Sequence record: MZ726791.1
From: Escherichia phage vB_EcoM_ASO1A
Reading direction: 5' to 3' (one strand)
DNA: 64,000 nucleotides
In this document: one piece after another, positions 1 to 64,000 of the stretch
How the letters are laid out: every line of letters begins with the position of its first letter
How positions within the stretch are numbered: position 1 is the first letter of the stretch
Made by a program: the position numbers and the translations under genes
Notes under the pieces: model-generated
The model's database searches: none
What the model was told of the DNA's origin: nothing
What the model saw: the letters and a program-made list of their open reading frames with translations, nothing else

Positions 1-206
1 ATAATTTTGCTGCAATAGAGAAACGAAGTAAACTCACTGGAAGAAACCATTAAGTGTTGTTCACTAGATTGAGCCATTGCCCTGAAATACATTCCAGTCA
101 AAGCATCATAGTGACTATTCTTTCCAATTGAGGTTATATAGCCATGACTCTTTGCAGTTTGATATAAATCTATAATATCTGCGATTTCTAATTGGGAACT
201 ACACAT
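1..206 (-). CDS. hypothetical protein, N-terminal part only (gene runs off window start)
   Basis: Minus-strand ATG near 206 preceded by AAGAGGA Shine-Dalgarno; open frame continues to position 1. Not in ORF track because truncated. Confidence 0.4.
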   Translation of the reverse strand, partial: MCSSQLEIADIIDLYQTAKSHGYITSIGKNSHYDALTGMYFRAMAQSSEQHLMVSSSEFTSFLYCSKI

Positions 207-447
207 AGATAATCCTCTTGTCTTCTGTAATTTTGAAAGAACAGGTACAGACCAATTTCAGAGGATGAATAGTAGATTAACTCTACCCTTTTTGATTCCT
301 TACAGTGATTGGTATTCTTACCTTTCTTCGGTTTATTTGATTTTCTCATTAAGTCTCCTTTGTAGAACAAGGCAGACCTACAGCTTTAAGTAAGATGGTA
401 CAGTAATCCATACAACAAGTCAAGAACTATTGCAAGTTAAAAAAGTT

Positions 448-476
448 GTTGACAAAGTACTTGACAAGGTGTAGGC
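448..476 (+). promoter_or_regulatory. sigma70-like promoter (TTGACA - 17 nt - TAGGCT) with conserved spacer CTTGACAAGGTG
   Basis: -35/-10 hexamers read directly; same spacer motif recurs near 41327 and 57066. Confidence 0.5.
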
Positions 477-598
477 TTATAAATACTTAGAAGATAACTT
501 AAAAGGTTCCTCTAAAAAGGCTATTTAAACAGATATCTTTCTGGATATCTATCTTTTATCTTAAAAGCCTTTTAAGAGGTCTTATAAGAGGCATACCA

Positions 599-970
599 AT
601 GAAAAACAGAACAAACAAAGGCCAGTTTAAAAAAGGCCAGTCTGGAAACCCATCTGGAAGACCAAAAGGCTCTCGTAACAAAAGCTCACTTGTAAAAGCT
701 CAACTGACCATTGATAATTCTGCTGAGTTTGCTGCAAAGTTGTTTGAGGCGGTTGTTACAAGGGATGCTGCTAAGCTTGCAGAGTTCGGTTTGACGACTG
801 ACGATGTAAACCTGAAGTCGATGATGGAGGCTGGTAAAACCATCATGACTCACTCAGCAGGTGAGATGAAAGCGATTGCAGCAGACACTAAGAAGACCCC
901 TGATAATGGTGGTCAGTCTCAGACAGATAACAAACCAACGTTCTCTGCTGTAGCGACTCTCAAAAAATAA
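599..970 (+). CDS. hypothetical basic protein with N-terminal GNPSGRPKG motif
   Basis: ATG start with AAGAGG SD; 123 aa ORF downstream of promoter. Confidence 0.6.
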   Translation: MKNRTNKGQFKKGQSGNPSGRPKGSRNKSSLVKAQLTIDNSAEFAAKLFEAVVTRDAAKLAEFGLTTDDVNLKSMMEAGKTIMTHSAGEMKAIAADTKKTPDNGGQSQTDNKPTFSAVATLKK

Positions 971-974
971 TTTT

Positions 975-1010
975 AAAAGGTGTTGACAGACTCTACAAAG
1001 TTGCTCTAAA
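975..1010 (+). promoter_or_regulatory. promoter (TTGACA ... TAAAGT) overlapped by ~10-bp inverted repeat TGACAGACT/AGTCTGTCA (operator-like)
   Basis: Hexamers and inverted repeat read directly; lies between two + strand genes. Confidence 0.45.
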
Positions 1011-1051
1011 GTCTGTCACATCAACAAACAAATGAGAGAAGAGAGTAAAAT

Positions 1052-2467
1052 ATGAGCGAATTATTTAAACATGCGCACCTTCATGCAGGTCGAACTGAAA
1101 ATGGTGCTGTAAACCATACTTCATCAATGTCTGCTCTTGTAGACTTTTACAAAGCTGCTGGTTCAAGCCGTAGCAACGTAGAAATCTTACCAGACCTGTT
1201 CTACAAAGCTTTGCGTGAGGATGTTGATGTTGCAGTTCGTATTTTGCTTCATATGCGAGATGTACGAGAAGGTATGGGTGAGCGTAAAGCCTTCAGAACT
1301 GTTTTACTTCAAGCGATTGAAGACAAAGTTTTAGAGCCTACGCAGGTTCTTCGCATTATGGATAAGATTGCAGAACTTGGTCGTTTTGATGACTTCAAAA
1401 TCTTCGTAGGTACTCGTTTCGAGACAGATGCCTTCAAACATCTAGAAGCAGCATTACTAGACCCTGCAACAGCAGGTTTGGCGGCTAAGTGGTTACCACG
1501 AGTCAAACCACGTCATAAGCAGTTTGTAAAACGTTTCTGCAAGTTTGCCAACTTGAGTGAGAAAGAGTACCGCACACTGTTGTCTGCACTATCTGATACA
1601 GTTGAGCAAAAAATCTCTGCTAATGAGTTTGGTAAGATTGACTACAGTAAGATTCCTTCACTTGCTGCTGCACGTTACCAAAAACTGTTTAACCGCAAAG
1701 ATGGAGAACGCTACAAAGCTTACATCGAGTCCTTATCAAAGGGTGAGACTAAGATTAATGCTGGTGCTGTTTACCCATACGATGTAATTAAATCTGTTAA
1801 GCATGGTAATGCAGATGTTGCTAATGAGCAGTGGAAAGCACTACCAAACTGGGTGGCAGAGGGTGAAAACATCTTGTGTATGTCTGATGTTTCAAGCTCA
1901 ATGTCTTGGGTGAATTTTGGTTCAATTACTGCTCTTGATATTGGTGTTTCACTTGCATTGTATGTAGCAGAACGTAATACAGGTTGCTTTAAGAATGAGT
2001 TGATGGTTTATTCAACAAACCCTCACTTCATCGAACTGAGTGGTGATTTACGAAACCGTCATCGTCAGGTGATGCGACACGTTGAATATGGCTCAACTAA
2101 CTTACAAGCAGCTTTTGACCGTATTCTTGAAACAGGTAAAAGAAACAACTTGACTCAGAAAGATATGCCAAGTAAGCTTATCATCTTCTCCGATATGGAG
2201 TTCAATCAGGTTGATGGAGCTAACGGTCGTACAAACTTTGAAGCAATTCGTAGTAAGTACAAAAAAGCTGGATACGAAATGCCTCAACTGGTATTCTGGT
2301 ACTTAGCAAACCGTAATGGTACTTGCGAAGTGTCTGTTAAGGATAACGGTGTAGCAATGGTATCTGGTTTTTCTCCAGCTACTTTAAAAGCTCTGCTTGG
2401 TGGTGAGAAGTTTGACCCAATCAGCGTAATGCTCAAAGCAGTAATGATTGACCGTTATATCTGGTAA
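1052..2467 (+). CDS. von Willebrand factor A (vWA) domain protein with helical N-terminal region (Ro60/DUF2828-like architecture?)
   Basis: 471 aa; MIDAS-like DVSSSM (DxSxS) motif in C-terminal half; GAGAGAAGAGAG SD before ATG. Confidence 0.75.
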   Translation: MSELFKHAHLHAGRTENGAVNHTSSMSALVDFYKAAGSSRSNVEILPDLFYKALREDVDVAVRILLHMRDVREGMGERKAFRTVLLQAIEDKVLEPTQVLRIMDKIAELGRFDDFKIFVGTRFETDAFKHLEAALLDPATAGLAAKWLPRVKPRHKQFVKRFCKFANLSEKEYRTLLSALSDTVEQKISANEFGKIDYSKIPSLAAARYQKLFNRKDGERYKAYIESLSKGETKINAGAVYPYDVIKSVKHGNADVANEQWKALPNWVAEGENILCMSDVSSSMSWVNFGSITALDIGVSLALYVAERNTGCFKNELMVYSTNPHFIELSGDLRNRHRQVMRHVEYGSTNLQAAFDRILETGKRNNLTQKDMPSKLIIFSDMEFNQVDGANGRTNFEAIRSKYKKAGYEMPQLVFWYLANRNGTCEVSVKDNGVAMVSGFSPATLKALLGGEKFDPISVMLKAVMIDRYIW

Positions 2468-2485
2468 AAAGTTTTAAAAAGGGTA

Positions 2486-2520
2486 TTGACAATGTGTTTG
2501 ATACCCTTTAATATGTTCTA
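2486..2520 (+). promoter_or_regulatory. sigma70-like promoter (TTGACA - 17 nt - TAATAT) within inverted repeat GGGTAT...ATACCC
   Basis: Read directly; upstream of tRNA array. Confidence 0.55.
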
Positions 2521-2576
2521 CATAGAAACGAAACGAGAGCTTTTCTAAGATACTGAAAAATATTTTAAAAAAGTTC

Positions 2577-2612
2577 TTGACAATCACTAAAAAATAATGT
2601 TAAAGTGGTTAC
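2577..2612 (+). promoter_or_regulatory. sigma70-like promoter (TTGACA ... TAAAGT) preceding first tRNA
   Basis: Read directly. Confidence 0.45.
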
Positions 2613-2632
2613 ATAGAGTTTGAAAAGTTTAT

Positions 2633-2709
2633 CTCTGTTTAGCTCAGCTTGGTAGAGCGTTCCGTTTGGGGCGGTAAGGCCGGAGGTTCAAGTCCTCCAA
2701 CAGAGACCA
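2633..2709 (+). tRNA. tRNA-Pro (anticodon TGG)
   Basis: Acceptor CTCTGTT/AACAGAG, D-arm GCTCAGCTTGGTAGAGC, T-arm GGAGG-TTCAAGT-CCTCC, CCA encoded. Confidence 0.7.
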
Positions 2710-2716
2710 AATTAAT

Positions 2717-2794
2717 GTTCCAGTAGACAAAATGGTAAAGTCACCACTCTTTCAAAGTGGATATCTGAGGGTTCAAATCCCTTCTGGAACGCCA
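2717..2794 (+). tRNA. tRNA-Glu (anticodon TTC)
   Basis: Acceptor GTTCCAG/CTGGAAC, anticodon stem CCACT/AGTGG loop CTTTCAA, T-arm GAGGG-TTCAAAT-CCCTT, CCA. Confidence 0.7.
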
Positions 2795-2884
2795 GTTTTG
2801 ACAGAAGACCAATTACAGCAAACTTAATCTACTCATCTGACACGAAATCGGACAAAGAAGATATTTGGTCTGGTCATTGAGAAT

Positions 2885-2961
2885 TGCGGGTATAGAGAAA
2901 GGGCGTCTCACATGTCTCATTAGCATGGTATCGGCAGGTTCGACTCCTGCACCCGCCTCCA
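2885..2961 (+). tRNA. tRNA-Met/fMet/Ile2 (anticodon CAT)
   Basis: Anticodon arm CATGT-CTCATTA-GCATG, T-arm GCAGG-TTCGACT-CCTGC, CCA; 1:72 pair mismatched. Confidence 0.6.
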
Positions 2962-3038
2962 ATTTTGCAGAAGACCGTATTCAGCAACAAAATACTTTTT
3001 GCGGATAAAAGAAAAAACACGGTCTGGCAATGTATTAA

Positions 3039-3115
3039 GGTTAGGAAGCACATAAGGTATGTGCGGTCGCCTGTTAAGCGAATGGCACAGGGTTCGAATC
3101 CCTGACTAACCGCCA
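3039..3115 (+). tRNA. tRNA-Asn (anticodon GTT)
   Basis: Acceptor GGTTAGG/ACTAACC, D-stem GCAC/GTGC, anticodon loop CTGTTAA, T-arm CAGGG-TTCGAAT-CCCTG, CCA. Confidence 0.7.
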
Positions 3116-3124
3116 AATTTAAAT

Positions 3125-3212
3125 GTGTCGTTATCCCGTAGATGGTAGCGGTGGGGACTGTAAATCCCTTGTCATTGAGACTCGGTAGGTTCGACTCCTA
3201 CACGGCACACCA
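3125..3212 (+). tRNA. tRNA-Tyr (anticodon GTA), type II with long variable arm
   Basis: Acceptor GTGTCGT/ACGGCAC, anticodon arm GGGGA-CTGTAAA-TCCCT, long variable arm, T-arm GTAGG-TTCGACT-CCTAC, CCA. Confidence 0.65.
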
Positions 3213-3217
3213 ATAAA

Positions 3218-3295
3218 GGTTATGTAGTTTAATTTGGTTAAAATACTCCCCTGTCACGGGAGATGATGAGGGTTCAAATCCCTTCGTAACCGCCA
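3218..3295 (+). tRNA. tRNA-Asp (anticodon GTC)
   Basis: Acceptor GGTTATG/CGTAACC, anticodon arm CTCCC-CTGTCAC-GGGAG, T-arm GAGGG-TTCAAAT-CCCTT, CCA. Confidence 0.65.
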
Positions 3296-3321
3296 ATTTT
3301 GAGAGGGCTATTTAGCCCCTC

Positions 3322-3354
3322 CCTTAAAGGGTTCTTACGAGTATCCTTTAAAGG
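3322..3354 (+). repeat. conserved hairpin element copy A (TTAAAGGG-TTCTTACGAG-TATCCTTTAAAGG)
   Basis: Imperfect palindrome with conserved loop; related copies near 4169, 6671 and 35415. Confidence 0.5.
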
Positions 3355-3356
3355 AG

Positions 3357-3429
3357 CAGAAGACCAAATACAGCAAGAACGTATGAAATTTCAAGCCAAT
3401 TTAATTTTGAAAATTTAAACTTGGTCTGG
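3357..3429 (+). repeat. inter-tRNA spacer unit CAGAAGACC ... GGTCTGG (copy 3 of 4)
   Basis: Same terminal motifs as units at 2802-2873, 2968-3027 and 3443-3574; ends are complementary (AGACC/GGTCT). Confidence 0.45.
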
Positions 3430-3495
3430 CTCAACAAATTTACAGAAGACCGTTTACAGCAAAACTTAAACAATCTATTTCTCCGGTAAAGAAAA

Positions 3496-3560
3496 GGCGA
3501 AGGTTCGATTCCTTCACTCGGCAGATGTCGAGTTGGTGTAATGGTAGCACTTAAGATGAT
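3496..3560 (+). ncRNA. tRNA-like fragments: T-arm hairpin (GAAGG-TTCGATT-CCTTC) + 7-bp acceptor-like hairpin (ACTCGGC/GTCGAGT) + D-arm-like GTGTAATGGTAGCAC; pseudo-tRNA or structured RNA
   Basis: Read directly; elements are in non-canonical order (3' half before 5' half), so no canonical cloverleaf. Confidence 0.3.
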
Positions 3561-3723
3561 AAACAACGGTCTGGTAATTATCTTTGTAGATAAGTTATTA
3601 AGCTTACCTGTGAGTATGCGACCACAAAGGGTGAAAGGGTAAATTCTAGATTTAAACCCAAAAAGGCACATCGCTACAGACCTTAAGCAAGTCTGGGTAG
3701 CTTATCTACAAAGATAATTTAAT

Positions 3724-3798
3724 GGAAGTGTAGCAGAATGGTGATGCGGCAGACTTTTAATCTGACAGGCGATGGGTTCGAATCCCTCCACTTCTACC
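3724..3798 (+). tRNA. tRNA-Lys (anticodon TTT)
   Basis: Acceptor GGAAGTG/CACTTCT, anticodon stem CAGA/TCTG loop CTTTTAA, T-loop TTCGAAT, CCA; T-stem has two weak pairs. Confidence 0.55.
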
Positions 3799-3804
3799 AA
3801 AAAT

Positions 3805-3881
3805 GGTTCAGTCGCAGATAAGGTAATGCAAGGGTTTCATAAGCCCTATGAATGTGGGTTCGATTCCCACCTGAACCTCCA
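3805..3881 (+). tRNA. tRNA-Met/Ile2/fMet (anticodon CAT), second CAT tRNA
   Basis: Acceptor GGTTCAG/CTGAACC, anticodon arm AGGGT-TTCATAA-GCCCT, T-arm GTGGG-TTCGATT-CCCAC, CCA. Confidence 0.65.
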
Positions 3882-3882
3882 A

Positions 3883-3958
3883 GCTGGTATAGTTAAGAAG
3901 GTTATAACACTCCCCTGATAAGGGAACATCGGTGGTTCGATTCCACCTACCAGTACCA
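3883..3958 (+). tRNA. tRNA-Ile (anticodon GAT)
   Basis: Acceptor GCTGGTA/TACCAGT, D-stem GTTA/TAAC, anticodon loop CTGATAA, T-arm GGTGG-TTCGATT-CCACC, CCA. Confidence 0.7.
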
Positions 3959-3973
3959 ATTTCAATAAAGTTG

Positions 3974-4002
3974 TTGACATTGAGATGTGACTACTTTATA
4001 GT
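3974..4002 (+). promoter_or_regulatory. strong sigma70-like promoter (TTGACA - 17 nt - TATAGT) inside tRNA array
   Basis: Read directly; followed by ~200 nt without tRNA or ORF. Confidence 0.6.
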
Positions 4003-4168
4003 AACCTTAGTTTTCGTTGCGTAGCGTCTATTTTGCAAATTTAAAATAAATGCAAACGACAATGTTTTTCTGGCAGTAGCTTGATAGGCTAAACACCAGT
4101 GAGGTCTTCCAATCCCTCATCAAAGAATTTGGCGTACTCGCCCACGGTATGATTAATAAGGTGGGCAT

Positions 4169-4199
4169 CTTTAAGGGCTTTCTAAGAGAGTCTTTAAAG
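4169..4199 (+). repeat. conserved hairpin element copy B (CTTTAAGGGCTTTCTAAGAGAGTCTTTAAAG)
   Basis: Shares AGGG-YTTTCTAAGAGAGTC core and palindromic TTAAAG flanks with copies A and C. Confidence 0.5.
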
Positions 4200-4206
4200 A
4201 TAATTA

Positions 4207-4288
4207 CGGGGCGTATCTCAGCGGTCTTCTAAACCGCCGTTAACCGAGTAAGTGGAGTATGCGGGTTCGAGTCCTGCCGCCTCGACCA
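4207..4288 (+). tRNA. atypical tRNA-like gene, anticodon TCT (Arg) with no canonical D-arm and an extended variable region
   Basis: Acceptor CGGGGCG/CGCCTCG, anticodon arm GCGGT-CTTCTAA-ACCGC, T-arm GCGGG-TTCGAGT-CCTGC, CCA; only 7 nt between acceptor and anticodon stem. Confidence 0.4.
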
Positions 4289-4431
4289 ATTTAGTTAGCA
4301 GATTACTTAGACGACCTAAGCGGGTCTTCCTGTAAGGAGGTGGTCTGTATCTCATGTTTTCCAGAACATGTAAATAATCTGAGAAGGGGCTTTACAGTGT
4401 TGCGAAAATACGGTAAGCTTCGAATTACAGT

Positions 4432-4514
4432 ATGGGACGATGTTAAGACTCTAAGGCATGAGCAACGGCCTCCAAAACCGTTTCAAAGGGGTTCAACTCC
4501 TCCGTCCCATGCCA
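4432..4514 (+). tRNA. tRNA-Trp (anticodon CCA), enlarged D region
   Basis: Acceptor ATGGGAC/GTCCCAT, anticodon stem ACGG/CCGT loop CTCCAAA, T-loop TTCAACT, CCA. Confidence 0.5.
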
Positions 4515-4527
4515 AAGTCTTATTAGG

Positions 4528-4615
4528 GGTAGGTAGCGGCTAATGGTAGCCAAACTGTATTGAAAACAGTTGCCACTGTAGAGATACGGTGAGGGTTCGA
4601 CTCCTTTACTTACCG
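4528..4615 (+). tRNA. tRNA-Ser (anticodon TGA), type II, 3' CCA not encoded
   Basis: Acceptor GGTAGGT/ACTTACC, 3-bp D-stem, anticodon arm ACTGT-ATTGAAA-ACAGT, long variable arm, T-loop TTCGACT. Confidence 0.55.
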
Positions 4616-4769
4616 CCTAATAAGATTTACACCGTCCATGCTTGCTCGCATTTTCGGTTTATCCCTCGTGTATTGTCGTACACTGATAAAGCACCTAGTA
4701 GGTGTCACGGAGAAGAGATAATATCAAGCTCTCCAAAGGTTCTAGTCACCGGATTAAACAAGACTATGC

Positions 4770-4795
4770 AAAGACCTATTTAGGTCTTTTTAGAG
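4770..4795 (+). terminator. rho-independent terminator-like hairpin (AGACCTA/TAGGTCT + T-run)
   Basis: Perfect 7-bp stem followed by TTTTT; ends a ~150 nt non-coding stretch after tRNA-Ser. Confidence 0.5.
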
Positions 4796-4871
4796 GGCTT
4801 CTAAGGTTATTAGTCGCTTGTTGTGGAACCTTGTTGCTCAGGTTCTTAGAAGTTCTCTAAAAAGATTTAAT

Positions 4872-4950
4872 GGGAGATTGACGGCAACTTGGTAGACCTA
4901 TCTCGCTTAGAACGAGATGCTTGAGGGTTCGAATCCCTTGTCTCCTACCA
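4872..4950 (+). tRNA. tRNA with Leu anticodon TAG, Leu-like D-arm but short variable arm
   Basis: Acceptor GGGAGAT/GTCTCCT, anticodon arm TCTCG-CTTAGAA-CGAGA, T-arm GAGGG-TTCGAAT-CCCTT, CCA; D-loop CAACTTGGTAGA. Confidence 0.5.
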
Positions 4951-4957
4951 AATTAAT

Positions 4958-5033
4958 GCAGGTGTAGCAAAATGGTTATGCGGCTGACTCTTAATCAGTA
5001 AGACGATGGGTTCAATTCCCTCCACCTGTACCA
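4958..5033 (+). tRNA. tRNA-Lys (anticodon CTT)
   Basis: Acceptor GCAGGTG/CACCTGT, anticodon stem GCTGA/TCAGT loop CTCTTAA, T-loop TTCAATT, CCA; paralogous to Lys(TTT). Confidence 0.6.
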
Positions 5034-5039
5034 GACATT

Positions 5040-5115
5040 GGGGATGTAGTTTACATGGTTAAAACATAAGTTTTGCAAACTTAAGTACAGGGTTCAATTC
5101 CATGCTTCTCCACCA
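5040..5115 (+). tRNA. tRNA-Ala (anticodon TGC)
   Basis: D-stem GTTT/AAAC, anticodon arm TAAGT-TTTGCAA-ACTTA, T-loop TTCAATT, CCA. Confidence 0.6.
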
Positions 5116-5121
5116 ATTAGT

Positions 5122-5196
5122 GCATCCATAGTTTAAACGGGAAAATTACAGTCTTCCAAACTGAGGTTGAGGGTTCGATTCCCTCTGGATGCTCCA
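5122..5196 (+). tRNA. tRNA-Gly (anticodon TCC)
   Basis: Acceptor GCATCCA/TGGATGC, anticodon stem CAGT/ACTG loop CTTCCAA, T-arm GAGGG-TTCGATT-CCCTC, CCA. Confidence 0.65.
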
Positions 5197-5203
5197 AATT
5201 AAT

Positions 5204-5279
5204 GCTCCTATCGTATAATTGGCTATTACGGTTGCCTTGTAAGCAACTTATCAGGGTTCGAATCCTTGTGGGAGCACCA
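5204..5279 (+). tRNA. tRNA-Thr (anticodon TGT)
   Basis: Acceptor GCTCCTA/TGGGAGC, anticodon arm GTTGC-CTTGTAA-GCAAC, T-arm CAGGG-TTCGAAT-CCTTG, CCA. Confidence 0.7.
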
Positions 5280-5282
5280 ATT

Positions 5283-5372
5283 CAGAGGTCAAGTGAAAGA
5301 CCGCTGGTGTCAACTGAAGACCGTAACAAATTCCACGGAGTTGAGTTAGCGGCACAACTTCAGACCTCTTTC
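5283..5372 (+). ncRNA. candidate structured spacer RNA (long-range stem CAGAGGTC ... GACCTCTG enclosing internal hairpins)
   Basis: Complementary 8-mers ~80 nt apart between tRNA-Thr and tRNA-Val; no ORF, no tRNA fold. Confidence 0.25.
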
Positions 5373-5374
5373 AT

Positions 5375-5449
5375 GCTCGCTTAGTTTATATGGTAAAACA
5401 TCACCCTTACAAGATGAAGAAAAAGGTTCAAGTCCTTTAGTGAGTACCA
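5375..5449 (+). tRNA. tRNA-Val (anticodon TAC)
   Basis: Acceptor GCTCGCT/AGTGAGT, D-stem GTTT/AAAC, anticodon loop CTTACAA, T-arm AAAGG-TTCAAGT-CCTTT, CCA. Confidence 0.65.
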
Positions 5450-5450
5450 T

Positions 5451-5528
5451 GTTCCAGTATCCCAATTGGCAGAGGATGCAAGCTCAAACCTTGTATTAGT
5501 GACGGTTCGAATCCGTCTTGGAACACCA
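5451..5528 (+). tRNA. tRNA with Leu anticodon CAA, short variable arm
   Basis: Acceptor GTTCCAG/TTGGAAC, D-loop CAATTGGCAGA, anticodon stem GCAAG/CTTGT loop CTCAAAC, T-arm GACGG-TTCGAAT-CCGTC, CCA. Confidence 0.5.
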
Positions 5529-5533
5529 ATTTT

Positions 5534-5609
5534 GCAGGATTAGTTCAAATGGATAGAGCAACAGTCTACGAAGCTGTTAATAGGGGTTCGAATCCCTTAT
5601 CCTGCGCCA
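5534..5609 (+). tRNA. tRNA-Arg (anticodon ACG)
   Basis: Acceptor GCAGGAT/ATCCTGC, D-arm GTTC-AAATGGATA-GAGC, anticodon arm ACAGT-CTACGAA-GCTGT, T-arm AGGGG-TTCGAAT-CCCTT, CCA. Confidence 0.7.
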
Positions 5610-5626
5610 GATAAAAAGGTGATACT

Positions 5627-5869
5627 ATGCAAACATTAACAGTAGTTGAACATGAAAACTGTGAGAATATTGAGTTTGTCAGGGTCATTGGTGTTGAACA
5701 CCACATTTTCTTAAAAGTAGGGTACTTATGTGACCCCGCTAGAGTAGAAAGATTTATACGTGATTGTTTTGGTGGTAGACAGCTAAAGAGTGTTATTTTT
5801 GAGACAGTTTTACCAGAAGGTTTAGAAACGAATAATAACATTTATCTCCTTACAAGGATTAGACGATGA
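5627..5869 (+). CDS. hypothetical small protein embedded in tRNA array
   Basis: 80 aa ORF; AAGGTGA SD 7 nt upstream of ATG; directly follows tRNA-Arg. Confidence 0.4.
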   Translation: MQTLTVVEHENCENIEFVRVIGVEHHIFLKVGYLCDPARVERFIRDCFGGRQLKSVIFETVLPEGLETNNNIYLLTRIRR

Positions 5870-6423
5870 GATATTTAAAATATGCTTCATGGATTTTCCT
5901 AGCTTTGCTAGAACCATTAGCAGCAACCTTAGCAGTTATCTTAGCACCTTTCGTAGTTCCATTTTACAGTGAGAAGAAAGGCCACTTACCTTTCGGATTT
6001 AGATGGATGGAGACATATGACAACCCAATTGATGGTGACGAAGGTCATATCGAACGATGGGCTAAGATTAGAAAGATTGGTAAGCTGGGTGTCTACATGC
6101 AGAGAGTCGGATGGCTCTGGAGAAACAAAGCTTATAACTTCTCTTACCATGTATTAGGAAGAGATGTAAAAGATGTTACTAAGTGGAAAGGTAATATCAA
6201 CGTAAGTTCTGACCCTGAAGATAATCAGACAGGTTATCTCCTAATGTGGAACAGTAATGCTTGGGGATTATTCGCTTTTATCCCATCAATTAAAGTCTTT
6301 GGTAAACAATTTTACTGGAGAATTTATATTGGGTGGAAGCTAAAAAGTGTTGTCCCAGAAGAAAGAGCATTCTCAAGGGAAAGAGTTATGTTGGCATTCT
6401 TTATTCATCCACTAAGAAAGTAA
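5866..6423 (+). CDS. hypothetical membrane protein (N-terminal hydrophobic segment, Trp-rich)
   Basis: 185 aa; ATG with AAGGA SD; start overlaps upstream ORF stop (ATGA). Confidence 0.55.
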   Translation: MRYLKYASWIFLALLEPLAATLAVILAPFVVPFYSEKKGHLPFGFRWMETYDNPIDGDEGHIERWAKIRKIGKLGVYMQRVGWLWRNKAYNFSYHVLGRDVKDVTKWKGNINVSSDPEDNQTGYLLMWNSNAWGLFAFIPSIKVFGKQFYWRIYIGWKLKSVVPEERAFSRERVMLAFFIHPLRK

Positions 6424-6431
6424 AGATTTAA

Positions 6432-6507
6432 AGGGGATTAGTTTACAAGGTTAAAACCTCGGTCTTTGAAATCGAAGAAGTTGGTTCAATTCCAACATCC
6501 CCCGCCA
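6432..6507 (+). tRNA. tRNA-Gln (anticodon TTG)
   Basis: D-stem GTTT/AAAC, anticodon arm TCGGT-CTTTGAA-ATCGA, T-arm GTTGG-TTCAATT-CCAAC, CCA; 1:72 mismatch. Confidence 0.6.
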
Positions 6508-6509
6508 AT

Positions 6510-6588
6510 GCTCCATTACTCCAATTGGCAGAGAGGCCAGACTTAAAATCTGTGTTATGTATCGGTTCGAATCCGATATGGAGTACCA
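6510..6588 (+). tRNA. tRNA with Leu anticodon TAA, short variable arm
   Basis: Acceptor GCTCCAT/ATGGAGT, D-loop AATTGGCAGA, anticodon stem CAGA/TCTG loop CTTAAAA, T-arm ATCGG-TTCGAAT-CCGAT, CCA. Confidence 0.5.
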
Positions 6589-6593
6589 AATTT

Positions 6594-6669
6594 AGCGGTA
6601 TAGCATAACTGGCAATGCAACAGTCTCTGAAGCTGTCCTATTAAGGTTCAAATCCTTATGCCGCTGCCA
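6594..6669 (+). tRNA. tRNA-Gln (anticodon CTG)
   Basis: Acceptor AGCGGTA/TGCCGCT, anticodon arm ACAGT-CTCTGAA-GCTGT, T-arm TAAGG-TTCAAAT-CCTTA, CCA. Confidence 0.65.
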
Positions 6670-6670
6670 C

Positions 6671-6701
6671 TTCTAAGGGTTCTTACGAGAGTCCTTAAAT
6701 G
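6671..6701 (+). repeat. conserved hairpin element copy C (TTCTAAGGGTTCTTACGAGAGTCCTTAAATG)
   Basis: Near-identical loop (GGGTTCTTACGAG) to copy A. Confidence 0.5.
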
Positions 6702-6776
6702 TGGCCTTATCATAAATGGTAATGACCCATGCTGTGAACATGGTCTATACGGGTTCAAATCCCGTAGGTCACCCCA
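6701..6776 (+). tRNA. tRNA-His (anticodon GTG)
   Basis: Acceptor GTGGCCT/AGGTCAC, D-stem TCAT/ATGA, anticodon arm CCATG-CTGTGAA-CATGG, T-arm ACGGG-TTCAAAT-CCCGT, CCA; no encoded G-1. Confidence 0.7.
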
Positions 6777-6781
6777 ATTTA

Positions 6782-6858
6782 TAGTCCAAGTAGCTTATAT
6801 GGTTAAAGCGCGTGTCTGAAAAACATGAGAAGAGGGTTCAAATCCCACTGGACTACCA
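6782..6858 (+). tRNA. tRNA-Phe (anticodon GAA), 3' CCA not fully encoded
   Basis: Acceptor TAGTCCA/TGGACTA, D-stem GCTT/AAGC, anticodon arm CGTGT-CTGAAAA-ACATG, T-loop TTCAAAT; odd 8-9 spacing. Confidence 0.55.
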
Positions 6859-6874
6859 ATTTCAAAGGTGCTTA

Positions 6875-7609
6875 ATGAAAGAGATGACAGAACAAGGTAA
6901 GGAGATTTTTAATCTCTTAAAAACCGGTAAAGGGTTTTCTAACCCACTTATTACTGGTGCAGCAGTTCTCGGTGGAACCGTAGCTGCCTCTACATCACTT
7001 GTAAGCTCTATTAGTTCTGTAACAGACCCTACAATGCAGGAGAAACTTGTTGCTGCTGGACTTACAACAGTCCTTCTAAACAGCTTTACAACAAGCCTTA
7101 CAAGCACTACAGCAACTACTAAGACCCTGACAGACTACGGTCAAAAGTCTATTGATGAGTTTTCATCACGTATGCAGGTAGCAAAGGGATATTCCAATGT
7201 TATGAGTGCAGCAGGAGAACAAGTTGGTTGTACACCGTTCAGTGGTATTATGGGTGTTGCTACAGAATATGGTCAAAAAGCTATTGATACAATTAACAGT
7301 ACACTAGAGAGTGTTAACGATGTATTAAGTGACTTACAAGACGCTATTGATGAGGGTCTTGATACTATTTCTGATTTAGCTAATCAGGCTGTTAGTAAGA
7401 TTAATGAAGGTATTTCAAAGATTACAGCTTATGCAGATGAAGTTGTGCAGATGATTGAAGAAGAAGCTGCCCTTATTGCAGAGTACCTTAAAACGAATAT
7501 CAATGGGTTCTTAGCAGGTATCTTACCAGACTGGTTTGACGATGCCTGTAAAACTGGTGTAATTGACACTATTGCAACACCAGAAATGAAGAACGCATTA
7601 CAGAAATAA
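6875..7609 (+). CDS. hypothetical protein (Ala/Ser/Thr-rich N-terminal half, acidic helical C-terminal half)
   Basis: Track ORF 6812-7609 trimmed to in-frame ATG (Met22) with AAAGGTG SD, because the first 45 nt overlap tRNA-Phe. Confidence 0.55.
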   Translation: MKEMTEQGKEIFNLLKTGKGFSNPLITGAAVLGGTVAASTSLVSSISSVTDPTMQEKLVAAGLTTVLLNSFTTSLTSTTATTKTLTDYGQKSIDEFSSRMQVAKGYSNVMSAAGEQVGCTPFSGIMGVATEYGQKAIDTINSTLESVNDVLSDLQDAIDEGLDTISDLANQAVSKINEGISKITAYADEVVQMIEEEAALIAEYLKTNINGFLAGILPDWFDDACKTGVIDTIATPEMKNALQK

Positions 7610-7611
7610 AT

Positions 7612-7704
7612 GGAAGATTAACCCTAAAAGGTAAGGGAGCAGTTTGCTAAACTGCCAGTAGCTGAGAAATCGGTGTACCAGTTCAAGTCTGGTATCTTCC
7701 TCCA
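7612..7704 (+). tRNA. tRNA-Ser (anticodon GCT), type II
   Basis: Acceptor GGAAGAT/ATCTTCC, anticodon arm GCAGT-TTGCTAA-ACTGC, long variable arm, T-arm ACCAG-TTCAAGT-CTGGT, CCA. Confidence 0.7.
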
Positions 7705-7708
7705 ATTT

Positions 7709-7784
7709 GAATCCGTGACAGAAATGGCTATGTGCCTGTCTGCAAAACAGGTTTATAAGGGTTCGAGTCCCTTCGGATTCTCCA
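7709..7784 (+). tRNA. tRNA-Cys (anticodon GCA)
   Basis: Acceptor GAATCCG/CGGATTC, anticodon arm CCTGT-CTGCAAA-ACAGG, T-arm AAGGG-TTCGAGT-CCCTT, CCA. Confidence 0.7.
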
Positions 7785-7821
7785 AGTTATTTTACTCTCT
7801 CTCAATTAAAATAATAATAAT

Positions 7822-7881
7822 GCCCTGCTATAAGTATTCTTCCTTTCGCTACCGAAGAGTATTTTTAGACAGGGCTTTTTT
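7822..7881 (+). terminator. rho-independent terminator ending the tRNA array (GCCCTG ... CAGGGC + T6)
   Basis: Long hairpin followed by TTTTTT immediately after last tRNA. Confidence 0.6.
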
Positions 7882-7946
7882 ACAGAGTTATACTTTATAA
7901 GAAGGCTTATACAGTATGTCTCTGACGTACATTGTGGTTTCTCCTT

Positions 7947-7970
7947 GACGGTCTCTGTGCCGTCTTTTTT
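7947..7970 (+). terminator. second terminator hairpin (GACGG ... CCGTC + T6)
   Basis: Read directly. Confidence 0.5.
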
Positions 7971-8006
7971 AAGGAGAAACATGGTTAATTATTTGGAGAA
8001 AACATA

Positions 8007-8207
8007 ATGAGTGAGACCGTTTATAAAGAACTTTATGAAGCTAACAAAAAGCTAGAATTTATGCAGAATACTATCATGGCAATTGCAGACAGATTGTCTG
8101 TAGCAACAGGTATTGATATTAAAGAAGCATCTATGGATGCACTTCTTGATGCTGTTGATGCAAAGTTCGAAGTTAAGAAAGAAGAGACTGCTACAGACTC
8201 TGAATAA
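8007..8207 (+). CDS. hypothetical small acidic protein (terminase small subunit not excluded)
   Basis: 66 aa, GGAGAAAAC SD; first gene of morphogenesis operon, just upstream of terminase large subunit. Confidence 0.5.
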   Translation: MSETVYKELYEANKKLEFMQNTIMAIADRLSVATGIDIKEASMDALLDAVDAKFEVKKEETATDSE

Positions 8208-8228
8208 TTCTATTTGCGGAGGTGCTTA

Positions 8229-9830
8229 ATGGACTTAAATGCTGTTAAGCAGAAGCGAGTGGAAGATGTTAGGAAAGTCCTAGCTGGAGAGTTGGGGCTT
8301 TCTGATGAAGTAAAAGAAATTATTAAATCATTCGGTAAAGACCCCTCTAAATTCCTTCCAACTCAAATTCTGACTTTATTAAGATACACACCAGACCAAG
8401 TTCGCCTTATCTTTAAATTGATGACTGATAAGAACTATGTAGCCCCTCAGCCGGGTTCTCAAGAGGTCTTTTTAAATACTAATGCTGACTTGGTACTCTA
8501 TGGTGGTGCTGCTGGTGCTGGTAAGACTGCCGCATTGTTAATGGACTCTTTAAGATTTATTGAAGACCCTAACTATAATGCTGTATATTTCCGTCGAAAT
8601 ACAACACAGTTACAAGGTGGTTTATGGCCTGCTGCAAAGAAACTATTTGGTAAGTTTGGTGGGATTCCTCACGAGCAGAAAATGACTATCACATTCCCTT
8701 CTGGGGCAACTATCAAGTTTACCTATCTAGAACTTGAAAAGCACGCTGAAGGTCATCAGGGTATTGAATACTCAGCTATTTACTTTGACGAAGGTACACA
8801 CTTCTCTGCTTCACAGATTTCATACCTACAAACCCGTCTACGTTCTGGTGCTGAAGGTGATTCATACATGAAGATTTCTATGAACCCAGACAGAGACCAC
8901 TTTATTTACGATTGGGTAGAACCTTTCTTAGATGAAGAAGGTTATCCAGACCCTGAAAAGTGTGGTCGTATTCGTTGGTATGTAATGAATGATGGTGTGA
9001 TGGTTTCTGATTGGGAGAGAGACAAGATTCTTGAAATGTTCCCTCTTGAGATTCCTCAAACATACACCTTCATCTCTGGTACAATTGATGATAACCCAAT
9101 TCTTGACTTCTTAGAACCTAAGTACCGTGGTAAGTTGGAAAACAACACTCCTGTAAACGTTGCAAGACTTCGTTTCGGTAACTGGAAGGCTCGTGCAGAA
9201 GGTTCAAATTATTGGCAAAGACAATGGTGTGAAATTGTTGATTCACTCCCAGAAGATGTATTTGATGTTAGAGCATGGGACTTAGCAGCAACTTTACCAT
9301 CTGAGATTAACCCTAATCCAGACTGGACAGCAGGTGTTAAGATGGGTAAATCTAAAAAAGACGGTTGCTATTATATCATTGATGTAGTAAGATTTAGAGA
9401 TAGACCCTCTGGAGTCGAAACACAAATTAATTTGACTGCTGAAAGTGACGGTAAGCGAACTGGTATTTTTATCCCTCAAGACCCAGGCGCTGCTGGTAAA
9501 TCCTACGCAACATCCCTCATCAGGAAACTTGCCGAGAAAGGTTATCGAGCAAGAGCCAAACCAACAAATAAAGATAAAGTTACCCGCTTTGCGGGATTTT
9601 CTGCTGCTTCTGAAGCTGGACTTGTAAAAGTCTTGAGAGGTAGTTGGAATGAAGCTTACTTTCAAGAACTTGAAGGCTTTTGTGGTGACGGTAAAACTAA
9701 AGATGACCAAGTGGATGCTACCAGTGATGCTTTCAACAGTCTTAACGAAGTTAAATTATTCAAGCCACCATCAATGGGTGCTCACACAGATTTAGTGAGA
9801 GGAAACCCATATGAGGGGCTTAGACGTTGA
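8229..9830 (+). CDS. terL: terminase large subunit
   Basis: Walker A-like YGGAAGAGKT; track start 8214 is TTG, moved to ATG with GGAGGTG SD. Confidence 0.85.
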   Translation: MDLNAVKQKRVEDVRKVLAGELGLSDEVKEIIKSFGKDPSKFLPTQILTLLRYTPDQVRLIFKLMTDKNYVAPQPGSQEVFLNTNADLVLYGGAAGAGKTAALLMDSLRFIEDPNYNAVYFRRNTTQLQGGLWPAAKKLFGKFGGIPHEQKMTITFPSGATIKFTYLELEKHAEGHQGIEYSAIYFDEGTHFSASQISYLQTRLRSGAEGDSYMKISMNPDRDHFIYDWVEPFLDEEGYPDPEKCGRIRWYVMNDGVMVSDWERDKILEMFPLEIPQTYTFISGTIDDNPILDFLEPKYRGKLENNTPVNVARLRFGNWKARAEGSNYWQRQWCEIVDSLPEDVFDVRAWDLAATLPSEINPNPDWTAGVKMGKSKKDGCYYIIDVVRFRDRPSGVETQINLTAESDGKRTGIFIPQDPGAAGKSYATSLIRKLAEKGYRARAKPTNKDKVTRFAGFSAASEAGLVKVLRGSWNEAYFQELEGFCGDGKTKDDQVDATSDAFNSLNEVKLFKPPSMGAHTDLVRGNPYEGLRR

Positions 9831-9846
9831 TAGCTAGGTGAGAAGA

Positions 9847-11313
9847 ATGGCAGATATTACAGAAACACAAGAAAGCTTACCACCATTTAGAATGGGTGAA
9901 GTAGGTTCTTTGGGTCTGAAGGTTAAGAATGGAAGAATCTATGAAGAACCTCGTCAGGCACTAAGGTTCCCTGAAAGTATTAAAACTTTCCAATTAATGA
10001 TGCGTGACCCTGCTGTAGCAGCATCTGTAAATATTATTAAGATGTTTGTCAGAAAAGTCAACTGGAGATTCGTACCTCCAAAGGGAAAAGAGCAAGACCC
10101 TAAAATGCTTGAAAGAGCAGACTTCTTTAATTCTTTAATGGATGACATGGAGCATGATTGGGCAGATTTTATTAATTCTGTAATGTCATTCTGCACTTAT
10201 GGGTTTTGTGTTAACGAGAAAGTTTATAAGAAGCGACAGGGTAAAAAAGGAAAGTACCAGTCAAAATTTGATGATGGTCTAATTGGATGGGCTAAATTAC
10301 CAATCAGAAACCAATCAACACTTGATAAGTGGTATTTTGACGAAGACTTTAGAAAAGTTACTGGTGTTAGACAGAATCTGAGAAATGTTTCACATATTGC
10401 TGGAGCAATTAATCTTGGAGAAAGACCACTAACAAGAAAACTTCCACGAGCTAAATTCATGCTGTTTAAGTATGATGATGAATATGGAAACCCAGAAGGT
10501 CGTTCACCATTACTTAATGCCTATGTACCGTGGAAGTATAAAGTTCAGATTGAAGAGTACGAAGCCGTTGGTGTTTCAAGAGACTTGGTAGGTATGCCAA
10601 AGATTGGTTTACCACCAGATTATCTGGATGAAAATGCAGAACCTGAAAAGAAAGCTTTCGTACAATACTGCAAAACTGTTGTTAACGATATGATTGCTAA
10701 TGATAGAGCAGGTTTAATCTGGCCTAGATATATCGACCCAGATACTAAAGAGGATATTTTCGAGTTCTCATTAGTTTCTAGACAGGGTGCTAAAGCATAC
10801 GATACAGGTTCTATTATTGACAGATATTCCAAGCAGATTATGATGGCATTTATGTCAGATGTTCTTGCTATGGGTCAGTCAAAATATGGTTCATTCTCTC
10901 TTGCAGATTCTAAGACAAGCTTACTAGCAATGTCAGTGGATATTCTGCTGAAGCAAATTAAGAACGTAATTAACCGTGATTTAGTTGCACAGACTTATGC
11001 TCTTAATATGTGGGACGATGAAGAACATGTACAAATCACTTATGATGATATCGAAACTCCAGACCTTGAAGCAATTGGTTCTTATATCCAGAAGACTGTT
11101 GCAGTAGGTGCTTTGGAAGTTGACAAAGAGCTATCTAACAAGCTTAGAGAGCATATTGGTCTTCCTCCTGCTGATGAGTCTCAACCAGTATCTGAAAAGC
11201 TTTCTCCAAATAGTCAAAGCCGTTCAGGAGATGGTTATAAGACCGCTGGAGAAGGTACTGCAAAGACACCTTCAGCGAAAGACCCAAGCACAGCAAATAA
11301 GGCAAATAAATAA
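9847..11313 (+). CDS. portal protein (putative)
   Basis: 488 aa directly after terminase; track start 9838 is GTG, moved to ATG; Ser/Lys-rich C-terminus. Confidence 0.65.
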   Translation: MADITETQESLPPFRMGEVGSLGLKVKNGRIYEEPRQALRFPESIKTFQLMMRDPAVAASVNIIKMFVRKVNWRFVPPKGKEQDPKMLERADFFNSLMDDMEHDWADFINSVMSFCTYGFCVNEKVYKKRQGKKGKYQSKFDDGLIGWAKLPIRNQSTLDKWYFDEDFRKVTGVRQNLRNVSHIAGAINLGERPLTRKLPRAKFMLFKYDDEYGNPEGRSPLLNAYVPWKYKVQIEEYEAVGVSRDLVGMPKIGLPPDYLDENAEPEKKAFVQYCKTVVNDMIANDRAGLIWPRYIDPDTKEDIFEFSLVSRQGAKAYDTGSIIDRYSKQIMMAFMSDVLAMGQSKYGSFSLADSKTSLLAMSVDILLKQIKNVINRDLVAQTYALNMWDDEEHVQITYDDIETPDLEAIGSYIQKTVAVGALEVDKELSNKLREHIGLPPADESQPVSEKLSPNSQSRSGDGYKTAGEGTAKTPSAKDPSTANKANK

Positions 11314-11813
11314 TGGCTGAAGTTATCTCTATTTCAAATGCTACACGAGTGCATTCGTATAGAGGTGTTCTTATTATCACTGACAAATTATCTGTAGGGG
11401 CTGGCTCAAGGGTCAGCCTTTCAGGTTATGTAAGTGATGGTGGAACCTCTGACGTTTTCACTATTTGTAGGTTACTTGATGCTCCAATGAGTGGAAAACC
11501 GTTTATTTCAGGAAATTGTAGTGAAATTGTTAAAATTCCATTTGACAGTTCATGCCTTTTGGGTGTAAAGTTATATAACTGCGAGAATAAACGTATCAAT
11601 GTTAATAGCATTGAAGTCGCTTTCATTACCCTCGACACTGCATTTCAATCTCCAATGACAGTTAATAAAGAAACAAACAGACTTGAATACATTTTTTCAC
11701 AAAATGATTACAAAGTACTTGTCAAAGGCAAAGTATATGATATGATTGTAAATGTGGTAGATGAATCTGGTAACCATTCAACAGTCCTTAAACAAAAAGT
11801 AAGGTTTAATTAA
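11313..11813 (+). CDS. hypothetical protein (head module)
   Basis: 166 aa ORF, ATG overlapping portal stop. Confidence 0.5.
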   Translation: MAEVISISNATRVHSYRGVLIITDKLSVGAGSRVSLSGYVSDGGTSDVFTICRLLDAPMSGKPFISGNCSEIVKIPFDSSCLLGVKLYNCENKRINVNSIEVAFITLDTAFQSPMTVNKETNRLEYIFSQNDYKVLVKGKVYDMIVNVVDESGNHSTVLKQKVRFN

Positions 11814-12145
11814 TGGGAACATTAACTATTGATGGTAAGAATAAAATCCTCGCCACGCTAACCCCAACGACTATTATTTTACACAATGTAGACCCAACGG
11901 CAGACCCTACAGCAAATAAGGTTACTCAGCCAGTGGCTATTTATTTTTCTGAACCGGATAATGGCTTAATTGCCTCAGAAGATACAGTTAATATTACTGT
12001 CCCAGCTTCTGCAACGGTCTCACACTATAGCTTGTGGGATGCTAACGATAAATGCGTGGCAACTGGTGCTCTTAGCAAACCTCAATTCTTTGCTGAAGAA
12101 GGTATCTATGTTATCTCTTCAGTCTCTGTAGATTTAAACAAATAG
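11813..12145 (+). CDS. hypothetical protein (head module)
   Basis: 110 aa ORF, start overlaps upstream stop. Confidence 0.5.
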   Translation: MGTLTIDGKNKILATLTPTTIILHNVDPTADPTANKVTQPVAIYFSEPDNGLIASEDTVNITVPASATVSHYSLWDANDKCVATGALSKPQFFAEEGIYVISSVSVDLNK

Positions 12146-12156
12146 GGTGAGTAAAA

Positions 12157-13503
12157 ATGAGTTCGAATATCTTCAGACTTGCTGATAGATTATTCAACCA
12201 ACCTTTACTAGCCACTGAATCATTAGCTCACTCAGCAGCAACTTATGTGAATAACAGATTGCTGGGTGATGTCCAAGCAGCAGTAAACTTTGATAAACCC
12301 AAAGGTGAAGCAAGAAGTCTTTTAAAAGTAAAAGATGACATTGCTATTATTCCTATTATGGGTGGTTTAACCCATCGTATGACATTCATTGATGCAATGT
12401 GTACAGGTGGATTAAGCTCTTATGAAGGTTTGCGTAGAGGCTTTGACGAAGCTTTAGCAGATGAGTCAATCAAGACTATTGTTCTGCACATCGATTCTGG
12501 TGGTGGTGAAGCTTCAGGTTGCTTTGAATTAGCACGTCACATTATGGCTTCAAGAGGCCAAAAGAAAATTATTGCTTATGTAGATGAGTTCGCTTGTTCC
12601 GCTGCATACGCTCTTGCATCTTCTGCTGAAGAAATTATTGCATCACCAGATGCAGATGTTGGTTCTATTGGTGTAATTATGGTTCATCAGGAATTAACTA
12701 AGGCATTTGAAAAGAATGGCGTAACAATTAACGTCATCAAAGCTGGTGAGTTTAAAGGTATGGGTTCACCATTCCAAGCACTCTCAGAAGAAAGCAAAGA
12801 AAGACTTCAAAAGAGAATTAATGATACCTACGCAACCTTTACAGGTTTTGTAGCCGAATCTCGTAATCTCTCTGAAGAAGCTGTAAAGAATACTGAGGCG
12901 AATGTTTATTCTGCTCAGGAAGCTCTTGAACTTGGTTTAATTAACTCAATCATGTCTCAAGATGATTTCTTAAATTACTTACAAGGTTCTGAAGAGGCTC
13001 CTGTAAGTTTAAACGTTAACAATTCAGGTGAAGAAATGACTGAACAAGAAAAGCAAGAACTAGAAGCTTTGCGTCTTCAGGTTGCTCAAATGAAAGCTAA
13101 AGAACAGGAAGCTGCTTTGTCAGATTTGACTAATAAGATTTCTGCTTCTGCTGAAGCTTTTGGATTTGATGCAAAAGAAGCTGCAACGACTATTTTAGGT
13201 GCTGGTCTTGATAACCCTCTGAGTGTTCTGTTTATGAATGCTATGGAAGGTGCTAACCAGAAACTTAATGAAACTATCGCGTCCCATGCTTCTGCAATGG
13301 AAGAAAAAGAATCAGAAATTACCAAGCTGAAAGAAACTGCTGGTGCTGTTCTTGAACATTCCAACGCTATGGAAGAAATGGGTAATGACGGCGAAGCTGA
13401 TTTGGTTGAAGAAGAAAAAGAACCAGCTAAGAATGCTTCCGAAGACACCGCTAAACAACGCAAACTGGCTCTCCAGAATGCTCTAAAATCTCTTATCAAA
13501 TAA
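12157..13503 (+). CDS. prohead protease (S49/SppA-like) fused to acidic coiled-coil scaffold-like C-terminal domain
   Basis: S49 signatures HIDSGGGEASG and ACSAAYALASS...DVGSIGVIM; C-terminal 150 aa Glu/Ala/Lys-rich. Confidence 0.75.
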   Translation: MSSNIFRLADRLFNQPLLATESLAHSAATYVNNRLLGDVQAAVNFDKPKGEARSLLKVKDDIAIIPIMGGLTHRMTFIDAMCTGGLSSYEGLRRGFDEALADESIKTIVLHIDSGGGEASGCFELARHIMASRGQKKIIAYVDEFACSAAYALASSAEEIIASPDADVGSIGVIMVHQELTKAFEKNGVTINVIKAGEFKGMGSPFQALSEESKERLQKRINDTYATFTGFVAESRNLSEEAVKNTEANVYSAQEALELGLINSIMSQDDFLNYLQGSEEAPVSLNVNNSGEEMTEQEKQELEALRLQVAQMKAKEQEAALSDLTNKISASAEAFGFDAKEAATTILGAGLDNPLSVLFMNAMEGANQKLNETIASHASAMEEKESEITKLKETAGAVLEHSNAMEEMGNDGEADLVEEEKEPAKNASEDTAKQRKLALQNALKSLIK

Positions 13504-13514
13504 GGAACACAATA

Positions 13515-13892
13515 ATGGCATATCAAGGTTTTACTAAGTTAGGTAAAAGAGAACCTCTGAATGATATCATTCTTTGGGAACAGGTTACCCCAACAGGCCA
13601 CTCTCGTAAAGAGTATACTCCAAAAGCTTCTACAGAATACCGTGTAGGTGAAGTTCTGAAAGCAGATGGCTCTAAAGTTGCAGCAGGAGAAGAAGCTCAG
13701 GCTGATTCTGTATGTATCGTTAACTTTTATGCAGACCTGCAACTGTCTTACCACGGTCAGTTGAAAGTGGTTGGTATTTACCGCGACGCAGAACTGAAAG
13801 ACATGCTTACTCTTGAGTCAGATGTTAATGCTGATGAAGTCAAGAAAGCACTGGCTGCTAAAGGTATTGATTTCGTACCAACTGGCCTGTAA
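13515..13892 (+). CDS. putative head decoration protein
   Basis: 125 aa ORF between protease-scaffold and capsid genes (lambda gpD-like position); position-based. Confidence 0.4.
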   Translation: MAYQGFTKLGKREPLNDIILWEQVTPTGHSRKEYTPKASTEYRVGEVLKADGSKVAAGEEAQADSVCIVNFYADLQLSYHGQLKVVGIYRDAELKDMLTLESDVNADEVKKALAAKGIDFVPTGL

Positions 13893-13925
13893 TAACAATA
13901 ATAAGACATTCTGGAGAATTTTACA

Positions 13926-15029
13926 ATGTTGACTAATTCTGAAAAAAGCAGATTTTTCCTTGCTGACCTGACTGGTGAAGTCCAGTCTATCCCAAATACT
14001 TATGGGTATATTTCCAACTTAGGTCTGTTCCGTTCAGCACCAATCACCCAAACTACTTTCCTTATGGACTTGACTGATTGGGATGTTAGCTTGCTTGATG
14101 CGGTAGACCGTGATAGCCGTAAAGCAGAGACTAGCGCACCTGAGCGTGTTCGTCAAATCAGCTTCCCAATGATGTACTTCAAAGAAGTTGAAAGCATCAC
14201 TCCTGATGAAATTCAGGGTGTACGTCAGCCAGGCACTGCAAACGAACTGACTACTGAAGCTGTAGTACGTGCTAAGAAGCTGATGAAGATTCGTACCAAG
14301 TTCGATATTACTCGTGAGTTCCTGTTTATGCAAGCTCTGAAGGGTAAAGTTGTTGATGCTCGTGGTACGCTGTATGCTGACCTGTACAAGCAGTTCGACG
14401 TTGAGAAGAAGACTGTTCACTTCGACCTTGACAACCCTAATGCTGACATCGACGCTTCTATTGAAGAACTGCGTATGCACATGGAAGACGAAGCTAAGAC
14501 TGGCACTGTAATCAACGGTGAAGAAATTCACGTAGTTGTTGACCGTGTATTCTTCAGCAAACTGGTTAAGCATCCTAAGATTCGTGACGCTTATCTTGCA
14601 CAGCAGACTCCGCTGGCTTGGCAACAGATTACTGGTTCTCTGAGAACTGGTGGTACTGACGGCGTTCAGGCTCACATGAACACCTTCTACTACGGTGGTG
14701 TTAAGTTTGTCCAGTACAACGGTAAGTTCAAAGACAAGCGTGGTAAGGTTCATACTCTGGTGAGCATTGATGGTGCTGGTGCAGAGGTTGGTGTAGGACA
14801 CGCTTTCCCTAACGTTTCTATGCTTGGTGAAGCAAACAACATCTTCGAAGTGGCTTATGGTCCATGTCCTAAGATGGGTTACGCAAATACACTTGGTCAG
14901 GAACTGTACGTATTCGAATATGAAAAAGACCGTGACGAAGGTATTGACTTCGAAGCTCACTCTTACATGCTGCCATACTGTACTCGTCCTCAGTTGCTGG
15001 TAGATGTTCGTGCTGACGCTAAAGACTAA
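13926..15029 (+). CDS. major capsid protein (putative)
   Basis: 367 aa, GGAGAA SD, follows protease/scaffold and decoration-like genes; no motif confirmation. Confidence 0.6.
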   Translation: MLTNSEKSRFFLADLTGEVQSIPNTYGYISNLGLFRSAPITQTTFLMDLTDWDVSLLDAVDRDSRKAETSAPERVRQISFPMMYFKEVESITPDEIQGVRQPGTANELTTEAVVRAKKLMKIRTKFDITREFLFMQALKGKVVDARGTLYADLYKQFDVEKKTVHFDLDNPNADIDASIEELRMHMEDEAKTGTVINGEEIHVVVDRVFFSKLVKHPKIRDAYLAQQTPLAWQQITGSLRTGGTDGVQAHMNTFYYGGVKFVQYNGKFKDKRGKVHTLVSIDGAGAEVGVGHAFPNVSMLGEANNIFEVAYGPCPKMGYANTLGQELYVFEYEKDRDEGIDFEAHSYMLPYCTRPQLLVDVRADAKD

Positions 15030-15050
15030 TATTCTTAAGGAGGGTTATGA

Positions 15051-15500
15051 ATGTGTTATACAGGCGACCCAGCCAATAACCCTCTTGATAGAGTAAGAAT
15101 CCTCTGCACAGACACCAATAATGATGAAATTCTTATTGAACAGTCTGTGCTAGAGTGGTTCTATCTAGAATCTGGAAAGGATGAAAAGAAAGCAGCCATC
15201 AAAGCTCTTAAATATTTACTCTTTCAAGTAGCCAAGATGGGAGATGAGAAGGTTGGTGGTGTTTATTTACGTAACTCTTCCAGATTCAAATCTCTGAAAG
15301 CTGTTTATGACGACCTTGTTAAAAGCTCTGTTTCAGGACTACCCTATGCAGGTGGTATTAATCAGTGTGACATTGATATGCGTCGTCAGAATCCTTGCTC
15401 TGTCAAGAAATACACAGAATATGGTGATGCTGCCAGATACGAAGGCAGAGATTACTGCAACCGTGTTAATGGCGTATTTATTATCGAGCGAGATGAATAA
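15051..15500 (+). CDS. head-tail joining / head completion protein (putative)
   Basis: 149 aa, AAGGAGGG SD, position after capsid gene. Confidence 0.4.
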   Translation: MCYTGDPANNPLDRVRILCTDTNNDEILIEQSVLEWFYLESGKDEKKAAIKALKYLLFQVAKMGDEKVGGVYLRNSSRFKSLKAVYDDLVKSSVSGLPYAGGINQCDIDMRRQNPCSVKKYTEYGDAARYEGRDYCNRVNGVFIIERDE

Positions 15501-15982
15501 TGGTTAAAAGGGTTATTCACCCCGCTAGAGCAAAATTAGTCGGGGCTATGAAGAACTTGCAAACGGCTAATGCTCAAGTTGGGTATTTTCAAGAACAAGG
15601 TCAACATAGCTCTGGTTTTTCTTATCCTGCTTTAATGTATTTACAAGAAGTTATTGGGGTTCCTTCAGCTTCTGGTAAAGTATATCGTAGGTTGTTTGAA
15701 ATCACTATGATGCTAAACAGACAGACCTTGTTAGAGCAGACTAAGAAGAATCTATATAAGCAACTTAGCAGTCTCAACGTAGACCCCTCAGATACCTTAG
15801 AAGCATTTGCAAAGAATGCTCAAAAGGCAATTAAAAGAGGTTTTGGTAATTCTGCTATCCTCCCTCCTAACGCACCTTCCACAGTCAAGAAAAAAGGCTT
15901 TAATGCACCTCTTGTTGAGACAGGTGACTTAAGGGATAACCTTGCTTATAAAATTTCTACTAAGAAGGGTATTAAGAAATGA
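15500..15982 (+). CDS. head-tail connector protein (putative)
   Basis: 160 aa, overlapping start/stop with neighbours. Confidence 0.4.
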   Translation: MVKRVIHPARAKLVGAMKNLQTANAQVGYFQEQGQHSSGFSYPALMYLQEVIGVPSASGKVYRRLFEITMMLNRQTLLEQTKKNLYKQLSSLNVDPSDTLEAFAKNAQKAIKRGFGNSAILPPNAPSTVKKKGFNAPLVETGDLRDNLAYKISTKKGIKK

Positions 15983-16380
15983 GACTCTTAAACAGACACA
16001 GCTTTGTAGTAAAGCGTAAAGTCTCTGAAGACGGTTATTATAATGATGATGGTGATTGGGTAGCTTCACAAGATATTGTAGAGGTTAACTGTAAAGGTAA
16101 TATCCAGCCATATATCAAAGGTTCTGTAAAGAATGGTACACAGATTGCTTTACCGGAAGGTATTAGACTAACCGATACAAGAATCCTGTATACTACATAT
16201 AAACTTAGAACTTCAGATGATGTAGAGTGGAATGAGTCTGATATTGTTATGATTGATGGTCATGAGTATGAAGTATTTATGACTATGGATTGGTCACAGC
16301 AATTAGCCCATACATCCCATTATGAATATATCATTATTAGAAGGGATAAAATGAATGCAGTTAGAAACAGCAGAACTTGA
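15979..16380 (+). CDS. hypothetical neck/tail completion protein
   Basis: 133 aa, translationally coupled. Confidence 0.4.
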   Translation: MRLLNRHSFVVKRKVSEDGYYNDDGDWVASQDIVEVNCKGNIQPYIKGSVKNGTQIALPEGIRLTDTRILYTTYKLRTSDDVEWNESDIVMIDGHEYEVFMTMDWSQQLAHTSHYEYIIIRRDKMNAVRNSRT

Positions 16381-16954
16381 AAAAGGTCTAGTTAGAACCT
16401 TAGTGGATGTTATTGGTCACAGATTAGCTCGTGATAAAAATAATAGACCAAACGTAATTAGAGCTTACCCTTCTGATAACTCAAATGACAAAGGTTTAAA
16501 ACCTGACCAGCCATTTATTACCGTATATTGTCAAGATGCTGCAACACCTTATGGTTGGGTTCTTGATAAGTTTGTTGAAGATGATGTAGTTTGTTACAGA
16601 ATTGCTTTTCAGATTCCTGTATTAATTACGGTAAATGGTAAAGGTGCTCACAGTATTATGCTTGAGCTTAAACAAAGATTAGAGATGAGTTCAGTCAGAG
16701 ATTTAATCCTTGAAGAAACAGGAGCTACAGTATTAGACACTGGAGCAATCCCTAACGATTACACTTATCTCAATACAGATTTCGAAAATTCTGCGCCTCT
16801 TGTTGTAACTCTTGTAAAAAACTCAGTCCTGAAAGATGAACGTGGAAGTATTATTGAGCGTGTCATTGTTGATGGTGAGTTGGTTTATGAAGAAGGGCAA
16901 GAGCCACCAGAATATACTATCCATCTAGATGTAGACTCCAAAGGGGTAAAATAA
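16355..16954 (+). CDS. hypothetical neck/tail completion protein
   Basis: 199 aa, overlaps upstream gene. Confidence 0.4.
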   Translation: MQLETAELEKGLVRTLVDVIGHRLARDKNNRPNVIRAYPSDNSNDKGLKPDQPFITVYCQDAATPYGWVLDKFVEDDVVCYRIAFQIPVLITVNGKGAHSIMLELKQRLEMSSVRDLILEETGATVLDTGAIPNDYTYLNTDFENSAPLVVTLVKNSVLKDERGSIIERVIVDGELVYEEGQEPPEYTIHLDVDSKGVK

Positions 16955-18307
16955 ATGTGGAATCCAATTGTTAATGTAGATATTACATTGAACACCGCAG
17001 GAACTACAAGAGAAGGTTTTGGTTTGCCACTATTCTTAGCTTCAACAGATAACTTTGAAGAAAGAGTGCGTGGTTATACTTCCTTAACTGAAGTTGCTGA
17101 AGATTTCGATGAGAATACTGCTGCATATAAGGCTGCTAAACAACTTTGGAGTCAGACTCCTAAAGTAACTCAGCTTTATATTGGTAGACGCGCTATGCAG
17201 TACACTGTATCAATTCCTGATGAGGTTACTGAGAGCACGGACTACTCAATTACTGTAGCTGTCGGTGGGGGAATGTCACAACCATTCCAGTACACCTCAC
17301 AAGGTGAAGATACTGCCGAGAATGTATTACAACAGTTTAAAACACAGATTGAAGCTGACCAATCAATTAAAGATAAAGTTTCAGTCAATGTTACTGGTAG
17401 CAACGGTTCTGCCACAATGGTCATCTCCAAAGCTGGTGACAATGATTTCGTGAAGGTAACCACTACAGCACAAACTGTGTCTATTGCAAGCACAACTGCT
17501 GATACAGCGTCAACTGCTCTGGCAGCTATTGAAGCTTATTCTACCGACTGGTATTTCATTGCAGCAGAAGACAGAACTCAACAGTTTGTTTTGGCAATGG
17601 CTTCTGAGATTCAGGCTCGTAAGAAAATCTTCTTCACAGCTAACTCTGATGTAGCAGCACTGCAAGGTACAGAATTAAATAGTGCAAATGATGTTCCAGC
17701 ACAGCTTGCTAAGAGTATGTATACTCGCACAGTTTGCTTGTGGCATCACACAGCGGCAGAAGATTATCCAGAGATGGCATATATTGCTTATGGCGCTCCA
17801 TACGATGCAGGGTCAATTGCTTGGGGTAATGCTCAGTTGACTGGTGTAGCTGCTTCTTTACAGCCAGCTAATAAGAGACCTCTGACAAGCATTCAGAAGT
17901 CAGCTTTAGATGTACGTCACTGTAACTTTATCGACCTTGATGGTGGTGTTCCAGTGGTTCGTAGAGGGATTACTTCTGGTGGGGAATGGATTGATATCGT
18001 CCGTGGTGTTGACTGGTTAGAATCAGACCTGAAAACTTCTCTGAGAGACTTGCTAATTAACCAGAAGGGTGGTAAGATTACTTATGATGATACTGGTATT
18101 ACCCGTATTCGTCAAGTCATTGAAACCTCTCTACAAAGAGCAGTCAACAGAAACTTCCTGTCATCTTACACAGTTAATGTTCCTAAAGCCTCTCAAGTTG
18201 CTTTGGCAGACAAGAAAGCTCGTATCCTGAAAGATGTTACCTTCGCAGGTATCTTAGCAGGGGCTATCTTGGATGTTGACTTGAAAGGTACAGTGGCTTA
18301 CGAATAA
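16955..18307 (+). CDS. tail sheath protein (putative)
   Basis: 450 aa, AAAGGGG SD; followed by a ~150 aa gene, chaperone-like genes and tape measure. Confidence 0.55.
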   Translation: MWNPIVNVDITLNTAGTTREGFGLPLFLASTDNFEERVRGYTSLTEVAEDFDENTAAYKAAKQLWSQTPKVTQLYIGRRAMQYTVSIPDEVTESTDYSITVAVGGGMSQPFQYTSQGEDTAENVLQQFKTQIEADQSIKDKVSVNVTGSNGSATMVISKAGDNDFVKVTTTAQTVSIASTTADTASTALAAIEAYSTDWYFIAAEDRTQQFVLAMASEIQARKKIFFTANSDVAALQGTELNSANDVPAQLAKSMYTRTVCLWHHTAAEDYPEMAYIAYGAPYDAGSIAWGNAQLTGVAASLQPANKRPLTSIQKSALDVRHCNFIDLDGGVPVVRRGITSGGEWIDIVRGVDWLESDLKTSLRDLLINQKGGKITYDDTGITRIRQVIETSLQRAVNRNFLSSYTVNVPKASQVALADKKARILKDVTFAGILAGAILDVDLKGTVAYE

Positions 18308-18322
18308 TAGAGGTAAATTGGA

Positions 18323-18769
18323 ATGGCTATGTATCAGCAATATTCCCCTAAAGACGTTGTATGTAGCTGGAATGGTATTGCCATTGAAGGCTTTGCCCCA
18401 GACTCATTTTTACGTCTACAGAGAACATCACCACTTATCACACCAGTTGTAGGTGCAGGTGGTCAGGTTGCTCTGACAAGAAATGCAGACAAGACAGGTA
18501 CTATTGAGATTGAGCTAATGCAGACTTCTCTCTCTAACCAGATGCTTTCTGCAATTCAAGCTAAACAAGACAACATGGAACTTGAAGAAGATATCTCTTC
18601 TAACTTCGTAATCTACGACCCATCAGGCTCTGTTCTGGCAACTGGTATTAATGCTTGGTTGCAGGAATTACCACAGATTGAACTTGGGCGTGACCAGAAC
18701 TCTAAAACTTGGATTTTTGGTTGTGAGAAGCTAGACTATACTTCAACAATTCCAGCGTCAAGTGTTTAA
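18323..18769 (+). CDS. tail tube protein (putative)
   Basis: 148 aa, follows sheath-like gene; terminator hairpin downstream. Confidence 0.5.
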   Translation: MAMYQQYSPKDVVCSWNGIAIEGFAPDSFLRLQRTSPLITPVVGAGGQVALTRNADKTGTIEIELMQTSLSNQMLSAIQAKQDNMELEEDISSNFVIYDPSGSVLATGINAWLQELPQIELGRDQNSKTWIFGCEKLDYTSTIPASSV

Positions 18770-18782
18770 TAAATCCTATAAG

Positions 18783-18812
18783 GGGGAGACTTTAAAAGGT
18801 CTTCCCCTTTTT
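18783..18812 (+). terminator. rho-independent terminator (GGGGAGAC ... GTCTTCCCC + T-run)
   Basis: Read directly. Confidence 0.6.
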
Positions 18813-18841
18813 TGTTTCTTTTAAAGTATTAAGGAATCACA

Positions 18842-19240
18842 ATGAAAACAGAATCTAGAGTAATTAATGGTAAGAAAGTAAATATCGTTCTGCTTGGGGC
18901 AAGAGATGGTATTAAGATGTCTATGAAGTTGGGTAAAATTGTTGTTCCAACCTTTGCACAGATGCTATCAAGTCTGACTGATAAAGATAAGAAAGAAGCT
19001 CCAATGGTTCCATTTAAAGACCTTGTTGAAGCTTGTTTTGACAGAATTGAAGAAATTAACCTTGAAGAGATGGCTACCTTATTATTTCAAGGGGCAACTG
19101 TTGACGACTTCCCACTTAATATTGATACGTACTTCCAAGCAAACTACGGTGAGTTTATTGATTACTTAGCATTTGCGCTGGAGGCAAACTTCGGAAGTTT
19201 TTTCGAAGCAAGCATTTTCAAAAGCCTAACTTCTCAGTAA
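18842..19240 (+). CDS. tail assembly chaperone (putative)
   Basis: 132 aa directly upstream of tape measure gene. Confidence 0.45.
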   Translation: MKTESRVINGKKVNIVLLGARDGIKMSMKLGKIVVPTFAQMLSSLTDKDKKEAPMVPFKDLVEACFDRIEEINLEEMATLLFQGATVDDFPLNIDTYFQANYGEFIDYLAFALEANFGSFFEASIFKSLTSQ

Positions 19241-19242
19241 AC

Positions 19243-19481
19243 ATGGGTAACACTCTACAGACACCACTAACTGATGCTGCTGTAGAGGCAACCTATGAAG
19301 AAGCAGACGAGATGAAATTTGTGCTTGCTATTTATGGTATGGAAGGGTGTAAAGAAACACTTGACCAACTCTTTGCTATGACATTCTCTGATTTATTATC
19401 ATTGAGACAATTTCTTGAGATTCAGAGGTCGTATAAAGAGGAAATTGCTTACAACGAACTTAGAAGAGCAGGAAAAATGTA

Positions 19482-19482
<1 letters not shown>
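19243..19482 (+). CDS. tail assembly chaperone (putative)
   Basis: 79 aa, stop overlaps tape measure start. Confidence 0.4.
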
Positions 19483-27498
<8,016 letters not shown>

Positions 27499-27500
27499 TA

Positions 27501-28673
27501 ATGGCAGTAGGTGAAATTCAAATTAGTGCCTTGCCTCAAGCAGCCTTACCAATTGACCTTAGTGATATCTTCCATCTTAAGCAGGGTATTGAGGATAAGA
27601 GGTGTACTCTTGAGCAATTACTTGCTCCACACGCAAGCCTAAGAAATAACCCTCATGGTGTTACTAAAACACAAATTGGTTTAGATAATGTTATTAATGC
27701 TCTTCAGTTAGTCGCTGCAAATAACTTATCAGATATTGTTAATGTAGCTGAGGCAAGAGCAAATCTACAGATTATGTCTTCAGAAGAGGTTAATAACCTT
27801 GTCCAGCAACATATCAAGGACAAGAGTAACCCACACAATACAACTAAGGCACAGGTTGGTTTAAGTAATGTTCAGAACTGGACAACATCTAATCTGTATA
27901 ACGAAGATGCAGATAAGTATGCTACAGCAAGAGCAGTAAATAACTTGTACAAGGCTGTTCAGGCTTCTTATCCAGTAGGTACTATCCATCTTTCTATGAA
28001 CTCTGCAAACCCTTCTACATACTTAATTTGTGGAGGTACTTGGGAGTTAGTTTCAAAAGGTAGGGCATTGGTTGGCTATGACTCTGATACAAGACCAGCA
28101 GGTTCTGTATTTGGTGCTTCAACTGTCACTTTGTCAGTTAATAACATGCCTCAACACTCCCACTCTGTGTCTCTTAGCGGTGGTGGTCACACTCATAATG
28201 CAACTGTGTCAATCTCAGTTTTTGATTATGGGGCTAAGACTACAAACTCTTTTGACTATGGGACAAAAGCTACTAACACAACTGGTAACCATACACACAG
28301 TGTGTCAGGTAACACAAGCACCAATGGTACTCACAACCATGATGTGTATCCTAGAGAAAATGATGGTACTGGTAATGCTGTAGCTGACTCTGATGGTGGT
28401 GGTGCAAGAAGGACATCAAGGACTTCTAGTGACGGTGCGCACTCACACAGCTTTAACGTCACATCTGGTGCATCAGGTGACCACAGCCACACGGTTGGTA
28501 TTGGTGCTCACAGCCATACAGTTGGTATTGGTTCACACACGCACAGTGGCACTGTAACAGTTTCTTCTTCTGAACATACACATAGTGGTAATACAAATAG
28601 TGTTGGTGGAGGTCAGGCAGTTAATATTGAGCAGCCATCCTTCGTACTGTATGTATGGCAGAGAACAGCTTAA
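27501..28673 (+). CDS. tail fibre protein with His-x-His repeat tip
   Basis: 390 aa; repeated HSHSV/HTHS/HSHTVGIGAHSHTVGIGSHTHSG motifs; C-terminus ends ...WQRTA like next gene. Confidence 0.7.
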   Translation: MAVGEIQISALPQAALPIDLSDIFHLKQGIEDKRCTLEQLLAPHASLRNNPHGVTKTQIGLDNVINALQLVAANNLSDIVNVAEARANLQIMSSEEVNNLVQQHIKDKSNPHNTTKAQVGLSNVQNWTTSNLYNEDADKYATARAVNNLYKAVQASYPVGTIHLSMNSANPSTYLICGGTWELVSKGRALVGYDSDTRPAGSVFGASTVTLSVNNMPQHSHSVSLSGGGHTHNATVSISVFDYGAKTTNSFDYGTKATNTTGNHTHSVSGNTSTNGTHNHDVYPRENDGTGNAVADSDGGGARRTSRTSSDGAHSHSFNVTSGASGDHSHTVGIGAHSHTVGIGSHTHSGTVTVSSSEHTHSGNTNSVGGGQAVNIEQPSFVLYVWQRTA

Positions 28674-28683
28674 TTTCTTTACA

Positions 28684-28706
28684 GGGGCTATAAAGCCCCT
28701 TTTAAG
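28684..28706 (+). terminator. terminator/attenuator hairpin between the two tail fibre genes (GGGGCT/AGCCCC + TTTT)
   Basis: Read directly. Confidence 0.4.
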
Positions 28707-28719
28707 AGGAAAATATATA

Positions 28720-31074
28720 ATGGCAGATTACAAGTTGAGTGAATTAAACTCAATCGATACAATCCGTTCAGATGACCTTCTTCATGTCAGGGTTAAAAAG
28801 AGACCTGAAATGTTGGGTGATGAAGACCGTCGAATGACCTATCAAGATTTCTTAGCATCTTTCAAGCTTGAAAGATTTGTTCAGATTGCTGGTAGTACTA
28901 TGACGGGTGACTTAGGGATTGTTAAGTTACTCTATGGTGGCAAGGCAGTATTTGACCCAACAGGTTCTTCTGAGATTACTATTGGGGATGTTTTAAAGAC
29001 TTTTAAAATCAACGCAAATGGCCTTAAACTAACTATCGCAGATGCTTCAAGGTCAGCAACTGTTTATCATACTCTGAATAAACCAAGCCCTAATGAACTT
29101 GGTATGAGAACTAATAAAGAGAATGATGCAAGATACTCAAAATTAGCTGTAAATAATACCTTTAGAGGTACTCAAGCTATCCTCTCTGACAATGAAGCGC
29201 TCATTATTAAAAATATCACTCAAGGTGCCCCACTCTATCTTCGTGGTCAAGATGCAGATGGTACTAACAGATGGTATCTAGGTAATGATAATAGGGGCAC
29301 AAATAATCTTGTATTGAAGAATGTAAAGTCTGACGTTTCAATTGCTATTTTAGAGAATTTGGTGACAGTCAACAGAACTCTTCAAATTGCTGGCCAAGTT
29401 CAGCCTTCAAGTTTTGCTAACTTAGATGCTAGGTATTTTACCCAGACAGCAGCTAATCAGAGATTTGCGCAGTTAGCTGGTAATAACACTTTTACTGGTA
29501 CTAACACTTTCTCTAATTTTGTTGCTAAGAAGAATGCTGAAGCCATCACTCTACAAAATGTGGACACTGCCCCCTCTTTATATATTCGAGCAAGAAAGTC
29601 AGATGGGAATTATAAGTGGTACATTGGTAATGACGGTGATGAGAACATTTTAAAAATCTATAACTATCTAACAAAAACACAAGTCTCACTAGGTAACACT
29701 ATTGCCATGAGCAAAACAGTTCAAATTGATGGTCAAGTACAACCTTCTGATTGGACTAACATTGATTCTAGATATATTCCGGCAGCCACTTTGAGTAATC
29801 TCCCTAAACTTAATGTGTCTAATACTTTCACAAATGTGCAAACTATTGTATCTAACAACGAGGGTTTGGTATTAAGGAACTTGACACAGGGGCGGCCACT
29901 ATATATCCGTGGTGTTGATACTGAGAATGTTTCTAGATGGTGGTTAGGTGTAGGTGGTTCAAACTCTAATGTGGTAACACTTAACAACAACTATTCTAAC
30001 ACTAAAATCTCACTTGGTGGCTCATCAGTAATGACTAACAAGAGCTTAGCTATTACTGGTCAAGTACAACCTTCTGACTTCTCTAACTTAGATGCTAGAT
30101 ACTATACCCAAGCTGCCGCAAACGCAAGATATATGCTTGCAAGCATCACTGGTTCGGCTTCTGAAGCAGATGGTGGTGGTGGTGTTGCATGGGATGCAAA
30201 AACAGGTCTTTATAAGGTTACTAACACCACTGGACGGTATTCTTCACTTGTATATCACATGTTTTTAGGGACTGGTTCTACACCGTCTGCACAATTAAAG
30301 TTTTCGTTTAAAAATGGTGGGATGTGGTATAGAGCATCAAGAGATGCCTATGGCTTCGAAGTTAATTGGTCTAAAGTTTACACGGAAGCACAAAAACCAA
30401 CCCCTTCAGAGATTGGTGCATACACTAAAGCTGAAACTGACCAGAAAATTGCAACAGCAATTAGTGACTCTACAGACCTTAATAAAATCTATCCAGTAGG
30501 TATTGTAACGTGGTTTAACAGTAATGTTGACCCTAACACAGCACTACCTGGGTTAACTTGGACGTACCTGAATAATGGTGTTGGTAGAACTATCAGAATC
30601 GCAGCAGCAAACGGTTCAGATGTTGCTACAACTGGTGGTTCAGACTCTGTGACGTTAGCTGTTGGAAACTTACCATCACATACCCATAGTTTCTCTGCTA
30701 CCACTTCATCTTTTGATTATGGTACGAAGAACACTAATAGTACTGGTGCGCACACTCACTCAGTTAGTGGTACTGCTGCAACTTCTGGGCAACACGCACA
30801 CAGAATTTCACAGGGTGACAACGCTAACGTTCCATCAGGTAGGGTCGCATCTTCGAACTCTGCTCAGACTCATGTTGGATGGACTGAAAATGATGGTGCT
30901 CACACCCACTCAGTTAGTGGTACTGCTGCATCTGCTGGGCAACATGCTCACTCTGTAGGCATTGGTGCTCACAGGCACACAGTCAGTGGTAACACTGGTG
31001 GTACAGGTTCTGGGTCAGCATTTAGTGTTACTAACCAGTTCTATAAGTTAATGGCTTGGGTGAGAACTGCTTAA
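28720..31074 (+). CDS. long tail fibre protein with three tandem ~110 aa repeats and HxH-rich tip
   Basis: Track ORF 28585 trimmed to ATG Met46 (AGAGGAAAA SD); repeats containing GQVQPS; HTHS/HAHS motifs; ends ...WVRTA. Confidence 0.7.
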   Translation: MADYKLSELNSIDTIRSDDLLHVRVKKRPEMLGDEDRRMTYQDFLASFKLERFVQIAGSTMTGDLGIVKLLYGGKAVFDPTGSSEITIGDVLKTFKINANGLKLTIADASRSATVYHTLNKPSPNELGMRTNKENDARYSKLAVNNTFRGTQAILSDNEALIIKNITQGAPLYLRGQDADGTNRWYLGNDNRGTNNLVLKNVKSDVSIAILENLVTVNRTLQIAGQVQPSSFANLDARYFTQTAANQRFAQLAGNNTFTGTNTFSNFVAKKNAEAITLQNVDTAPSLYIRARKSDGNYKWYIGNDGDENILKIYNYLTKTQVSLGNTIAMSKTVQIDGQVQPSDWTNIDSRYIPAATLSNLPKLNVSNTFTNVQTIVSNNEGLVLRNLTQGRPLYIRGVDTENVSRWWLGVGGSNSNVVTLNNNYSNTKISLGGSSVMTNKSLAITGQVQPSDFSNLDARYYTQAAANARYMLASITGSASEADGGGGVAWDAKTGLYKVTNTTGRYSSLVYHMFLGTGSTPSAQLKFSFKNGGMWYRASRDAYGFEVNWSKVYTEAQKPTPSEIGAYTKAETDQKIATAISDSTDLNKIYPVGIVTWFNSNVDPNTALPGLTWTYLNNGVGRTIRIAAANGSDVATTGGSDSVTLAVGNLPSHTHSFSATTSSFDYGTKNTNSTGAHTHSVSGTAATSGQHAHRISQGDNANVPSGRVASSNSAQTHVGWTENDGAHTHSVSGTAASAGQHAHSVGIGAHRHTVSGNTGGTGSGSAFSVTNQFYKLMAWVRTA

Positions 31075-31153
31075 TCCCTTGTTGACTGATTGTTAAGATG
31101 GTGTTAATATTCTTTATGGGTATTCTCACCATCTTGGCTGATGAGGTGATTAA

Positions 31154-31348
31154 ATGCCTACAATCCTAGCAATTCTTCTAAAAAATCTAGGTAGCTTCTT
31201 CTGGAAACTCATTTTATCCCTTCTAAGTGAATACATGATTGAGAAAGTGTTCTTTAAGCTTGCAAGATACCTTGCGAGTAAAACAGACACACCTATTGAT
31301 GATGAGTTCGTAGATAACTTAGAAAAAGCTTTTAAGGGGGAGAAATAA
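31154..31348 (+). CDS. small hydrophobic protein (holin-like?)
   Basis: 64 aa, GAGGTGA SD, N-terminal hydrophobic segment. Confidence 0.4.
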   Translation: MPTILAILLKNLGSFFWKLILSLLSEYMIEKVFFKLARYLASKTDTPIDDEFVDNLEKAFKGEK

Positions 31349-31720
31349 ATGAAGTGGCTAGAGGAAGCTTTTAAAAATAATATTGGTGCAATTGTAGTTG
31401 GTATTTTTAGTGTTATTGGGATGTATACCACGATGCAAGTTTCAAGTGGTAAACAAGAAGTGTCTGTCACAACAAAGTTACAGCAGTTGGATAATTATTC
31501 CAAAAGTAACTATTCAGCTATTCGTGATTTACAGTCTGACATGAGACTGATTCAGCTAGGGATGGAGAACCAGAAAGTTCAGTTAGAGAATGTTAAGGGT
31601 GAAAACGCAAAACTTACCAAAACTCTTGATAAATTCTCTGACAGTGTGAACAATCTGGCTCAATCAGTATCAGCCCTCCAAGCTATTACTGAGAAGAACA
31701 CAAAGAATACTGAAAAATAA
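31349..31720 (+). CDS. membrane-anchored coiled-coil protein (spanin-like?)
   Basis: 123 aa; N-terminal hydrophobic helix then coiled-coil; AAGGGGGAG SD. Confidence 0.4.
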   Translation: MKWLEEAFKNNIGAIVVGIFSVIGMYTTMQVSSGKQEVSVTTKLQQLDNYSKSNYSAIRDLQSDMRLIQLGMENQKVQLENVKGENAKLTKTLDKFSDSVNNLAQSVSALQAITEKNTKNTEK

Positions 31721-31726
31721 AGTTTA

Positions 31727-31760
31727 AGGCTCCTTTTTACGGGAGCCTTTTTTGTTTTAC
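31727..31760. terminator. bidirectional rho-independent terminator at convergent gene boundary
   Basis: GGCTCC ... GGAGCC hairpin flanked by T-runs on both strands. Confidence 0.6.
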
Positions 31761-32656
31761 TTACCTACTGACAGAGGTGCTTCAATCTTCCCTGCATGTT
31801 GGTAGTTGTTAATGCCACCAATAAAATCACTTGCAGTAAGGTGTTTTAAATCACTTAGAGTGTTAAGCTGCACACCAATCTCAAAAGTAGGTGCATGGAA
31901 CTCTTCATTATTCATCAGTTCATAAACCTGTTTCATATGGTTCTGATAAATCTGAGTATCTCCAAAGACGCCTATCAAGTACCGTGGAGTGTATCCAGTC
32001 ATCTTGCAAAGAACTTCCAGAATAAAACCATAAGATGCAATGTTAAATGGAAGTCCTAAAAAGGTGTCTACAGAACGTTGATACCATTGTAAGTCAACTT
32101 CACCTTCGTTAGTGATATAAATCTGAAACAGAACATGACAAGGTGCTAAAGCCATTGAGTTAGCTGCAATATCTGCTGCATTCCAAGCATTAACAAGCAT
32201 GTAACGGTCTGTGATATCACCTTTCATCTTCGTTACTAAGGTCTCTAACTGGTCTACAACACAACCATTATGACCTTCAAAGTTTCTCCACTGAACCCCG
32301 TAGATTCTCCCACCTGCATCCTCTAACCAGTCTTGTTCAGAAGAATAGTTAGAGCTTAACCAGCGTTTAAAATCATCTGACCAGATAGTCCAACGTTCTC
32401 CATCATTTTCACCCCAAGTGCGATAACGGAGTTCACCAAGCTTATTCTCGCCATTCAGGAACCATAAAGCTTCCCCAATAACTTGCCGTGTAAACACCTG
32501 TTTAGATGTTAAGAGCGGGAAACCAGTTCGCATATCAAAACGAAACTGAGGTGGAGCAAATGCAGAGATAACATCTCCAGTTCGTGTAGTACGCAGTTCA
32601 CCAACGGATAAAACATGGTTCAGGATATTTTTGTAACTTGAATCTGCTTGTGACAT
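31757..32656 (-). CDS. thyA: thymidylate synthase
   Basis: ThyA motifs ALAPCH, YQRSVDTFLGLPFNIASY, GDTQIYQNH (Asn retained); adjacent DHFR. Confidence 0.85.
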   Translation of the reverse strand: MSQADSSYKNILNHVLSVGELRTTRTGDVISAFAPPQFRFDMRTGFPLLTSKQVFTRQVIGEALWFLNGENKLGELRYRTWGENDGERWTIWSDDFKRWLSSNYSSEQDWLEDAGGRIYGVQWRNFEGHNGCVVDQLETLVTKMKGDITDRYMLVNAWNAADIAANSMALAPCHVLFQIYITNEGEVDLQWYQRSVDTFLGLPFNIASYGFILEVLCKMTGYTPRYLIGVFGDTQIYQNHMKQVYELMNNEEFHAPTFEIGVQLNTLSDLKHLTASDFIGGINNYQHAGKIEAPLSVGK

Positions 32657-32657
32657 A

Positions 32658-33203
32658 TCAAAAGTGTCCTTTTACTTGTGGAACATAGATTTCAAAGGTT
32701 GCTTTACCATCTACTGATGGTTTTGACTGAATCTTAGCGAAAATTTGACGGTCATGCAACTTATCAAAGAAATTCTCAAAAGGTAGATGCACAGTTGCCT
32801 CTTCAGTAACTTCATGGAAAACTGTATGGAACACTACATCAGCATACGGTAAAGCACTGACAAGAATACCTACACCACCAATTACGAAGACGTCTTCTTC
32901 AATATTACTATCAAGATACTTTAAAAATGCTCCAAAAGAATCTTGATGAGCCTTAGCAAACATAACATCATCTTTGGTGAAGTCCATACCATAATAAGGC
33001 ACAGAATTTGTTAAGATGAGGTTTGTACGTTCTGGTAAAGGTTTACTGCCCAGAGTCTTATAAGTCTCGTTACCCATAACTACTAAGTTGTCTTTAGTAA
33101 GTCTCTTAAACTCTTGCATATCCTGTTTATGTCGAGGCCACGGCATACCAGTTGGAGTACCAAACTCCCCATTTTCACCACTTGCAAAGATTAATTTAAT
33201 CAT
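32658..33203 (-). CDS. folA: dihydrofolate reductase
   Basis: 181 aa; N-terminal GMPWPRHKQDMQEFKRLT...VVMGNETYKTLG...PLPER.NLILT pattern. Confidence 0.8.
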   Translation of the reverse strand: MIKLIFASGENGEFGTPTGMPWPRHKQDMQEFKRLTKDNLVVMGNETYKTLGSKPLPERTNLILTNSVPYYGMDFTKDDVMFAKAHQDSFGAFLKYLDSNIEEDVFVIGGVGILVSALPYADVVFHTVFHEVTEEATVHLPFENFFDKLHDRQIFAKIQSKPSVDGKATFEIYVPQVKGHF

Positions 33204-33460
33204 TTTGTAAATCCTTTCTTAATAAACCAGTTGATAACATTCTTCACAGCTTTATTGCTATGGTAGATTAAGTGTGGCGTAGGTTGGTATGAACCATAAG
33301 CCCAGAAAGCAATGATTTCATTACATCCTGTACACCTTGTACTCTCTTCAGCAATATGACCGTTGGCTATTTCACTTACCTCACCTTGTAAGTCTGTACA
33401 CCCACAATGTGGACATCGGATAGGTGTTCCATCAGACTCATAGCAGTGTTCAATTTTCAT
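33200..33460 (-). CDS. hypothetical Cys-rich small protein (zinc-ribbon-like)
   Basis: 86 aa with CPHCGC ... CTGC. Confidence 0.5.
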   Translation of the reverse strand: MKIEHCYESDGTPIRCPHCGCTDLQGEVSEIANGHIAEESTRCTGCNEIIAFWAYGSYQPTPHLIYHSNKAVKNVINWFIKKGFTK

Positions 33461-33976
33461 TTATTTAACCTCAAAAACTGGCTCAAGAACCAATATAAAG
33501 TCTACACAGTCATCTTCTTCATCCAGAATACCATCAAAGTTCTTAGGAACGAAGTCGAAGAGGCTCATAACAAAACAGTCAGAAGTGACCTTGATAGTTC
33601 CTCCCATGTTCTCTACAGTCAACACTGTACGACTTTCTTTTACCTCCCTCAGAAGATTACCCACAAAGTCATCTAAGAAGTACTTCATCAGTGACTTAAA
33701 ACCTTTAGGGTAATCTGTACCAGAGTATGTTTCAATCTGAGGCACAAGCTTAACATTTATACTAGTCTTTGTTAAGAACGTGTTAGAGAACATGCTATCA
33801 GGTAACTTACAAACAGTCTTTCCAGTATCTTCATGTTCAATCTCAACAAAACCAGCTTCGTCGCCACATGTAACTATTTTAAAAGATGCTTCATTCTCAT
33901 ACTGTGAAGCCATAAACTTTTTAAGCATCTCTTTAAGGAAATCTGCATGAGCATCTTGTAAGTAGATATCAATCAT
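33461..33976 (-). CDS. hypothetical protein
   Basis: 171 aa ORF in tightly packed operon. Confidence 0.5.
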   Translation of the reverse strand: MIDIYLQDAHADFLKEMLKKFMASQYENEASFKIVTCGDEAGFVEIEHEDTGKTVCKLPDSMFSNTFLTKTSINVKLVPQIETYSGTDYPKGFKSLMKYFLDDFVGNLLREVKESRTVLTVENMGGTIKVTSDCFVMSLFDFVPKNFDGILDEEDDCVDFILVLEPVFEVK

Positions 33977-33989
33977 AGTTAATCACCTA

Positions 33990-34349
33990 TTATGGGAACA
34001 GACACTTGATGTCATCGTTTTTAAAAACAAAACTTGTGTAGTTGTGACCATCAACATCCAGCCAAACAGCCTGAACATCTACACCATCAAGATTTTGGTA
34101 AAGCTCTTTGATGAAGTGGTCTTTTACAATCTTACTGCTAGTTGTTTCCAACTTAATGTTCGAGATTGCTGAACCAACAGCCATATAGCCCATGACACGT
34201 TTCTTCTCAGTATGCTTAATCTTACCATCTTTGTAAGCCATAATGAGATTGGAGAGAATCTTCACACCATAATACTTTTCAAGGTGAGTAGGTGCACCAT
34301 AAAAGCCTAATGCGAAATTTTCAGAGTGGATAATGTTTTCACGTTTCAT
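33990..34349 (-). CDS. hypothetical protein
   Basis: 119 aa ORF. Confidence 0.5.
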   Translation of the reverse strand: MKRENIIHSENFALGFYGAPTHLEKYYGVKILSNLIMAYKDGKIKHTEKKRVMGYMAVGSAISNIKLETTSSKIVKDHFIKELYQNLDGVDVQAVWLDVDGHNYTSFVFKNDDIKCLFP

Positions 34350-34350
34350 A

Positions 34351-34650
34351 TTAGTCTGCCAACCTTAAATTAAAATTAACACCAAATTTTTCACATACTT
34401 CCAACATATACTCAAGAGAGACATTCCCAGTGAGGTGGATTATGTTGGATACACGAGCTTGAGAGATGCCACAAATTTTAGCGACTTGCTCTTGAGAAAG
34501 ACCTCTGGATTTAATCTCTCTCTTAAAACGATGTGCAACGAAGTCTCTCATTTCGTCTACATCCATTGGACAAATATAACTCTCCATTTCAGCCTCTCTA
34601 TCAGCCTCCCAATCATCTTGTGGGGCATAAGGGTCAAAAACCTCATTCAT
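34351..34650 (-). CDS. HTH (XRE/Cro-like) domain protein, putative transcriptional regulator
   Basis: C-terminal GLSQEQVAKICGISQARVSNI helix-turn-helix; track start is TTG, moved to ATG (MNEVF) with GGAAG SD. Confidence 0.55.
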   Translation of the reverse strand: MNEVFDPYAPQDDWEADREAEMESYICPMDVDEMRDFVAHRFKREIKSRGLSQEQVAKICGISQARVSNIIHLTGNVSLEYMLEVCEKFGVNFNLRLAD

Positions 34651-34855
34651 CTTTCTTCTTCCGTTTGCGTGAAGTGTCAATCAATGAATCTATGTTTGTA
34701 GCCCTAACCTTTTCACGTTCATCATTAAGATAATCATCAAGAGCCTTTTCAATCTGTGAATCATCTTGACAGATGACTGTAAAGACTGTAAAGCCGTCTG
34801 TATCGTCAATTATCTTACCATAACCGCTTCTGGGATGTAACTTTTTAAGAGCCAT
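34643..34855 (-). CDS. hypothetical small protein
   Basis: 70 aa ORF. Confidence 0.4.
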   Translation of the reverse strand: MALKKLHPRSGYGKIIDDTDGFTVFTVICQDDSQIEKALDDYLNDEREKVRATNIDSLIDTSRKRKKKDE

Positions 34856-34856
34856 A

Positions 34857-35240
34857 TCAAATACCTGTGCAGCTTCTGTTTTCTAAGAAATACTCCACAC
34901 CATACATAGCTTTTTGCATCAAATCTTCTTTAAACTGGATACGGTGGTTGAGCATCGCCTGTACATCAATATCATCACGGTGTTTCTCTTTAATGTTTGC
35001 AGATTGCAGGAAATACTCTGCAAGAACACGATACTGGTAGTCAGTTACCTTATCAGTCATCTCTGTTAAAGACTCTTCAGAGATTGGTTTAAGTAGTTCA
35101 CCATTAGCTAGAGCAACACCTTTTACAATCTGGCAAGTATCCTCTGGGACACCTGATAAGTTCACATTTGGCAGTTCTGTTGCATTAACTGGTAAACTCA
35201 TTGCCATAACCATTGCAGCAGCTAATAAAATCTTTTTCAT
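34857..35240 (-). CDS. secreted protein with signal peptide
   Basis: N-terminal MKKILLAAAMVMAMSLPVNA-TE signal peptide; track start is GTG, moved to ATG after GAGGTG SD. Confidence 0.55.
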   Translation of the reverse strand: MKKILLAAAMVMAMSLPVNATELPNVNLSGVPEDTCQIVKGVALANGELLKPISEESLTEMTDKVTDYQYRVLAEYFLQSANIKEKHRDDIDVQAMLNHRIQFKEDLMQKAMYGVEYFLENRSCTGI

Positions 35241-35414
35241 AAACACCTCAAAGTTATATTAAATTTTGTATGACGTTGAGTATAAAAATAAGCTATAACA
35301 CCTGAACTGTCAACAGATTTTATAGCTTATTTGGCAGATTTTTTATAAGGCTACTGCCATCCTTCCATACCAAACCATACAAGACATAGCCATACCCGAC
35401 CTCACCCTACCGGA

Positions 35415-35453
35415 CATCACTTAAAAACCCTCTTAGAAGACTCTTAAGTGATG
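35415..35453. repeat. conserved hairpin element copy E (10-bp inverted repeat CATCACTTAA/TTAAGTGATG enclosing CCCTCTTAGAAGACTC)
   Basis: Core related to the hairpin family in the tRNA array; sits in a 420-nt intergenic region. Confidence 0.4.
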
Positions 35454-35477
35454 CTGGTGAGTACCCGTTGGTTTATG

Positions 35478-35510
35478 CTGCTCAGTATACTCACCAAATT
35501 TTCTATGTCA
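35478..35510 (-). promoter_or_regulatory. sigma70-like promoter on minus strand (TTGACA - 16 nt - TATACT)
   Basis: Reverse complement read directly; drives downstream minus-strand genes. Confidence 0.5.
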
Positions 35511-35518
35511 ACAACTTT

Positions 35519-35665
35519 TTATAAAAAAGTTCTGATAGCTATATGTGTCACGAAACAAAAGATTGTAAACAAGACACCCATTGCAAAAGATGTGTCCAAA
35601 AGCTTACTTGCAACGTATGACAATACAAAGACAACCAGTATAAACAGAATGACTGTACTGAACAT
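35519..35665 (-). CDS. small two-helix membrane peptide (about 48 aa, not in ORF track)
   Basis: Minus-strand ATG just after ligase stop; translation strongly hydrophobic. Confidence 0.3.
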   Translation of the reverse strand: MFSTVILFILVVFVLSYVASKLLDTSFAMGVLFTIFCFVTHIAIRTFL

Positions 35666-35668
35666 AGT

Positions 35669-36772
35669 TTATTCATAATCCCTAATAACTAGCCCTACAG
35701 GAAACTGTAAAGAACCCTTACGAGTCATCTTCTGGAACTGAACAGTTAAAGGCTTCCCGATAAACTCTTCAGGATGTTCAGCAAGATACTGTTTCTTCTC
35801 GTGTGTAGTTTTCCATGAAACATCTACAAAGACGTTAGGAAGAGTCTCTACAACGAACTTACCATGACCACGCTTATCGGTCTTTACACCAGTCACTTTA
35901 AACTCTTCAGTGTGCATCTTCTTGTGCTTAATCAAGAAGTATGAACGGTGACCACACTCATAGAAGGAGTCTTCAGCAATTGAACGGTACATTGCACCTT
36001 CAAACTTAGCTTCAACCCACTTATCATGGGCTTCGTCAAACGCTTCCCAAGAATTTACACGACGAGACTTAACAGGGACAACTTTACAGCCATCTCTAAA
36101 GTCATTCAATGGTGAAGTCTCAATAATATCTCTACGCTCAGGCCACGTCTTAGTACTGTCACAGATATCATACCAGTAAAACTTAAGTAAGTGTCTGTCA
36201 GGATTGTCTTCATTTTTAATCATAGAGACGATATCTTCTAAGTCCCACCCATGAGCATAAATCTCTCCATCAAATTCATCAACATCTTTGTGGAGCCTTA
36301 ACATTGTCATAATGTCAGGTATTAGTTCAGTAGGGATTTTATAAACAGTATTCTCACGAGAGTATGCTGTAAATACGCTACCAATGCTTAAGTGTCTTGA
36401 AATTCTACAACGGACACCATCAAGTTTTGGTTGAGCATCAGCAGGAAACTTCAGATACTTTGCATGACTAACCTTTGCAGCATCATGAGCAAGCTGTACA
36501 CCTACCTTCTCAGTATTCTGTGCAGACTCTTTTGTGTAAGCATAACCTTTGCGGTCAACTTGTTTCTTGTACTTAGCAGAAACTTCAAAGAGAGCTTGCT
36601 GTTCAGCGTTACGCTCATTCTTTTTACCGATGTTTTTAGGCTCTGCTGTGTACTCTTCAAACATCATCTTACCATTTTCTTTACCATAGGTTGTAATAAC
36701 TTTGTCACCTACAGCAACACATGACCAGACATTGAAAGAGCCATCTTTATTTTGTTTGTACAGTATTGTCAT
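35669..36772 (-). CDS. ATP-dependent DNA ligase
   Basis: Motif I PKLDGVR (KxDG); track ORF trimmed to ATG Met13 preceded by GAGGA SD. Confidence 0.8.
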   Translation of the reverse strand: MTILYKQNKDGSFNVWSCVAVGDKVITTYGKENGKMMFEEYTAEPKNIGKKNERNAEQQALFEVSAKYKKQVDRKGYAYTKESAQNTEKVGVQLAHDAAKVSHAKYLKFPADAQPKLDGVRCRISRHLSIGSVFTAYSRENTVYKIPTELIPDIMTMLRLHKDVDEFDGEIYAHGWDLEDIVSMIKNEDNPDRHLLKFYWYDICDSTKTWPERRDIIETSPLNDFRDGCKVVPVKSRRVNSWEAFDEAHDKWVEAKFEGAMYRSIAEDSFYECGHRSYFLIKHKKMHTEEFKVTGVKTDKRGHGKFVVETLPNVFVDVSWKTTHEKKQYLAEHPEEFIGKPLTVQFQKMTRKGSLQFPVGLVIRDYE

Positions 36773-36773
36773 T

Positions 36774-36965
36774 TTATTCCTCTGAGTGATACCAAGTATT
36801 GCAAGCATTACATGCGTAAAGCTCTAAGTCATTTTTATCTGGTTTATGAAAACAGTTTGCTCCACAGTGGCAACGAAACGGCTTTCCACCAACTGTCAGG
36901 ATGAAGGATTGAACCTTTCCATCAGGAGTTCGTACAGCATTTTCACGGTTATCTTCTTTGCTCAT
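36774..36965 (-). CDS. small Cys-rich zinc-ribbon protein
   Basis: 63 aa with CHCGANC ... CNAC. Confidence 0.45.
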   Translation of the reverse strand: MSKEDNRENAVRTPDGKVQSFILTVGGKPFRCHCGANCFHKPDKNDLELYACNACNTWYHSEE

Positions 36966-37168
36966 TTTCTCTTACCACCAATTTCCACGTCGATAACCTG
37001 AACACCGACAGCAACATCAAACTTGTGAGTAATACTCTCCACAGTGTAAGTCCAACCATCAATACTAACCCGTTCACCCTCTCGTGGTACTATTGGGTTT
37101 TGTTGAGCCACGGTTGCAGTGGAATAAACAACATCGTAGCAATAGATATAGTTGACTAGAATTTGCAT
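36962..37168 (-). CDS. hypothetical small protein
   Basis: Track ORF 36962-37267 trimmed to internal ATG to remove overlap with upstream lipoprotein gene; start uncertain. Confidence 0.35.
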   Translation of the reverse strand: MQILVNYIYCYDVVYSTATVAQQNPIVPREGERVSIDGWTYTVESITHKFDVAVGVQVIDVEIGGKRK

Positions 37169-37169
37169 A

Positions 37170-37436
37170 TCAGTACCCTCCATCAATAACAGTAGTGTGA
37201 GATTGGCCATTTTTGCCATATCTATAAGATGTTGTTGTTTGAGAGTTGGGGCATCTGACAACAACAATATCCCTGCTTATAGCATCACCATTGAGTTTGT
37301 AGATTTTGCAGTCTTGCATCTCTGGAGGGAGGCTGTAAGAGGCATCTTTGTTTTCATAAGATGGGTTACAGCCAGCCAGAAAAATTACTCCAAGTGCAAC
37401 CATTACTTTCACACAACTCTTAACCTTATTGTTCAC
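37170..37436 (-). CDS. putative lipoprotein
   Basis: Signal peptide with lipobox LAGC (MNNKVKSCVKVMVALGVIFLAGC). Confidence 0.55.
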   Translation of the reverse strand: MNNKVKSCVKVMVALGVIFLAGCNPSYENKDASYSLPPEMQDCKIYKLNGDAISRDIVVVRCPNSQTTTSYRYGKNGQSHTTVIDGGY

Positions 37437-37567
37437 GATAGTCTACCTCTCTGTATGTTTTAAATAGTGAGTGATGAGTTCTGGTAATTCACTACGTTTA
37501 ACGTTTGAACGAATAAGTGTCCAGTCAAAACCTTTACCAACCCTTCCCCAGAGACTGTACATTCTCT

Positions 37568-37801
37568 TCATAGCAACTCCAGAATATCAATACGCTCACC
37601 TTTGAGTACTCCAGTACGGTCTTTTGCAATCTTGCCTTCAACAATAAGAATGTGTGCAGACCTTAAAGTGTCGCTGTTAAAGGTTTTTACGAACCTACTA
37701 GGCATGACTACAATGCACATCTCCTGAATCAGCTCTGGAGTGTAGCAGTTATCATGAAGTTGCTGAATAACATCTGCAAGTGTCATTTTTGATGTCTCCA
37801 A
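37568..37801 (-). CDS. hypothetical protein
   Basis: 77 aa ORF. Confidence 0.4.
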   Translation of the reverse strand: METSKMTLADVIQQLHDNCYTPELIQEMCIVVMPSRFVKTFNSDTLRSAHILIVEGKIAKDRTGVLKGERIDILELL

Positions 37802-37992
37802 TATTCAATGTCTATAAGTTCTTGTGCAATGCTTTTAAGGTTACTTTTAAGGAAAACTTTCTCACCACCAGACAGGGAGGTATTATCAATGAGTCTGTTC
37901 ATTCTCTCAAACAACTTCTGCTTACGATTCTTGATAGTCTCCTTTGAAGCACCTTTCATCATTGCTGCATGAGTTCTTCCACGGTGGCTCAT
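37783..37992 (-). CDS. hypothetical basic protein
   Basis: 69 aa ORF. Confidence 0.4.
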   Translation of the reverse strand: MSHRGRTHAAMMKGASKETIKNRKQKLFERMNRLIDNTSLSGGEKVFLKSNLKSIAQELIDIEYWRHQK

Positions 37993-38043
37993 AAACCCTC
38001 CTATACAAGATATAGTATAAGGTACTCTTCCCTGAGCACCTTG

Positions 38044-38559
38044 TCAACTTAGTTTTGCAAACTCTCCGTGGAGTTTAATAGCAGCTTCACAGTAAGCTTT
38101 ATGGGCTTCTTCTTCTGTTGTGTACGTCCCTATATGTATAGTCTTACCATTATGGTTAATCTGGGCTATCCACTTACCAGACTTGCTTCTACTTGTACCT
38201 TTTAAGTTTTTTGATGTTCTGGGTTGTCTCCTATTAGACATGTTCTGCTCTTTTGTGGCCTCTCTTAGATTGTCCCAAGCGTTATTCAAACCATCCCCAT
38301 CTTTGTGGTCAATGTGTTTATCAGGCCACTTACCTGTCATCCAGAACCAAGCAATTCGGTGATTACCTGTCCTGTATCCTAAAATCTGTGTGTGCATATA
38401 CACACCAGACCTTGTGCGCTTAATTGCTCCGGCTTGGCTTCCAATGACCACCCTACTACTATGTGGAGGTCTGCCAATCCATGTTAAGACCCCTGTTTCG
38501 GGGTCATAATCTAACCAAGACTTTAACTGTTCATGTGTGAATCCACAATCTCTCATCAA
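38044..38559 (-). CDS. HNH homing endonuclease with AP2-like DNA-binding domain
   Basis: HIDHKDGDGLNNAWDNLR (HNH) and YDPETGVLTW N-terminal motif shared with two paralogs; abuts the DNA polymerase gene. Confidence 0.75.
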   Translation of the reverse strand: MMRDCGFTHEQLKSWLDYDPETGVLTWIGRPPHSSRVVIGSQAGAIKRTRSGVYMHTQILGYRTGNHRIAWFWMTGKWPDKHIDHKDGDGLNNAWDNLREATKEQNMSNRRQPRTSKNLKGTSRSKSGKWIAQINHNGKTIHIGTYTTEEEAHKAYCEAAIKLHGEFAKLS

Positions 38560-41255
38560 TGTACCTCATACCAGCTTTTACCAACCTTACCAGTACCAGT
38601 TACCAGTGTTTCACTCTTTAGTCCTAAGTTCTTAGAGGCTTGCCCGTAATACCAATCAGTGACAGCCTTCACCTCTGCCGTCATACTTTCTGGACATTCC
38701 CAACTCGTCTCATCGTGATAGGAGCACAATAAACGAGCACCTATAGCTGGTTTGCGACCGTTCAACTTCATCAAACCTTCGTCAATCATACGACGGCAAG
38801 CAAGGTTAATTGCCTCGTTCTGAATCTGACTTTCCGAACCCATAAGCAAATAATTCAACAACTTATGTGGAGATTTACACCACAACCAAGCTCCAGCAAC
38901 CTTTACAAAACCCCCTTTAGAGATTGCAGCAGTCTTACCAAACACCTCTTCAAGTGCCTTTTTAGTTGCTTTGTAGTCAGCTTCCAAGTCATCTAGCAGC
39001 TTCTTAATTTTAGGCAAACGAATAAAGTAAGTCTGTTTAGTCAGTGCACCTTCCTGAGTAGTTGCAGCTTTAATCGTCTTAGCAAACTTCTCATCACCTG
39101 CACCGAACAGCAGTGCATAGATACCATTCTTAGCTTTCTTACGGCCTTTGCTAATCTCATGGAGAAGGTTCTCATCCTGAGTAGCTCGACAAGTCAAGAT
39201 ATCCTGCTCATCATTCAAGCTAAAGTAAATACTGTTCAATGTATGTGCATCAGTCCCTGAATAGACAACGTACAGGTCATTCTCAGAGTCATAGCGAAGG
39301 TACTTATCAATCTCTGGGTTCAGGTACTCATCAAAATGTTTGCAGTAATAGCGTCCATCTTCTTGACGAATGAACTCAATTTCTTCTTTACCTTGCGTTA
39401 CCGCTTTGGTGAAGTCTTTATCACCCATAAAGTTACAAAGAAGAACTAGCTGGGCTGAGTTCATATCTACAGAGACAACGTTAGTACCTTCCTCACAAAT
39501 CCATACTGCCCTCATTGGTTCTCCATAGACAGCAGCACCAGACGGTACGTTTACAATACCATACTGTGTCATACGTCCAGTTGAAGTACCAAACACCATT
39601 GCACCAGCACTAAGGCGACCATCAGGACGAATCTGGTTAAGCCAACCTTTTTCATCATCCTTTGAGTTCTCAATAGTTCTGCGTCGGTGCATCAAAGTAT
39701 AGTACTTAGCAATCTTCTGTCCAAGCTCACCTTCAATCGTATCATAAGATGATTCAGTAAGTTTTGGTGAAGTACGGATTAAGCAAGGTTCAAGCAAATC
39801 TGTGTATTTCTTCACAGACCAGTTATGCTCGATGTACTGTACACCTTCATGTTCAACATAACTCAAACCACACCGCTCAACCATTTCCTGCCACTTAGGA
39901 TGCTTTGTAATCATCTTTTTATTGTCTTTGAAACGACAAACTTTGACAGGGCGACCGTCTGAGTCTTTCTTGTAGTTCCAGTCATCTGGAATCCAACCAA
40001 CTGATTTCAAGTAGTCTTTTACAACTGCTACCTGAGTCATACGAGAAACTTCAAACTCAATTGGTGTATATGGTGCATCAATCAATCCTGTGTAGCGACT
40101 TGACTCAAGTTCAAAGTGGTTAACAACGTGGCTGTTATAGTACTTCACAGTTTTGACTGTTTTTACTGGCTTCCAGTCTTTGCATTTCTTACCAATCTTT
40201 GCATTCAACTCATTGCAAATTGCACGAGCATCCTTCATTGCTACAAAACCTTCCTTGTACTCTTCACCAGTTACAGAGTTGGTTGGTGTGTAGCAATTTC
40301 TCTTTTCAATGTTAAAAATCTTTGTAGTTGGCTTACCAAACGGTTTGATTTCGTATGTCTGCATCTCACCGTTACGTACCTGTTGACGATACTTTGTCTT
40401 AGGGTACTTGGTAATTCTCTTCAGTCCATCTGCATGACCGAACGCTTCAACATACTCATTCCAAGCTTTTGCAAACTCTTCTCCAGTGACTTTACCTTTG
40501 GTCTTAATAGTTGGAGGAAGATGTGGTTCAACCTCTGAAGCAAGCTCATTAGTCAACTTGTCAAGTTCCTTTACATGGAACTCCATAAGCTCTTTATCAG
40601 CTTTCCAACCATTGATAGCTTGTTGACTCATCCAGAAAGATGTTTCTTTAGCTCGCATGTAGGTTTCATAAGTGTCTATGCCACACTTCTTAAGCTTGAG
40701 ATACTCATTATCAAGTGCCCGTTTAGTTTTGGCGTTAATACGGATATCTTCTACAACACGAGTGAAGATTTCTGCATTCCACACACCCCAATGTTCAATC
40801 TCTGGTTTACGAACACCAACACGAGCACCCCATGCAGCCAAGCCATGAGCACCTTTATAACCCTTTGGAGTTGGTCTATCCATCCACTGAACACGAGACT
40901 GGATAAGAGAATCCTGAAAGAAATTACTCCACGGCTTACACTTTGGATTATCAAAGTTCCATAAATCCGGTGCAATGTGATTGAAAACCCACCAGTCATA
41001 ACCTAGACCATTATGAATGCAAAGACGTTTTGCCTTTAACGCAAACTCAATACCTTCACGTAAGCCACCCTTAATGTACTTGGTATACTTGTGACCGAGG
41101 ATAGGCTCATCTGTAAAGACCCATACAGGTGGCTCTTCATCGTCAGATTTATAGTCTGCGAAAGCCATTACGTGCACTTTAGTGAACTCAAGGAGTAAAC
41201 CATCAGTTTCTGTATCACCAACTAAATGTAAGTTTTTAAAATCTACGTTTTCCAT
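38556..41255 (-). CDS. DNA polymerase, family A (Pol I-like) with 3'-5' exonuclease domain
   Basis: Exo I motif DTETDGL near N-terminus; ~900 aa; start set to Met11 with AGGGAG SD. Confidence 0.85.
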   Translation of the reverse strand: MENVDFKNLHLVGDTETDGLLLEFTKVHVMAFADYKSDDEEPPVWVFTDEPILGHKYTKYIKGGLREGIEFALKAKRLCIHNGLGYDWWVFNHIAPDLWNFDNPKCKPWSNFFQDSLIQSRVQWMDRPTPKGYKGAHGLAAWGARVGVRKPEIEHWGVWNAEIFTRVVEDIRINAKTKRALDNEYLKLKKCGIDTYETYMRAKETSFWMSQQAINGWKADKELMEFHVKELDKLTNELASEVEPHLPPTIKTKGKVTGEEFAKAWNEYVEAFGHADGLKRITKYPKTKYRQQVRNGEMQTYEIKPFGKPTTKIFNIEKRNCYTPTNSVTGEEYKEGFVAMKDARAICNELNAKIGKKCKDWKPVKTVKTVKYYNSHVVNHFELESSRYTGLIDAPYTPIEFEVSRMTQVAVVKDYLKSVGWIPDDWNYKKDSDGRPVKVCRFKDNKKMITKHPKWQEMVERCGLSYVEHEGVQYIEHNWSVKKYTDLLEPCLIRTSPKLTESSYDTIEGELGQKIAKYYTLMHRRRTIENSKDDEKGWLNQIRPDGRLSAGAMVFGTSTGRMTQYGIVNVPSGAAVYGEPMRAVWICEEGTNVVSVDMNSAQLVLLCNFMGDKDFTKAVTQGKEEIEFIRQEDGRYYCKHFDEYLNPEIDKYLRYDSENDLYVVYSGTDAHTLNSIYFSLNDEQDILTCRATQDENLLHEISKGRKKAKNGIYALLFGAGDEKFAKTIKAATTQEGALTKQTYFIRLPKIKKLLDDLEADYKATKKALEEVFGKTAAISKGGFVKVAGAWLWCKSPHKLLNYLLMGSESQIQNEAINLACRRMIDEGLMKLNGRKPAIGARLLCSYHDETSWECPESMTAEVKAVTDWYYGQASKNLGLKSETLVTGTGKVGKSWYEVH

Positions 41256-41314
41256 TTTTACTCCCTCTAAAATCATTAACCTCATACATTACTGCAAAAA
41301 ATTATAAAAAGCAA

Positions 41315-41344
41315 GTTGACAATGCACTTGACAAGGTGTTAATC
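41315..41344 (+). promoter_or_regulatory. sigma70-like promoter (TTGACA - 18 nt - TAATCT) with conserved spacer CTTGACAAGGTG
   Basis: Read directly in divergent intergenic region 41256-41512. Confidence 0.5.
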
Positions 41345-41512
41345 TTTGCGAAGTGGGTTTTTACTTAAAAGGTTACTTAACAGTTTAACTATACAGATAC
41401 TTTAAAAGTCTTAAAAGATTATTTAATAGCTTTTAAAAAGCTTTAAAGTATAACGTATAGAATACGTTAAGATAAAAGATTAAAACTTAATAGTTACTTA
41501 AAAGAGGCTTAC

Positions 41513-41935
41513 ATGCAGAAAATGTTTGTTCACCCAGACATAGCTGACTTTGTTAGAGCTTTGCAAAAGTTGGAAGAACTTGACATTGCTGCTCAACGGG
41601 AATATGCTCACCATCACAGGAGAATGGTTGATATACAACATGAAATAGAGTTGTCTGAAAACTATGAAGATGACTTAAAATGCTCTGTATTTGAGCATAT
41701 GAAAGATGTTGCTACAGCGAGACGTAAAGCTAAAGACACAGTTGCTTTACTAGATTCTCTTAAAAAGAGGTTGCAAAGTGGTACAGACCTGTGTAATCTA
41801 GCGTCACTGATTAACGATGTTGAAACTTCTTGGGATAGGCACTATTATCCACGTTCTGAAAAGACACTTGACTTTTCTTCATCCGAAAACTTAAAATGTT
41901 CTAGAAAGAAACTTAACCAACTGAGAGAGAAATAA
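41513..41935 (+). CDS. hypothetical early protein
   Basis: 140 aa, AAAGAGG SD. Confidence 0.55.
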   Translation: MQKMFVHPDIADFVRALQKLEELDIAAQREYAHHHRRMVDIQHEIELSENYEDDLKCSVFEHMKDVATARRKAKDTVALLDSLKKRLQSGTDLCNLASLINDVETSWDRHYYPRSEKTLDFSSSENLKCSRKKLNQLREK

Positions 41936-41936
41936 T

Positions 41937-42737
41937 ATGAATATCGATGTAGAAAAGATGCTTGAAGAGAAAGGTATTGACGAAGCATTTTTAATCAATG
42001 CCGTAGAAAGCATGGCTATGATTCTTCGTGGTAACAACTACACAGAACAGTTTATGCCTGCAAGCTATAACTTGCCTGAAGACAAGTCTGATAACGGTGC
42101 TTTTGCAGAACAGGTTAACATGATGCTTTGCGACAAAACACTTGCTTTAGCATCTATCGTTGTAGGTGTTGATGCCCTTGCAGAGTTCATTTTTTATGAG
42201 ATGCAGAAAAATGATTATATTGCCATGACCACTGAAGAAAAAGACTTGCTACTACTCGCAGGTAACGATGAACTAATTGACCTGTTAATTTCATCAACTA
42301 GTGCTGTTATGGCTGCTCTTGAGAAGCGCATGGAAGAAAAACTTTCACGATATGAAAAACTTGATTGGGGTGTAGAAGAATTAAACCCACGAATCAAAGA
42401 AATTATCCAGCAAACTAAAGAGTCTTTGGAAGAAGCTGTTGAAAATGACTCTGTAGCTGATATAGAACCTCTTCAGGTGAAAGTTGCACTGATGATTCCA
42501 GCTATCTCTACGATGATGAATATCGTTGCACTAATCCAACTTTCACAGATGATGGGTGTAAGTATTGAGTTCATTGAAGAGATGACTGGTGGCGTTAGTA
42601 TGCAAGCAATAAATGATGTTTTGGTGAACATTGGTGCTTCAATCATTGAAGAGAAACTACGCATTAACTTCGGTGATGATTTTGTGAAGCAAATCTCAGC
42701 TATGGCTGAAAAAGAGTATGCTGAGCAACTGCACTAA
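41937..42737 (+). CDS. hypothetical highly acidic early protein
   Basis: 266 aa, Glu/Asp-rich; terminator-like hairpin downstream. Confidence 0.55.
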   Translation: MNIDVEKMLEEKGIDEAFLINAVESMAMILRGNNYTEQFMPASYNLPEDKSDNGAFAEQVNMMLCDKTLALASIVVGVDALAEFIFYEMQKNDYIAMTTEEKDLLLLAGNDELIDLLISSTSAVMAALEKRMEEKLSRYEKLDWGVEELNPRIKEIIQQTKESLEEAVENDSVADIEPLQVKVALMIPAISTMMNIVALIQLSQMMGVSIEFIEEMTGGVSMQAINDVLVNIGASIIEEKLRINFGDDFVKQISAMAEKEYAEQLH

Positions 42738-42798
42738 GTCTTTATAAATCTTACAAGCCTCCTTAGTTGGGGGCTTTTTAGTAATTAATGGAGATAAA

Positions 42799-43542
42799 AT
42801 GAGTAATATTATCGCATTTACTGGAAAGGCACGTTCTGGAAAAGACACCTCATGTTCTATTGTGAAGAACATCTTAGAGGATGAGCACGGCTACAATGTT
42901 GCTGTAATGGCCTTTGCAGACAACCTTAAACTGTCTGCATCAAAGATATTTGACCTGACTTGGAATGACCTGTATGGTGAAACTAAAGAGACTCCACAGG
43001 TATTTGACTTGTCATATCCTGAACTGATGTTTAAAGTTACGGAAGCTATGGAGTTCACCTTCAGAGATGAACGTTACCATATGGACTTCAAGCTTATGTC
43101 AGAGTTAACCGGACGATTAATCATGGAGCTTAAGAAGGTTGCTAAACCAACTCTATTGACACGTCTGGGGTTTAGCAAAAAGTATAAATTCTCATCAAGA
43201 CAAATTCAACAGATTTGGGGCACTGAAGTTGTCCGTAAAGTAATGGGAGACAAGTTCTGGTCTAAAGACCTTGAAAAAAGAATGGTTAGATTCTATGAAA
43301 GTTGCTCACTTAGAAATCAATATGGTTTTGTCTTAATCAGTGATTTAAGATTTGACTCTGAAGCTGAGTGGCTGAGTAGATTTGCACACCAAACTATTGA
43401 AGTAAAAAGAGACAATGTGGATAAGATTTCATCACACGTTTCAGAAAATGGGCTATCCACCAAATATGAGCGTGACATTATTCATAATAATGGTACTCTT
43501 ACAGACCTTGAGAACAAGCTAAGAGCCATCATTAAAGTTTAA
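42799..43542 (+). CDS. deoxynucleoside monophosphate kinase (T4 gp1-like)
   Basis: P-loop FTGKARSGKDT resembles T4 dNMP kinase SGVKRSGKDT. Confidence 0.7.
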   Translation: MSNIIAFTGKARSGKDTSCSIVKNILEDEHGYNVAVMAFADNLKLSASKIFDLTWNDLYGETKETPQVFDLSYPELMFKVTEAMEFTFRDERYHMDFKLMSELTGRLIMELKKVAKPTLLTRLGFSKKYKFSSRQIQQIWGTEVVRKVMGDKFWSKDLEKRMVRFYESCSLRNQYGFVLISDLRFDSEAEWLSRFAHQTIEVKRDNVDKISSHVSENGLSTKYERDIIHNNGTLTDLENKLRAIIKV

Positions 43543-43550
43543 AAGAGAGA

Positions 43551-43751
43551 ATGAAGATGAGAGTAAAAGACAATTTTAAAGTTATTGACCACCGTTTAGT
43601 GGAACTCTCATCTCTTTCCAATGAGGTAATGATTGAACGTCTTAAGAGAGTTGAATCACGAAGGAAAGAGATTGCAGATGAAATTCATGAACTGGACAAG
43701 ATTGAAAATGGATTGAAGGCAGAACTACAACGAAGAGGTGCTAATGTCTAA
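43551..43751 (+). CDS. hypothetical small protein
   Basis: 66 aa. Confidence 0.4.
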   Translation: MKMRVKDNFKVIDHRLVELSSLSNEVMIERLKRVESRRKEIADEIHELDKIENGLKAELQRRGANV

Positions 43752-45729
43752 AGGTCGTAAATTGAAAGAGGCTGGTCAGTTTGTTGGTCATTGTGCATGT
43801 CCACGTTGTGGTTCATCAGATGCTGGTTCAATCTATCATCATGACGATGATTCTTATTCGATGACTTGCTTTAGTTGTAACAAAGGTTTCCCAGAGTGGG
43901 ATTTTGATAAAGGACAAATCGTGAGCACTTATTCTACTGGTTCAGACAATAAAAACCGTACTTTCCGTGGGATGGATTTAGACGATGTAAAAGACAACCT
44001 TGAAGCAATGGACTTAAAGGACAGGAAGATTCCTGCAAAAGTTCTTGAGCGTTTGGGTATCAAGGTTGACATTGATAGTGACGGTGAAATTGATGCGCAT
44101 TTCTACCCAACTTACAAACGCAATGAAGATGGCAAGCTAGAGCATGTTGGCTACCGTGTTCGTCACCGTTACCCAGAAGACCATCCAAAAGAGCACCTAC
44201 GCGGTAAGTTAAAAGACTTTTCTGGTGGTGTTGGAGATATTAAAGGTGAACTGGCAATGTTCGGTTCATGGATTGCTCCAGAAGGTGGTAACCGCCTATT
44301 CATCTGGGAAGGTGAGATGGAATGTGCGACAGCAATCTATATGACTTCTCTTGCGATTAAGGACAAGTCTCGTCGTAAGAATTACTGTCACGTATCTGTT
44401 CCATCAGGTGCAAACATCAAGTCTATCAAAGATAACTATCAGTACATTACATCATTTGATGAAATTTACTTGTGCTTTGATAACGATGAAGCAGGTGCTA
44501 AAGCCACTAAAGAGGCTGCTGGTATCCTACCTATTGAGAAGGTTCGTTTATTCCAGTATCCAGAAGGTGTAAAAGACCTTAATGAATGGTGGACAAAGTT
44601 CTATAAAGAGAAAGATACAGTTCTGGAAGGATTTAAGCAGCGTATCTACAATGCACCTCGTTACTGCCCTGCTGGTATCAAGAACTTTGCAGACGGTTTT
44701 GATGCAATGAAGAATCGTGGTCAGATTCCATTGATTCCTTTTCCAGAATCTTTCGGAGACTTGAACAGGCTAACTTACGGTGGTTATGGTTTAGGTGAGA
44801 TTACGACTATTGCAGCACCATCTTCAGTAGGTAAGTCAGCTTACACTCGTGAGATGATTTATTCAGCTTGGAAAGAAACTGATTATAATATCGGTGTAAT
44901 TCCTGTAGAAGATACCTATGAAGAGTTGATGGAAATGCTCTGTGCAATCCACCTGAGCAAACAGATTTCTGAGATTCCTTATGATGAACGGGATTGGGAT
45001 GAATTAAAGGGAGCACACGCAGAGCTTTCAAAAGGTCGTCGCATCCATATCGTTGACCATCAAGGGGCGATTGACCAAGATAACCTGCTGGAGTTTGTTG
45101 ACTATCTTGTTAACAGTTTAGACTGTAAGATTATTATTCTTGACCCTATTACATTGGCTCTGTCACGTTCTGATACGGATGAAGAGGAAGTCTTGTCTGA
45201 ACTATTGCGTCGTTGCAAACGCTACCAGTATGCACAGGTAAACGTTTGTCACGTTCGTAAGAGTGCAGGTGGTCAGAAAGCTAACTCTGAAGGTGGAGAT
45301 ATCTCTGAAGAGGATATTAAGGGTTCTGGTGCGTATTTCCAGATTTCCATGAACAACATTCTGTTAATGCGTAACAAGGTTGACCCAGACCCTGTTAAGA
45401 AAAACTTGACAAAAATCAAGTTAACTAAGTGTCGTCGTCATGGTAAGTCAACAGGTATTGCTGGTCATACTTGGTACAATCCAGACACAGGACGTCTTAT
45501 CAAAGCTTCTGGATGTGGTGTTGACATTGATGGTGCAGCAGAAAATATTCGTCAACAGTTTGGTATTGGTGAAGCTGAAGACCATTATGACGATTCCCTA
45601 CCACATTATGAGGATGAAGTATTTGACCGTGAAACTGGTGAAGTTTATACTGAAGAACAACGTCAAAGTTCAACAATTCCACCAGTCGTAAGTGAGGATG
45701 CAGATGACTGCCCATTCGAAACTGAGTGA
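43744..45729 (+). CDS. DNA primase-helicase (T7 gp4-like)
   Basis: N-terminal zinc ribbon CACPRCGSSD ... CFSC, Walker A in C-terminal half; track start GTG moved to ATG. Confidence 0.8.
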   Translation: MSKGRKLKEAGQFVGHCACPRCGSSDAGSIYHHDDDSYSMTCFSCNKGFPEWDFDKGQIVSTYSTGSDNKNRTFRGMDLDDVKDNLEAMDLKDRKIPAKVLERLGIKVDIDSDGEIDAHFYPTYKRNEDGKLEHVGYRVRHRYPEDHPKEHLRGKLKDFSGGVGDIKGELAMFGSWIAPEGGNRLFIWEGEMECATAIYMTSLAIKDKSRRKNYCHVSVPSGANIKSIKDNYQYITSFDEIYLCFDNDEAGAKATKEAAGILPIEKVRLFQYPEGVKDLNEWWTKFYKEKDTVLEGFKQRIYNAPRYCPAGIKNFADGFDAMKNRGQIPLIPFPESFGDLNRLTYGGYGLGEITTIAAPSSVGKSAYTREMIYSAWKETDYNIGVIPVEDTYEELMEMLCAIHLSKQISEIPYDERDWDELKGAHAELSKGRRIHIVDHQGAIDQDNLLEFVDYLVNSLDCKIIILDPITLALSRSDTDEEEVLSELLRRCKRYQYAQVNVCHVRKSAGGQKANSEGGDISEEDIKGSGAYFQISMNNILLMRNKVDPDPVKKNLTKIKLTKCRRHGKSTGIAGHTWYNPDTGRLIKASGCGVDIDGAAENIRQQFGIGEAEDHYDDSLPHYEDEVFDRETGEVYTEEQRQSSTIPPVVSEDADDCPFETE

Positions 45730-45981
45730 TAGTTACAGAAGAGAGGGGTTCACACCCTTCTTTGAAGAAAAAAGTTTAAATGAATTTCAGGAAGAGTGTT
45801 TGACAAAGGTTGATAGGTTCTATAGAATGCTCTACATGAAATGTGATGGGGGTGTTGAGGTAGAAGAAAAGTTCCATCACAGTATGATAACAGTCACTAT
45901 TACTATACCTCGACATAATATTGGTTGGCTGTTTATAATTAAAGAAAATGTGTTTGAATATCAAGTATATCGGAGAATATC

Positions 45982-46131
45982 ATGAAACACTCTAAAGCAT
46001 TTGAACAAGTTTTTGGGGATTCCTTAAAAGCCACTGCTGGTAAACCAGCAAAATACTATGAAGAGAAGCGTGTAAGAACTGGAAAAACTGCACGTAAAGC
46101 AGCTTCTAAAGATAAGCACAACTTCCAGTAA
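45982..46131 (+). CDS. small basic protein (about 49 aa, not in ORF track)
   Basis: ATG-initiated ORF MKHSKAFEQVFGDSLKATAGKPAKYYEEKRVRTGKTARKAASKDKHNFQ. Confidence 0.3.
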   Translation: MKHSKAFEQVFGDSLKATAGKPAKYYEEKRVRTGKTARKAASKDKHNFQ

Positions 46132-46203
46132 TTAATGTTTGACAATAGAGTATCAACAAATTAGAATTGGTACTCTTCATAAATTGAGATAGAGGTTTAA
46201 ATA

Positions 46204-47061
46204 ATGTCTAAAGTTGTTAAAATGAAAGCTCCGGTAGAGAAGTACAATGGTACTGAACGTCAAACTCTGCGTTACCTTCTGAAAGATGTTTGGTTTTATT
46301 ACCTGAACACTTCACCACGTCCGGGAAAAGGTAAATCCATTGATAAGAAATTCCCAGGCAAAGACTGCAACTACAGTGTTTCAATTCTGGCAGAAGATGG
46401 TAACAAGCTGTTTAAAGAGTTTACTAAGTCTAAGAAAAACCCAGAAGGTTGGGATAAAGTTACTACTGAAGCAGTTGATGCAGATGACTTCGAAGAGAAG
46501 TTTGGTTGTAAACCACCTTTTGAAGCAGACACTTACTACATCTTGAAAGTAAGTCGTGCAGCAGCTTATAAAGATGGTGCTGTATGGACAGCTAAACAGT
46601 CATTCCCTGTGATGCTGATTGAAGAAGTAAATGGTAAGCGTGTAGCTGTTAAACAGCCGATGAAGAAAATCAAAGCTCAAGCATCTGATAAACATGAAGA
46701 TGACAAGAACTATGATGTAATTCATCCAGATATTGCAGTCGGTAACGGTTCTTTTGGTAGTGTGATTCTTTCTACTCACTTCTACACTTTTGAGAACAAT
46801 GTTCTGACAAAACCTATTCAGGAACAGTTTATCATTGATACTCTTGTACCTTACACTGGTGGTAACGGTGCTAATGGTGAACCTGAACTGGATGAAGATG
46901 AACTGGCTATGCTTGGTCTTGATGGTGTTGAAGATAACGGTGAAATCACTGAAGAAGACGCAACAGACCATAAACCTTCGAATGCTTCTGATGATGGTGA
47001 CGATGAAGACTTGCCAGACCCAGATGACGAAGAAGATGAAGACTTCGATACAGAAGACTAA
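46204..47061 (+). CDS. single-stranded DNA-binding protein (putative)
   Basis: 285 aa with strongly acidic C-terminal tail (DDGDDEDLPDPDDEEDEDFDTED); located between primase-helicase and exonuclease. Confidence 0.55.
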   Translation: MSKVVKMKAPVEKYNGTERQTLRYLLKDVWFYYLNTSPRPGKGKSIDKKFPGKDCNYSVSILAEDGNKLFKEFTKSKKNPEGWDKVTTEAVDADDFEEKFGCKPPFEADTYYILKVSRAAAYKDGAVWTAKQSFPVMLIEEVNGKRVAVKQPMKKIKAQASDKHEDDKNYDVIHPDIAVGNGSFGSVILSTHFYTFENNVLTKPIQEQFIIDTLVPYTGGNGANGEPELDEDELAMLGLDGVEDNGEITEEDATDHKPSNASDDGDDEDLPDPDDEEDEDFDTED

Positions 47062-47123
47062 TCTCTAAAAGTTACTTTAAAGCCCTGTACTCAGTATGGG
47101 GCTTTTTCATATGGAGAGCCATA

Positions 47124-48170
47124 ATGGAGAAGTACACATTAACAAAACTTCCCGATTCAGTTACACATGTTTTTATTGACTCTGACAGTATTGCCTACAA
47201 AGGTGCTTGTGTAGTTGAGAAAGCAAAATATAAATATGTCAATAAACTCACAGCAGAAGAATCTGAGCCATTTGATAATGCGAAAGATGCTGCAAGATGG
47301 TTAGCAGACCAGAGAATCCTTGTGGAAGAACTTGGCCTGACATTTGATGAAGATGAATGGGAAAGACAGACTTGGAAAGAAGCTAAGAGTGAAAAAGAAG
47401 CTATCATGGCTACTCAACAGGTGCTTCAGGAATGGCTTAAGGTTGTTGGGAAAGAAAGAACTTGGGTAGGTTATTTAACAGAGAAAGGTGTACATAAACA
47501 TAAAGACATTAAAGGTCTTGAGCACCAATATCAAGGTAACCGTAAAGATGCTGTCACACCAACACACTTAGTTGCTTGTCGTGAGTATCTTCTGTCAAGA
47601 CCAGAGTTCAAATTGATTCTTGATGGATTTGAAGCTGACTCTATCGTTATTGCTAAAGCTGAAAAGATGGGAAAAAAGGCTGCCTTGATGAGTATTGATA
47701 AAGACCTTCGCCAAGCTGAAGGGACTTACTGCATTGATATGACCTATGAAAAGTCGCCTTTGATTTTTATTGCTGATAACAACGTTGGTGAAATTTGGGA
47801 TTGTCCAATAAAATCGACACCAAAAGCTAAGAAGGCAGTTGGGGTAGGTTTTAAATTTCTTTGTTACCAAGCTGTGGCTGGTGATAATGCTGATAATTAT
47901 TTTGGTTTAAAGGGCGTTGGTAAGGCTACTGTAATGAAAGCCCTTGAAGGTAAAACTACTTATAAAGAGTGTCTTGATGCTATCTATGAACTTTATGCTA
48001 AGAAAGAGTCCTATACTTATGTCTCGTGGGATGGTCAAACAATTACCAGAACACCTTTAGAGTTAATGCAGCAACACTTTTTCTTAGCTTATCAGGAAAG
48101 AAACAAGAAAGACGATTTCACTTTTGATAAGTATGGGTGGACACCAAATGTTAACTCAACAAACTCTTAA
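47124..48170 (+). CDS. 5'-3' exonuclease / flap endonuclease
   Basis: FEADSIVIAKAEK region and helix-hairpin-helix-like FGLKGVGKATVMKAL. Confidence 0.65.
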   Translation: MEKYTLTKLPDSVTHVFIDSDSIAYKGACVVEKAKYKYVNKLTAEESEPFDNAKDAARWLADQRILVEELGLTFDEDEWERQTWKEAKSEKEAIMATQQVLQEWLKVVGKERTWVGYLTEKGVHKHKDIKGLEHQYQGNRKDAVTPTHLVACREYLLSRPEFKLILDGFEADSIVIAKAEKMGKKAALMSIDKDLRQAEGTYCIDMTYEKSPLIFIADNNVGEIWDCPIKSTPKAKKAVGVGFKFLCYQAVAGDNADNYFGLKGVGKATVMKALEGKTTYKECLDAIYELYAKKESYTYVSWDGQTITRTPLELMQQHFFLAYQERNKKDDFTFDKYGWTPNVNSTNS

Positions 48171-48648
48171 AGAATACCTGCACTATGACCCCGAAACAGG
48201 GGTCTTTACTTGGTTAGTTGGTAGAAAAGGTAAGGCCAAAGCTGGCTCAGTAGCAGGTCTTAAACATCATAGTGGTTATATCTATATAAAACTCTTCGGA
48301 AAAAGATATGCAGCACACAGACTGGCATTCTTGTATATGAAAGGATACCTCCCAAAATTTGTTGACCACAAAAATGGTATCAGGCACGACAACTGGTTCG
48401 ACAATTTGAGAGAGTGTAGCAGGTCAGACAACAACTGCAATGCAGTCAAAAGAAAAGATAATAAGTCTGGTGTGAAGGGTGTATATTACCACAAGCAAAG
48501 AGGTAGATGGGCTGCACAAGTCAAGCATAATAAAGTATGCTACCATCTAGGTTTATTTGACTCTATCACTGAGGCTGAATCAGTTGTCAAAAAGAAAAGA
48601 GAAGAACTCCATAGAGAGTTTACAAATCACGGAGAAGCTCATGAATGA
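48148..48648 (+). CDS. HNH homing endonuclease with AP2-like domain (paralog 2)
   Basis: YDPETGVFTW motif; VDHKNGIRHDNWFDNLRECSRSDN; track start TTG at 48124 moved to in-frame ATG. Confidence 0.7.
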   Translation: MLTQQTLKEYLHYDPETGVFTWLVGRKGKAKAGSVAGLKHHSGYIYIKLFGKRYAAHRLAFLYMKGYLPKFVDHKNGIRHDNWFDNLRECSRSDNNCNAVKRKDNKSGVKGVYYHKQRGRWAAQVKHNKVCYHLGLFDSITEAESVVKKKREELHREFTNHGEAHE

Positions 48649-49145
48649 TTAAAGTTAAAGGTTTTGGGAGTTGCCCCACTTATGGTCACTGGATTTCACT
48701 ATGTGGTGAAGTTGACCCAGCAAAGCACTTTGGTTTTGTCTACCTAGTGTACTGCAAAAAGACTGGACAGTACTATTTGGGTAAGAAACAGCTTAACAGT
48801 GTGACAAAAAGAAAAGTTGCTGGGAAGACTCGGAAGAAGGTAGTCACTAAGGAGAGTGATTGGATGACTTACGAAACCTCTTCTGAGTATATTAAAAAAG
48901 ATATTGAAAGCTTTGGAAAAGAATCTTTTGATTTTTACATTATTCAAACCTACTACACAAAAGGTGGTCTAGTTTATGGTGAAGCAAACCTTCAACATAA
49001 ATTCGATGTAATGACAAAAAGGATTGACTCTAAGCTCAGACTCTTCTACAATGCCAATATTGCAGCAATTAAGTTTATTACTAAAGAAACTTATGAAGAT
49101 GCTGAAAAAAGAATCCATAAGGTAATGAAAGCAAACTGTGCTTGA
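48645..49145 (+). CDS. GIY-YIG-like homing endonuclease (putative)
   Basis: FVYLVYCKKTGQYYLGKK matches GIY-(10 aa)-YIG spacing; tandem with HNH gene. Confidence 0.5.
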   Translation: MIKVKGFGSCPTYGHWISLCGEVDPAKHFGFVYLVYCKKTGQYYLGKKQLNSVTKRKVAGKTRKKVVTKESDWMTYETSSEYIKKDIESFGKESFDFYIIQTYYTKGGLVYGEANLQHKFDVMTKRIDSKLRLFYNANIAAIKFITKETYEDAEKRIHKVMKANCA

Positions 49146-49166
49146 TAACTATTGAGAGAGAATAAA

Positions 49167-49415
49167 ATGTTTAACAAAAGTAAAGCTGTGAGTCATGTAG
49201 CAAAAGTTGATAGCAAGATTGAAGAACTTGAGCACATTCTTGCAAATGCCAGAGAGTCAATAATTAAAGAGGTTGAAGCTGTTGAATCTCAAATGCAGCA
49301 CCTAATGCTTAAACGTCAAGAGCTACGTGAGCATCTGGAATATATTGAAACACGAGAGCTAAAGGTTAACAGATATTTTAAGGAGTCAGAATGTTTAACT
49401 CAAGAGAATCAGTAA
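49167..49415 (+). CDS. hypothetical coiled-coil protein
   Basis: Track start TTG at 49152 moved to ATG after GAGAGAG SD. Confidence 0.45.
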   Translation: MFNKSKAVSHVAKVDSKIEELEHILANARESIIKEVEAVESQMQHLMLKRQELREHLEYIETRELKVNRYFKESECLTQENQ

Positions 49416-50146
49416 AAAACTGGAATCTTCGTTGTGGAAACACTCAAAAGCAACCCTACAGCAATGAGTATTGGGAATCTTTGAAATCTCAATCTCTATG
49501 TATGCTTGAAGAAGCAAAAGAGCTTGTAAAAGCAATTGAAGAGAAAGACCCCATTGAGACACTGGATGCTCAGGCAGATTTGCAATATGTTCTTGACGGT
49601 TTGATTTACCTGTCACAACATGACCATAATGGTGCTATGGAAGCTGTTTGCCATAACAATGACCTAAAATACACAGACAACTATGAAGAAGCTTTAAAAC
49701 GTCTTGCAGATATCGAGAAGCGTACTGGTCAAGAGTGTATCATCAGAATGTCAGTAGTTGATGGCAAAGAATGGTATGCAATTGTTCGTGCAGCCGATGG
49801 GAAGATTATGAAGCAATCTAATCTCCCTAAAGTTCAGCTTGGTGAATACATTGTAGAACTTGAAAGCCAAGAACTTTTTGTGGTAGTATCTGAGACATGC
49901 GTTATCTGCAAAGGTATTGTATGTAGCTTAAAGGATTTGGGTGTAGATGGTTTTGTAGAAGTTAATCCAATTACCTCTAAAGCAGATAAAGATTTCTGTA
50001 AAGAGAATGGACTATGGATTGCAGATATTGTCTACTATGATGGTGAGCAGTTCCATGTAACCTCATACCCAAAACTGAATTATGATGCTAATAACCTGAA
50101 GTGCTGGTTAAAAGGGGTTGGTTATAATGGATTCACAGAACATTAA
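49391..50146 (+). CDS. hypothetical protein with possible MazG-like N-terminal domain
   Basis: 251 aa; EEAKELVKAIEEKD ... DLQYVLDGL resembles MazG-type motifs (weak); AGGAG SD. Confidence 0.45.
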   Translation: MFNSRESVKNWNLRCGNTQKQPYSNEYWESLKSQSLCMLEEAKELVKAIEEKDPIETLDAQADLQYVLDGLIYLSQHDHNGAMEAVCHNNDLKYTDNYEEALKRLADIEKRTGQECIIRMSVVDGKEWYAIVRAADGKIMKQSNLPKVQLGEYIVELESQELFVVVSETCVICKGIVCSLKDLGVDGFVEVNPITSKADKDFCKENGLWIADIVYYDGEQFHVTSYPKLNYDANNLKCWLKGVGYNGFTEH

Positions 50147-50450
50147 TAAAGAAGGTGTGGCTCAGAAGAGCCACTTCTCAAACTACAATATCTCTATGAC
50201 GGTGTTTATGAATGACCCGTTACTTGAGAAGTATGGTGAGACTCCAGATACACTTCTGGATAATGAACAAGTTTTAAAAGCAGTTCTGTACAAATACGGG
50301 ATTGATATTGAGAAAGAGTATTCTTTTGAAATCTGTCAACACAGGAATGCTTTTGGTAAAGTTGTAATGGCTCCACTCTTCATGGGTGTAGAAAGAACTG
50401 ACTATGGTTGGTTATATCTAAAAAGAAACTTGGAGAAATACCGTGTCTAA
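50127..50450 (+). CDS. hypothetical protein
   Basis: Track start TTG at 50118 moved to ATG (MDSQN) after AAAGGGG. Confidence 0.4.
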   Translation: MDSQNINKEGVAQKSHFSNYNISMTVFMNDPLLEKYGETPDTLLDNEQVLKAVLYKYGIDIEKEYSFEICQHRNAFGKVVMAPLFMGVERTDYGWLYLKRNLEKYRV

Positions 50451-50775
50451 AGCAAAAAAGCTATCTTATGATGACATTATCTCAGGTGCTAAATTAGGTG
50501 TTGATAGTATCGGACAAGATGTTAAGCACGGGGACACAGTCATGTACTGTGACGACAGAAGAGGCAGAAGTGCAATCTTGTTTGGAAGAGTTGTGTGCAA
50601 GATGCGAGGTAATTACGTTGTTGAAGACATGAATGTGGATGTCACAAAACAGCTTGAAATAATTATGAATAGTAATATATCATGGTTCGTGAATTGTATG
50701 CACACCTCTTCAGTCACAAAGGTAAGTGATAAGTTTTACGATATGTGGCAGAATGAGCAAATTTTCAAGATTTAA
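50443..50775 (+). CDS. hypothetical protein
   Basis: 110 aa, GTG start with GGAG upstream. Confidence 0.4.
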   Translation: MSKAKKLSYDDIISGAKLGVDSIGQDVKHGDTVMYCDDRRGRSAILFGRVVCKMRGNYVVEDMNVDVTKQLEIIMNSNISWFVNCMHTSSVTKVSDKFYDMWQNEQIFKI

Positions 50776-50780
50776 ACTAG

Positions 50781-50810
50781 GGAGCCTCTTCGGAGGCTCT
50801 TTTCATCTGT
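50781..50810 (+). terminator. rho-independent terminator (GGAGCCTC-TTCG-GAGGCTC + T-run)
   Basis: Read directly. Confidence 0.65.
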
Positions 50811-50821
50811 AGGATTCAAAA

Positions 50822-53056
50822 ATGATTAAGACAATTAAAAAATCAAACGGTACAGTAGTAAGCTTTGACCCAGAAAGACTGAATAAGTGGGCATCATGGG
50901 CAGATAAGCGTGGAATCATCTGGTCAGAAGTCACTATGGAAGCCATGAAACGTGTCTATGAAGGTTGCACTACAAAAGAGATGCACCAAGCTATGATTGA
51001 TGTTTGTGTTGATAAACAAACTCAAGAGTACTCAGACATGGCTGGACGGCTACTTCTAGGAATTATCTACAAAGAAGCCTTTGGAGGCTTTACTAAGGTT
51101 CCTACGCTGGTTACCTTCGTTAAAAATATGGAGAGAGCAGGACTTTGGGAGAAGATGGATTACTCACAGGAAGAGCTTGAATACCTGCAAGGTTACATCG
51201 TGCACTCAAAAGATATCTCTTACGGTTATGCAGTCTTGAAACAGTTCAGAGACAAGTATGGTATCCGTGATATTAAAACGGGAAGACTTTTTGAGTCACC
51301 ACAATTTATGTTTATGGGTATGGCTATGAAAGCCTTTGAGAAGCAACCAAAGCACCGTAGACTGCAAGATGTTATCAAGCTGTACACTTACCTATCTGAC
51401 CTGAAGATTAACGCTCCTACGCCTTATTTAAACGGTTTGAGGGCAACTAAATCAGGTTATGCGTCATGCTGCTTGATTAAGGCAAACGATACTGCTGAAT
51501 CACTTGGTATTGCTGCAAAGGTTGCTTATGATATGACTACAAAGCAAGCTGGTATCGGTATGCTGATGGAGACTCGCACTATTGGTGATGGTATCCGTCA
51601 AAACACTATCGAACACATGGGTAAACTGCCTTATTACAAGCTTGTACGTTCATCTGTAGAGGCAAACAAACAGAAGAGTCGTGGTGGTTCAGCTAATAAC
51701 TTCTACACTGCTCTAGACCCGCAGATTGAAGATTTACTGCGTTTGAAGCACCCTACAACGGTTCCTTCTAAACGTATTAATGAGATGGACTACTCATTCG
51801 GCACAAACGATTATTTCTGGCAGTGTGTTCAGTATGATACAGATTGGTTGCTATTCTCTTACAAAGATGCACCAAAACTCTATGACATGTTCTACACAGC
51901 ATCTGCTGATGAGTTTGCTATGGCAGTTGGTCACGCAGTACATTCAGGAGTTAAGCACAGACGAGTCAAGGCTCGTGAAATTGCTAAGCTGTTTATTCAA
52001 CAGCGTTATGCTACAGGTCGTGTGTATCCATTCTTCACTAACAACGCAAACACACATACACCATTTAAAGAACCATTGAAGATGTCAAATCTTTGTATGG
52101 AAATTGTGTTGCCAGTGTATGGTTTTGAGAAAGAGACAGACCTTTACAGAGACGATGCTGTGAAAGAGGATGGTGAGGTGGCTCTTTGCTTCCTAGCTAG
52201 TTTGGTTGCAGGGAGAATTTCAGAAGATGAATACGCTGACGTTGCTTATTATGCTCTTGCAATGGTTGACTCCGTTATTGACCTTATGGATTATCCGTAT
52301 CCATCGATGCGCAACCATGTTCAGAAGCGTCGTTCTGTTGGGATTGGCCTTACAAATGTGGCTCATTACCTTGCGAAGAACTACGTGAACTACTCTTCAC
52401 GAGCAGGTAAAACGAAACTTCATGAACTGGCAGAGATGCACTCTTACTATCTGCATGAAGCCTCTCTGAGACTTGCTAAAGAGCGTGGCGTTCCAGAGTA
52501 CATGAAGTTCACTAAGTATCCTGAAGGCTGGGTTCCTCCAAAGACAGCTAACAAGAAGATTGATGAAAAGCATGATGCAAAACTACGATATGATTGGGAT
52601 GACTTAGCACAACGTATCAAAGAAAATGGTGGAATCCGAAACTCTGTATTAGAAGCTTACATGCCTAATGAGAGTTCTTCACTGGCAACTAATACGACAA
52701 ATGGCTTGTACCCAATTCGTGACTTTATTTTAACTAAAAAGTCTGCAACTGGTAACGTGCTGTTTATTGTTCCAGATTATGAAGAGTTGAAGTATGTATA
52801 TGAAATTGCTTGGGGTATTGACACCTTTGACCTGATTGATTGTTATGCAATTGTTCAAAAGTTCACTGGTCAAGCTATCTCTTCAGATTTCTATGTTGAC
52901 TACGCAAAAGCTAAGAAGGTATCATTGGCTCAAGCTTTGAAGTACATGATTTATGCCAACTCGGTAGGTATGAAAACCATGTACTACCTTAACAGTCGCA
53001 TTGGTGTAGGTAAATCTGCACTGCAAGATGCTTATTGCGAGGGTTGTGGTGTTTAG
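50822..53056 (+). CDS. nrdA: ribonucleoside-diphosphate reductase large subunit (class Ia)
   Basis: 744 aa, N-terminal ATP-cone-like region, C-terminal CEGCGV tail; followed by nrdB and glutaredoxin. Confidence 0.85.
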   Translation: MIKTIKKSNGTVVSFDPERLNKWASWADKRGIIWSEVTMEAMKRVYEGCTTKEMHQAMIDVCVDKQTQEYSDMAGRLLLGIIYKEAFGGFTKVPTLVTFVKNMERAGLWEKMDYSQEELEYLQGYIVHSKDISYGYAVLKQFRDKYGIRDIKTGRLFESPQFMFMGMAMKAFEKQPKHRRLQDVIKLYTYLSDLKINAPTPYLNGLRATKSGYASCCLIKANDTAESLGIAAKVAYDMTTKQAGIGMLMETRTIGDGIRQNTIEHMGKLPYYKLVRSSVEANKQKSRGGSANNFYTALDPQIEDLLRLKHPTTVPSKRINEMDYSFGTNDYFWQCVQYDTDWLLFSYKDAPKLYDMFYTASADEFAMAVGHAVHSGVKHRRVKAREIAKLFIQQRYATGRVYPFFTNNANTHTPFKEPLKMSNLCMEIVLPVYGFEKETDLYRDDAVKEDGEVALCFLASLVAGRISEDEYADVAYYALAMVDSVIDLMDYPYPSMRNHVQKRRSVGIGLTNVAHYLAKNYVNYSSRAGKTKLHELAEMHSYYLHEASLRLAKERGVPEYMKFTKYPEGWVPPKTANKKIDEKHDAKLRYDWDDLAQRIKENGGIRNSVLEAYMPNESSSLATNTTNGLYPIRDFILTKKSATGNVLFIVPDYEELKYVYEIAWGIDTFDLIDCYAIVQKFTGQAISSDFYVDYAKAKKVSLAQALKYMIYANSVGMKTMYYLNSRIGVGKSALQDAYCEGCGV

Positions 53057-53111
53057 TTTTAATAACTATGAGGGTCGTAAAAGACCCTCTAAAAATAACT
53101 TTGGAGAGACC

Positions 53112-53369
53112 ATGAAAGATTTAATAGAAAAACATGAGCGACCAATATACTTGCTCTACAAACCCCGCAAAACATTGTACTATGTGAGCAGCACAGGTAT
53201 CATGATAAAGCAGAATGATGACTTATGGGTCACTGGAGCCTCTTACATCTCTACAGCAGATGGTAAAATCTACGCAAGACCTTATGAGATGTTTAACAAA
53301 GAAAATTGGGAAGTTTTAGACAGAAAACAAGCCTTAGAAATGATAAAGAAAGGAGAAATCACGCTATGA
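53112..53369 (+). CDS. hypothetical small protein between nrdA and nrdB
   Basis: Track ORF 53028 trimmed to ATG Met29; stop overlaps nrdB start (ATGA). Confidence 0.4.
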   Translation: MKDLIEKHERPIYLLYKPRKTLYYVSSTGIMIKQNDDLWVTGASYISTADGKIYARPYEMFNKENWEVLDRKQALEMIKKGEITL

Positions 53370-54439
53370 TTAACCAGCACCCAATCTTTTTAGGTGGTGA
53401 GAGAAAAACTTTTGACTCACTTAATAAACACTACCCAAAAATCTTTGAACTTTATAAACAACAAAAAGCACAAGACTGGTCAGAAGATGAGTTCCCTTTT
53501 GAACAATCACGTCTTGATTTTGAGAGTGTCCCAGCATCAATGTCAGGTGTAATGCTTGAGATTCTTAAGTGGCAGTGGGAAGCAGATACTCAAGTTGCTA
53601 AGAGCTTGGCATTTGCCTTTGCACCATTTATCTCTGATGACATCTATGCAACTGCAATTATGAAGCAGTCTGAGATTGAAAACCTACATGCCCTTACTTA
53701 CTCAGAGATTGTAAGGCAATGTATTAAAAACCCTGAAACAATCTTAGATGAGATTAACCAGAATGTTGCTGTGCAAGACCGATTAAAAACTGTGAATCGT
53801 GTTCTTGAAGAATTACTGGATGAAGGTATAAACTATCGTCTGAGTTATGTGCGTGATTCACTTCTGGACAAAGACCCTTTACACTTCCATAAAGTGATTC
53901 TAAAAGGTCTATTTGCAGTGACTGCACTTGAAGGTATATCTTTTATGGCATCCTTTGCATGCACTTTTGCACTTGATGCTCAAGATAAATTTCAGGGTAT
54001 TGCTCAAGCTGTGCAGAAGATTATGCTTGATGAAATCCTTCACACTAAAATTGATATTGAAGTTTTAAAAGAAACTTTAAGAGATGATGAGTGGCAGAAA
54101 GCTTTTCAACAAATTCTTCCAGAGATTAAAGTAATCTTAGATGAAGTAGTTGAAAGTGAAGAGAAATGGTCGTATTATATCTTCTCCGAAGGACGTGCTG
54201 TAGTTGGCTTAAATACAAAGCTTCTTCATGAGTGGGTTTACTATAATGCTGCCCCACTGTATGATATGTTTGGCATTCCCAGAGATTTTGTAGCTCCTAA
54301 AGAACCACCTTTGAAGTACATGATTAAGAAGATGGAAATTGATAAAGAGCAGAATGCTAATCAGGAACAACAGAATGGCGCGTACCTATTGAATACTGTT
54401 GTAGATGATTTGAATAGTGGATTTTTAGAGGTTCCTTAA
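53366..54439 (+). CDS. nrdB: ribonucleoside-diphosphate reductase small subunit (class Ia)
   Basis: Track ORF 53306 trimmed to ATG (MINQHP) after AAGGAGAAA; ~357 aa. Confidence 0.8.
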   Translation: MINQHPIFLGGERKTFDSLNKHYPKIFELYKQQKAQDWSEDEFPFEQSRLDFESVPASMSGVMLEILKWQWEADTQVAKSLAFAFAPFISDDIYATAIMKQSEIENLHALTYSEIVRQCIKNPETILDEINQNVAVQDRLKTVNRVLEELLDEGINYRLSYVRDSLLDKDPLHFHKVILKGLFAVTALEGISFMASFACTFALDAQDKFQGIAQAVQKIMLDEILHTKIDIEVLKETLRDDEWQKAFQQILPEIKVILDEVVESEEKWSYYIFSEGRAVVGLNTKLLHEWVYYNAAPLYDMFGIPRDFVAPKEPPLKYMIKKMEIDKEQNANQEQQNGAYLLNTVVDDLNSGFLEVP

Positions 54440-54681
54440 TGACTTATGTAATTTACTCCAAAACTGGATGCCCTCAGTGCGAGACTGCAAAGAATTTTGC
54501 AAAAGCTCGTGGTATTGACCATGTTGTGAGAATGTTAGGGCAGGACTATGAACTATCAGACCTGATTGATATTGCACAGATGCCAGTTCGTCAGATGCCA
54601 TTCATCATGAAAACTGATGGGCAAAACCTAAAACATGTTGGTACGCTACAGAATTTTATGGCAGAGGTGAATAATGCTTAA
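54439..54681 (+). CDS. glutaredoxin / NrdH-like redoxin
   Basis: 80 aa with CPQC active-site motif. Confidence 0.75.
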   Translation: MTYVIYSKTGCPQCETAKNFAKARGIDHVVRMLGQDYELSDLIDIAQMPVRQMPFIMKTDGQNLKHVGTLQNFMAEVNNA

Positions 54682-54880
54682 ACGCATTTGGGAAGGTTTG
54701 GTTGTTGATGCACCAGCTATTGTGATTGGTATGCTTATCGTTAACCTATTTACTGACTTTGAACAAGGTTCATTGTTTGGAGCCATGTTACTATGGGTTA
54801 TCTTCGAAATATTAGAGATACAGTTAGGTATCACTGAAAAACTAAGAGAACTCTTTGCGAAGTTTTCTAAAAAGATTTAA
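54674..54880 (+). CDS. small membrane protein
   Basis: 68 aa, hydrophobic. Confidence 0.4.
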   Translation: MLKRIWEGLVVDAPAIVIGMLIVNLFTDFEQGSLFGAMLLWVIFEILEIQLGITEKLRELFAKFSKKI

Positions 54881-54884
54881 AATG

Positions 54885-54912
54885 AAAGGGTCTCTTCGGA
54901 GACCTTTTTAGC
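54885..54912 (+). terminator. rho-independent terminator (GGTCTC-TTCG-GAGACC + T-run)
   Basis: Read directly. Confidence 0.6.
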
Positions 54913-54928
54913 ATGTAAAGGGGCAATA

Positions 54929-57073
54929 ATGAACAAAGTACAGATTATTAAAAAGAATGGCTCACTTGAAGAACCTGATATCAAAAAAGTTTTAGCAGCA
55001 GTCACAAAGTCAGCTAACAGAGTTGGTTATAAAGAGCTTCCACCAGATGTTACTCAAGCTCTTGAGTCAGCATTTATGAGGATTCTGGTAAAGTCCACTA
55101 AGCAGAATAATTTGCTAATTTCGGTAAATGATATTCACAGTATTGTTGAGGGTGCTTTGGCAGAAGTCAATCACGAGATTTATGAGTCTTACTCAACATA
55201 TAGAAATTACCGTAAAGAGGTTGCTCAAAATTGGGATGAACTCTACCAGAAGACTAAAGATACACTCTTCTTAGGTGACCGAGAAAACGCTAATTTTGAC
55301 AGCAGTTTAATTTCTACAAAAGGTTCAATTATTCGTGGTTATCTGACTAAAGAAATCTTTAAACAGTACCATTTAACACCAGAGGAACTTGAAGCCATTG
55401 AAAAAGGGTTTATCTACATCCATGATTTAAGAGACCTAATTTTTGGTGGTATCAACTGTTGCCTGTTTGACATTGGTAAAGTCCTGAAAGGTGGCTTTGA
55501 AATGTCTGGCATCGAATATTGTGAACCGAAGTCTGTACTGTCAGCCTTACAGGTTATTGGTGATGTAGTTCTTTCAGCAACTGCACAGCAATTTGGTGGC
55601 TTTACTTTAGCAGAGATTGATAAGGTACTTGTACCGTATGCTAAGAAGTCTCTACACTATCATGCTGAGAAAGCAGCATCTTATGGTATTCCTAAAGAAC
55701 ATTACCACAATTATGTCATGGAGCAGCTACAGATTGAACTGACTCAGGGTTTCCAGTCACTTGAAATGAAACTAAACACTGTACCTTGTAGTCGTGGGGA
55801 TTTTGCATTCACAACTTTGACATTCGGGTTACTTGACTCAGATATGTCCAATGAAGATAACCGACTGCAATACATGATTGCAAGTACTCTCCTAGATGTT
55901 CGTATGAATGGACAAGGTAAGAGCAAGAAGCCTGTTGTATTCCCTAAACTGGTTTATATTTATGACCAGAAGAGACACGATGAGAATATCTGTCAAGGCC
56001 ACCTGTACAGTAAAGCTATTGAGTGTTGCTCTAAAGCAATGTATCCAGACTTCTTAAGTGTATCTGGTCATGGTGCTGTAGCAGAGGCTTTTGAGCGTTC
56101 TGGTAAGGTTATTTCACCAATGGGTTGCAGAGCTTTCTTGTCTCCATATCTTAATGAGGATGGGGAAGAGTTCTACGTTGGTCGTGCTAACATTGGTGCT
56201 GTATCTTTGAACTTACCAATGATTTACCAGTATTCTAAAGAGAATGGATTAGACTTCTGGACAGAACTTGATAAATATCTCGAAATGATTCGTAGCTTCC
56301 ATAAGAAACGCTACGAAATGATTGCTAATATGCCAGCAAGTTCTAACCCTCTTGCATTCACACAAGGTGGTCTGTACAAAGGAACTAAGAAACCTACTGA
56401 CAAGGTTGGTTGGGATATTGTGAAGTCCTTCACAGCTTCTTTTGGTGTTACTGCGCTTGATGAGTTGTCTGTTCTTGCTGAAGGTAAACGACTTCATGAA
56501 GTTGGAAGCTATAGTTTTGCATATGATGTTCTGGCATACATCAACATGAAAACCGAAGAGTTTAAAAATGAAGATGGCTTCTTATATGCCGTCTATGGTA
56601 CTCCAGCAGAATCACTATGTGGGACTCAGCTAAAACAGTTCAGAGATATGTTTGGGGTTATCAAAGGTGTTTCCGATAAGGAATACTTTACAAACAGTTT
56701 CCATATGAATGTTGCAGCAGACATCTCGCCATTTGAGAAGCAGGACTTAGAAGAGCCATTCTTCCATATCTGTAGAGGCGGTAGAATCCAGTATGTAAGA
56801 GTAGCTAACCCAGAAAACTTAACAGCACTTAAAAGTTGTATTACAAGAGGGATGTTGAAAGGTTTCTATCAGGGGCTTAACTTTGACTTAGCAATCTGTG
56901 AACATTGTGGTAACAGACCAAAGGCTGATGTTGAAGAATGTGAGGTTTGCCATTCACATGATATCTCTGTGATTAACAGGGTGTGTGGGTATCTTGGATG
57001 GACTAAGATTAAAGGTGAATCCCGAATGAACGATGCAAAAATCGCTGAGATTCGTGATAGAGTCTCTATGTAA
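54929..57073 (+). CDS. nrdD: anaerobic ribonucleoside-triphosphate reductase (class III)
   Basis: 714 aa; C-terminal zinc ribbon CEHCG ... CEVCHSH and glycyl-radical region RVCGYLG. Confidence 0.85.
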   Translation: MNKVQIIKKNGSLEEPDIKKVLAAVTKSANRVGYKELPPDVTQALESAFMRILVKSTKQNNLLISVNDIHSIVEGALAEVNHEIYESYSTYRNYRKEVAQNWDELYQKTKDTLFLGDRENANFDSSLISTKGSIIRGYLTKEIFKQYHLTPEELEAIEKGFIYIHDLRDLIFGGINCCLFDIGKVLKGGFEMSGIEYCEPKSVLSALQVIGDVVLSATAQQFGGFTLAEIDKVLVPYAKKSLHYHAEKAASYGIPKEHYHNYVMEQLQIELTQGFQSLEMKLNTVPCSRGDFAFTTLTFGLLDSDMSNEDNRLQYMIASTLLDVRMNGQGKSKKPVVFPKLVYIYDQKRHDENICQGHLYSKAIECCSKAMYPDFLSVSGHGAVAEAFERSGKVISPMGCRAFLSPYLNEDGEEFYVGRANIGAVSLNLPMIYQYSKENGLDFWTELDKYLEMIRSFHKKRYEMIANMPASSNPLAFTQGGLYKGTKKPTDKVGWDIVKSFTASFGVTALDELSVLAEGKRLHEVGSYSFAYDVLAYINMKTEEFKNEDGFLYAVYGTPAESLCGTQLKQFRDMFGVIKGVSDKEYFTNSFHMNVAADISPFEKQDLEEPFFHICRGGRIQYVRVANPENLTALKSCITRGMLKGFYQGLNFDLAICEHCGNRPKADVEECEVCHSHDISVINRVCGYLGWTKIKGESRMNDAKIAEIRDRVSM

Positions 57074-57125
57074 AACTTGACAAGGTGATGTGGGTCTTGA
57101 TAGGCTTACATCACCTTTTTTTTTT
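57067..57125 (+). promoter_or_regulatory. promoter (TTGACA - 18 nt - TAGGCT) superimposed on terminator hairpin (GGTGATGT ... ACATCACC + T11)
   Basis: Read directly after nrdD stop. Confidence 0.5.
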
Positions 57126-57232
57126 TATTGGATGTTAGATATGGCAGAGAACATCATTGGCCTATTCATAGGTTCTGTCTTACTAGGGTTCTTTTTAGGA
57201 CTCTCTTATTGTGAATTAAGAGGCAAGTTAAA

Positions 57233-57433
57233 ATGTTTAAAATATCAAAATCGTTGATATACATTCTCCACATTCTAATCTTCTTCTTTGGGGTTAGTGT
57301 TATGGTATGGGGTTTTTCAGACCCACAGTGGAGTTTATCATATCATGGTCAGATGGATTTATGGTCATGCTTCAAACCATTTTTAGGGTTAGCCATAGCA
57401 TTCAGTGTATTGCCAACTAAGGTGAAATTATGA
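57233..57433 (+). CDS. small membrane protein
   Basis: 66 aa, AAGAGG SD, hydrophobic. Confidence 0.45.
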   Translation: MFKISKSLIYILHILIFFFGVSVMVWGFSDPQWSLSYHGQMDLWSCFKPFLGLAIAFSVLPTKVKL

Positions 57434-57825
57434 TTAAGTTGAACAAAAAACAGTTAGAGTGGATTAAAGATTATGCCTCAGAGTGCGGCTCTTGCGAAAA
57501 GAATCACGTAAGATATTCAACATTCCATGCGACCTTCACATTGTACATCAGCGACAACGTTCTAAGTGATTCCGTAGAAGATGGTGTAGCGTTACCTAAT
57601 GAATTACTTGACAAATTAGCTGTAGTTACTGGAACGTGGAGTGAAGAAGATGGTCACGAACTATCTGACAATGTTGTCTTCTACAGTCTTGAAAATATTA
57701 TGAATCCAGAGTACATTATGTTAATGACTTGTGCACAAGACTGTGTGCCATTACAAAACTTCATTAAAGAGCATTGTGAAGAGTTTATTACTAAACAGGT
57801 TCCTTGTCAGGTGGTGTTTGAATGA
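57430..57825 (+). CDS. hypothetical protein
   Basis: 131 aa, coupled. Confidence 0.45.
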   Translation: MIKLNKKQLEWIKDYASECGSCEKNHVRYSTFHATFTLYISDNVLSDSVEDGVALPNELLDKLAVVTGTWSEEDGHELSDNVVFYSLENIMNPEYIMLMTCAQDCVPLQNFIKEHCEEFITKQVPCQVVFE

Positions 57826-58121
57826 GTAAAACAATTCGAAGAAAAGGTTTAAAGAACGTTCACGGACTCTATGAGTGGAGGAATGAGGTACGTAACAGAG
57901 AAAATGCTTCAGATGTCTACTTCCATTCTGATATGATGTCCAGAAAAGGTGGCTCTTATGACTTTACAAGTCAGCCTTGTAGAGAGATTAAGCAGGCTAC
58001 TAAACGTCTTACAAGAACACAAATCAGTCAGCTTTCTAAGACATCCTTCTTAGATGAAGATTTTGACATTGACAGCAAGTCTCCAAAGAAAGCTGCTCAG
58101 AGCACTTATATGTATTGGTGA
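57822..58121 (+). CDS. hypothetical protein
   Basis: 99 aa, coupled. Confidence 0.45.
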   Translation: MSKTIRRKGLKNVHGLYEWRNEVRNRENASDVYFHSDMMSRKGGSYDFTSQPCREIKQATKRLTRTQISQLSKTSFLDEDFDIDSKSPKKAAQSTYMYW

Positions 58122-58130
58122 GGTAACTAG

Positions 58131-58616
58131 ATGAATTACATGGAGATTAGACCATTTGACACAGCTAATGGTGAAGGGGTTCGTGTAAGCCTCTTCGTAG
58201 CTGGTTGTAAACATCACTGTGAAGGCTGCTTTAACAGGGAGTCTTGGAAGTTTAATGCTGGTAAAGAGTTCACTTATGCAAACCTCTATGGCATCATTAA
58301 ATTAATGGATGATAATGCCGTCAGTGGGTTGTCAATACTTGGTGGAGAACCTCTGGATGATAGAAATATTCAAGAGGTTACCAACATATGCAAACGTATT
58401 AAAACCGTTTACCCAGAAAAATCTATCTGGCTATGGACAGGTTTTCAGTTACACGAAAAAATTCACCTAGATGTGATGAAATATGTTGACGTGGTGATTG
58501 ATGGTAAGTATGATTCATCTAAACCAACAGTTAAACCATATCGTGGTTCTGATAACCAAAACCTCTGGAGAAAAGAGTATGGATGGCAAGGCGATTGTCA
58601 ATGGAGAGCCGAGTAA
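58131..58616 (+). CDS. nrdG: anaerobic ribonucleotide reductase activating protein (radical SAM)
   Basis: 161 aa; AGCKHHCEGCFN cysteine cluster. Confidence 0.75.
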   Translation: MNYMEIRPFDTANGEGVRVSLFVAGCKHHCEGCFNRESWKFNAGKEFTYANLYGIIKLMDDNAVSGLSILGGEPLDDRNIQEVTNICKRIKTVYPEKSIWLWTGFQLHEKIHLDVMKYVDVVIDGKYDSSKPTVKPYRGSDNQNLWRKEYGWQGDCQWRAE

Positions 58617-58740
58617 GTCTCGTCGTAAAGTAGGTTATCGGTAAAGGGCACTTTACAATGTTCTACAGAACAAACTTAACCGTTTGTGTCACTGAAAAAG
58701 AACTTAAAACATTTTGTGAAAAGATTGAGAGAGATATGAA

Positions 58741-58998
58741 ATGGGACTCTGGAATAGTTTTAAATCAAAAGTAAAAGCAGCACTAGCTTCATTAGGTATG
58801 CTCACTGGTGTTGATGTGACTCACCTTATGCAGAACTTCAATATGGATGAGAAGCTGGCTAATGAGATTATGAAAAGTATCTATGTAGGCCGTGGTAAAG
58901 GTGGTAAGAAACAAGCCCACCGTCCGTCTGGTGCAGCAGCTATTAAACGAGCAGCTAAGAAAGCTCGTAACCGTAAACGTAATAAGAAGGCTAAATAA
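58741..58998 (+). CDS. hypothetical protein with basic C-terminal tail
   Basis: 85 aa. Confidence 0.4.
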   Translation: MGLWNSFKSKVKAALASLGMLTGVDVTHLMQNFNMDEKLANEIMKSIYVGRGKGGKKQAHRPSGAAAIKRAAKKARNRKRNKKAK

Positions 58999-59000
58999 TC

Positions 59001-59321
59001 ATGAGCAAAGTTTATAACACTCGCAAATTACAGATTTTCGTACTGTGCCAGTTTATGGCTAAAGAATATAACTTCTACTATTGCGGCACAGGTTTTATTA
59101 GCGACGATGATGGTTCATACCTACCATTTAAAGAAGCTGTGAAGCTCTTTAATGAAGAGAAAAGCTCTAAGAAAGATATTGAAAAGGTTAAGCTAACCTA
59201 CAGCAAGAAAGATAAGAAGATTATCTGCCTAGATAACTTTGTGAAAGTTACTGGAGAAGCAAAAGAGTTTATGGATGAGAGTGAGATTTCATTCACAAGC
59301 ATCTTGAAAGTAGCTCAGTAA
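59001..59321 (+). CDS. hypothetical protein
   Basis: 106 aa; terminator hairpin downstream (GGGAAC ... GTTCCC + T-run, about 59335-59368). Confidence 0.45.
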   Translation: MSKVYNTRKLQIFVLCQFMAKEYNFYYCGTGFISDDDGSYLPFKEAVKLFNEEKSSKKDIEKVKLTYSKKDKKIICLDNFVKVTGEAKEFMDESEISFTSILKVAQ

Positions 59322-59371
59322 ACAGATACTATAAGGGAACTGTAAAGGTTCCCTTTTATTTTGGAGATGAT

Positions 59372-59887
59372 ATGTATCTGTCAAACCTAAAACGTTCTGC
59401 TGCAATGTCAGTTCTAAGACTCAGCTTTGATGAGCGTCAAGAGTTTATAGACTCCCACAAATATGACCCTTCAAATTCTAATCACATGGTTCTTTGGAAT
59501 CGTGATAACTTCCGTGAAAGAGCACTTGTCCGTTATTACCCACACTACACAATAGATAACCTGTATGAATGGTGTGTTGTGAAGAACACCATTGCAACAC
59601 TGAACAATCTTTGCAGGTATACGGGTAAGCAAACATTTACATTAGGTCATCACAAACCTGTTACAAAAGGTGGTGAACATCACTGTGCAAACTGGTTTAT
59701 CCAAACTAAAACTGATAACCAGAAGCAAGGAGATAGCCTCCTAAGTATCCCCAAGATGACCTATGAAGAGCAAGAGAAATATATCAAAAATAATATGCCA
59801 GATGTGCTTGACAACAACTATACAGATTTGGCAATATCTCTCCTGTTGAAGTTCGAGACAGTTTATAGGGCAACTTATAATGGCTAA
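59372..59887 (+). CDS. HNH-motif protein (putative nuclease)
   Basis: GHHKPVTKGGEHHCANWF...DN resembles HNH core; GGAGATGA SD. Confidence 0.4.
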   Translation: MYLSNLKRSAAMSVLRLSFDERQEFIDSHKYDPSNSNHMVLWNRDNFRERALVRYYPHYTIDNLYEWCVVKNTIATLNNLCRYTGKQTFTLGHHKPVTKGGEHHCANWFIQTKTDNQKQGDSLLSIPKMTYEEQEKYIKNNMPDVLDNNYTDLAISLLLKFETVYRATYNG

Positions 59888-60158
59888 AGAAAAGTGGGAG
59901 ATTTTACCATTAGTCAGTGAAGGAGGTAATGGTTGTGAAATGTACATGATACGTGGTCATGTTCCAGAGCCAATTGCACTTGAGATGGTAAACAACTTTA
60001 CAGATGGTTCTTACAAAGACTTAGGCGAACCAACTGTCAAGCAACAATGGGTAAAGCCTGTACCAGACAGCACAGGTAACTGTAGTGTACTTTACCACGT
60101 TGTAGACCCTGTAAAATGCAAATCTGCAATGGCAGTAACAAACGTAACTTTTGATTGA
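59880..60158 (+). CDS. hypothetical protein
   Basis: 92 aa. Confidence 0.4.
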   Translation: MAKEKWEILPLVSEGGNGCEMYMIRGHVPEPIALEMVNNFTDGSYKDLGEPTVKQQWVKPVPDSTGNCSVLYHVVDPVKCKSAMAVTNVTFD

Positions 60159-60169
60159 GAGAGAAAACT

Positions 60170-61051
60170 ATGAAAACATCTATCCGTGTCACAATTCATT
60201 CACCGACTAAAGGAACTCATGAAGAAGAGTTTAACATCATCCAATTCCCTTCTGGTGAGATTGGTGGCCACTTTTCACAAGAGCTTGTTGATTTTACTGC
60301 TTATGCAGCATCATCTATTAACAATGTGGTTATGATTGTAAAGGGTTATGACAAAGACACACTGTTTGCTGTGGCACTGGCTAAAGAAGCAATTGACGAT
60401 TTAGTTCCTCATGATTATGCCCTGAAGACTGTCATTTTTTACTACTTGCCAAATGCACGATACGACCGTCACATGTTTAAAGGCGACGCAGCAGCTTTAA
60501 AGGTTTTTGCTAAACAGGTAAATGCAATGGGATTTGGTGCAGTCTGTGCAGTTGACCCTCACAGTTACGTTCCAGATAACCTGTTTAACTGCTTCCAGAG
60601 TATTCCTCAAAAGGAGATTGCAGTCCACTATGCAAATGACCCACTGGTTGATTACTTAGTAGCCCCAGATGCAGGTGCTGCTAAGAAGGTTGCAGAGACC
60701 GCTAAAGAGGTGGGTAAACCATATATCACAATGTCTAAAGTACGCAACCTTAAGACTGGTGAAATTACTGGTATGCGAATCCTTGATGATGTTGATTTGA
60801 CAGATAAAACCGTCATGATTCTGGATGATATCTGTGATGGTGGTCGAACCTTCATAGAAGCAGCGAAACATCTTCGTGAAGCAGGTGCAAAACGTGTGGA
60901 ACTTTATGTAACACATGGTATCTTCTCTAAAGATGTTGAAAACCTTCTTGACAATGGTATCGACCATATTTACACTACAAACTCTTTAGGTGAAGCTAAA
61001 GACCGTGGCTTAACACATTATAGTCAAGTTACTGTAGCAAATTTGGATTAG
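60170..61051 (+). CDS. ribose-phosphate pyrophosphokinase (PRPP synthetase)-family protein; possible ADPR-pyrophosphate synthetase
   Basis: PRPP-binding loop TVMILDDICDGGRTF; track start TTG at 60155 moved to ATG after GAGAGAGAAA. Confidence 0.7.
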   Translation: MKTSIRVTIHSPTKGTHEEEFNIIQFPSGEIGGHFSQELVDFTAYAASSINNVVMIVKGYDKDTLFAVALAKEAIDDLVPHDYALKTVIFYYLPNARYDRHMFKGDAAALKVFAKQVNAMGFGAVCAVDPHSYVPDNLFNCFQSIPQKEIAVHYANDPLVDYLVAPDAGAAKKVAETAKEVGKPYITMSKVRNLKTGEITGMRILDDVDLTDKTVMILDDICDGGRTFIEAAKHLREAGAKRVELYVTHGIFSKDVENLLDNGIDHIYTTNSLGEAKDRGLTHYSQVTVANLD

Positions 61052-61059
61052 GTATTAAA

Positions 61060-61551
61060 ATGGATAAGGGTTACTTCGAAAAATACCTAATATACGAACC
61101 AGAGACAGGTTTACTAATTTGGAAAGTAACCCTTTGCAATACCGCTATTGCTGGTAACGTTGCTGGCACAAGGTCTAAGAAGGGTTATATCCAAGTTCAG
61201 ATAAATAAGAAAAGGTACTATGCGCATAATATCGCATGGATTCTATCTGGAGGTGATATACCAAGTGGATATGAGATAGACCACATAGACCTTGACAAAA
61301 CAAATAATAGGCTGGAAAACTTAAGACTGAGTACAAAGTCACAAAACCAAAGGAATAGAGGTCTACAAAAGAACAATAAAACTGGCGTGAAGGGCGTAAG
61401 TGTGTGTCCACAGACAGGTCTTTATAAGGCAAGGGTGATGCTTTATCATAAAGAATACTTTTGCGGAAGATTTAAAACGCTAGAAGAAGCTAAAGAAGCT
61501 GTAATTAGAAAACGAATAGAACTTCATGGTAAGTTTGCAAGACATAACTAA
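61060..61551 (+). CDS. HNH homing endonuclease with AP2-like domain (paralog 3)
   Basis: YEPETGLLIW, HIDLDKTNNRLENLR; inserted between the PRPP-synthetase-like and NAMPT-like genes. Confidence 0.7.
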   Translation: MDKGYFEKYLIYEPETGLLIWKVTLCNTAIAGNVAGTRSKKGYIQVQINKKRYYAHNIAWILSGGDIPSGYEIDHIDLDKTNNRLENLRLSTKSQNQRNRGLQKNNKTGVKGVSVCPQTGLYKARVMLYHKEYFCGRFKTLEEAKEAVIRKRIELHGKFARHN

Positions 61552-61568
61552 TAGAGAGAGACATTAAT

Positions 61569-63350
61569 ATGAGTAAATCACTTTACGCAGTACCAGCAGG
61601 TCTTAATGCAGATGCTTACAAGTCATCACATATATATCAGTATCCAGATGCTACACAGTATCTTATGCTGAACCTGACACCACGTAGCGACAAATGGTTT
61701 AACAGCCCCTTAGCAATTGACGGTGTAGTAGCTTTTGGTATTCAACGTTTTGTTAAAGATTACTTGATAGACCACTGGAATGCCACTTTCTTTGAACGTG
61801 ATAAAAAAGAAGCAATTGACGAAATCTTAGAAGTCATGAATGGTGTTCTGGGTAAAGATGCTATAGGTCGAGAGCATTGGGAAGCACTTCACGACTTAGG
61901 CTATCTACCAGTTGAAGTATACGCTGTAGAAGAAGGCACAGTTGTCCCTATGCGTGTTCCGATGATTGTTTTCCAGAACACTGTTTCAGGTTTCCATTGG
62001 GTAGCAGGTTATCTGGAAGATGCTTTCTCTGCTGAGATTTGGAAGGCTTGTACCATTGCAACTATTGCATTGCACTACAAACGTATCTGTAAGAAGTGGG
62101 CTGACCTTACTTGTGACAACGACTTGCATTTACCTTATCAGTGCCATGACTTTGCTATGCGTGGTATGTCCGGCTTTACTGATGACGCATTTAACGCTGT
62201 AGGCCACTTAACCAGCTTTAAAGGAACTGATAGCTTTCCTGCTGTGTATACGGCTAAACGAATCTATGGACAGTCCTACCCAATCTCTGATATTGGTAGC
62301 TCTGTACCAGCCACTGAGCACTCTGTAATGTGTGCAAACATTGCTTGGGAAGGTGGTAATGAGTTGATTGAAGAAGAAAGACGCTTTAAAGGTGAGTTAC
62401 AAACCTTCCGTCGTTTCTTAACAGAAACTTACCCAACGGGTATTGCAAGTATTGTTTCAGATACTTATAACTTCTGGAGAACTGTGTCAGTTATATTACC
62501 AGAACTTCGTAAAGAGATTATGGAACGTGATGGTAAACTGGTAATTCGTCCTGACTCTGGAGACCCTGTACATATTGTCACAGGATACAAAGCAATCCAT
62601 TTAGAGTGTGCTAAAAAGGCTTATTACGAACACCTAAGTAAGCTGGAAGCCAGCGACACAATGTTGAATGCTGTTCTGAACATGAAGCTTGAAAACATCA
62701 ATTATGGTATTGCTGGATGGCTACTGTCAGAAGGCTACGAAATGGTTGTTGACAGAGAAGACTTTGAAGTTGCTGATACAGTGCTGTTGAAAAACGCTTA
62801 TATGGTTGGTTCTGCAAACGTTGTAACACGTCCTGTAGCTGAGATTGATGGAGCTATTAAGACACTGTACAACATCTTTGGAGGAACTATTAACTCTAAA
62901 GGTTTTAAGGTACTGGATGAGCACATTGGCCTTATCTATGGCGACTCTATCACGCTGGAACGTGCAAACGAAATCCTGAAGCGTCTGTATGAAATGGGTT
63001 TTGCAAGCTCTAACGTAGTGTTTGGCGTAGGCTCTTACACTTACCAGTACATGACTCGTGACACCTTTGCATTTGCTGTTAAAGCAACTCTTGCAAGCAT
63101 TGGTGGTAAAGAGATTATGCTTGCAAAAGACCCTAAAACAGATAGTGGTGTTAAGAAGTCTGCTTTTGGTGGTGTAGCACCTATGTGGGATGGTGATAAG
63201 TTGAAAGCTGTAGATGGCTATGGATTCCAGAGCTTTGCAGATGTACTTGAACATCCAGCTTGTGCTTTACGTTTAGTCTTTAGCGACTCTGAGCAGTTCG
63301 GTTACACAACGCTTGGTGATATTCGAAATAATATTGACAAGCAGCTTTAA
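61569..63350 (+). CDS. nicotinamide phosphoribosyltransferase (NAMPT/NadV)-family protein
   Basis: 593 aa; call rests on overall family resemblance (not a single motif) and on adjacency to the PRPP-synthetase-like gene. Confidence 0.7.
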   Translation: MSKSLYAVPAGLNADAYKSSHIYQYPDATQYLMLNLTPRSDKWFNSPLAIDGVVAFGIQRFVKDYLIDHWNATFFERDKKEAIDEILEVMNGVLGKDAIGREHWEALHDLGYLPVEVYAVEEGTVVPMRVPMIVFQNTVSGFHWVAGYLEDAFSAEIWKACTIATIALHYKRICKKWADLTCDNDLHLPYQCHDFAMRGMSGFTDDAFNAVGHLTSFKGTDSFPAVYTAKRIYGQSYPISDIGSSVPATEHSVMCANIAWEGGNELIEEERRFKGELQTFRRFLTETYPTGIASIVSDTYNFWRTVSVILPELRKEIMERDGKLVIRPDSGDPVHIVTGYKAIHLECAKKAYYEHLSKLEASDTMLNAVLNMKLENINYGIAGWLLSEGYEMVVDREDFEVADTVLLKNAYMVGSANVVTRPVAEIDGAIKTLYNIFGGTINSKGFKVLDEHIGLIYGDSITLERANEILKRLYEMGFASSNVVFGVGSYTYQYMTRDTFAFAVKATLASIGGKEIMLAKDPKTDSGVKKSAFGGVAPMWDGDKLKAVDGYGFQSFADVLEHPACALRLVFSDSEQFGYTTLGDIRNNIDKQL

Positions 63351-63359
63351 AAGTATATG

Positions 63360-63392
63360 ATAAGAGGCTCCTACGGGAGCCTTTTTAATTTC
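63360..63392 (+). terminator. rho-independent terminator (GGCTCC-TAC-GGGAGCC + T-run)
   Basis: Read directly. Confidence 0.65.
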
Positions 63393-63403
63393 TGGAGAAA
63401 ACT

Positions 63404-63739
63404 ATGAAAATCAAAGAAATGAACATCAACATTGTCTTAGAAGAACGTTGGGAGAACATCAAGAAGACTGAAGATGGTCATAAGTTCCTCAACAAAATTT
63501 TAGTAGCAGCTAAAGAAGAACTGACTGGAAAGGTTGCAGCAGCAATCACAATAAAGGTTTGTGTAAAAGGTCTTCCACAACATCACCAGTTTGCGCTTGA
63601 CGAGTTTAAAAAAAGCTTCTACAATCCAAACAAACAGATGCTTGAAAGTAACTTTGCAGTATCTACAAGTATCGTTCATGACAGAAGCTTTATCCTTTAC
63701 AAAAACATGAGAGGTGAGTCATGCAAGCATATTGGATAG
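63404..63739 (+). CDS. hypothetical protein
   Basis: 111 aa, GGAGAAAA SD. Confidence 0.5.
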   Translation: MKIKEMNINIVLEERWENIKKTEDGHKFLNKILVAAKEELTGKVAAAITIKVCVKGLPQHHQFALDEFKKSFYNPNKQMLESNFAVSTSIVHDRSFILYKNMRGESCKHIG

Positions 63740-63897
63740 AAATTTTACTGTCACTTGGTAGTGTAGCAATATTTGTTTGCCTTCTTTGTAAGTACTTTGC
63801 AGAACACAAAAAGTGTGACTACTGTAACGGAGAAGGGTATACAAGAGCAGGTTGTTGCCCTATTTGTGGTGGTTCTGGTAAAATGTTTAATAAGTAA
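63721..63897 (+). CDS. small membrane-anchored double zinc-finger peptide (about 58 aa, not in ORF track)
   Basis: N-terminal hydrophobic helix then CDYCNGEG and CPICGGSG (DnaJ-type CxxCxGxG repeats). Confidence 0.35.
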   Translation: MQAYWIEILLSLGSVAIFVCLLCKYFAEHKKCDYCNGEGYTRAGCCPICGGSGKMFNK

Positions 63898-63925
63898 TTT
63901 AACAGTAAACTAAGAGGAAAGTATT

Positions 63926-64000
63926 ATGCGCATGGTAAATGACCACGCAGAAGTGATTAAGAGTTCAACTTCTTTAGAGACGTCTCAAGCACAGATTACA
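63926..64000 (+). CDS. hypothetical protein, N-terminal fragment (runs off window end)
   Basis: ATG after AAGAGGAAAG SD; open to end of window. Confidence 0.35.
   Translation, partial: MRMVNDHAEVIKSSTSLETSQAQIT

What the first reader, a model, noticed from the sequence alone, without database searches (positions are those of the whole stretch)
3443..3720. tRNA-like fragments in permuted order plus an 18-bp long-range inverted repeat: candidate structured RNA or decayed tRNA
Between tRNA-Asp and tRNA-Lys there is a canonical T-arm hairpin followed by a 7-bp hairpin whose strands would form a perfect acceptor stem (ACTCGGC/GTCGAGT) and then a D-arm-like GTGTAATGGTAGCAC, so the 3' half precedes the 5' half. 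Immediately downstream, ATTATCTTTGTAGATAAG (about 3577-3594) is perfectly complementary to CTTATCTACAAAGATAAT (about 3701-3718), enclosing ~106 nt. No ORF is present.
Basis: seen in the sequence. Interest (0 to 1): 0.5.

Follow-up and report, generated by a model that had tools for sequence, protein, structure and literature searches.

The report
Phage Y RNA with tRNA-like module
The 'scrambled tRNA' is a conserved small RNA that mimics a tRNA in circularly permuted order, most likely a Y RNA that pairs with the Ro60-like protein encoded just upstream in this Felix O1-type phage, so it names a candidate RNA partner for a protein recently reported to block a bacterial anti-phage defence.

Summary
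At 3499-3550 a T arm, a 7-bp acceptor-like hairpin and a D arm lie in permuted order. An exact 18-nt inverted repeat, extending to about 23 bp, lies at 3577-3594 / 3701-3718.

These are two adjacent RNAs, not one, and neither is a decayed tRNA.

(1) 3441-3577 is a closed structure: a basal stem with a variable arm, T arm, acceptor hairpin and D arm. This is the design of bacterial and phage YrlA-type Y RNAs. The gene 1 kb upstream on the same strand (1052-2467; Pfam DUF2828+DUF7788) is predicted to fold like Ro60. Three simpler hairpins (2800-2876, 2966-3030, 3355-3432) share the same basal stem and an ACAGCAA motif.

A covariance model built from the element finds relatives next to DUF2828-type Ro60-like genes in enterobacterial, Klebsiella and Vibrio phages and a mycobacteriophage. 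Covariation is strong: 26 of 35 pairs change on both sides. The element lacks the GNCGAA motif of canonical YrlA, so I file it as a variant, not a member.

(2) 3576-3719 is a separate Ounavirinae-specific RNA with a covarying closing helix, probably an RNase III substrate. Its function is open.

ARAGORN's 'permuted tmRNA' call in related phages reuses the T arm and acceptor hairpin of this element, and I judge it a misassignment.

The parts
1052..2467 (+). Ro60-like protein gene (471 aa; Pfam DUF2828 + DUF7788), the proposed protein partner
   Evidence: Pfam hits. AlphaFold2 model with pLDDT 88 and pTM 0.88. In Foldseek against PDB, the top 11 hits are all Ro60/TROVE proteins over the full length: Thermus phage phiLo Ro60 9l5y, Xenopus Ro60 2i91/1yvp (TM 0.60-0.66), D. 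radiodurans Rsr 2nvo. The orthologous Bas63 gp130 was reported as Ro60-like (PMC11482910).
2800..2876 (+). Y-like hairpin 1: basal stem GAC-AGA-AGACCAA...TTGGTCT-G-GTC, followed by TTACAGCAA
   Evidence: Motif positions, fold, R1 hit of 34.9 bits. Conserved in L035.
2966..3030 (+). Y-like hairpin 2, with the same basal stem and a TTCAGCAA motif
   Evidence: R1 hit of 37.2 bits, E = 5.5e-6. Conserved in L035.
3301..3354 (+). Two small conserved hairpins: GAGAGGGC..GCCCCTC, and AAAGGG-TTCTTACGAGTA-TCCTTT. The second is repeated at 6675-6699.
   Evidence: Fold with z = -3.0. G-C to A-T compensatory change in relatives. Repeat family D16.
3355..3432 (+). Y-like hairpin 3, with the same basal stem and an ATACAGCAA motif
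   Evidence: Nearly invariant across Felixouna-, Susp- and Moogleviruses.
3441..3577 (+). Y-like RNA 4, carrying the circularly permuted tRNA-like module. This is the first half of the finding.
   Evidence: The minimum-energy fold gives the outer helix plus four hairpins. R1 scores 159 bits.
3441..3462 (+). 5' strand of the basal stem (TAC / AGA internal loop / AGACCGT), then the single-stranded TTTACAGCAA motif
   Evidence: Invariant in 15 unique Ounavirinae sequences. The stem covaries and the (U/A)ACAGCAA motif is kept in distant phages, including a mycobacteriophage.
3478..3494 (+). Variable (V) arm, TTTCT-CCGGTAA-AGAAA. It looks like a tRNA-Thr(GGT) anticodon arm.
   Evidence: The loop is 7, 6 or 5 nt and the sequence differs between lineages. 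tRNAscan-SE annotations of a 129-nt 'tRNA-Thr-GGT' in ASO1B and REP5 rest on this arm. Rfam tRNA partial hit of 22 bits, below the gathering score of 29.
3499..3515 (+). T arm, GAAGG-TTCGATT-CCTTC
   Evidence: Invariant in Ounavirinae. The stem covaries in distant members.
3516..3533 (+). Acceptor-stem-like hairpin, ACTCGGC-AGAT-GTCGAGT (7 bp). The predicted RNase P site lies between T3526 and G3527.
   Evidence: 3 of 7 pairs are compensated within Ounavirinae and 7 of 7 across the family. Moogle-type, L038 and L042 copies encode N-CCA right after the 3' strand.
3536..3550 (+). D arm, GTGT-AATGGTA-GCAC, with A14 and G18-G19 equivalents
   Evidence: The stem is invariant and only one loop position varies.
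3565..3577 (+). 3' strand of the basal stem, AACGGTCT-G-GTA
3576..3719 (+). Second structured RNA, the 'IR RNA' and second half of the finding. A closing helix of about 23 bp (3576-3599 with 3696-3719) encloses about 96 nt, including the hairpin CAGAC-CTTAAGCAA-GTCTG (3677-3695).
   Evidence: Fold of -48.3 kcal/mol, z = -5.3. 10 of 30 consensus pairs are compensated among three sequence types. The R2 model scores 164.8 bits on + against 40.9 on -. No Rfam match.
3724..3799 (+). tRNA-Lys(UUU), starting 5 nt after the IR RNA

Best explanation
The stretch holds two adjacent non-coding RNAs, made from the polycistronic tRNA-cluster transcript.

RNA 1 (3441-3577) is a Y-RNA-like molecule of the YrlA design. 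Its 5' and 3' ends pair in a conserved basal stem with an AGA/G internal loop, followed by a single-stranded UUUACAGCAA motif. Its upper part folds as a tRNA read in circularly permuted order: variable arm, T arm, acceptor-like hairpin, D arm.

It is the tRNA-mimicking member of a set of four RNAs with the same basal stem. The others are 2800-2876, 2966-3030 and 3355-3432. I infer that this basal module is the binding site for the Ro60-like protein encoded 1 kb upstream (1052-2467), and that the tRNA-like module recruits or decoys a tRNA-recognising factor.

The acceptor-like stem has the full 7 bp, and some lineages encode CCA behind it. I therefore infer that RNase P cuts in the hairpin loop before G3527. 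The result would be a two-piece, CCA-tailed RNA held together by the acceptor and basal helices, as shown experimentally for Mycobacterium smegmatis YrlA.

RNA 2 (3576-3719) is a separate RNA of about 145 nt, restricted to Ounavirinae. Its long perfect closing helix is most simply an RNase III processing site. Cleavage there would separate RNA 1 from tRNA-Lys and release the enclosed RNA of about 100 nt. What that RNA does is unknown.

Shown: the sequences, folds, conservation, covariation, synteny and the protein fold. Inferred: protein binding, RNase P and RNase III cleavage, and biological role.
For: Architecture:
- The minimum-energy fold of 3435-3575 gives the outer helix plus V, T, acceptor-like and D hairpins.
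- Relatives fold the same way.

Conservation and covariation:
- In 15 unique Ounavirinae sequences, 95.5% of cells pair, against 41-48% when the partners are slid. Three acceptor pairs are compensated. The T arm, D arm and basal stem are invariant.
- With distant members added, 95% of cells pair against 36-44% slid, and 26 of 35 pairs change on both sides, including all 7 acceptor pairs.

Partner gene:
- The fold search gives Ro60 proteins as the top 11 hits.
- The gene is on the same strand, 1 kb away. That meets the criterion Chen et al. 2014 used for YrlA: within 4 kb of Ro60, same strand (PMC4201824).

Family-wide synteny. Model R1 finds tRNA-mimic copies next to DUF2828/DUF7788 genes in:
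- L038 (73 bits) and L037 (64 and 50 bits).
- L042 (56 and 42 bits) and L039 (51 bits).
- Vibrio phage phi-pp2 (44 bits).
- Klebsiella phage phi1_175008 (62 and 49 bits).
- Mycobacterium phage BigCheese (51 bits, 100 nt after its 'Ro-like RNA binding protein').

Motif clustering: CAGAAGACC and GGTCTGG each occur 5 times on the + strand of the 64-kb window. Four of each lie in ordered pairs within 2800-3575.

Published precedent:
- YrlA has the V-T-AS-D order, many copies have long variable arms, and the M. smegmatis YrlA with a 7-bp stem is cut by RNase P and gains CCA in vivo.
- D. radiodurans Y RNAs are co-transcribed with a tRNA.
- Bas63 gp130 is Ro60-like, and its authors guessed that Y RNAs hide among the tRNA genes.

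IR RNA. G-U pairs and the strand asymmetry of R2 place the RNA on the + strand.
Against: - No experiment shows that these RNAs are made, stable, or bound by the Ro60-like protein.
- The GNCGAA(N)G motif that marks the Ro60-binding module of canonical YrlA is absent. The only match (GGCGAAGG at 3496) sits at the V/T junction and is polymorphic, reading GGAGAAGG or GGTGAAGG in relatives.
- The protein is not a Pfam TROVE protein and has no sequence-level match to solved Ro60 structures.
- gp130 alone, from a plasmid or inserted in T7, counters the ppl defence. That phenotype therefore does not need these RNAs.
- L035 and Yersinia phage P778 (L034) have the gene and the simple hairpins but no detectable tRNA mimic.
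- Folding z-scores of the tRNA-like element alone are modest, -0.3 to -2.6.
- The A5 alignment was fitted to the model, which favours the structure.
- RNase III cleavage of the IR helix is pure inference.
Confidence: 0.68

Rival explanations
1. Processing punctuation only. The tRNA-like fold and the long helix exist so that RNase P and RNase III cut the long tRNA precursor at defined places. The RNAs have no life of their own and no link to the Ro60-like protein.
For: Both elements sit in spacers of a tRNA operon with its own promoters. The acceptor-like stem has the 7 bp that RNase P prefers. The IR helix is long enough for RNase III. gp130 works against ppl without these RNAs.
Against: Punctuation does not explain the invariant basal stem with its internal loop and the ACAGCAA motif, shared by four elements here and kept in a mycobacteriophage. 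It also does not explain the constant neighbourhood with DUF2828-type Ro60-like genes, including in BigCheese, where no tRNA gene is annotated within 5 kb either side of the Ro-like gene. The other spacers in this cluster do without such elements.
Confidence: 0.15
2. A working permuted or split tRNA-Thr(GGU). The precursor is cut, and perhaps ligated or circularised, to give a decoding tRNA, as for permuted tRNA genes of the red alga Cyanidioschyzon merolae.
For: SUSP2 and Sf13 carry a canonical 7-nt loop, CU-GGU-AA, on a 5-bp stem. The phage otherwise has only tRNA-Thr(UGU). tRNAscan-SE calls tRNA-Thr-GGT here. Some lineages encode CCA.
Against: - The 'anticodon' arm is the least conserved part. 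The window has C33; 5 of the 15 unique Ounavirinae sequences, all Felix-type, have a 6-nt loop; Moogle-type copies have a different 5-nt loop; L023 reads differently again.
- Acceptor sequences and the discriminator base differ between lineages, so no single amino-acid identity is kept.
- The element is one of four with a common basal stem, and the other three have no tRNA part.
- No ligase or splicing endonuclease was looked for or seen.
Confidence: 0.06
3. The tRNA-like domain of a two-piece (permuted) tmRNA whose tag is ANDNVFLAVA, as ARAGORN reports for Mijalis and Mordin, and as genome announcements state for Moogle and Felix O1.
For: ARAGORN calls a permuted tmRNA at L006 732-1480 and L007 1160-1909 with tag ANDNVFLAVA**. 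The same tag sequence is in the window at 4049-4084. The order 'T arm, acceptor 3' strand, CCA, acceptor 5' strand' is that of permuted tmRNA genes (PMC11915505). Moogle and Mushroom notes mention a tmRNA.
Against: - No G3:U70 pair, the alanine identity element, in any acceptor type.
- The tag lies more than 500 nt downstream, beyond tRNA-Lys, tRNA-Met, tRNA-Ile and an 11/12 sigma-70 promoter.
- ARAGORN does not make the call in this window.
- Rfam tmRNA_permuted scores 29 bits against a gathering score of 47, and that hit uses the T arm of tRNA-Ile, not this element.
- A better tRNA-like partner with G3:U70, A73 and CCA lies right next to the tag, at 4207-4288.
- L035 keeps the tag but lacks this element.
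Confidence: 0.04
4. Decayed tRNA debris. These are remnants of two tandem tRNA genes, the 3' half of one and the 5' half of the next, with no function.
For: Tandem duplication followed by loss of the outer halves is the textbook route to a permuted arrangement. The region is a mosaic, indel-rich tRNA cluster.
Against: The T and D arms are invariant while flanking spacers diverge. The acceptor pairing is kept by compensatory changes in every lineage. The same permuted design recurs in phages whose Ro60-like proteins are only 34-55% identical.
Confidence: 0.03

Closest known systems
YrlA (Y RNA-like A) of bacteria and mycobacteriophages (Chen et al. 2014, PMC4201824; crystal structure 6CU1, Wang et al. 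2018, 10.1101/312249)
   Same: - A stem formed by the two RNA ends carries a tRNA-like module in the order V arm, T arm, closed acceptor-like hairpin, D arm.
- The D- and T-loop nucleotides that build the tRNA elbow are present.
- The V arm and the acceptor-like stem vary in sequence.
- It is encoded within 4 kb of, and on the same strand as, a Ro60-type gene.
- It is accompanied by simpler hairpin Y RNAs (YrlB-like).
- It has a 7-bp acceptor-like stem, as in the M. smegmatis RNA that RNase P cuts.
- As with D. radiodurans Y RNAs, a separate lineage from YrlA, it is co-transcribed with tRNAs.
- Model R1 aligns locally (12.9 bits, model positions 36-111) to the YrlA upstream of Bxz1 gp220.
   Different: - The GNCGAA(N)G motif is missing. 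Bxz1 has GGCCGAGAG and GGCCGAAGG.
- In its place are a basal stem with an AGA/G internal loop and a (U/A)ACAGCAA motif.
- The partner protein is DUF2828+DUF7788, not Pfam TROVE+vWA_Ro60.
- D-stem and T-stem sequences differ from the S. Typhimurium RNA.
- The elements are scattered among genuine tRNA genes.
- Binding, modification and cleavage are untested.
Yrl1 and Yrl2 of Thermus phage phiLo with phiRo60 (PMC12135203)
   Same: A phage-encoded Ro60 homologue with adjacent phage-encoded Y-like RNAs. phiRo60 is the top structural match of the window protein.
   Different: Those RNAs were picked by a CGAA motif in a stem-bulge-stem, lie upstream of the gene, and are not described as tRNA-like.
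Two-piece (circularly permuted) tmRNA genes of alpha- and beta-proteobacteria and cyanobacteria (Rfam RF04321; PMC11915505)
   Same: The gene order is T arm, acceptor 3' strand (CCA), intervening loop, acceptor 5' strand. The precursor is matured by tRNA-processing enzymes into two base-paired pieces.
   Different: No G3:U70. No tag reading frame inside the element. A true D arm is present. Scores are below the Rfam threshold.
Circularly permuted tRNA genes of Cyanidioschyzon merolae (from established knowledge; see PMC4238349)
   Same: The 3' part of a tRNA is encoded upstream of the 5' part in one transcript.
   Different: Those yield ordinary decoding tRNAs through a circular intermediate made by the eukaryotic/archaeal splicing machinery. 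Here the anticodon-like arm is not conserved and the ends are locked in a protein-binding-type stem.
RNase III processing stems that flank rRNAs and phage T7 early RNAs (from established knowledge)
   Same: For the IR RNA: a long-range, nearly perfect helix of two turns or more encloses a stable RNA inside a polycistronic precursor.
   Different: No cleavage data. The enclosed RNA has no known identity and comes in three divergent versions.

Membership tests
YrlA-type Y RNA (Chen et al. 2014) | tRNA-like module in the order V, T, acceptor-like stem-loop, D, with the conserved T-loop and D-loop nucleotides | tested here: met
   Sequence, fold, covariation. Local alignment of R1 to the canonical Bxz1 YrlA over exactly these arms.
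YrlA-type Y RNA (Chen et al. 2014) | Encoded within about 4 kb of a Ro60 orthologue, on the same strand | tested here: met
   The gene 1052-2467 (+) ends 974 nt upstream. It has a Ro60 fold by AlphaFold2 and Foldseek. Caveat: the match is at fold level only, since Pfam gives DUF2828+DUF7788, not TROVE.
YrlA-type Y RNA (Chen et al. 2014) | GNCGAA(N0-1)G motif near the 5' end, the presumed Rsr/Ro60 contact | tested here: not met
   The regex scan of 2400-8000 finds only GGCGAAGG at 3496, inside the V/T junction, and one unrelated site. That site is polymorphic in relatives. The canonical Bxz1 RNAs do have the motif.
YrlA-type Y RNA (Chen et al. 2014) | Stem formed by pairing of the 5' and 3' ends | tested here: met
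   Basal stem 3441-3454 with 3565-3576. It covaries across the family: 4 of 7 and 3 of 3 pairs compensated.
YrlA-type Y RNA (Chen et al. 2014) | Bound by Ro60/Rsr in vivo; carries pseudouridine 55 and dihydrouridine | not testable with these tools
   Needs immunoprecipitation and modification mapping.
Ro60 / TROVE protein family (for the neighbouring gene) | HEAT-repeat ring plus C-terminal vWA domain | tested here: met
   Full-length structural matches to 9l5y, 2i91, 1yvp and 2nvo, probability 1.00, TM 0.5-0.66.
Ro60 / TROVE protein family (for the neighbouring gene) | Match to Pfam TROVE (PF05731) and vWA_Ro60 (PF25045) | tested here: not met
   Only DUF2828 and DUF7788 are hit. The Bxz1 gp220 control hits TROVE and vWA_Ro60.
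Canonical tRNA gene | Contiguous cloverleaf scoring above threshold | tested here: not met
   ARAGORN makes no call. Rfam tRNA scores 22 bits against a gathering score of 29, over model positions 7-64 only. The tRNAscan-SE 'tRNA-Thr-GGT' of 129 nt in other records needs a weak upstream 5' half with 5 of 7 acceptor pairs (my reading).
Circularly permuted tRNA gene (C. merolae type) | Conserved functional anticodon arm and a single amino-acid identity | tested here: not met
   The loop is 7, 6 or 5 nt and its sequence is not conserved. Acceptor and discriminator bases vary.
Circularly permuted tRNA gene (C. merolae type) | Circular RNA intermediate and ligated mature tRNA | not testable with these tools
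   Needs circular-RNA-aware RNA-seq or RT-PCR.
Two-piece (permuted) tmRNA | G3:U70 alanine identity pair in the acceptor stem | tested here: not met
   Window: G1-C72, U2-G71, C3-G70. Susp type: G-U, G-U, C-G. Moogle type: G-C, A-U, A-U.
Two-piece (permuted) tmRNA | Tag reading frame in the coding piece, directly 3' of the acceptor 5' strand and pseudoknot 1 | tested here: not met
   No conserved tag-like frame lies in 3553-3723; the candidate frames carry stops in GLBO_sp7 and SUSP2. The ANDNVFLAVA tag is at 4049-4084, behind three tRNA genes and a promoter.
Two-piece (permuted) tmRNA | Rfam RF04321, RF01849 or RF00023 at the gathering score | tested here: not met
   No match over 3290-3730. 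Nearby sub-threshold matches do not use this element.

The most novel reading that the evidence does not exclude
DUF2828/DUF7788 proteins, found in 709 phage genomes infecting hosts from E. coli to Mycobacterium, Listeria and Staphylococcus, would be a second, phage-borne branch of Ro60. It would have its own dedicated Y-RNA family, recognised through an ACAGCAA motif and a bulged basal stem instead of the GNCGAA motif. The tRNA-mimicking member would be cut by RNase P into a two-piece, CCA-tailed and possibly aminoacylated molecule. That molecule would tether the protein to, or act as a decoy for, tRNA-directed host factors, such as tRNA-cleaving defence nucleases or the translation machinery. 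On this reading the phage tRNA cluster would double as an anti-defence ribonucleoprotein locus.
Probability: 0.2. Interest if true: 0.8.

Novelty: new variant of a known kind. Interest (0 to 1): 0.55.

Why it matters
Ro60 and its Y RNAs are an old puzzle. In bacteria, the tRNA-like module of YrlA still has no known partner.

A 2024 preprint found that the Ro60-like protein of a Felix O1-type phage, Bas63 gp130, neutralises the 'ppl' defence. Its authors could only guess that Y RNAs hide among the tRNA genes.

This analysis pins down four concrete candidate RNAs with coordinates. It defines a conserved motif that differs from the canonical Ro60-binding motif. It also shows that the same RNA design accompanies DUF2828-type Ro60-like genes in very different phages. 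That makes binding, processing and anti-defence roles directly testable in genetically tractable phages.

There are practical consequences for annotation:
- The 'tRNA-Thr-GGT' calls are misreadings of this element, and the 'hypothetical protein' features over the spacer, where they use the 107-aa minus-strand ORF, are probably spurious too.
- The 'ssrA/tmRNA' calls in FelixO1-like genomes are probably misreadings of it as well.

Tried and rejected
- Rfam at a permissive threshold over the region and over three relatives gave no group I intron, Y RNA, tmRNA or other family for either RNA. The only result was a partial tRNA hit.
- The tmRNA lead from ARAGORN was followed and rejected for this element. 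It led to a separate tmRNA-like module, listed under things noticed in passing.
- Short tag-like frames in the type B IR RNA (ADEFLEHDSRLAY*) were considered and dropped, because GLBO_sp7 and SUSP2 carry an early stop.
- A sequence search of the Ro60-like protein against PDB found nothing relevant. Only the fold search worked.
- My strict pattern scan missed distant copies. The covariance model found them.
- The CAGAAGACC motif is absent from Yersinia phage P778. There R1 finds only hairpin-type elements.
- Model R2 for the IR RNA found no copies outside Ounavirinae. By eye, L038 and L042 have a similarly placed helix and a UU(A/G)A(G/A)CAA loop upstream of tRNA-Lys. This is left unresolved.
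- Supplementary tables of Chen 2014 and of the tmRNA database paper were not available as text. I therefore could not check whether any of these phage RNAs had already been listed.
- Literature searches for DUF2828 and for Felixounavirus RNA-seq gave nothing useful.
Full report
**What the window is.** The spacer 3296-3723 is 100% identical to Salmonella phages FSL SP-010/SP-012 and E. coli phage ASO1B. It matches 251 phage records, nearly all FelixO1-like: Felixounavirus, Suspvirus and Mooglevirus of the Ounavirinae. It lies inside a plus-strand cluster of 25 tRNA genes (2633-7784), between tRNA-Asp and tRNA-Lys(UUU).

**Checking the observation.**
- T arm, 3499-3515.
- 7-bp hairpin ACTCGGC/GTCGAGT, 3516-3533. 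It is 6 Watson-Crick pairs plus one G-U, so not quite perfect.
- D arm, 3536-3550.
- Exact 18-nt inverted repeat, 3577-3594 / 3701-3718. None is expected by chance. It extends to 22-24 bp.

A scan I wrote for a T arm, then a hairpin, then a D arm finds one copy in 64 kb with a canonical TTCGA T loop and canonical D-arm spacing, at 3499, plus one looser match at 50591. 'No ORF' needs a footnote. A 107-aa minus-strand ORF spans the region, and some records annotate it. Indels of 1, 2 and 4 nt in relatives break it.

**Anatomy of the first RNA.** Folding 3435-3575 gives an outer helix (AGACCGUU 3447-3454 with AACGGUCU 3564-3571). Inside it are a short connecting helix and four hairpins:
- a stem-loop that looks like a tRNA-Thr(GGU) anticodon arm, 3478-3494;
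- the T arm;
- the acceptor-like hairpin;
- the D arm.

The outer helix belongs to a repeated design. CAGAAGACC occurs at 2802, 2968, 3357 and 3443, and GGTCTGG at 2867, 3021, 3423 and 3568. That is four of the five plus-strand copies of each motif in the whole window. All four pairs fold into the same basal module, xxC-AGA-AGACCnn...nnGGUCU-G-Gxx, followed on the 5' side by (U/A)(A/U)CAGCAA. Three of these elements are plain hairpins. The fourth carries the tRNA-like part.

**Comparative evidence within Ounavirinae.** I collected 15 unique versions from GenBank and IMG/VR loci.
- The T arm, the D-arm stem and the basal stem are invariant.
- The acceptor-like stem comes in three fully paired versions: ACTCGGC/GTCGAGT; ACACGTT/GGCGTGT; and ACCCTTC-G-CCA-AACA-GAAGGGT. 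The last has an encoded CCA.
- Three of its seven pairs change on both sides. Overall 95.5% of cells pair, against 41-48% when the partners are slid.
- The anticodon-like arm is the least constrained part. SUSP2 and Sf13 have a canonical CUGGUAA loop, and the window has C at position 33. A 1-nt deletion gives a 6-nt loop in 5 of the 15 unique sequences, all Felix-type. Moogle-type phages have a different stem with a 5-nt loop.

This pattern argues against both a decoding tRNA and random decay.

**Identification.** This design is that of YrlA, the tRNA-mimicking Y RNA of bacteria and some phages. [quoted passage not shown] It is encoded within 4 kb of Ro60 on the same strand. Many YrlAs have long variable arms like class II tRNAs. 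The M. smegmatis RNA, which has a 7-bp stem, is cut by RNase P and gains CCA in vivo (PMC4201824; 10.1101/312249).

I then tested the neighbouring gene. ORF 1052-2467 hits only Pfam DUF2828 and DUF7788 and has no sequence match to solved structures. Its AlphaFold2 model (pLDDT 88, pTM 0.88) nevertheless matches Ro60 proteins as the top 11 PDB hits over the full length. These include Thermus phage phiLo Ro60, Xenopus Ro60 and D. radiodurans Rsr.

A 2024 preprint independently reports that the corresponding protein of the Felixounavirus Bas63, gp130, is Ro60-like and sits directly upstream of the tRNA genes. It also reports that gp130 counters the 'ppl' defence. [quoted passage not shown] The orthology between gp130 and the window ORF is my inference from the shared genus and gene position; it was not tested here.

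**Generality.** The protein family occurs in 709 phage records: Escherichia, Mycobacterium, Salmonella, Vibrio, Listeria, Staphylococcus, Campylobacter and others. In mycobacteriophages it is annotated 'Ro-like RNA binding protein'. A covariance model of the element (R1) finds tRNA-mimic copies close to the gene and on its strand, in phages whose proteins are only 34-56% identical to the window protein:

| Locus | Phage | R1 score (bits) |
|---|---|---|
| L038 | unnamed | 73 (N-CCA encoded) |
| L037 | unnamed | 64 and 50 |
| L042 | unnamed | 56 (N-CCA encoded) and 42 |
| L039 | unnamed | 51 |
| L036 | Vibrio phage phi-pp2 | 44 |
| L046 | Klebsiella phage phi1_175008 | 62 and 49, in tandem right after the gene |
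| L044 | Mycobacterium phage BigCheese | 51, 100 nt after the gene |

BigCheese and the Klebsiella phage also have flanking plain hairpins of the same design, and the (U/A)ACAGCAA motif is kept throughout. On the 20-sequence alignment of matches, 95% of cells pair against 36-44% slid. Twenty-six of 35 pairs change on both sides, including all seven acceptor-like pairs and most basal-stem pairs. One caveat applies: this alignment was fitted to the model.

**Membership versus resemblance.** As a control I examined mycobacteriophage Bxz1.
- Its gp220 is a true Pfam TROVE + vWA_Ro60 protein.
- About 200 nt upstream lies the canonical YrlA. R1 aligns to it only locally, over the V-T-acceptor-D arms (12.9 bits).
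- Its closing stem carries the GNCGAA-type motifs GGCCGAGAG and GGCCGAAGG, and no ACAGCAA.
- The window element has no such motif in the corresponding place.

So the tRNA-like module follows the YrlA plan, but the presumed protein-binding module and the protein's sequence family are different. I therefore call this a variant of a known kind, not a member of YrlA as originally defined.

**Likely mechanism.** The following is inferred, not shown.
- The RNAs are released from the polycistronic precursor by the tRNA-processing enzymes that free their neighbours.
- The Ro60-like protein binds the basal module.
- The tRNA-like module presents a tRNA elbow to another factor.
- RNase P probably cuts before G3527, given the full 7-bp stem stacked on the T arm and the encoded CCA in three lineages. 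The two pieces would stay joined by the acceptor and basal helices.

One caution: gp130 alone protects T7 from ppl. That activity therefore does not need these RNAs, and their role may lie elsewhere.

**The second RNA.** The inverted repeat closes a separate RNA, 3576-3719.
- It exists in three sequence types: window type; SUSP2/Moogle/GLBO_sp7 type; and L035 type.
- All three keep the closing helix of about 23 bp and a 3' inner hairpin with a UUAAGCAA-like loop. Ten of 30 consensus pairs are compensated.
- G-U pairs, and a model score of 164.8 bits on the plus strand against 40.9 on the minus strand, place the RNA on the plus strand.
- It has no Rfam match.
- It is inherited independently of the tRNA mimic.
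- It was detected only in Ounavirinae.

A near-perfect helix of two turns, inside a precursor and ending 5 nt before tRNA-Lys, is most simply an RNase III site. I hold that view with moderate confidence. I have no evidence for what the enclosed RNA does.

**The tmRNA question.** ARAGORN calls a 'permuted tmRNA' in Mijalis and Mordin, and genome notes repeat it. The call joins the T arm and CCA-bearing acceptor hairpin of this element to a tag, ANDNVFLAVA**, more than 600 nt away. The element has no G3:U70. Three tRNA genes and a strong promoter intervene. L035 keeps the tag without the element. I regard the call as an artefact with respect to this element. The tag region itself is real and interesting, and is listed under things noticed in passing.

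**Verdict.** The best reading is a Y-RNA-like tRNA mimic, one of four Y-like RNAs, that partners with an adjacent Ro60-like protein, followed by an unrelated structured RNA with an RNase III-type stem. The kind is known; the variant, its motif and its wide distribution with DUF2828-type proteins appear to be undescribed in the literature I could search.

Noticed in passing
window 3974-4288: A tmRNA-like module. An 11/12 sigma-70-like promoter (3974-4002) is followed by an A-rich leader and GCAAACGACAATGTTTTTCTGGCAGTAGCTTGATAG (4049-4084), which reads ANDNVFLAVA** and closely resembles the E. coli SsrA tag. Rfam tmRNA hits are below threshold. At 4207-4288 lies a D-arm-less tRNA-like RNA with G3:U70, A73 and CCA, whose 3' part resembles the 3' end of tmRNA. 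It is a candidate 'TLD-only' mini-tmRNA placed 3' of the tag. L035 keeps both, with synonymous and compensatory changes.
   Followed up: partly
L043 2490-2740 (E. coli WP4-S18-ESBL-08 lambdoid prophage, between the Q antiterminator and holin genes): An unannotated homologue of the tag module, about 81% identical to window 4043-4167. Its tag reads ANEEMYLAVA*. About 100 nt further on, a long stem (GGAAAGAGCA/TGCTCTTTCC) encloses a T arm. Matches occur in 339 of 5426 E. coli genomes, with 247 places on plasmids. ARAGORN sees nothing there.
   Followed up: partly
window 4433-4514: A tRNA-like sequence that ARAGORN missed. It has a perfect 7-bp acceptor stem (ATGGGAC/GTCCCAT), then G-CCA, a T-arm-like GGTTCAACTCC and a loop CTCCAAA (anticodon CCA, Trp), but an aberrant D region. 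Rfam gives only tRNA-Sec at 23 bits.
   Followed up: no
L001 1600-1728 (ASO1B) and L002 901-1031 (REP5), equal to window 3395-3523: GenBank records annotate a tRNA-Thr-GGT of 129-131 nt, from tRNAscan-SE. It uses the variable and T arms of the Y-like RNA plus a weak upstream 5' half. This is probably a mis-annotation.
   Followed up: yes
window 3327-3351 and 6675-6699: A repeated small hairpin, AAGGG-TTCTTACGAG(T/A)(A/G)-TCCTT, in two tRNA spacers. The first copy shows a G-C to A-T compensatory change in relatives.
   Followed up: partly
L038 9844-10023; L042 4317-4505 and 5789-5953: Long-range inverted repeats with arms of 16-28 nt, enclosing 110-160 nt, lie immediately upstream of tRNA-Pro or tRNA-Lys in distant relatives. 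Helix-enclosed RNAs in front of particular tRNAs may therefore be a recurring feature.
   Followed up: partly
L045 10184-10305 (Aeromonas phage Aeh1): An annotated 122-nt 'tRNA-Val' about 2.8 kb downstream of the DUF2828 gene overlaps a weak R1 hit (19 bits, 10094-10233). It might be another Y-like tRNA mimic.
   Followed up: no
window 599-970: A DUF5681 gene directly precedes the Ro60-like gene here and in L034, L035, L038 and L042. The pair is conserved, with unknown meaning.
   Followed up: no
window 3589 and 3611 (ends of BLAST coverage in relatives): Sequence similarity to many relatives stops inside or just after the 5' arm of the inverted repeat. A Felixounavirus (GLBO_sp7) carries the Susp/Moogle version of the IR RNA. 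This suggests cassette-like exchange of this RNA by recombination.
   Followed up: partly

Follow-up and report, generated by a model that had tools for sequence, protein, structure and literature searches.

What do two adjacent genes for histidine-rich proteins contribute to the virion of Escherichia phage vB_EcoM_ASO1A, and which of their parts could set its host range? We studied them in a 64,000-nucleotide stretch of sequence record MZ726791.1 (the window), where a first, sequence-only reading had taken them for tail fibre genes. Homology, motif register, repeat structure, synteny and the pattern of variation among relatives make us confident that they encode the short (390 aa) and the long (784 aa) baseplate fibres of a Felixounavirus (a Felix O1/VpaE1-type myophage), each with a T4 gp37-type tip. 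The anatomy of this fibre pair has already been published for close relatives, VpaE1 in 2015 and Bas63, by cryo-EM, in 2025. The present work adds two small points: the independent assortment of long-fibre cassettes, and an intergenic hairpin with an invariant stem and a non-invariant U-run (see below).

The locus DNA was 86-97% identical to that of 259 phage records, nearly all Felixounavirus, in which both genes are annotated as tail fibres, in agreement with the first assignment. The best match was VpaE1_ev035, with 97.0% identity over 4.5 kb. Gene order was also that of the genus: wedge 2 (489 aa), wedge 1 (~285 aa; 287 aa here), a 100-aa putative platform protein, short fibre, long fibre and a convergent td/frd block. 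Orthologues of the short fibre are VpaE1 gp74, Felix O1 ORF76 and Bas63 gp26, and those of the long fibre VpaE1 gp75, Felix O1 ORF77 and Bas63 gp27. Judging from synteny only, the 100-aa protein would be the counterpart of the Bas63 long-fibre platform gp25 (T4 gp9-like), i.e., the long-fibre docking site. The long-fibre start is the ATG at 28720, with AAGAGG at 28704-28709 before it; the mechanical ORF opens earlier, at GTG 28585. Downstream of the fibres, two ORFs (64 and 123 aa) matched only PHROGs of unknown function. A tblastn search of the 64-kb window found no homologue of the T4 gp38 chaperone, which suggests an assembly route unlike that of T4; a chaperone gene beside the fibre gene is a trait of T4 rather than of the tip fold. 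The features of the locus are collected in Table 1.

Table 1 Features of the fibre locus, with positions numbered along the window
Feature	Position	Strand	Evidence
100-aa protein directly upstream of short fibre	27196..27498	+	phrog_4141, E 9.5e-62, family of unknown function
Short tail fibre gene, 390 aa + stop	27501..28673	+	phrog_2097 'tail fiber protein', E 4.7e-137
Short fibre, shaft region, two NPHxxTKxQ(I/V)GLxNV copies (aa 50-64, 110-124)	27648..27872	+	regex
Short fibre, collar-like domain, aa 146-218	27936..28154	+	aligns to T4 gp37 collar (2XGF) and T4 gp10 C-terminal domain
Short fibre, ascending needle strand, HxH aa 219, 230, 264, 278	28155..28340	+	motifs and T4 alignment
Short fibre, predicted distal head domain, aa 281-313	28341..28439	+	between HxH blocks as in T4; conservation minimum of the protein (0.40-0.46)
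Short fibre, descending needle strand, HxH aa 314, 328, 337, 346, 359	28440..28583	+	motifs and T4 alignment
Short fibre, C-terminal return segment ending YVWQRTA	28584..28670	+	W386/R388 invariance; R-x-A common with T4 gp37
Conserved hairpin AGGGGCU-AUAA-AGCCCCU, 7-bp stem (5 G-C pairs), 4-nt loop	28683..28700	+	fold and conservation
Long tail fibre gene, 784 aa + stop	28720..31074	+	phrog_4277, end-to-end match, 1318 bits
Long fibre, conserved N-terminal region, aa 1-133, first shaft domain ending KPSPNELG	28720..29118	+	conservation 0.89-0.94
Long fibre, repeat R1, aa 134-232, ends GQVQPSSF	29119..29415	+	PF20744 unit: linker motif and pyramid-type beta domain
Long fibre, repeat R2, aa 233-345, ends GQVQPSDW	29416..29754	+	PF20744 unit
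Long fibre, repeat R3, aa 346-454, ends GQVQPSDF	29755..30081	+	PF20744 unit
Long fibre, fifth shaft cassette, aa 455-585, PF12604 gp37_C	30082..30474	+	PF12604, E 8.8e-18; conservation 0.25-0.49
Long fibre, collar-like domain, aa 586-653	30475..30678	+	aligns to short-fibre collar and T4 gp37; conservation ~0.90
Long fibre, ascending needle strand, HxH aa 654, 678, 692	30679..30801	+	motifs and T4 alignment
Long fibre, predicted head domain, aa 695-727	30802..30900	+	between HxH blocks; conservation minimum 0.32-0.47
Long fibre, descending needle strand (HxH aa 728, 742, 751) and return segment ending MAWVRTA	30901..31071	+	motifs and T4 alignment

Dense HxH motifs in Gly/Ser/Thr-rich C-terminal regions had been noticed from the sequence, and they were confirmed: the short fibre carries nine and the long fibre six, whereas shuffling each entire protein 10,000 times gave means of 1.4 and 0.3, respectively. 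When the His-rich C-terminal region alone was shuffled, the counts averaged 1.8 and 1.2 and rose to at most 8 and 6. The composition of these regions was 16% S, 13-14.5% G, 14% T and 10% H, with 13% A as well in the long protein. The consensus of 62 short-fibre homologues keeps HxH at all nine sites; eight histidines are at least 90% conserved, a level reached by H219, H221, H230 and H232, and W386 and R388 are invariant. Over 120 homologues the number of HxH ranged from 0 to 11, nine being the commonest (57/120), and among 30 related loci the short fibre has nine in 26 and seven in four. Both proteins do have the W(Q/V)RTA ending that had been pointed out (...YVWQRTA and ...MAWVRTA); it is family-wide (T4 gp37 ends in ...IVRLA) and no special tie between the two genes.

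Searches with phmmer against PDB sequences matched both C-terminal regions to the T4 gp37 tip (PDB 2XGF): aa 146-362 of the short fibre (E 3.1e-28) and aa 647-763 of the long one (E 1.5e-18). When full T4 gp37 was searched against the window with tblastn, it matched at these two genes only, and its aa 800-1011 matched both. A three-way alignment with T4 gp37, with overall identities of 41-43% and an invariant C-terminal R and A, placed all seven T4 iron-binding HxH in register in the short fibre and six of the seven in the long fibre. The alignment of the long-fibre collar region to that of the short fibre has 38% identity overall (E 4e-28). These in-register matches, and the same architecture in the Bas63 fibres, bear out the T4-type HxH tips suspected at the outset. 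The short-fibre HxH at aa 230 sits in a 13-aa insertion relative to T4, and the descending strand of this fibre includes a 27-nt tandem unit encoding GxHxHTVGI (tandem repeat at 28476-28547). For VpaE1, homology to the T4 adhesin was reported over aa 146-362 of gp74 and aa 584-780 of gp75 (PMC4690856). Upstream of the tip, aa 36-137 of the short fibre were matched by many tail-protein PHROGs and distant phages, and its two NPHxxTKxQ(I/V)GLxNV copies look like the 'triple alpha-helix and turn' shaft motif; such motifs have been described in the Bas63 short fibre (PMC12609058).

Conservation reached its minima between the HxH blocks (aa 281-320 in the short fibre, aa 681-740 in the long one) and was 0.83-0.99 over the last 10-40 residues. 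This pattern and the invariant R-x-A fit a chain that would reverse at a small variable head and bring its C-terminus back to the collar. For the short fibre, the AF2 monomer model had a mean pLDDT of 68, with values of 85-92 in the collar, low values over aa 259-329 and values below 50 in the head region. A Foldseek search of this model against the PDB gave nothing significant: the top-ranked match, the C-terminal domain of T4 gp10, had an E value of 0.02, and 2XGF was absent from the matches. Such a miss is expected because a monomer was modelled for an intertwined trimer, yet it leaves the fold without independent confirmation.

The shaft of the long fibre does contain the three ~110-aa tandem repeats, each with GQVQPS(D/S)(F/W), that had been read from the sequence. 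The motifs GQVQPSSF, GQVQPSDW and GQVQPSDF begin at aa 225, 338 and 447, and the repeats (99-113 aa) are identical at 36/93, 42/92 and 38/106 positions (36-46%; alignment z of 20-33 versus shuffles). In the DNA, the repeats could be recognised over no more than a 71-nt core, with 61-75% identity, and Tandem Repeats Finder did not call the ~330-nt period; the duplication therefore seems old. PF20744 (gp37_trimer) was found in three stretches of the long fibre (E 1.7e-59; 198.3 bits versus a gathering cut-off of 21.7) and matched every one of the 28 related long fibres. The T7 gp17 pyramid region (4A0T, 4A0U and 7BOZ, residues 368-435) was matched by a profile of 28 repeat units with E values of 1.1e-07 to 1.5e-07. 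The fifth shaft cassette is the most variable of the genus: PF12604 was present in only 13 of the 28 related long fibres, and non-PF12604 sequences replace it in the other 15. In our phage, aa 477-581 align to residues 330-430 of the phage Mu protein S construct (PDB 8JU3, E 2.2e-21). Note that PF20744 and PF12604 were both absent from T4 gp37, despite their Pfam names. The N-terminal region would include the baseplate-binding part, a role taken from Bas63.

Comparison of 28 distinct Felixounavirus long fibres showed that five segments (the R1, R2 and R3 bodies, the fifth shaft domain and the head) assort almost independently. Their pairwise-identity matrices correlated only at r = 0.07-0.36; the N-terminus, the collar and the C-terminal end followed the genome backbone (r = 0.89-0.95). 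Of 378 phage pairs, 48 combined a cassette of at least 90% identity with another of at most 50%. The long fibre studied here differs from that of VpaE1 in its combination of cassettes, the R1 and R2 bodies being ~31-32% identical and the head 30%. The host-range modularity put forward in the sequence-only reading lies in the replacement of cassette sequences between phages and not in copy number, which is three in all 30 loci; the receptor-binding role is borne out, the orthologous Bas63 fibres having the same architecture. We raise only tentatively, as a rather unlikely extension, that the long fibre may act as a multi-cassette adhesin and not as a rigid rod that binds only by its tip. Its GQVQPSD-x-NLDARY linkers would then be recombination joints, and its shaft domains lateral surface-glycan (LPS or O-antigen) sites under tip-like diversifying selection. 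The published work consulted notes the variability of the shaft, and neither independent assortment nor a binding role of the shaft is reported there.

Other readings of these proteins were weighed against that of two gp37-tipped fibres. The biased composition of the C-terminal regions (S+G+T about 45%) and the low confidence of the AF2 monomer model over aa 259-329 of the short fibre are what one would see in low-complexity disordered tails, in which HxH spacing has no structural role. We regard this as practically dismissed by the significant in-register homology to a crystal structure whose HxH motifs bind iron and by the conservation of individual histidines in the 62 diverse homologues while neighbouring residues vary. 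The nine HxH of the short fibre also exceed all 10,000 shuffles of its His-rich region, whereas the six of the long fibre match the highest shuffled count without exceeding it. It is also improbable, if less so, that the 390-aa protein serves chiefly as a structural component of the baseplate, in the manner of T4 gp10/gp12, and that the long fibre alone sets host range. Gp10_C was the sole Pfam match of the short fibre above the curated cut-off (E 4e-17), there were weak PDB-sequence matches to T4 gp10, and the protein is more conserved genus-wide than the long fibre; in Bas63 the short fibre is attached to a wedge protein and folded up along the sheath (PMC12609058). Its tip, however, is far closer to gp37 (2XGF, E 3e-28) than to gp10 (3e-05), the full nine-HxH needle with a hypervariable head segment is the signature of a receptor-contacting tip, and gp12-like secondary, irreversible binding would be receptor binding all the same. 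Lastly, repeat number had been proposed for comparison among relatives, and a copy-number-variable array could tune fibre length or host range between related phages, given that the repeats are tandem and long-fibre length runs from 777 to 849 aa. We find this hardly credible, since a repeat HMM found exactly three full copies in 30/30 loci, with only a weak partial match to the shared linker after the third. The end of the repeats hardly shifts from locus to locus, so the length differences must, by elimination, lie C-terminal of them; the Bas63 paper concluded likewise on repeat number from AF3 models (PMC12609058).

The terminator-like hairpin described between the genes is present and conserved, and proved a weak terminator candidate. 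It is followed by UUU and then A (a U-run scored as four U) and by the long-fibre Shine-Dalgarno AAGAGG; its fold, which includes a short outer helix, has an energy of -16.1 kcal/mol (z = -2.8). The GC-rich 7-bp stem, the 4-nt loop, the U-run, the z score and a stem kept in all 17 distinct spacer variants of the genus would suit a working rho-independent terminator that splits the two fibre genes into separate units of transcription or lowers read-through into the second of them. We nevertheless consider this doubtful, because the stem is invariant but the U-run is not: variants L019, L023, L029 and L031 keep the stem and have UAGAAAG or UAUAAAG in place of the U-run. The terminator scan does not call the hairpin, which is without 5 T in 8, and there is no promoter-like site between it and the long-fibre ATG, only 19 nt downstream. 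In the ASO1B and AYO145A annotations (WebGeSTer; TransTermHP for some in ASO1B) a terminator is placed after the long fibre and none at the hairpin, and both fibres are needed in equal copy number. As alternatives, the hairpin may stabilise the mRNA or serve in its processing, or it may couple long-fibre translation to short-fibre termination via the weak outer helix, which touches the Shine-Dalgarno.

For the two gp37-tipped fibres we propose the following architecture, in which trimer state, metal binding, docking sites and receptor are modelled on T4, Bas63 and VpaE1. Each fibre would be a homotrimer docked by its N-terminus on the baseplate, the short one on the large wedge protein and the long one on a trimer of the 100-aa platform protein. 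The C-terminal ~200-250 residues would form the tip: past the collar, the three chains would form a thin needle of beta structure on the way out, reverse direction in a small variable head in contact with the receptor, and return. Since the chains would run back from the head, the W-x-R-T-A end would pack near the collar. Each HxH from the three chains would place six histidines on one metal ion (Fe2+ in T4), which predicts about nine sites for the short fibre and six for the long fibre, and these metals would staple the needle rigid. Along the long-fibre shaft, conserved GQVQPSD-x-NLDARY linkers would alternate with variable beta domains, namely a phage Mu S-like domain and the three PF20744 repeats, relatives of the pyramid domain of T7 gp17. 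Host range would be set by swaps of head and shaft cassettes between phages. The receptor is likely the LPS core, by analogy with VpaE1, which uses a truncated LPS core as its receptor and whose virion proteome contains both gp74 and gp75 (PMC4690856).

The tips resemble that of T4 gp37 in the homology of collar and needle, in the seven HxH in register, in a variable head between the strands and in a hydrophobic-x-R-x-A end. They differ in that the short fibre gains two HxH on the collar side and the long fibre lacks one of the seven; moreover, the tip is borne here on much shorter proteins that have no gp34, gp35 or gp36 partners and, in the window, no gp38 homologue. The body of each long-fibre repeat matches pyramid residues 368-435 of T7 gp17. 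T7 gp17 has one pyramid domain beside its tip, whereas the candidate counterparts here are three in tandem within the shaft, split by conserved linkers. The domain homologous to phage Mu S here lies within the shaft, as a cassette ahead of a gp37-type tip. The repeats showed no sequence relationship to T4 gp34 (PDB 5NXH; hhalign probability 0.1%, E 0.41; none by tblastn). Figure 4 of the T4 gp34 paper shows its triangular domains beside the P22 tailspike and the C-terminal part of T7 gp17. In structure, the Bas63 long fibre was described as very similar to gp34, both in its beta-helix repeat domains and in its 'triple helix and turn' linkers (PMC12609058); the likeness of our repeats to the gp34 rod would be structural only. 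By cryo-EM, a collar, an HxH needle and a head are seen in the short as well as the long fibre of Bas63, and the long fibre has five beta-helix repeat domains; the Bas63 short fibre was reported with seven HxH (PMC12609058), whereas nine are present here. Bas63 gene order is alike: wedge 2 (gp23), wedge 1 (gp24), platform (gp25), short fibre (gp26) and long fibre (gp27). Bas63 (Escherichia phage JohannRWettstein), VpaE1 and Felix O1 share with our phage the genus, the gene order and the domain plan (a baseplate-binding N-terminus, shaft motifs, and collar, needle and head, with a repeat-domain shaft in the long fibre), and VpaE1 gp74 is 97% identical to the short fibre.

The region 27001-31500 matched 259 records of a phage collection by megablast, nearly all of them Felixounavirus, and the best match was Escherichia phage VpaE1_ev035 (97.0% identical across all 4.5 kb). 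Felixounavirus comprises the Felix O1-like myophages of Escherichia, Salmonella and Shigella. The gene order of the window was that of the annotated ASO1B and Felix O1 genomes: baseplate wedge proteins, a 100-aa protein, two tail fiber proteins (~390 and ~785 aa), two small ORFs and a convergent thymidylate synthase-dihydrofolate reductase block. In the mechanical ORF list gene B begins earlier, at GTG 28585; the ATG in the table is the real start.

Position of the two tail fiber genes and of the hairpin that separates them
Feature	Coordinates	Product	Remarks
Gene A (short tail fiber)	27501-28673	390 aa	
Intergenic hairpin	28683-28700		AGGGGCU-AUAA-AGCCCCU
Gene B (long tail fiber)	28720-31074	784 aa	ATG start lies ten bases past AAGAGG, a layout found in all relatives

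Every element that the sequence-only reading had described in this locus was found where it had been placed. Gene A presented nine HxH motifs and gene B six, against 1.4 and 0.3 expected by chance in whole-protein shuffles and means of 1.8 and 1.2 when only the His-rich region was shuffled. Ser, Gly and Thr were indeed abundant in the HxH regions, where His made up 10% of the residues, and the proteins ended in YVWQRTA (gene A) and MAWVRTA (gene B). A phmmer search of PDB sequences matched the receptor-binding tip of T4 gp37 (2XGF) to aa 146-362 of gene A (E 3.1e-28) and to aa 647-763 of gene B (E 1.5e-18), and these tips were the only segments of the window that full-length T4 gp37 matched by tblastn. 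The Bas63 paper (PMC12609058) states that the T4 motifs bind iron along the axis of the needle, and that a small head domain is where the chain turns back. A three-way alignment put an HxH of the short fiber opposite each of the seven in the T4 fragment, and an HxH of the long fiber opposite six of them; the two motifs of the short fiber beyond those of T4 were located at aa 230, in a 13-residue insertion of the outward strand, and at aa 359, on the return strand. The matches to 2XGF and the HxH register support the interpretation of both products as tail fibers with a T4-type tip.

The C-terminal R and A were invariant in both fibers and also in T4 gp37, which ends in ...IVRLA; therefore the shared W-x-R-T-A ending is a family trait. 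R-x-A or R-x-S closed 104 of 120 homologues, whose HxH counts ranged from 0 to 11 (most commonly 9), and the consensus of 62 aligned homologues had HxH at all nine positions, with eight histidines at least 90% conserved. In about 30 related loci the collar and the last residues of the tips were highly conserved, and conservation in each tip was lowest exactly between the HxH blocks (aa 281-320 of the short fiber, aa 681-740 of the long fiber), a profile that fits a chain reversal at the head between those blocks. The short fiber had nine HxH motifs in 26 of 30 loci and seven in the other four (window counted and L020, a related locus also with nine, left out), and most long fibers carried six motifs, six carried four and one carried seven.

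An AF2 monomer of the short fiber, built from the 62-sequence alignment, reached a mean pLDDT of 68 and a pTM of 0.31 (collar 85-92, head <50). Foldseek against the PDB with this monomer of an expected intertwined trimer gave nothing at E <=0.001, and 2XGF was not among its matches. For such a trimer, model and search are uninformative and were set aside as a test: the miss is no evidence against the fold, and the tip assignment is carried by the sequence evidence.

At the DNA level, a 27-nt unit repeated in tandem at 28476-28547 (~2.3 copies) encodes GxHxHTVGI. Within this motif, 28488-28522 and 30949-30983 were 83% identical over 35 nt; being common to both fiber genes, the stretch explains why the DNA search gave a second "place" for each record, and it could offer a route for recombination between the two tips. 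The window also contains 25 tRNA genes, all in the + strand at 2633-7784 (ARAGORN; Rfam finds 23), including a tRNA-His(GTG) at 6701-6776; the fiber tips are ~10% histidine.

The three tandem units proposed for gene B were located at aa 134-232, 233-345 and 346-454, each ending in GQVQPS(S/D)(F/W), and were 36-46% identical (z-scores 20-33, Smith-Waterman alignment with shuffles). Each consists of a conserved linker (GQVQPSD-x-NLDARY...) and a variable beta domain. We judge the repeats to be old, because only a 71-nt core of their DNA was similar (61-75% identity) and Tandem Repeats Finder did not call the ~330-nt period in gene B. Pfam placed PF20744 ("gp37_trimer") three times in the long fiber (E 1.7e-59) and PF12604 ("gp37_C") at aa 487-585; "gp37" in these names cannot be taken as T4 gp37, since a scan of that protein matched neither family. 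When 28 diverse units were combined into a profile, it matched the pyramid region of T7 gp17 (4A0T, 4A0U and 7BOZ, residues 368-435, E ~1e-7), and the PF12604 segment matched the phage Mu fiber protein S (8JU3, E 2.2e-21). KPSPNELG ends a shorter N-terminal domain and KPTPSEIG the Mu S-like domain, so that these two and the three repeats make five shaft domains.

Variation in the number of repeats among related phages was not borne out. In each long fiber of the relatives set (29 IMG/VR loci and Felix O1) a repeat HMM located three full copies, no more and no fewer, and the number is also fixed according to the Bas63 paper (PMC12609058). The repeat bodies, the fifth domain and the head held most of the variation, and the linkers were conserved. 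These five cassettes (29119-30900) were compared in 28 distinct Felixounavirus long fibers from the related loci L003-L031 and L033: their pairwise identities were correlated at r = 0.07-0.36, and those of the N-terminus, collar and C-terminal end at r = 0.89-0.95. In 48 of the 378 phage pairs identity reached 90% or more in one cassette and was 50% or less in another, and PF12604 occupied the fifth position in only 13 of the 28 fibers. By these values each of the five cassettes assorts between genomes nearly independently of the others. This is the sole mildly new point of the analysis; the published accounts consulted note variability and do not describe independent assortment. Two related loci had an interrupted or truncated long-fiber ORF, of 541 aa in L014 (IMGVR_UViG_2706796256_000001), whereas no ORF >500 aa was called in L020; the long fiber of Salmonella phage Si3 has been flagged as likely incomplete (PMC12609058).

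The hairpin between the fiber genes, described earlier as terminator-like, is present and conserved: its 7-bp stem was unchanged in 17 distinct spacer variants, among which the 4-nt loop had many different sequences, and in the Felix O1 type the stem persisted, displaced by one base and containing a G-U pair. That it is a rho-independent terminator is possible but weak, since its U-run is short (four U), so that the terminator scan made no call there, and several relatives that keep the stem lack the U-run. Moreover, the long-fiber start codon is 19 nt further on, with no promoter-like site in between, and the WebGeSTer/TransTermHP terminators of deposited annotations include one after the long fiber and none at this hairpin. 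RNA stability, RNA processing or translational coupling may instead be its conserved role. RNAalifold with the 17 variants gave no covariation evidence for the core stem, which is invariant, and only one pair changed on both sides in a weak outer helix (CUU/AAG) that would touch the long-fiber Shine-Dalgarno (28704-28709).

Directly after the long-fiber stop, at 31082-31138, a promoter-like TTGACT-17 nt-TAATAT with an upstream TG overlaps a long hairpin (31092-31138), almost invariant in 30 related loci; the segment 31075-31150 folds at -28.2 kcal/mol (z = -5.3). The ASO1B and AYO145A annotations give this hairpin as a rho-independent terminator, yet no T-run follows it. At the Rfam gathering cut-offs the whole window yielded only tRNAs, with no match at either hairpin. 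Downstream are the two small ORFs (64 and 123 aa, 31154-31720), with N-termini hydrophobic by eye and matches only to PHROGs of unknown function; one relative has an annotated holin within this matched stretch. A bidirectional terminator-like hairpin at 31726-31749 (9-bp stem, T-runs on both strands) separates the + strand late block from the convergent - strand td/frd genes, a strand switch coinciding with a GC skew reversal near 32,000; the skew returns to its former sign near 42,000.

The sequence-only reading is to be corrected in three respects: the C-terminal motif belongs to the whole family, the repeats do not vary in number, and it is doubtful that the hairpin acts as a terminator. 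There is little new for the field, and the practical value lies in annotation, with precise positions for the presumed determinants of host range, namely the two head segments and the five long-fiber cassettes that can be exchanged. Phages of this group are in use for typing and biocontrol of Salmonella and E. coli. The conserved linkers could be splice points for engineered chimeric fibers; the pattern of cassette shuffling and the invariant hairpin do not amount to discoveries, but are leads of modest weight.

With regard to known systems, tblastn found no match to T4 gp34, gp35 or gp36 in the 64-kb window, nor to the T4 fiber chaperone gp38. The Bas63 authors reported a structural resemblance of T4 gp34 to the Bas63 long-fiber domains (PMC12609058), whereas our repeat profile had no relationship to gp34 by hhalign; the gp34 paper shows gp34 triangular domains beside the C-terminal part of T7 gp17 (its Figure 4). 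VpaE1, which needs a truncated LPS core, has gp74 (aa 146-362) and gp75 (aa 584-780) resembling the T4 adhesin (Simoliunas et al. 2015, PMC4690856). In Bas63, virion cryo-EM maps of 2025 presented collar, HxH needle and head in short and long fibers, docked at wedge 2 and at a platform resembling gp9; the beta-helix repeat domains were five, the same number of shaft domains as here (PMC12609058). The fiber-tip finding is correct and, given these VpaE1 and Bas63 publications, already known.

Follow-up and report, generated by a model that had tools for sequence, protein, structure and literature searches.

Three small open reading frames (ORFs) on the minus strand of a Felixounavirus (Felix O1-like myovirus), within the 64,000-nucleotide stretch analysed here (the window), are predicted to direct their products out of the cytoplasm: one to the periplasm, one to a lipid anchor in the outer membrane and one to the inner membrane. 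As judged from their conservation, all three are real genes under purifying selection (dN/dS 0.03-0.26). We tentatively suggest that the products might act early within the envelope, to exclude superinfecting phages after adsorption or to stabilise the envelope along the lines of T4 Imm and Spackle, a role drawn by analogy that we consider possible rather than probable.

The block that holds the three genes also carries DNA polymerase, ligase, DHFR and thymidylate synthase, with start and stop codons that overlap or sit very close, and ribosome-binding sites or translational coupling were seen for all three ORFs. Targeting was assigned by sequence heuristics and conservation. The initial annotation had described an early/middle operon with a secreted protein, a lipoprotein and a two-helix membrane peptide; this description was supported, since the targeting signals are kept in distant homologues, and the genes lie in a replication-gene block. 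Each product matched a PHROG profile (phrog_902, E = 3e-18, for the lipoprotein; phrog_4332, 1.6e-66, for the secreted protein; phrog_22006, 5.5e-33, for the peptide), and all three profiles are labelled 'unknown function'. PADLOC and NCBIfam scans of the three proteins gave no match, and Pfam, NCBIfam and PADLOC scans that included family members gave nothing significant; the sole matches in the family-library scans were EexN, TrbK and StaA, at the level of the signal peptide. The searchable literature contained no study of the three genes, of DUF4884 function or of transcription timing in Felixounaviruses.

The positions of the genes and the nearby promoters point to early expression. Two promoter-like sites, P1 and P2, lie in the leader between the peptide and secreted-protein genes (Table 1). 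P1 is predicted from its near-consensus sequence to head a transcription unit whose first gene encodes the secreted protein. An 11-bp inverted repeat, followed by five T residues (T5), encloses the -35 hexamer of P2 in its loop. The leader flanks were almost invariant across seven Felixounaviruses, and an Rfam search with this conserved intergenic element returned no match.

Table 1. Predicted genes, targeting signals and regulatory sites in the region (window positions)
Feature	Position (nt)	Strand	Basis or remarks
Secreted (periplasmic) protein gene, 127 aa, predicted	34857..35240	-	phrog_4332; signal peptide and orthologue conservation
Predicted signal peptide of secreted protein, residues 1-20	35181-35240	-	mature part 107 aa
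Intergenic leader, 278 nt	35241..35518	-	both promoters, 19-bp hairpin, variable GGT-rich repeat core
Promoter-like site P2	35285..35313	-	TTGACA-N17-TATTTT, 10/12; promoter-motif match
Predicted sigma-70 promoter P1	35484..35511	-	near-consensus TTGACA-N16-TATACT, 11/12; directly downstream of peptide ORF
Predicted two-helix inner-membrane peptide gene, 48 aa	35519..35665	-	phrog_22006
Predicted lipoprotein precursor gene, 88 aa	37170..37436	-	lipobox LAGC; phrog_902 / DUF4884-tagged
Predicted lipid Cys23 of lipoprotein	37368-37370	-	lipobox LAGC; Asn at +2

Translation of the secreted protein starts at an ATG (35240) with GAGGTG 6 nt upstream. Its N-terminus reads MKKILLAAAMVMAMSLPVNA, followed beyond the predicted cleavage site by TE; the n-region is basic, the h-region spans 13 residues, and V-N-A takes up positions -3 to -1. 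The three regions expected of a Sec/signal peptidase I substrate were thus all found (MKK, then ILLAAAMVMAMSL, then PVNA with small residues at -3 and -1 before T). The signal peptide persisted in orthologues of only 30-35% identity (Moogle, phiSUSP1, Sf14 and ESh22), with AVA, ASA, AYA or AAA at the site, and two cysteines, C36 and C124, were invariant among the orthologues. The cleavable signal peptide proposed for this ORF in the initial annotation was therefore corroborated. The protein is probably a Sec/signal peptidase I substrate whose mature chain would be all-helical with one N-to-C disulfide. An AlphaFold2 model was all-helical, although at a pLDDT of 41.4 and from a shallow alignment it was unusable. 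The dN/dS of the gene was 0.03-0.10, the phrog_4332 family was confined to Ounavirinae, and PDB sequence searches with the single sequence and with a profile, covering all chains, gave no relevant match.

The lipoprotein starts at a GTG with AGAGGT upstream; an alternative GTG start at 37412 is near the position of the ATG in relatives. We required a basic n-region, an uncharged h-region and then a lipobox ([LVI][ASTVI][GAS]C) located no later than about residue 35; the N-terminus, MNNKVKSCVKVMVALGVIFLAGC, contained all of these elements. A stringent lipobox scan of the 64-kb window, covering each possible start codon in the six frames, returned this ORF alone, with two alternative starts. The lipobox was present in 219 of 224 family members, and the only invariant columns in a 125-sequence alignment were C23 (the predicted lipid-bearing residue), C43 and C62. 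The LAGC lipobox reported earlier was thus confirmed as that of the window's only lipobox ORF. AlphaFold2 gave a small beta fold at low confidence (pLDDT 62.8), and the protein is a predicted Lgt/LspA substrate, with a mature chain of 66 aa that is modelled as beta-rich and would contain one disulfide. The gene sits between polymerase and ligase, with which it is predicted to be co-transcribed, and its immediate neighbours are soluble ORFs of 42 and 67 aa.

This lipoprotein belongs to a family of 631 clusters at 50% identity. Precomputed Pfam tags assign DUF4884 (PF16225) to nearly all homologues, whereas a local hmmscan with Pfam found no PF16225 match for the window lipoprotein or for any of 125 members. 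NCBI names an 86-aa protein of a T1-like phage 'DUF4884 domain-containing protein'. The motif LPxELxDCK…VVRCPNSxTTT…GK was conserved across phages of many hosts; the family is found in phages of E. coli, Salmonella, Vibrio, Acinetobacter, Aeromonas, Yersinia, Pectobacterium and Erwinia and in jumbo, T4-like, T5-sized and T1-like genomes. Bacterial chromosomes are nearly free of it, with the motif at one locus in 185,579 genomes. In the window and in seven other phage contexts the gene always stood alone, among replication or small early genes, and we found no conserved neighbour in those seven. Structural neighbours in BFVD were solely other uncharacterised phage proteins, named 'Lipoprotein'. 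Foldseek with the model against the PDB gave no match below E = 1, and single-sequence and profile searches of PDB chains reached nothing past lipoprotein signal peptides.

The ATG of the peptide gene is 3 nt past the ligase stop codon, and the gene is predicted to be translationally coupled to ligase. Its two hydrophobic segments reached KD17 peaks of 2.72 and 2.18. Exactly 48 codons were retained in five other Felixounaviruses (75-83% amino acid identity, dN/dS 0.12-0.26 relative to the window) and also in Sf14 and Moogle (Mooglevirus; 42-44%). Since the conserved SKLL loop of the peptide is basic in the orthologues, it probably faces the cytoplasm and leaves both termini outside. Of the earlier description of an unannotated double-membrane-spanning peptide of about 48 aa after ligase, the two helices and the location stood, but the ORF is annotated as a hypothetical protein in VpaE1, Alf5, L27 and Bas63 and matches phrog_22006. 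Close homologues (at least 75% amino acid identity) were found in only 65 phage records, and none was found in Felix O1 or ASO1B. Small membrane ORFs are fairly frequent in this phage, so membrane location by itself says little.

We then compared the divergence of the three products with that of other proteins. Between the window and Moogle, the lipoprotein was 80% identical, close to ligase (87%) and thymidylate synthase (78%), whereas the secreted protein (35%), the peptide (42%) and the long tail fibre (39%) had diverged strongly. Because the lipoprotein is conserved like a core protein and occurs irrespective of host, its target would be a conserved host component, in the periplasm or outer membrane. 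The secreted protein and the peptide would each act on a lineage-specific partner, because both are themselves lineage-specific. Under the role that we tentatively favour, three independent accessory genes in the replication-gene (early/middle) block would make products that leave the cytoplasm and protect or re-programme the infected cell's envelope from inside, early in infection, with the LPS receptor left unmasked. In the secreted protein and lipoprotein the export signals are conserved, and the invariant cysteines are of a kind typical of oxidised periplasmic proteins. We saw no arms-race signature of the kind often found in exclusion factors; selection was strongly purifying, and the secreted protein was nearly invariant within the genus.

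An explanation nearly as credible, though still doubtful, is that these are host-takeover effectors: the lipoprotein of DUF4884 type, perhaps along with the secreted protein, would bind a conserved envelope machine or enzyme, keeping the envelope intact or blunting stress and defence responses until lysis. Candidate targets include Lpt, Bam, Lol, Tol-Pal, a peptidoglycan hydrolase or a stress sensor. The lipoprotein sequence is conserved across host genera and phage types and keeps pace with core enzymes between genera; together with its solitary position among early genes and its near-absence from chromosomes, this suggests a conserved host target that is independent of the receptor. Against this, the lipoprotein resembled no characterised inhibitor and no host lipoprotein, and its +2 residue varies (Asp in 27 of 219 members), so that the membrane of residence is not fixed within the family. 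More broadly, one may speculate, with some reserve, that phrog_902/DUF4884-type lipoproteins are widespread receptor-independent periplasmic effectors of virulent Gammaproteobacteria phages, acting on one conserved envelope component.

Control of lysis timing seems unlikely. In such a scheme the secreted protein would serve as an RI-like antiholin on a putative holin (31349-31720), the peptide as a holin- or antiholin-like modulator and the lipoprotein as a spanin accessory. The earlier remark that the genes lie outside the lysis cassette is true but carries little weight, since Felix O1-like genomes do not keep their lysis genes together, and this scattering leaves room for a lysis role. The putative holin combines one N-terminal transmembrane segment with a long coiled stretch in the periplasm, a topology on which a periplasmic regulator could act, and T4 RI is a small exported helical protein. 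However, the window and Moogle share 91% identity in the holin homologue and only 35% in the secreted protein, which argues against co-evolution; the short signal peptide with its clear AxA site is also unlike a signal-anchor-release (SAR) domain, and PDB sequence searches gave no match to support this reading, to RI included. We rejected the peptide as a class II holin: it ends in …IRTFL after 48 aa, with neither a charged C-terminal tail nor the length of known holins, it follows ligase, the Moogle endolysin is encoded elsewhere, and many relatives, including Felix O1, lack it.

The lipoprotein resembles o-spanins (Rz1 and T4 PseT.2) in being a small, predicted outer-membrane lipoprotein with periplasmic cysteines. 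We nevertheless rejected it as an o-spanin, as no i-spanin is adjacent, overlapping or embedded and the lineage has a separate spanin pair. An overlapped i-/o-spanin pair is annotated in Moogle next to polynucleotide kinase, and that record leaves the lipoprotein homologue 'hypothetical' while naming the spanins elsewhere. As for an accessory role, a complete pair is thus present elsewhere, and no transmembrane or coiled-coil partner flanked the lipoprotein in any context. A homologue of the Moogle spanin pair was sought in the window and none was found.

The initial annotation had also proposed that such envelope proteins often act in superinfection exclusion or receptor masking. Exclusion after adsorption, as by T4 Imm or Spackle, is by analogy a possible function; masking is disfavoured and, in our judgement, very improbable. 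By this account the lipoprotein would bind the periplasmic face of the receptor and allosterically stop docking of the receptor-binding protein, like T5 Llp, phi80/T1 Cor and Rtp Rtp45. It does share their general design, a small (~6-7 kDa mature) periplasm-facing lipoprotein from a virulent phage, and T5 Llp also carries a disulfide. Yet T5 Llp (8a60_B) was reached through the signal peptide alone (E = 3.4), the mature sequence was unrelated to any solved chain, and neither the PDB profile matches nor NCBIfam yielded another exclusion lipoprotein. Unlike those of the known systems, the gene adjoined no receptor-binding protein gene in any of the eight contexts, and its family spans phages with unrelated hosts and tails, independently of receptor. 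When the window is compared with Moogle, conservation of the lipoprotein also greatly exceeds that of the tail fibre. Felix O1-type phages bind the LPS core instead of a protein channel; the presumed receptor here is LPS rather than FhuA or LptD.

Masking by the secreted protein fared no better. Co-variation with the receptor-binding protein was apparent between genera but was rejected within the genus: identity of the secreted protein reached at least 95% in 189 of 258 records, whereas that of the long tail fibre was only 60-80% in 201 of 279. A protein that is nearly invariant where the fibre varies does not track receptor specificity. Finally, it is barely conceivable that any of the three ORFs is a reading frame open by chance or a gene in decay, for although the 48-aa ORF is unannotated in most GenBank records and absent from many relatives, purifying selection, exact length retention across genera, PHROG families for all three ORFs and their translation signals speak against it.

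Felix O1-like phages are widely used in typing of Salmonella and E. coli and in biocontrol, and phage proteins that alter the envelope of the infected cell bear on how cocktails are designed, on the dynamics of superinfection and co-infection, and on lysis. The present gain is a set of targeting predictions for three 'hypothetical proteins'. The most useful lead is the lipoprotein, whose very large and uncharacterised phage-borne family extends across host genera and phage morphotypes; work on one tractable member (the Bas63 homologue, for example) would improve the annotation of hundreds of phage genomes. If the family-wide conjecture is true, it would represent a new generic way of excluding superinfecting phages after adsorption or of taking over the envelope, different from those of Llp, Cor, Rtp45, Imm and Spackle.

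Returning to the tentative role in exclusion or envelope stabilisation, the closest parallels are found in T4. Spackle (Sp, gp61.3), which inhibits the gp5 tail lysozyme, is an early protein of the periplasm, a helical bundle of 75 aa that carries a Cys29-Cys81 disulfide and for which crystal structures have been reported. Phmmer and profile searches of all PDB chains, which should include Spackle, detected no similarity of the secreted protein to it, and the PDB sequence searches as a whole revealed no similarity to a chain of solved structure, Spackle, RI and Llp included. Within the window, the tape-measure, Dit, plug, hub and baseplate ORFs contained no lysozyme or peptidoglycan-hydrolase Pfam domain, which leaves no evident target of the Spackle type. 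The secreted protein differs further in its longer mature chain (107 versus 75 aa) and its Ounavirinae-restricted family. It is nevertheless like Spackle in being a small exported protein from an early region, helical by prediction, with a predicted N-to-C disulfide formed by cysteines near both ends of the mature chain and a gene among replication genes. T4 Imm is a small inner-membrane superinfection-immunity protein of 83 aa, encoded by an early gene near DNA-metabolism genes. The peptide is shorter (48 aa), has phrog_22006 as its sole PHROG match and occurs in only a subset of Felixounaviruses; it nonetheless resembles Imm as a small, hydrophobic, two-segment, predicted inner-membrane protein whose putatively early gene lies beside DNA-metabolism genes.

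The 3.1-kb stretch around three small ORFs, encoding a lipoprotein, a 48-aa peptide and a secreted protein, shares 88-94% DNA identity with ~260 Felix O1-like myoviruses, among them KEP1, Andreotti and ASO1B (Felixounavirus, Ounavirinae). Their minus-strand block opens with DNA polymerase and closes with thymidylate synthase; in between are an HNH/AP2 endonuclease, several small ORFs, an ATP-dependent DNA ligase, a Cro/CI-type regulator and DHFR. Because this block serves replication and nucleotide metabolism, the three ORFs are presumably expressed early or in the middle phase; no transcriptome for the Felix O1-like group was found in the searchable literature. The ASO1B counterpart of the endonuclease gene is annotated 'HNH homing endonuclease'. 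The 63-aa ORF at the ligase start carries a zinc-ribbon-like cysteine pattern, HC…C / C..C (FRCHCGANCFHK…YACNACNTWYH), and is a separate small gene, yet it is called 'DNA ligase' (VOG1487) in several GenBank records.

Coordinates of the three ORFs and of associated features in the window
Feature	Coordinates	Strand	Description
DNA polymerase gene	38556-41285	minus	start of the block holding all three ORFs
HNH/AP2-type homing endonuclease gene	38044-38559	minus	directly downstream of the DNA polymerase gene, 4-nt overlap
Lipoprotein gene	37170-37436	minus	precursor MNNKVKSCVKVMVALGVIFLAGC followed by NPSY…, textbook lipobox
63-aa ORF	36774-36965	minus	overlaps ligase start; phrog_5768
Peptide gene	35519-35665	minus	48 aa, MFSTVILFILVVFVLSYVASKLLDTSFAMGVLFTIFCFVTHIAIRTFL, two hydrophobic segments
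Intergenic element	35241-35518	minus	278-nt gap, peptide ORF to secreted-protein gene
P1 promoter-like site	35511-35484	minus	near-consensus sigma-70
P2 promoter-like site	35313-35285	minus	-35 in loop of 11-bp inverted repeat, then T5
Secreted-protein gene	34857-35240	minus	ATG at 35240, GAGGTG ribosome-binding site
Putative holin ORF	31349-31720	plus	123 aa
ORF preceding putative holin	31154-31348	plus	64 aa

The LAGC lipobox reported in the initial annotation was confirmed, and when each potential start codon in all six frames was screened under strict criteria, no other lipobox ORF was found in the 64-kb window. An exhaustive profile search over 1.84 billion representatives yielded a family of 631 clusters at E≤1e-3 (87 at E≤1e-10), with lengths of 61-137 aa among the matches listed. 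A lipobox was present in 219 of the 224 members retrieved, and 160 had exactly three cysteines. In a 125-sequence alignment, only the lipid Cys23, Cys43 and Cys62 were invariant (consensus …LxGC(x7)TxxYxLPxELxDCKxYxL…VVRCPNSxTTTxYxxGK…). The +2 residue is Asp in 27/219 family members and Asn in the ASO1A protein, which by the E. coli rule would be expected to sort to the outer membrane.

The lipoprotein belongs to phrog_902 (function unknown). Precomputed Pfam tags assign DUF4884 (PF16225) to nearly all family members (P0001-P0228), and NCBI applies this name to a T1-like phage homologue. Unlike these tags, a Pfam-A hmmscan gave no PF16225 match for the window lipoprotein or for the 125 members scanned; the library used lacked the model or the thresholds differed. 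The AlphaFold2 model showed a small five-strand beta fold (pLDDT 62.8) with no structural match in the PDB. In BFVD it matched phage proteins that carry the name 'Lipoprotein' (Aeromonas phage Aeh1, TM 0.85; Vibrio JSF10; Acinetobacter ME3) and others without a protein name from Aeromonas phiAS5 and Yersinia fHe-Yen9-03. Against all PDB chains, T5 Llp was the one exclusion lipoprotein that the profile reached, and this via the signal peptide alone (E=3.4).

By tblastn, the family was found in 598 phage records, 295 from Vibrio phages; other carriers included Acinetobacter, Pectobacterium and Erwinia phages, jumbo phage PBECO4 and Vequintavirinae phage 4MG. Across the genomes of 185,579 bacterial species, the motif VVRCPNSxT[TS] occurred at a single locus, and the family is therefore essentially phage-borne. 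That locus, on a Hylemonella gracilis ATCC 19624 contig (L019, 5956-6234), keeps the LAGC lipobox and is probably prophage-borne. We compared eight gene contexts (the window, Moogle, two metagenomic contigs, one Acinetobacter, one Vibrio and two E. coli phages). In these the gene stood solo, surrounded by small early genes and near replication genes; in none did it adjoin a gene for a tail fibre or for receptor binding, and all-against-all BLAST of seven of the neighbourhoods revealed no second conserved gene. An o-spanin identity was rejected, as Moogle has a separate overlapped i-/o-spanin pair (genes 121/122) by polynucleotide kinase. The record annotating this pair, which has no homologue within the window, leaves the lipoprotein homologue (gene 40) hypothetical. 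This family is the part of the finding that deserves an experiment.

The predicted cleavable signal peptide of the secreted protein also held up: the N-terminus, MKKILLAAAMVMAMSLPVNA followed by TE, shows the n-, h- and c-region layout of a Sec signal, and V-x-A occupies -3/-1. The protein (phrog_4332, function unknown) is limited to Ounavirinae, with 258 phage records by tblastn; among 5.8 billion proteins just four clusters turned up, each with an identity of 91% or more, and no relatives were found in Pfam, NCBIfam, PADLOC or PDB. Orthologues in Moogle, phiSUSP1, Sf14 and ESh22 are 30-35% identical and keep the MKK start, the hydrophobic stretch, an AVA/ASA/AYA/AAA site and invariant C36 and C124. 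A conserved targeting signal, together with paired cysteines towards either end of the mature chain, would be expected of a periplasmic protein oxidised by DsbA. Its dN/dS against six relatives was 0.03-0.10; the AlphaFold2 model was all-helical and too poor for fold comparison (pLDDT 41).

The peptide with two hydrophobic segments starts three bases after the ligase TAA, which implies translational coupling. Five other Felixounaviruses keep the frame at a length of exactly 48 codons (75-83% amino acid identity; dN/dS 0.12-0.26 versus the window); codon positions 1, 2 and 3 have 14, 4 and 18 variable columns. In Sf14 and Moogle, it also directly follows the ligase, with 42-44% identity and a conserved SKLL loop. 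By these sequence criteria, it is a real gene. It had been described as unannotated, which proved not wholly correct: it is phrog_22006, and identical proteins are YP_009147357 (VpaE1) and YP_009288271 (Alf5). With close homologues in only 65 phage records and none in Felix O1 or ASO1B, the gene is accessory as judged from its distribution. GU169904 ('Staphylococcus phage SA1'; hit H106) and two 'Campylobacter' records carry Felix O1-like sequence 100% identical to this ORF and are probably mislabelled or contaminated. Elsewhere, four plus-strand ORFs of 55-68 aa in the other early block (54674-54880, 57090-57257, 57233-57433 and 63721-63897) each have one or two strongly hydrophobic segments; small membrane proteins are thus not rare in ASO1A.

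Besides P1 and P2, the intergenic element contains a hairpin of 19 bp, and its variable core is made of degenerate GGT-rich tandem repeats. The flanks of the element are ~100% identical in seven Felixounaviruses, whereas the adjacent ORF is only ~80% identical. The predicted RNA fold has z=-4.7, and Rfam gave no match; the element could serve as a regulatory leader, encode a small RNA or act as an operator for the HTH regulator that lies downstream. The ligase-to-secreted-gene gap (2186-3609 and 1964-3946 in retrieved loci L001 and L002) is an insertion hot spot, with two extra genes in ASO1B (085/086) and Moogle (43/44) flanked by their own predicted promoter and terminator.

Our best explanation, put forward tentatively and by analogy, is that the three exported products would act early, from the periplasm and inner membrane, in envelope protection or post-adsorption exclusion. 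The main rival, only slightly less likely, is that the conserved lipoprotein would serve as an effector in takeover of the host envelope. Protein identities between the window and Moogle fell into a core-like class (ligase 87%, thymidylate synthase 78%, baseplate proteins 79-93%, putative holin 91%, lipoprotein 80%) and a fast-diverging one (long tail fibre 39%, secreted protein 35%, peptide 42%). The mismatch between secreted protein and putative holin weakens the idea that the former is an RI-like antiholin. The putative holin combines a single TM segment at the N-terminus with a long periplasmic part of coiled-coil-like character, and this architecture also resembles that of an i-spanin or T4 T-type holin; the preceding ORF is 91% conserved as well, and no lipoprotein partner gene is adjacent. 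The Moogle divergence could hint at a secreted protein that follows the specificity for host or receptor, but this did not hold within Felixounavirus: the long tail fibre is only 60-80% identical in 201/279 records and the secreted protein at least 95% identical in 189/258, so the two do not co-vary. Together with the lipoprotein gene contexts, this makes Llp/Cor/Rtp45-style receptor masking unlikely. The initial observation was confirmed with a slight correction, and its interpretation was supported in part: conserved targeting signals speak for export, and receptor masking is improbable.

Envelope protection or post-adsorption exclusion finds its closest functional analogy in T4, although no sequence relationship of the exported proteins to Imm or Spackle emerged, and the window's baseplate and tail ORFs yielded no tail-lysozyme domain. 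The T4 protein Imm is small and resides in the inner membrane; Spackle, made early, is a periplasmic helical bundle of 75 aa with a disulfide between Cys29 and Cys81. Both T4 genes sit among replication genes.

Follow-up and report, generated by a model that had tools for sequence, protein, structure and literature searches.

Three probable homing endonuclease genes of the HNH-AP2 type and two conserved core genes in a Felix O1-like coliphage

T4-type phages carry free-standing homing endonucleases of the Seg and Mob types, with marker exclusion and co-conversion by SegG and replacement of mobC/mobE by segH/hef as the familiar examples. The three HNH-AP2 genes treated here (HNH1, HNH2 and HNH3) resemble these in lying intron-less between conserved genes, in their sporadic occurrence, in the presence of different endonucleases in the same slot and in apparent co-conversion of flanking markers. 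They differ in phage lineage and in enzyme class, the latter being HNH_3-AP2. An HNN-AP2 class of free-standing phage endonucleases has been described, including those of Xanthomonas phages Xp10, OP1 and Xop411 (Lee et al., 2007, PMC2248197); for the wider phage HNH-AP2 class that paper cites Magnani et al. (2004). Shared with the Xanthomonas proteins are a His-Me domain of HNN type at the N-terminus, lacking CxxC zinc pairs, an AP2-like C-terminus, conserved boxes around D-H, DN(R/W), NLR and (Q/E)N, and the presence of several dispersed copies per genome. However, truncated and decayed copies occur at varying places in the Xanthomonas phages, whereas HNH1-HNH3 are intact and occupy fixed, genus-wide inter-gene junctions.

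Six HNH endonuclease genes were reported for phage Felix O1 (Whichard et al., 2010, PMC3185647), and it is mainly in insertions and deletions of homing endonuclease genes (HEGs) that Felix O1-like phages differ from one another (2013, PMC3728262). Nuclease genes have also been located at boundaries of genetic exchange (PMC10448857). ORF218, ORF257 and ORF305 of Felix O1 occupy the same three genomic sites as HNH1-HNH3. The Felix O1 protein at site 3 is 100% identical to HNH3 and that at site 2 is 95% identical to HNH2, but site 1 holds a different allele (39.5% protein identity to HNH1) with only the last 23 codons in common.

The window, the whole 64,000-nucleotide stretch of Escherichia phage vB_EcoM_ASO1A that was analysed, derives from a Felixounavirus, i.e., a Felix O1-like myophage of E. 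coli. Positions 38000-62000 are 100% identical (24 kb) to Escherichia phage vB_EcoM_ASO1B, and 270 related records were found. The two are not identical throughout: the window matches ASO1B at 96.6% identity over 13-38 kb and lacks ~1.6 kb. The GenBank annotation of ASO1B already labels the genes discussed here as HNH and GIY-YIG homing endonucleases, with ASO1B_094, ASO1B_105 and ASO1B_125 as the identical counterparts of HNH1-HNH3. A sequence-only reading of the window had listed five open reading frames, all of which we found where it placed them (Table 1). The neighbors it named agree with the annotation of the identical ASO1B sequence (DNA polymerase, T7 gp6-like exonuclease, PRPP synthetase and NAMPT). 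The three intact HNH-AP2 genes are of a kind already described for the Felix O1 phage group, so their recognition is correct but ordinary. It carries little weight as a discovery because the Felix O1 HNH genes (2010), their gain and loss (2013) and the identical GenBank annotation were already available.

Table 1. Coordinates in the window of the genes, divergent tracts and hairpins discussed in the text.
Feature	Position	Strand	Basis or remark
HNH1, free-standing HNH_3 + AP2 gene, 171 aa	38044..38559	-	Pfam HNH_3 and AP2; phrog_99, E 3.7e-64
HNH2, free-standing HNH_3 + AP2-like gene	48124..48648 (or from 48148)	+	Pfam HNH_3
HNH3, free-standing HNH_3 + AP2-like gene between prs (PRPP synthetase) and nadV (NAMPT)	61060..61551	+	Pfam HNH_3
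GIY-YIG-domain-only protein, 166 aa, replication module	48645..49145	+	Pfam SegE_GIY-YIG (PF19835), 95.1 bits, E 4.8e-27
Conserved 171-aa protein with HNH-like (His-Me finger) motif GHHKPVTKGGEHHCANWFIQTKTDNQ	59372..59887	+	phrog_3500; motif conservation
polA 3' third, mosaic, highly divergent tract adjoining HNH1	38560..39540	-	Outer edge sharp at ~39540; inner sub-block 38580-38820
Exonuclease gene 3' end, divergent tract left of HNH2	47580..48145	+	Sharp edge at ~47580
GIY-YIG gene 5' end, divergent tract right of HNH2	48637..48780	+	Mismatch profile
Spacer before nadV and first 44 nadV codons, divergent in HEG-less genomes only	61556..61700	+	Mismatch profile
18-nt hairpin GACCCC-GAAACA-GGGGTC in HNH1, codons D-P-E-T-G-V	38488..38505	-	Nucleotide comparison
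Same 18-nt hairpin GACCCC-GAAACA-GGGGTC in HNH2	48187..48204	+	Also flagged as terminator-like by a simple scan

The paralogy of HNH1-HNH3 proposed from the letters alone is borne out by pairwise BLASTP (36-38% identity, E 1e-24 to 5e-32), as is the shared N-terminal motif (YDPETGVLTW in HNH1, YDPETGVFTW in HNH2 and YEPETGLLIW in HNH3). BLASTP identified no further HNH-AP2 paralogs in the window. All three proteins match Pfam HNH_3 (PF13392) well above the cut-off of 24.8 bits (53.9, 47.9 and 70.5 bits for HNH1, HNH2 and HNH3). For Pfam AP2 the scores are 38.1, 31.3 and 17.8 bits, respectively, and only HNH1 exceeds the cut-off of 33.3 on its own; the three proteins can be aligned end to end, C-terminus included. 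HNH3, the only one of them searched by sequence against solved structures, gave no match.

Decay of the genes would be indicated by loss of catalytic HNH residues, but the D-H...N...N set is intact in HNH1-HNH3. D84, H85, N93, N97, L98, R99 and N109 are invariant in an alignment of the three genes with five alleles from relatives. Internal stops are absent and dN/dS is 0-0.24 overall: 0-0.03 for HNH1 (versus five relatives), 0.19-0.24 for HNH2 and 0.09-0.14 for HNH3, with the Felix O1 copy of the last being two synonymous changes away. By this measure, HNH1-HNH3 are under purifying selection.

HNH1-HNH3 are separate open reading frames between intact neighbor genes, outside any intron or intein. 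An Rfam search of the window at the gathering threshold identified no intron RNA families, only tRNAs. HNH1 abuts and overlaps the DNA polymerase stop codon, and its annotated start is ATG 38556, not TTG 38559. For HNH2, GenBank uses TTG 48124 and the sequence-only reading used ATG 48148. The latter start is more likely, judging by the better Shine-Dalgarno-like sequence upstream of it (GGGTGGA). Given the lack of obvious promoters of their own and the overlap or abutment with their neighbors, the three genes are probably translated from operon transcripts.

Of roughly 250-300 matching phage records, only ~50-60 contain any one HNH-AP2 gene, and the others show clean empty sites. HNH1 is full length in 49 records and absent in VpaE1, HNH2 is held by 58-63 of roughly 300 matching records, and HNH3 by 61 of 254. 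Comparison with relatives lacking the insertions, a check proposed at the outset, revealed precise empty sites for all three. At the HNH2 site, 491 nt (48146-48636) are missing from LF82P9, LF82P3, AN17P8 and TH10. The site is the exact exonuclease/GIY-YIG junction, and in genomes without HNH2 these two genes overlap each other. The HNH3 site spans 429 nt when empty versus 901 nt with the gene; in genomes without HNH3 a terminator-like hairpin (GGGGCTT..AAGCCCC, then TTTT) fills the space between prs and nadV. The comparisons gave exact lengths of 491 and 468 nt for the segments present or absent, together with the junction sequences.

Two of the sites hold other alleles in relatives, with 39-49% protein identity at site 1 and, at the same position of site 2 in VpaE1, LF110P4 and NRG857CP1, 55-60%. 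The last 70 nt of HNH1 (38044..38113, minus strand; 23 codons, PEEAHKAYCEAAIKLHGEFAKLS) are identical across site-1 alleles that are otherwise 40-50% identical, and we interpret this segment as marking a recombination boundary within HNH1. Many records match the HNH1 query at positions 1-69/70 only (93-100%), beneath a gene annotated as HNH endonuclease.

The search for gene conversion tracts around the insertions, also suggested beforehand, identified sharp-edged, highly divergent tracts at polA, at exonuclease/GIY-YIG and at nadV. All three insertions adjoin a sharply bounded tract in which synonymous divergence is ~10-fold over background and near-saturated (dS ~1-3 versus 0.1-0.25). For the polA tract, dS is ~2.0 versus Felix O1, AN17P8 and VpaE1, compared to 0.11-0.16 in the 5' part of polA. 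In the exonuclease tract dS is 1.8-3.1 (0.08-0.19 for the 5' part of this gene), and HEG-less genomes differ at 9-19 positions per 60 nt where carriers of allele A or B differ at 0-6. The tract in the GIY-YIG gene shows 12-17 mismatches per 60 nt as far as ~48780 and a background of 1-6 beyond. LF82P5 combines a window-type HNH2 with the other flank type at 48637..48780, which implies a recombination breakpoint at the HNH2 3' edge. The nadV tract (dS 0.8-1.2 versus 0.11-0.30) has 11-20 mismatches per 60 nt in LF82P5, LF82P3 and NRG857CP1 and 1-6 in seven HEG carriers.

We conclude that HNH1-HNH3 are very probably free-standing phage HNH(HNN)-AP2 homing endonuclease genes that spread with co-conversion of their flanks, and that the other two listed genes belong to the core genome. 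In a cell infected by two related phages, each enzyme would cleave or nick its own locus in the partner that lacks the HEG there. The comparison places the likely targets at the polA 3' end, at the exonuclease/GIY-YIG junction, and in the prs-nadV spacer together with the nadV 5' end. Repair off the HEG-carrying genome would then copy the gene along with a stretch of its flanks. The expected outcome is a sporadic distribution, clean empty sites, allele swaps within a site and sharply bounded foreign flanks, all of which are observed. The "active intron-less homing and local recombination" proposed for the whole block is supported for HNH1-HNH3, which are free-standing, intact, sporadic and bordered by divergent flanks, but not for the GIY-YIG gene or the open reading frame at 59372-59887, which are conserved. 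That homing of HNH1-HNH3 is "active" is what these comparative patterns suggest. We found no paper on the cleavage sites of the Felix O1 HNH-AP2 enzymes.

Could the HNH-AP2 genes instead be non-homing passengers, moved by ordinary homologous recombination and flanked by divergent sequence through coincidence? The region is certainly mosaic. Divergent bins make up 15% of its 60-nt bins, and blocks such as 42120-42299, 58620-58919 and 60360-60539 are mosaic without containing endonuclease genes. Because of this general mosaicism the positional link between insertions and tracts is only borderline (permutation P = 0.057 for three random 500-nt sites all adjoining a divergent bin). The window-type exonuclease flank also occurs in eight HEG-less genomes (in a spread sample of 60 listed records; 304 matched), so flank type and gene presence are not strictly linked. 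Such genomes fit later gene loss or a resistant empty allele, and also plain recombination. However, strong purifying selection and intact catalytic residues are hard to reconcile with a useless passenger. In addition, the boundaries of the tracts fall at those of the endonuclease genes, different alleles appear repeatedly at the same two junctions, and the divergent nadV tract at site 3 is present in 3/3 HEG-less genomes and 0/7 carriers. We consider the passenger explanation improbable.

Marginally less probable still is that the proteins have been co-opted for a phage function (competitor exclusion, nicking or AP2-based transcription regulation) and are kept for that reason. HNH1 has as low a dN/dS as the DNA polymerase gene, the HNH-AP2 genes lie inside operons for replication and nucleotide metabolism whose stop and start codons overlap, and a GC-rich palindrome that could be a protein-binding site is kept at the nucleotide level within most alleles. 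Yet roughly three quarters or more of close relatives lack any given one of these genes, so growth requires none of them. Moreover, free-standing homing endonucleases by their nature exclude co-infecting relatives, so this explanation overlaps with homing.

The GIY-YIG gene was considered as a mobile homing element and rejected, since it is not sporadic and its product has no DNA-binding domain. It is present in 10/10 fetched relatives (94-100% amino acid identity) and occupies one position in all Felixounavirus, Citrobacter and Shigella records sampled. In Erwinia phage FIfi106 (Kolesnikvirus) and Yersinia phage P778 it likewise follows the exonuclease gene in synteny. Its dN/dS is 0.03-0.09. 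Like SegE-type GIY-YIG endonucleases, the protein has the catalytic domain with the conserved Y, Y-x-G, E and N (Y33, Y44-x-G46, E113 and Y135-N136 are invariant), although the canonical Arg of the domain was not located. Unlike them, it lacks a DNA-binding C-terminal domain, the chain ending ~27 residues past the catalytic domain, and is syntenic across the Ounavirinae. P0029, a relative of 270 aa, is extended at its C-terminus by a segment missing here, with a motif (GPNNPMFGK) that we take to be NUMOD3-like. The best PDB match of the AF2 model (pLDDT 71) is the I-TevI catalytic domain, a weak hit (E 0.34); a sequence search against solved structures gave no match. Speculatively, this protein may act together with the neighboring exonuclease in degrading or recombining DNA.

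The open reading frame at 59372-59887 was likewise rejected as a mobile homing element because it is not sporadic. It is full length in 240/281 matching records and present in 10/10 fetched relatives (90-100% identity), with dN/dS of 0.05-0.17. The protein has no Pfam or NCBIfam match. It matches PHROG 3500, of unknown function, over its full length (E 8e-93), and HNH PHROGs weakly (phrog_2214, E 2.2e-6; another, 0.005). Even among sequences of as little as 22% identity, H93, G100, G101 and N107 do not vary and N116 hardly does. An AF2 model places a beta-beta-alpha arrangement at the motif (strands 89-93 and 108-112, helix 113-120). The top Foldseek match is an HNH nickase, again weak (E 1.7), and no solved structure was matched by sequence. 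Its matches make up just 17 clusters among 1.84 billion representatives. Both this gene and the GIY-YIG gene may have homing endonuclease ancestors, but as fixed, nuclease-like core genes they now behave like ordinary vertically inherited phage genes rather than active homing elements.

Sorting the five genes into three mobile and two fixed is of use for phage typing and biocontrol, and the likely target regions are now located. The comparison also reveals which segments of polA, the exonuclease gene and nadV were imported from elsewhere, and these should be excluded from phylogenies. With ~270 genomes and several alleles per site, Felixounavirus would be a convenient natural system for the study of allele competition among homing endonucleases.

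The 18-nt GC hairpin within HNH1 and HNH2 is kept at the nucleotide level in most alleles of sites 1 and 2, which share only 34-60% protein identity. We tentatively raise the idea, itself rather doubtful, that it is a functional element of HNH-AP2 homing genes. Possible roles are an RNA attenuator or translation brake on nuclease level, an AP2-bound operator for self-repression, or a homology patch for allele exchange. The last, if true, would let alleles swap the specificity-determining core.

We confirmed the coordinates of all five ORFs that the sequence-only reading had flagged as homing-endonuclease-like (see table). The homing-gene reading itself is supported for the three HNH-AP2 genes (HNH1, HNH2 and HNH3), which are sporadic and intact, but not for the GIY-YIG gene and ORF 59372, which are conserved in relatives.

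Coordinates of features in the window, with the ASO1B counterparts and their GenBank labels
Feature	Coordinates (strand)	ASO1B gene	GenBank label
HNH1 (site 1, polA 3' end)	38044-38559 (-)	ASO1B_094	HNH homing endonuclease
HNH2 (site 2, exonuclease/GIY-YIG junction)	48124/48148-48648 (+)	ASO1B_105	putative HNH endonuclease
GIY-YIG gene	48645-49145 (+)	ASO1B_106	GIY-YIG homing endonuclease
ORF 59372	59372-59887 (+)	ASO1B_122	hypothetical protein
HNH3 (site 3, prs-nadV spacer)	61060-61551 (+)	ASO1B_125	putative HNH endonuclease
18-nt hairpin in HNH1	38488-38505 (-)		
18-nt hairpin in HNH2	48187-48204 (+)		
Final 70 nt of HNH1	38044-38113 (-)		
Site 1 divergent tract, inner block	38580-38820		
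Site 1 divergent tract, outer edge	~39540		
Site 2 divergent tract, exonuclease 3' end	47580-48145		
Site 2 divergent tract, GIY-YIG 5' end	48637-48780		
Region of the prs-nadV spacer	61052-61568		
Divergent block around ORF 58741-58998	58500-59000		
Divergent block in prs 5' half	60140-60620		
tRNA gene cluster	2633-7781		
Location of sequence missing relative to ASO1B	~35246-35669	ASO1B_085, ASO1B_086	hypothetical
Point of polA insert in VpaE1	~39112		
Point of insert after nrdD in relatives	~57066		
99-aa ORF	57822-58121	ASO1B_118	hypothetical protein

The region at 38000-62000 matches 270 phage records (megablast), nearly all of them Felix O1-like myophages of Escherichia, Salmonella, Shigella and Citrobacter. 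The top match, Escherichia phage vB_EcoM_ASO1B (MZ726792), is 100% identical across 24 kb, with 99.3% identity over 1-13000 and 96.6% over 13001-38000. Thus, the window is a mosaic sister of ASO1B. ASO1B is longer by ~1.6 kb, and the sequence missing from the window lies upstream of the DNA ligase gene. We considered that this might be another homing gene, but rejected the idea because it comprises two hypothetical genes without nuclease annotation. The neighbours of the flagged genes are annotated in ASO1B as DNA polymerase, exodeoxyribonuclease, PRPP synthetase and NAMPT. Ten relatives were retrieved and aligned to 36000-64000 of the window.

The three HNH-AP2 proteins are paralogs, as had been proposed (36-38% identity, E 1e-24 to 5e-32), and no further copies of the five flagged proteins were identified within the whole window (tblastn). 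HNH_3 scores well over the Pfam cut-off in all three; the AP2 scores are 38.1 (HNH1), 31.3 (HNH2) and 17.8 bits (HNH3), and only HNH1 passes the cut-off of 33.3. All three were assigned to phrog_99, HNH endonuclease (PHROGs). NCBIfam provided no match for any of the five proteins, and solved-structure sequence searches with HNH3, the GIY-YIG protein and ORF 59372 returned chance-level matches only. The HNH-AP2 genes are free-standing, because Rfam identified tRNAs but no intron family in the window. The 23 tRNA genes are clustered among uncharacterised ORFs (DUF7338, DUF7217). Pfam scans of ten ORFs selected from 599-7609 and 31757-35246 likewise identified no additional endonuclease gene upstream. 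An HNN-AP2 class of free-standing phage endonucleases has been described (Lee et al., 2007, PMC2248197, citing Magnani et al., 2004). When HNH1-3 are aligned with five divergent alleles of relatives, no variation occurs at the D-H, N, N-L-R and N positions of the HNN-type His-Me finger. Internal stops are absent relative to genomes with the same allele, and we conclude that the genes have not decayed through loss of catalytic residues. In the same comparison, dN/dS is 0-0.03 for HNH1 (e.g. nine synonymous and no non-synonymous differences from LF82P5), 0.19-0.24 for HNH2 and 0.09-0.14 for HNH3.

HNH1 occurs at full length in 49 records, and HNH2 is carried by 58-63. HNH3 is carried by 61 of 254 records, the others having a 429-nt empty site versus 901 nt. 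Comparison with relatives that lack the insertions defined empty sites for all three genes. Among the ten relatives, site 1 is empty in VpaE1, site 2 in LF82P9, LF82P3, AN17P8 and TH10 (491-nt difference), and site 3 in LF82P5, LF82P3 and NRG857CP1 (468-nt difference). Differing HNH-AP2 alleles were found at site 1 (AN17P8, NRG857CP1 and Felix O1, with 49%, 44% and 39.5% identity to HNH1) and at site 2 (VpaE1 and LF110P4, 59-60%, and NRG857CP1, 55% identity to HNH2). The final 70 nt (23 codons) of HNH1 are 100% identical in four site-1 alleles, the remainder being ~50% identical, which puts a boundary of recombination within the gene. Numerous database records match just these terminal 70 nt, within a gene labelled 'HNH endonuclease'. 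The pattern indicates allele replacement at site 1 by recombination within the gene. In VpaE1, polA is split by a 780-nt insert with an EndoVII-like ORF that is not in the window.

HNH1 adjoins the polymerase stop codon. In genomes lacking HNH2, the stop codon of the exonuclease gene and the GIY-YIG start overlap (…TGTATGAATGAAGATTAA…); HNH2 occupies exactly this junction, overlapping the end of the exonuclease gene on one side and, with its stop codon, the start of the GIY-YIG gene on the other. The prs-nadV spacer of genomes without HNH3 includes a terminator-like hairpin (GGGGCTT..AAGCCCC, then TTTT), and the genomes with the gene, including the window, have HNH3 in place of this spacer. 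Thus, HNH3 insertion may change read-through into nadV.

Local recombination had also been proposed for this block, and mapping of mismatches per 60 nt between the window and relatives identified sharply bounded divergent blocks, the form expected of gene-conversion tracts, beside each HNH-AP2 gene. The site 2 tracts are ~20% different in genomes lacking the endonuclease gene and differ little in carriers of allele A or allele B. LF82P5 has the window-type HNH2 with the other right-hand flank, which places a breakpoint at the HNH2 edge. At site 1, mosaicism covers the final kilobase of polA, with an inner block and an outer edge in Felix O1, AN17P8 and VpaE1. At site 3, the three genomes without HNH3 are the only divergent ones, and they diverge no further than the spacer and nadV codons 1-44. 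Synonymous divergence in the tracts is near saturation (exonuclease 1.8-3.1, polA ~2.0, nadV 0.8-1.2), versus 0.1-0.25 outside the tracts in the same genes. Thus, the flanks derive from much more distant lineages, as would be expected if they travelled with a homing gene.

The region is generally mosaic, with 15% of bins divergent. Mosaicism is not limited to endonuclease sites, as two divergent blocks have no endonuclease gene near: one around ORF 58741-58998 (71-80% identity in six relatives) and one in the prs 5' half (69-85% identity in Felix O1 and TH10). In a permutation test, the probability that each of three randomly placed sites borders a divergent bin was P = 0.057, and an association of tracts with the three insertion sites beyond chance is suggestive only. 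Strict linkage of exonuclease flank type to HNH2 presence was rejected, given that eight genomes lacking HNH2 have the window-type flank (spread sample, 60 listed of 304 matched records). Such flanks fit with later gene loss or a resistant empty allele. Nuclease genes have been reported at genetic-exchange boundaries (Barth et al., 2023, PMC10448857).

A perfect 18-nt hairpin (GACCCC-GAAACA-GGGGTC) is present in HNH1 and HNH2, within the YDPETGV codons (D-P-E-T-G-V), and not in HNH3. The two occurrences in the window compare with 0.02 expected by chance. The hairpin is exact in six of seven site-1 and site-2 alleles (34-60% protein identity); in the seventh (Felix O1 site 1) the loop differs but the stem is retained. 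All seven alleles use identical codons at the four stem positions, and of 11 other columns with invariant Gly, Ala, Pro or Leu, 10 have 2-4 different codons. The predicted RNA fold is -12.8 to -14.6 kcal/mol (z -2.4 to -3.4). IMG/VR contains 26 matches, most on contigs of 80-94 kb, the Felix O1 genome size. These features point to constraint at the nucleotide level.

The GIY-YIG gene (Pfam SegE_GIY-YIG, 95 bits) was found in all ten retrieved relatives (94-100% identity) and throughout the sampled records. Erwinia phage FIfi106 (Kolesnikvirus) and Yersinia phage P778 likewise have it after their exonuclease gene. The dN/dS of the gene is 0.03-0.09, and its product shows no variation at the catalytic Tyr, Tyr-x-Gly, Glu and Asn. 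The protein ends ~27 residues past the domain, and a 270-aa relative has an extra C-terminal region. For the AF2 model (pLDDT 71), the top Foldseek match is the I-TevI catalytic domain, which is non-significant (E 0.34). ORF 59372, which 240 of 281 records contain at full length, has no Pfam match and belongs to phrog_3500 (unknown function), with weak matches to HNH families (PHROGs). An exhaustive search of 1.84 billion representatives identified a very small family of 17 clusters, none with Pfam HNH above the cut-off. A core of H93, GG100-101, H103, N107 and N116 is retained down to 22% identity and forms a beta-beta-alpha unit in the AF2 model (pLDDT 75). The quality of both AF2 models is moderate. 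None of the fold and profile comparisons was significant: the top Foldseek match is an HNH nickase (E 1.7), and hhalign found no relation to the HNH-AP2 alignment. The best reading of these two is as fixed, nuclease-like core genes, which may be ancient endonucleases that were domesticated. We speculate that the GIY-YIG protein acts together with the exonuclease when DNA is broken down or recombined.

Felix O1 has six HNH endonuclease genes without intein association (Whichard et al., 2010, PMC3185647), and the main way in which Felix O1-like phages differ is that homing endonuclease genes have been inserted or deleted, either inside conserved genes or between them (Moreno Switt et al., 2013, PMC3728262). 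Our literature search identified no cleavage experiments on the Felix O1 enzymes. Because these genes and their gain and loss are published, the finding is the correct recognition of a known phenomenon; the multi-allele sites and near-saturated flanks add incremental detail.

A split nrdD has been described (Bardina et al., 2016, PMC4837284). A 575-581-nt insert, absent from the window, follows nrdD in VpaE1, TH10, LF110P4 and NRG857CP1; the VpaE1 annotation calls it a MobE-like HNH gene. The 99-aa ORF, without nuclease annotation in ASO1B, is variable, with 246-269 nt missing in Felix O1, NRG857CP1 and TH10.
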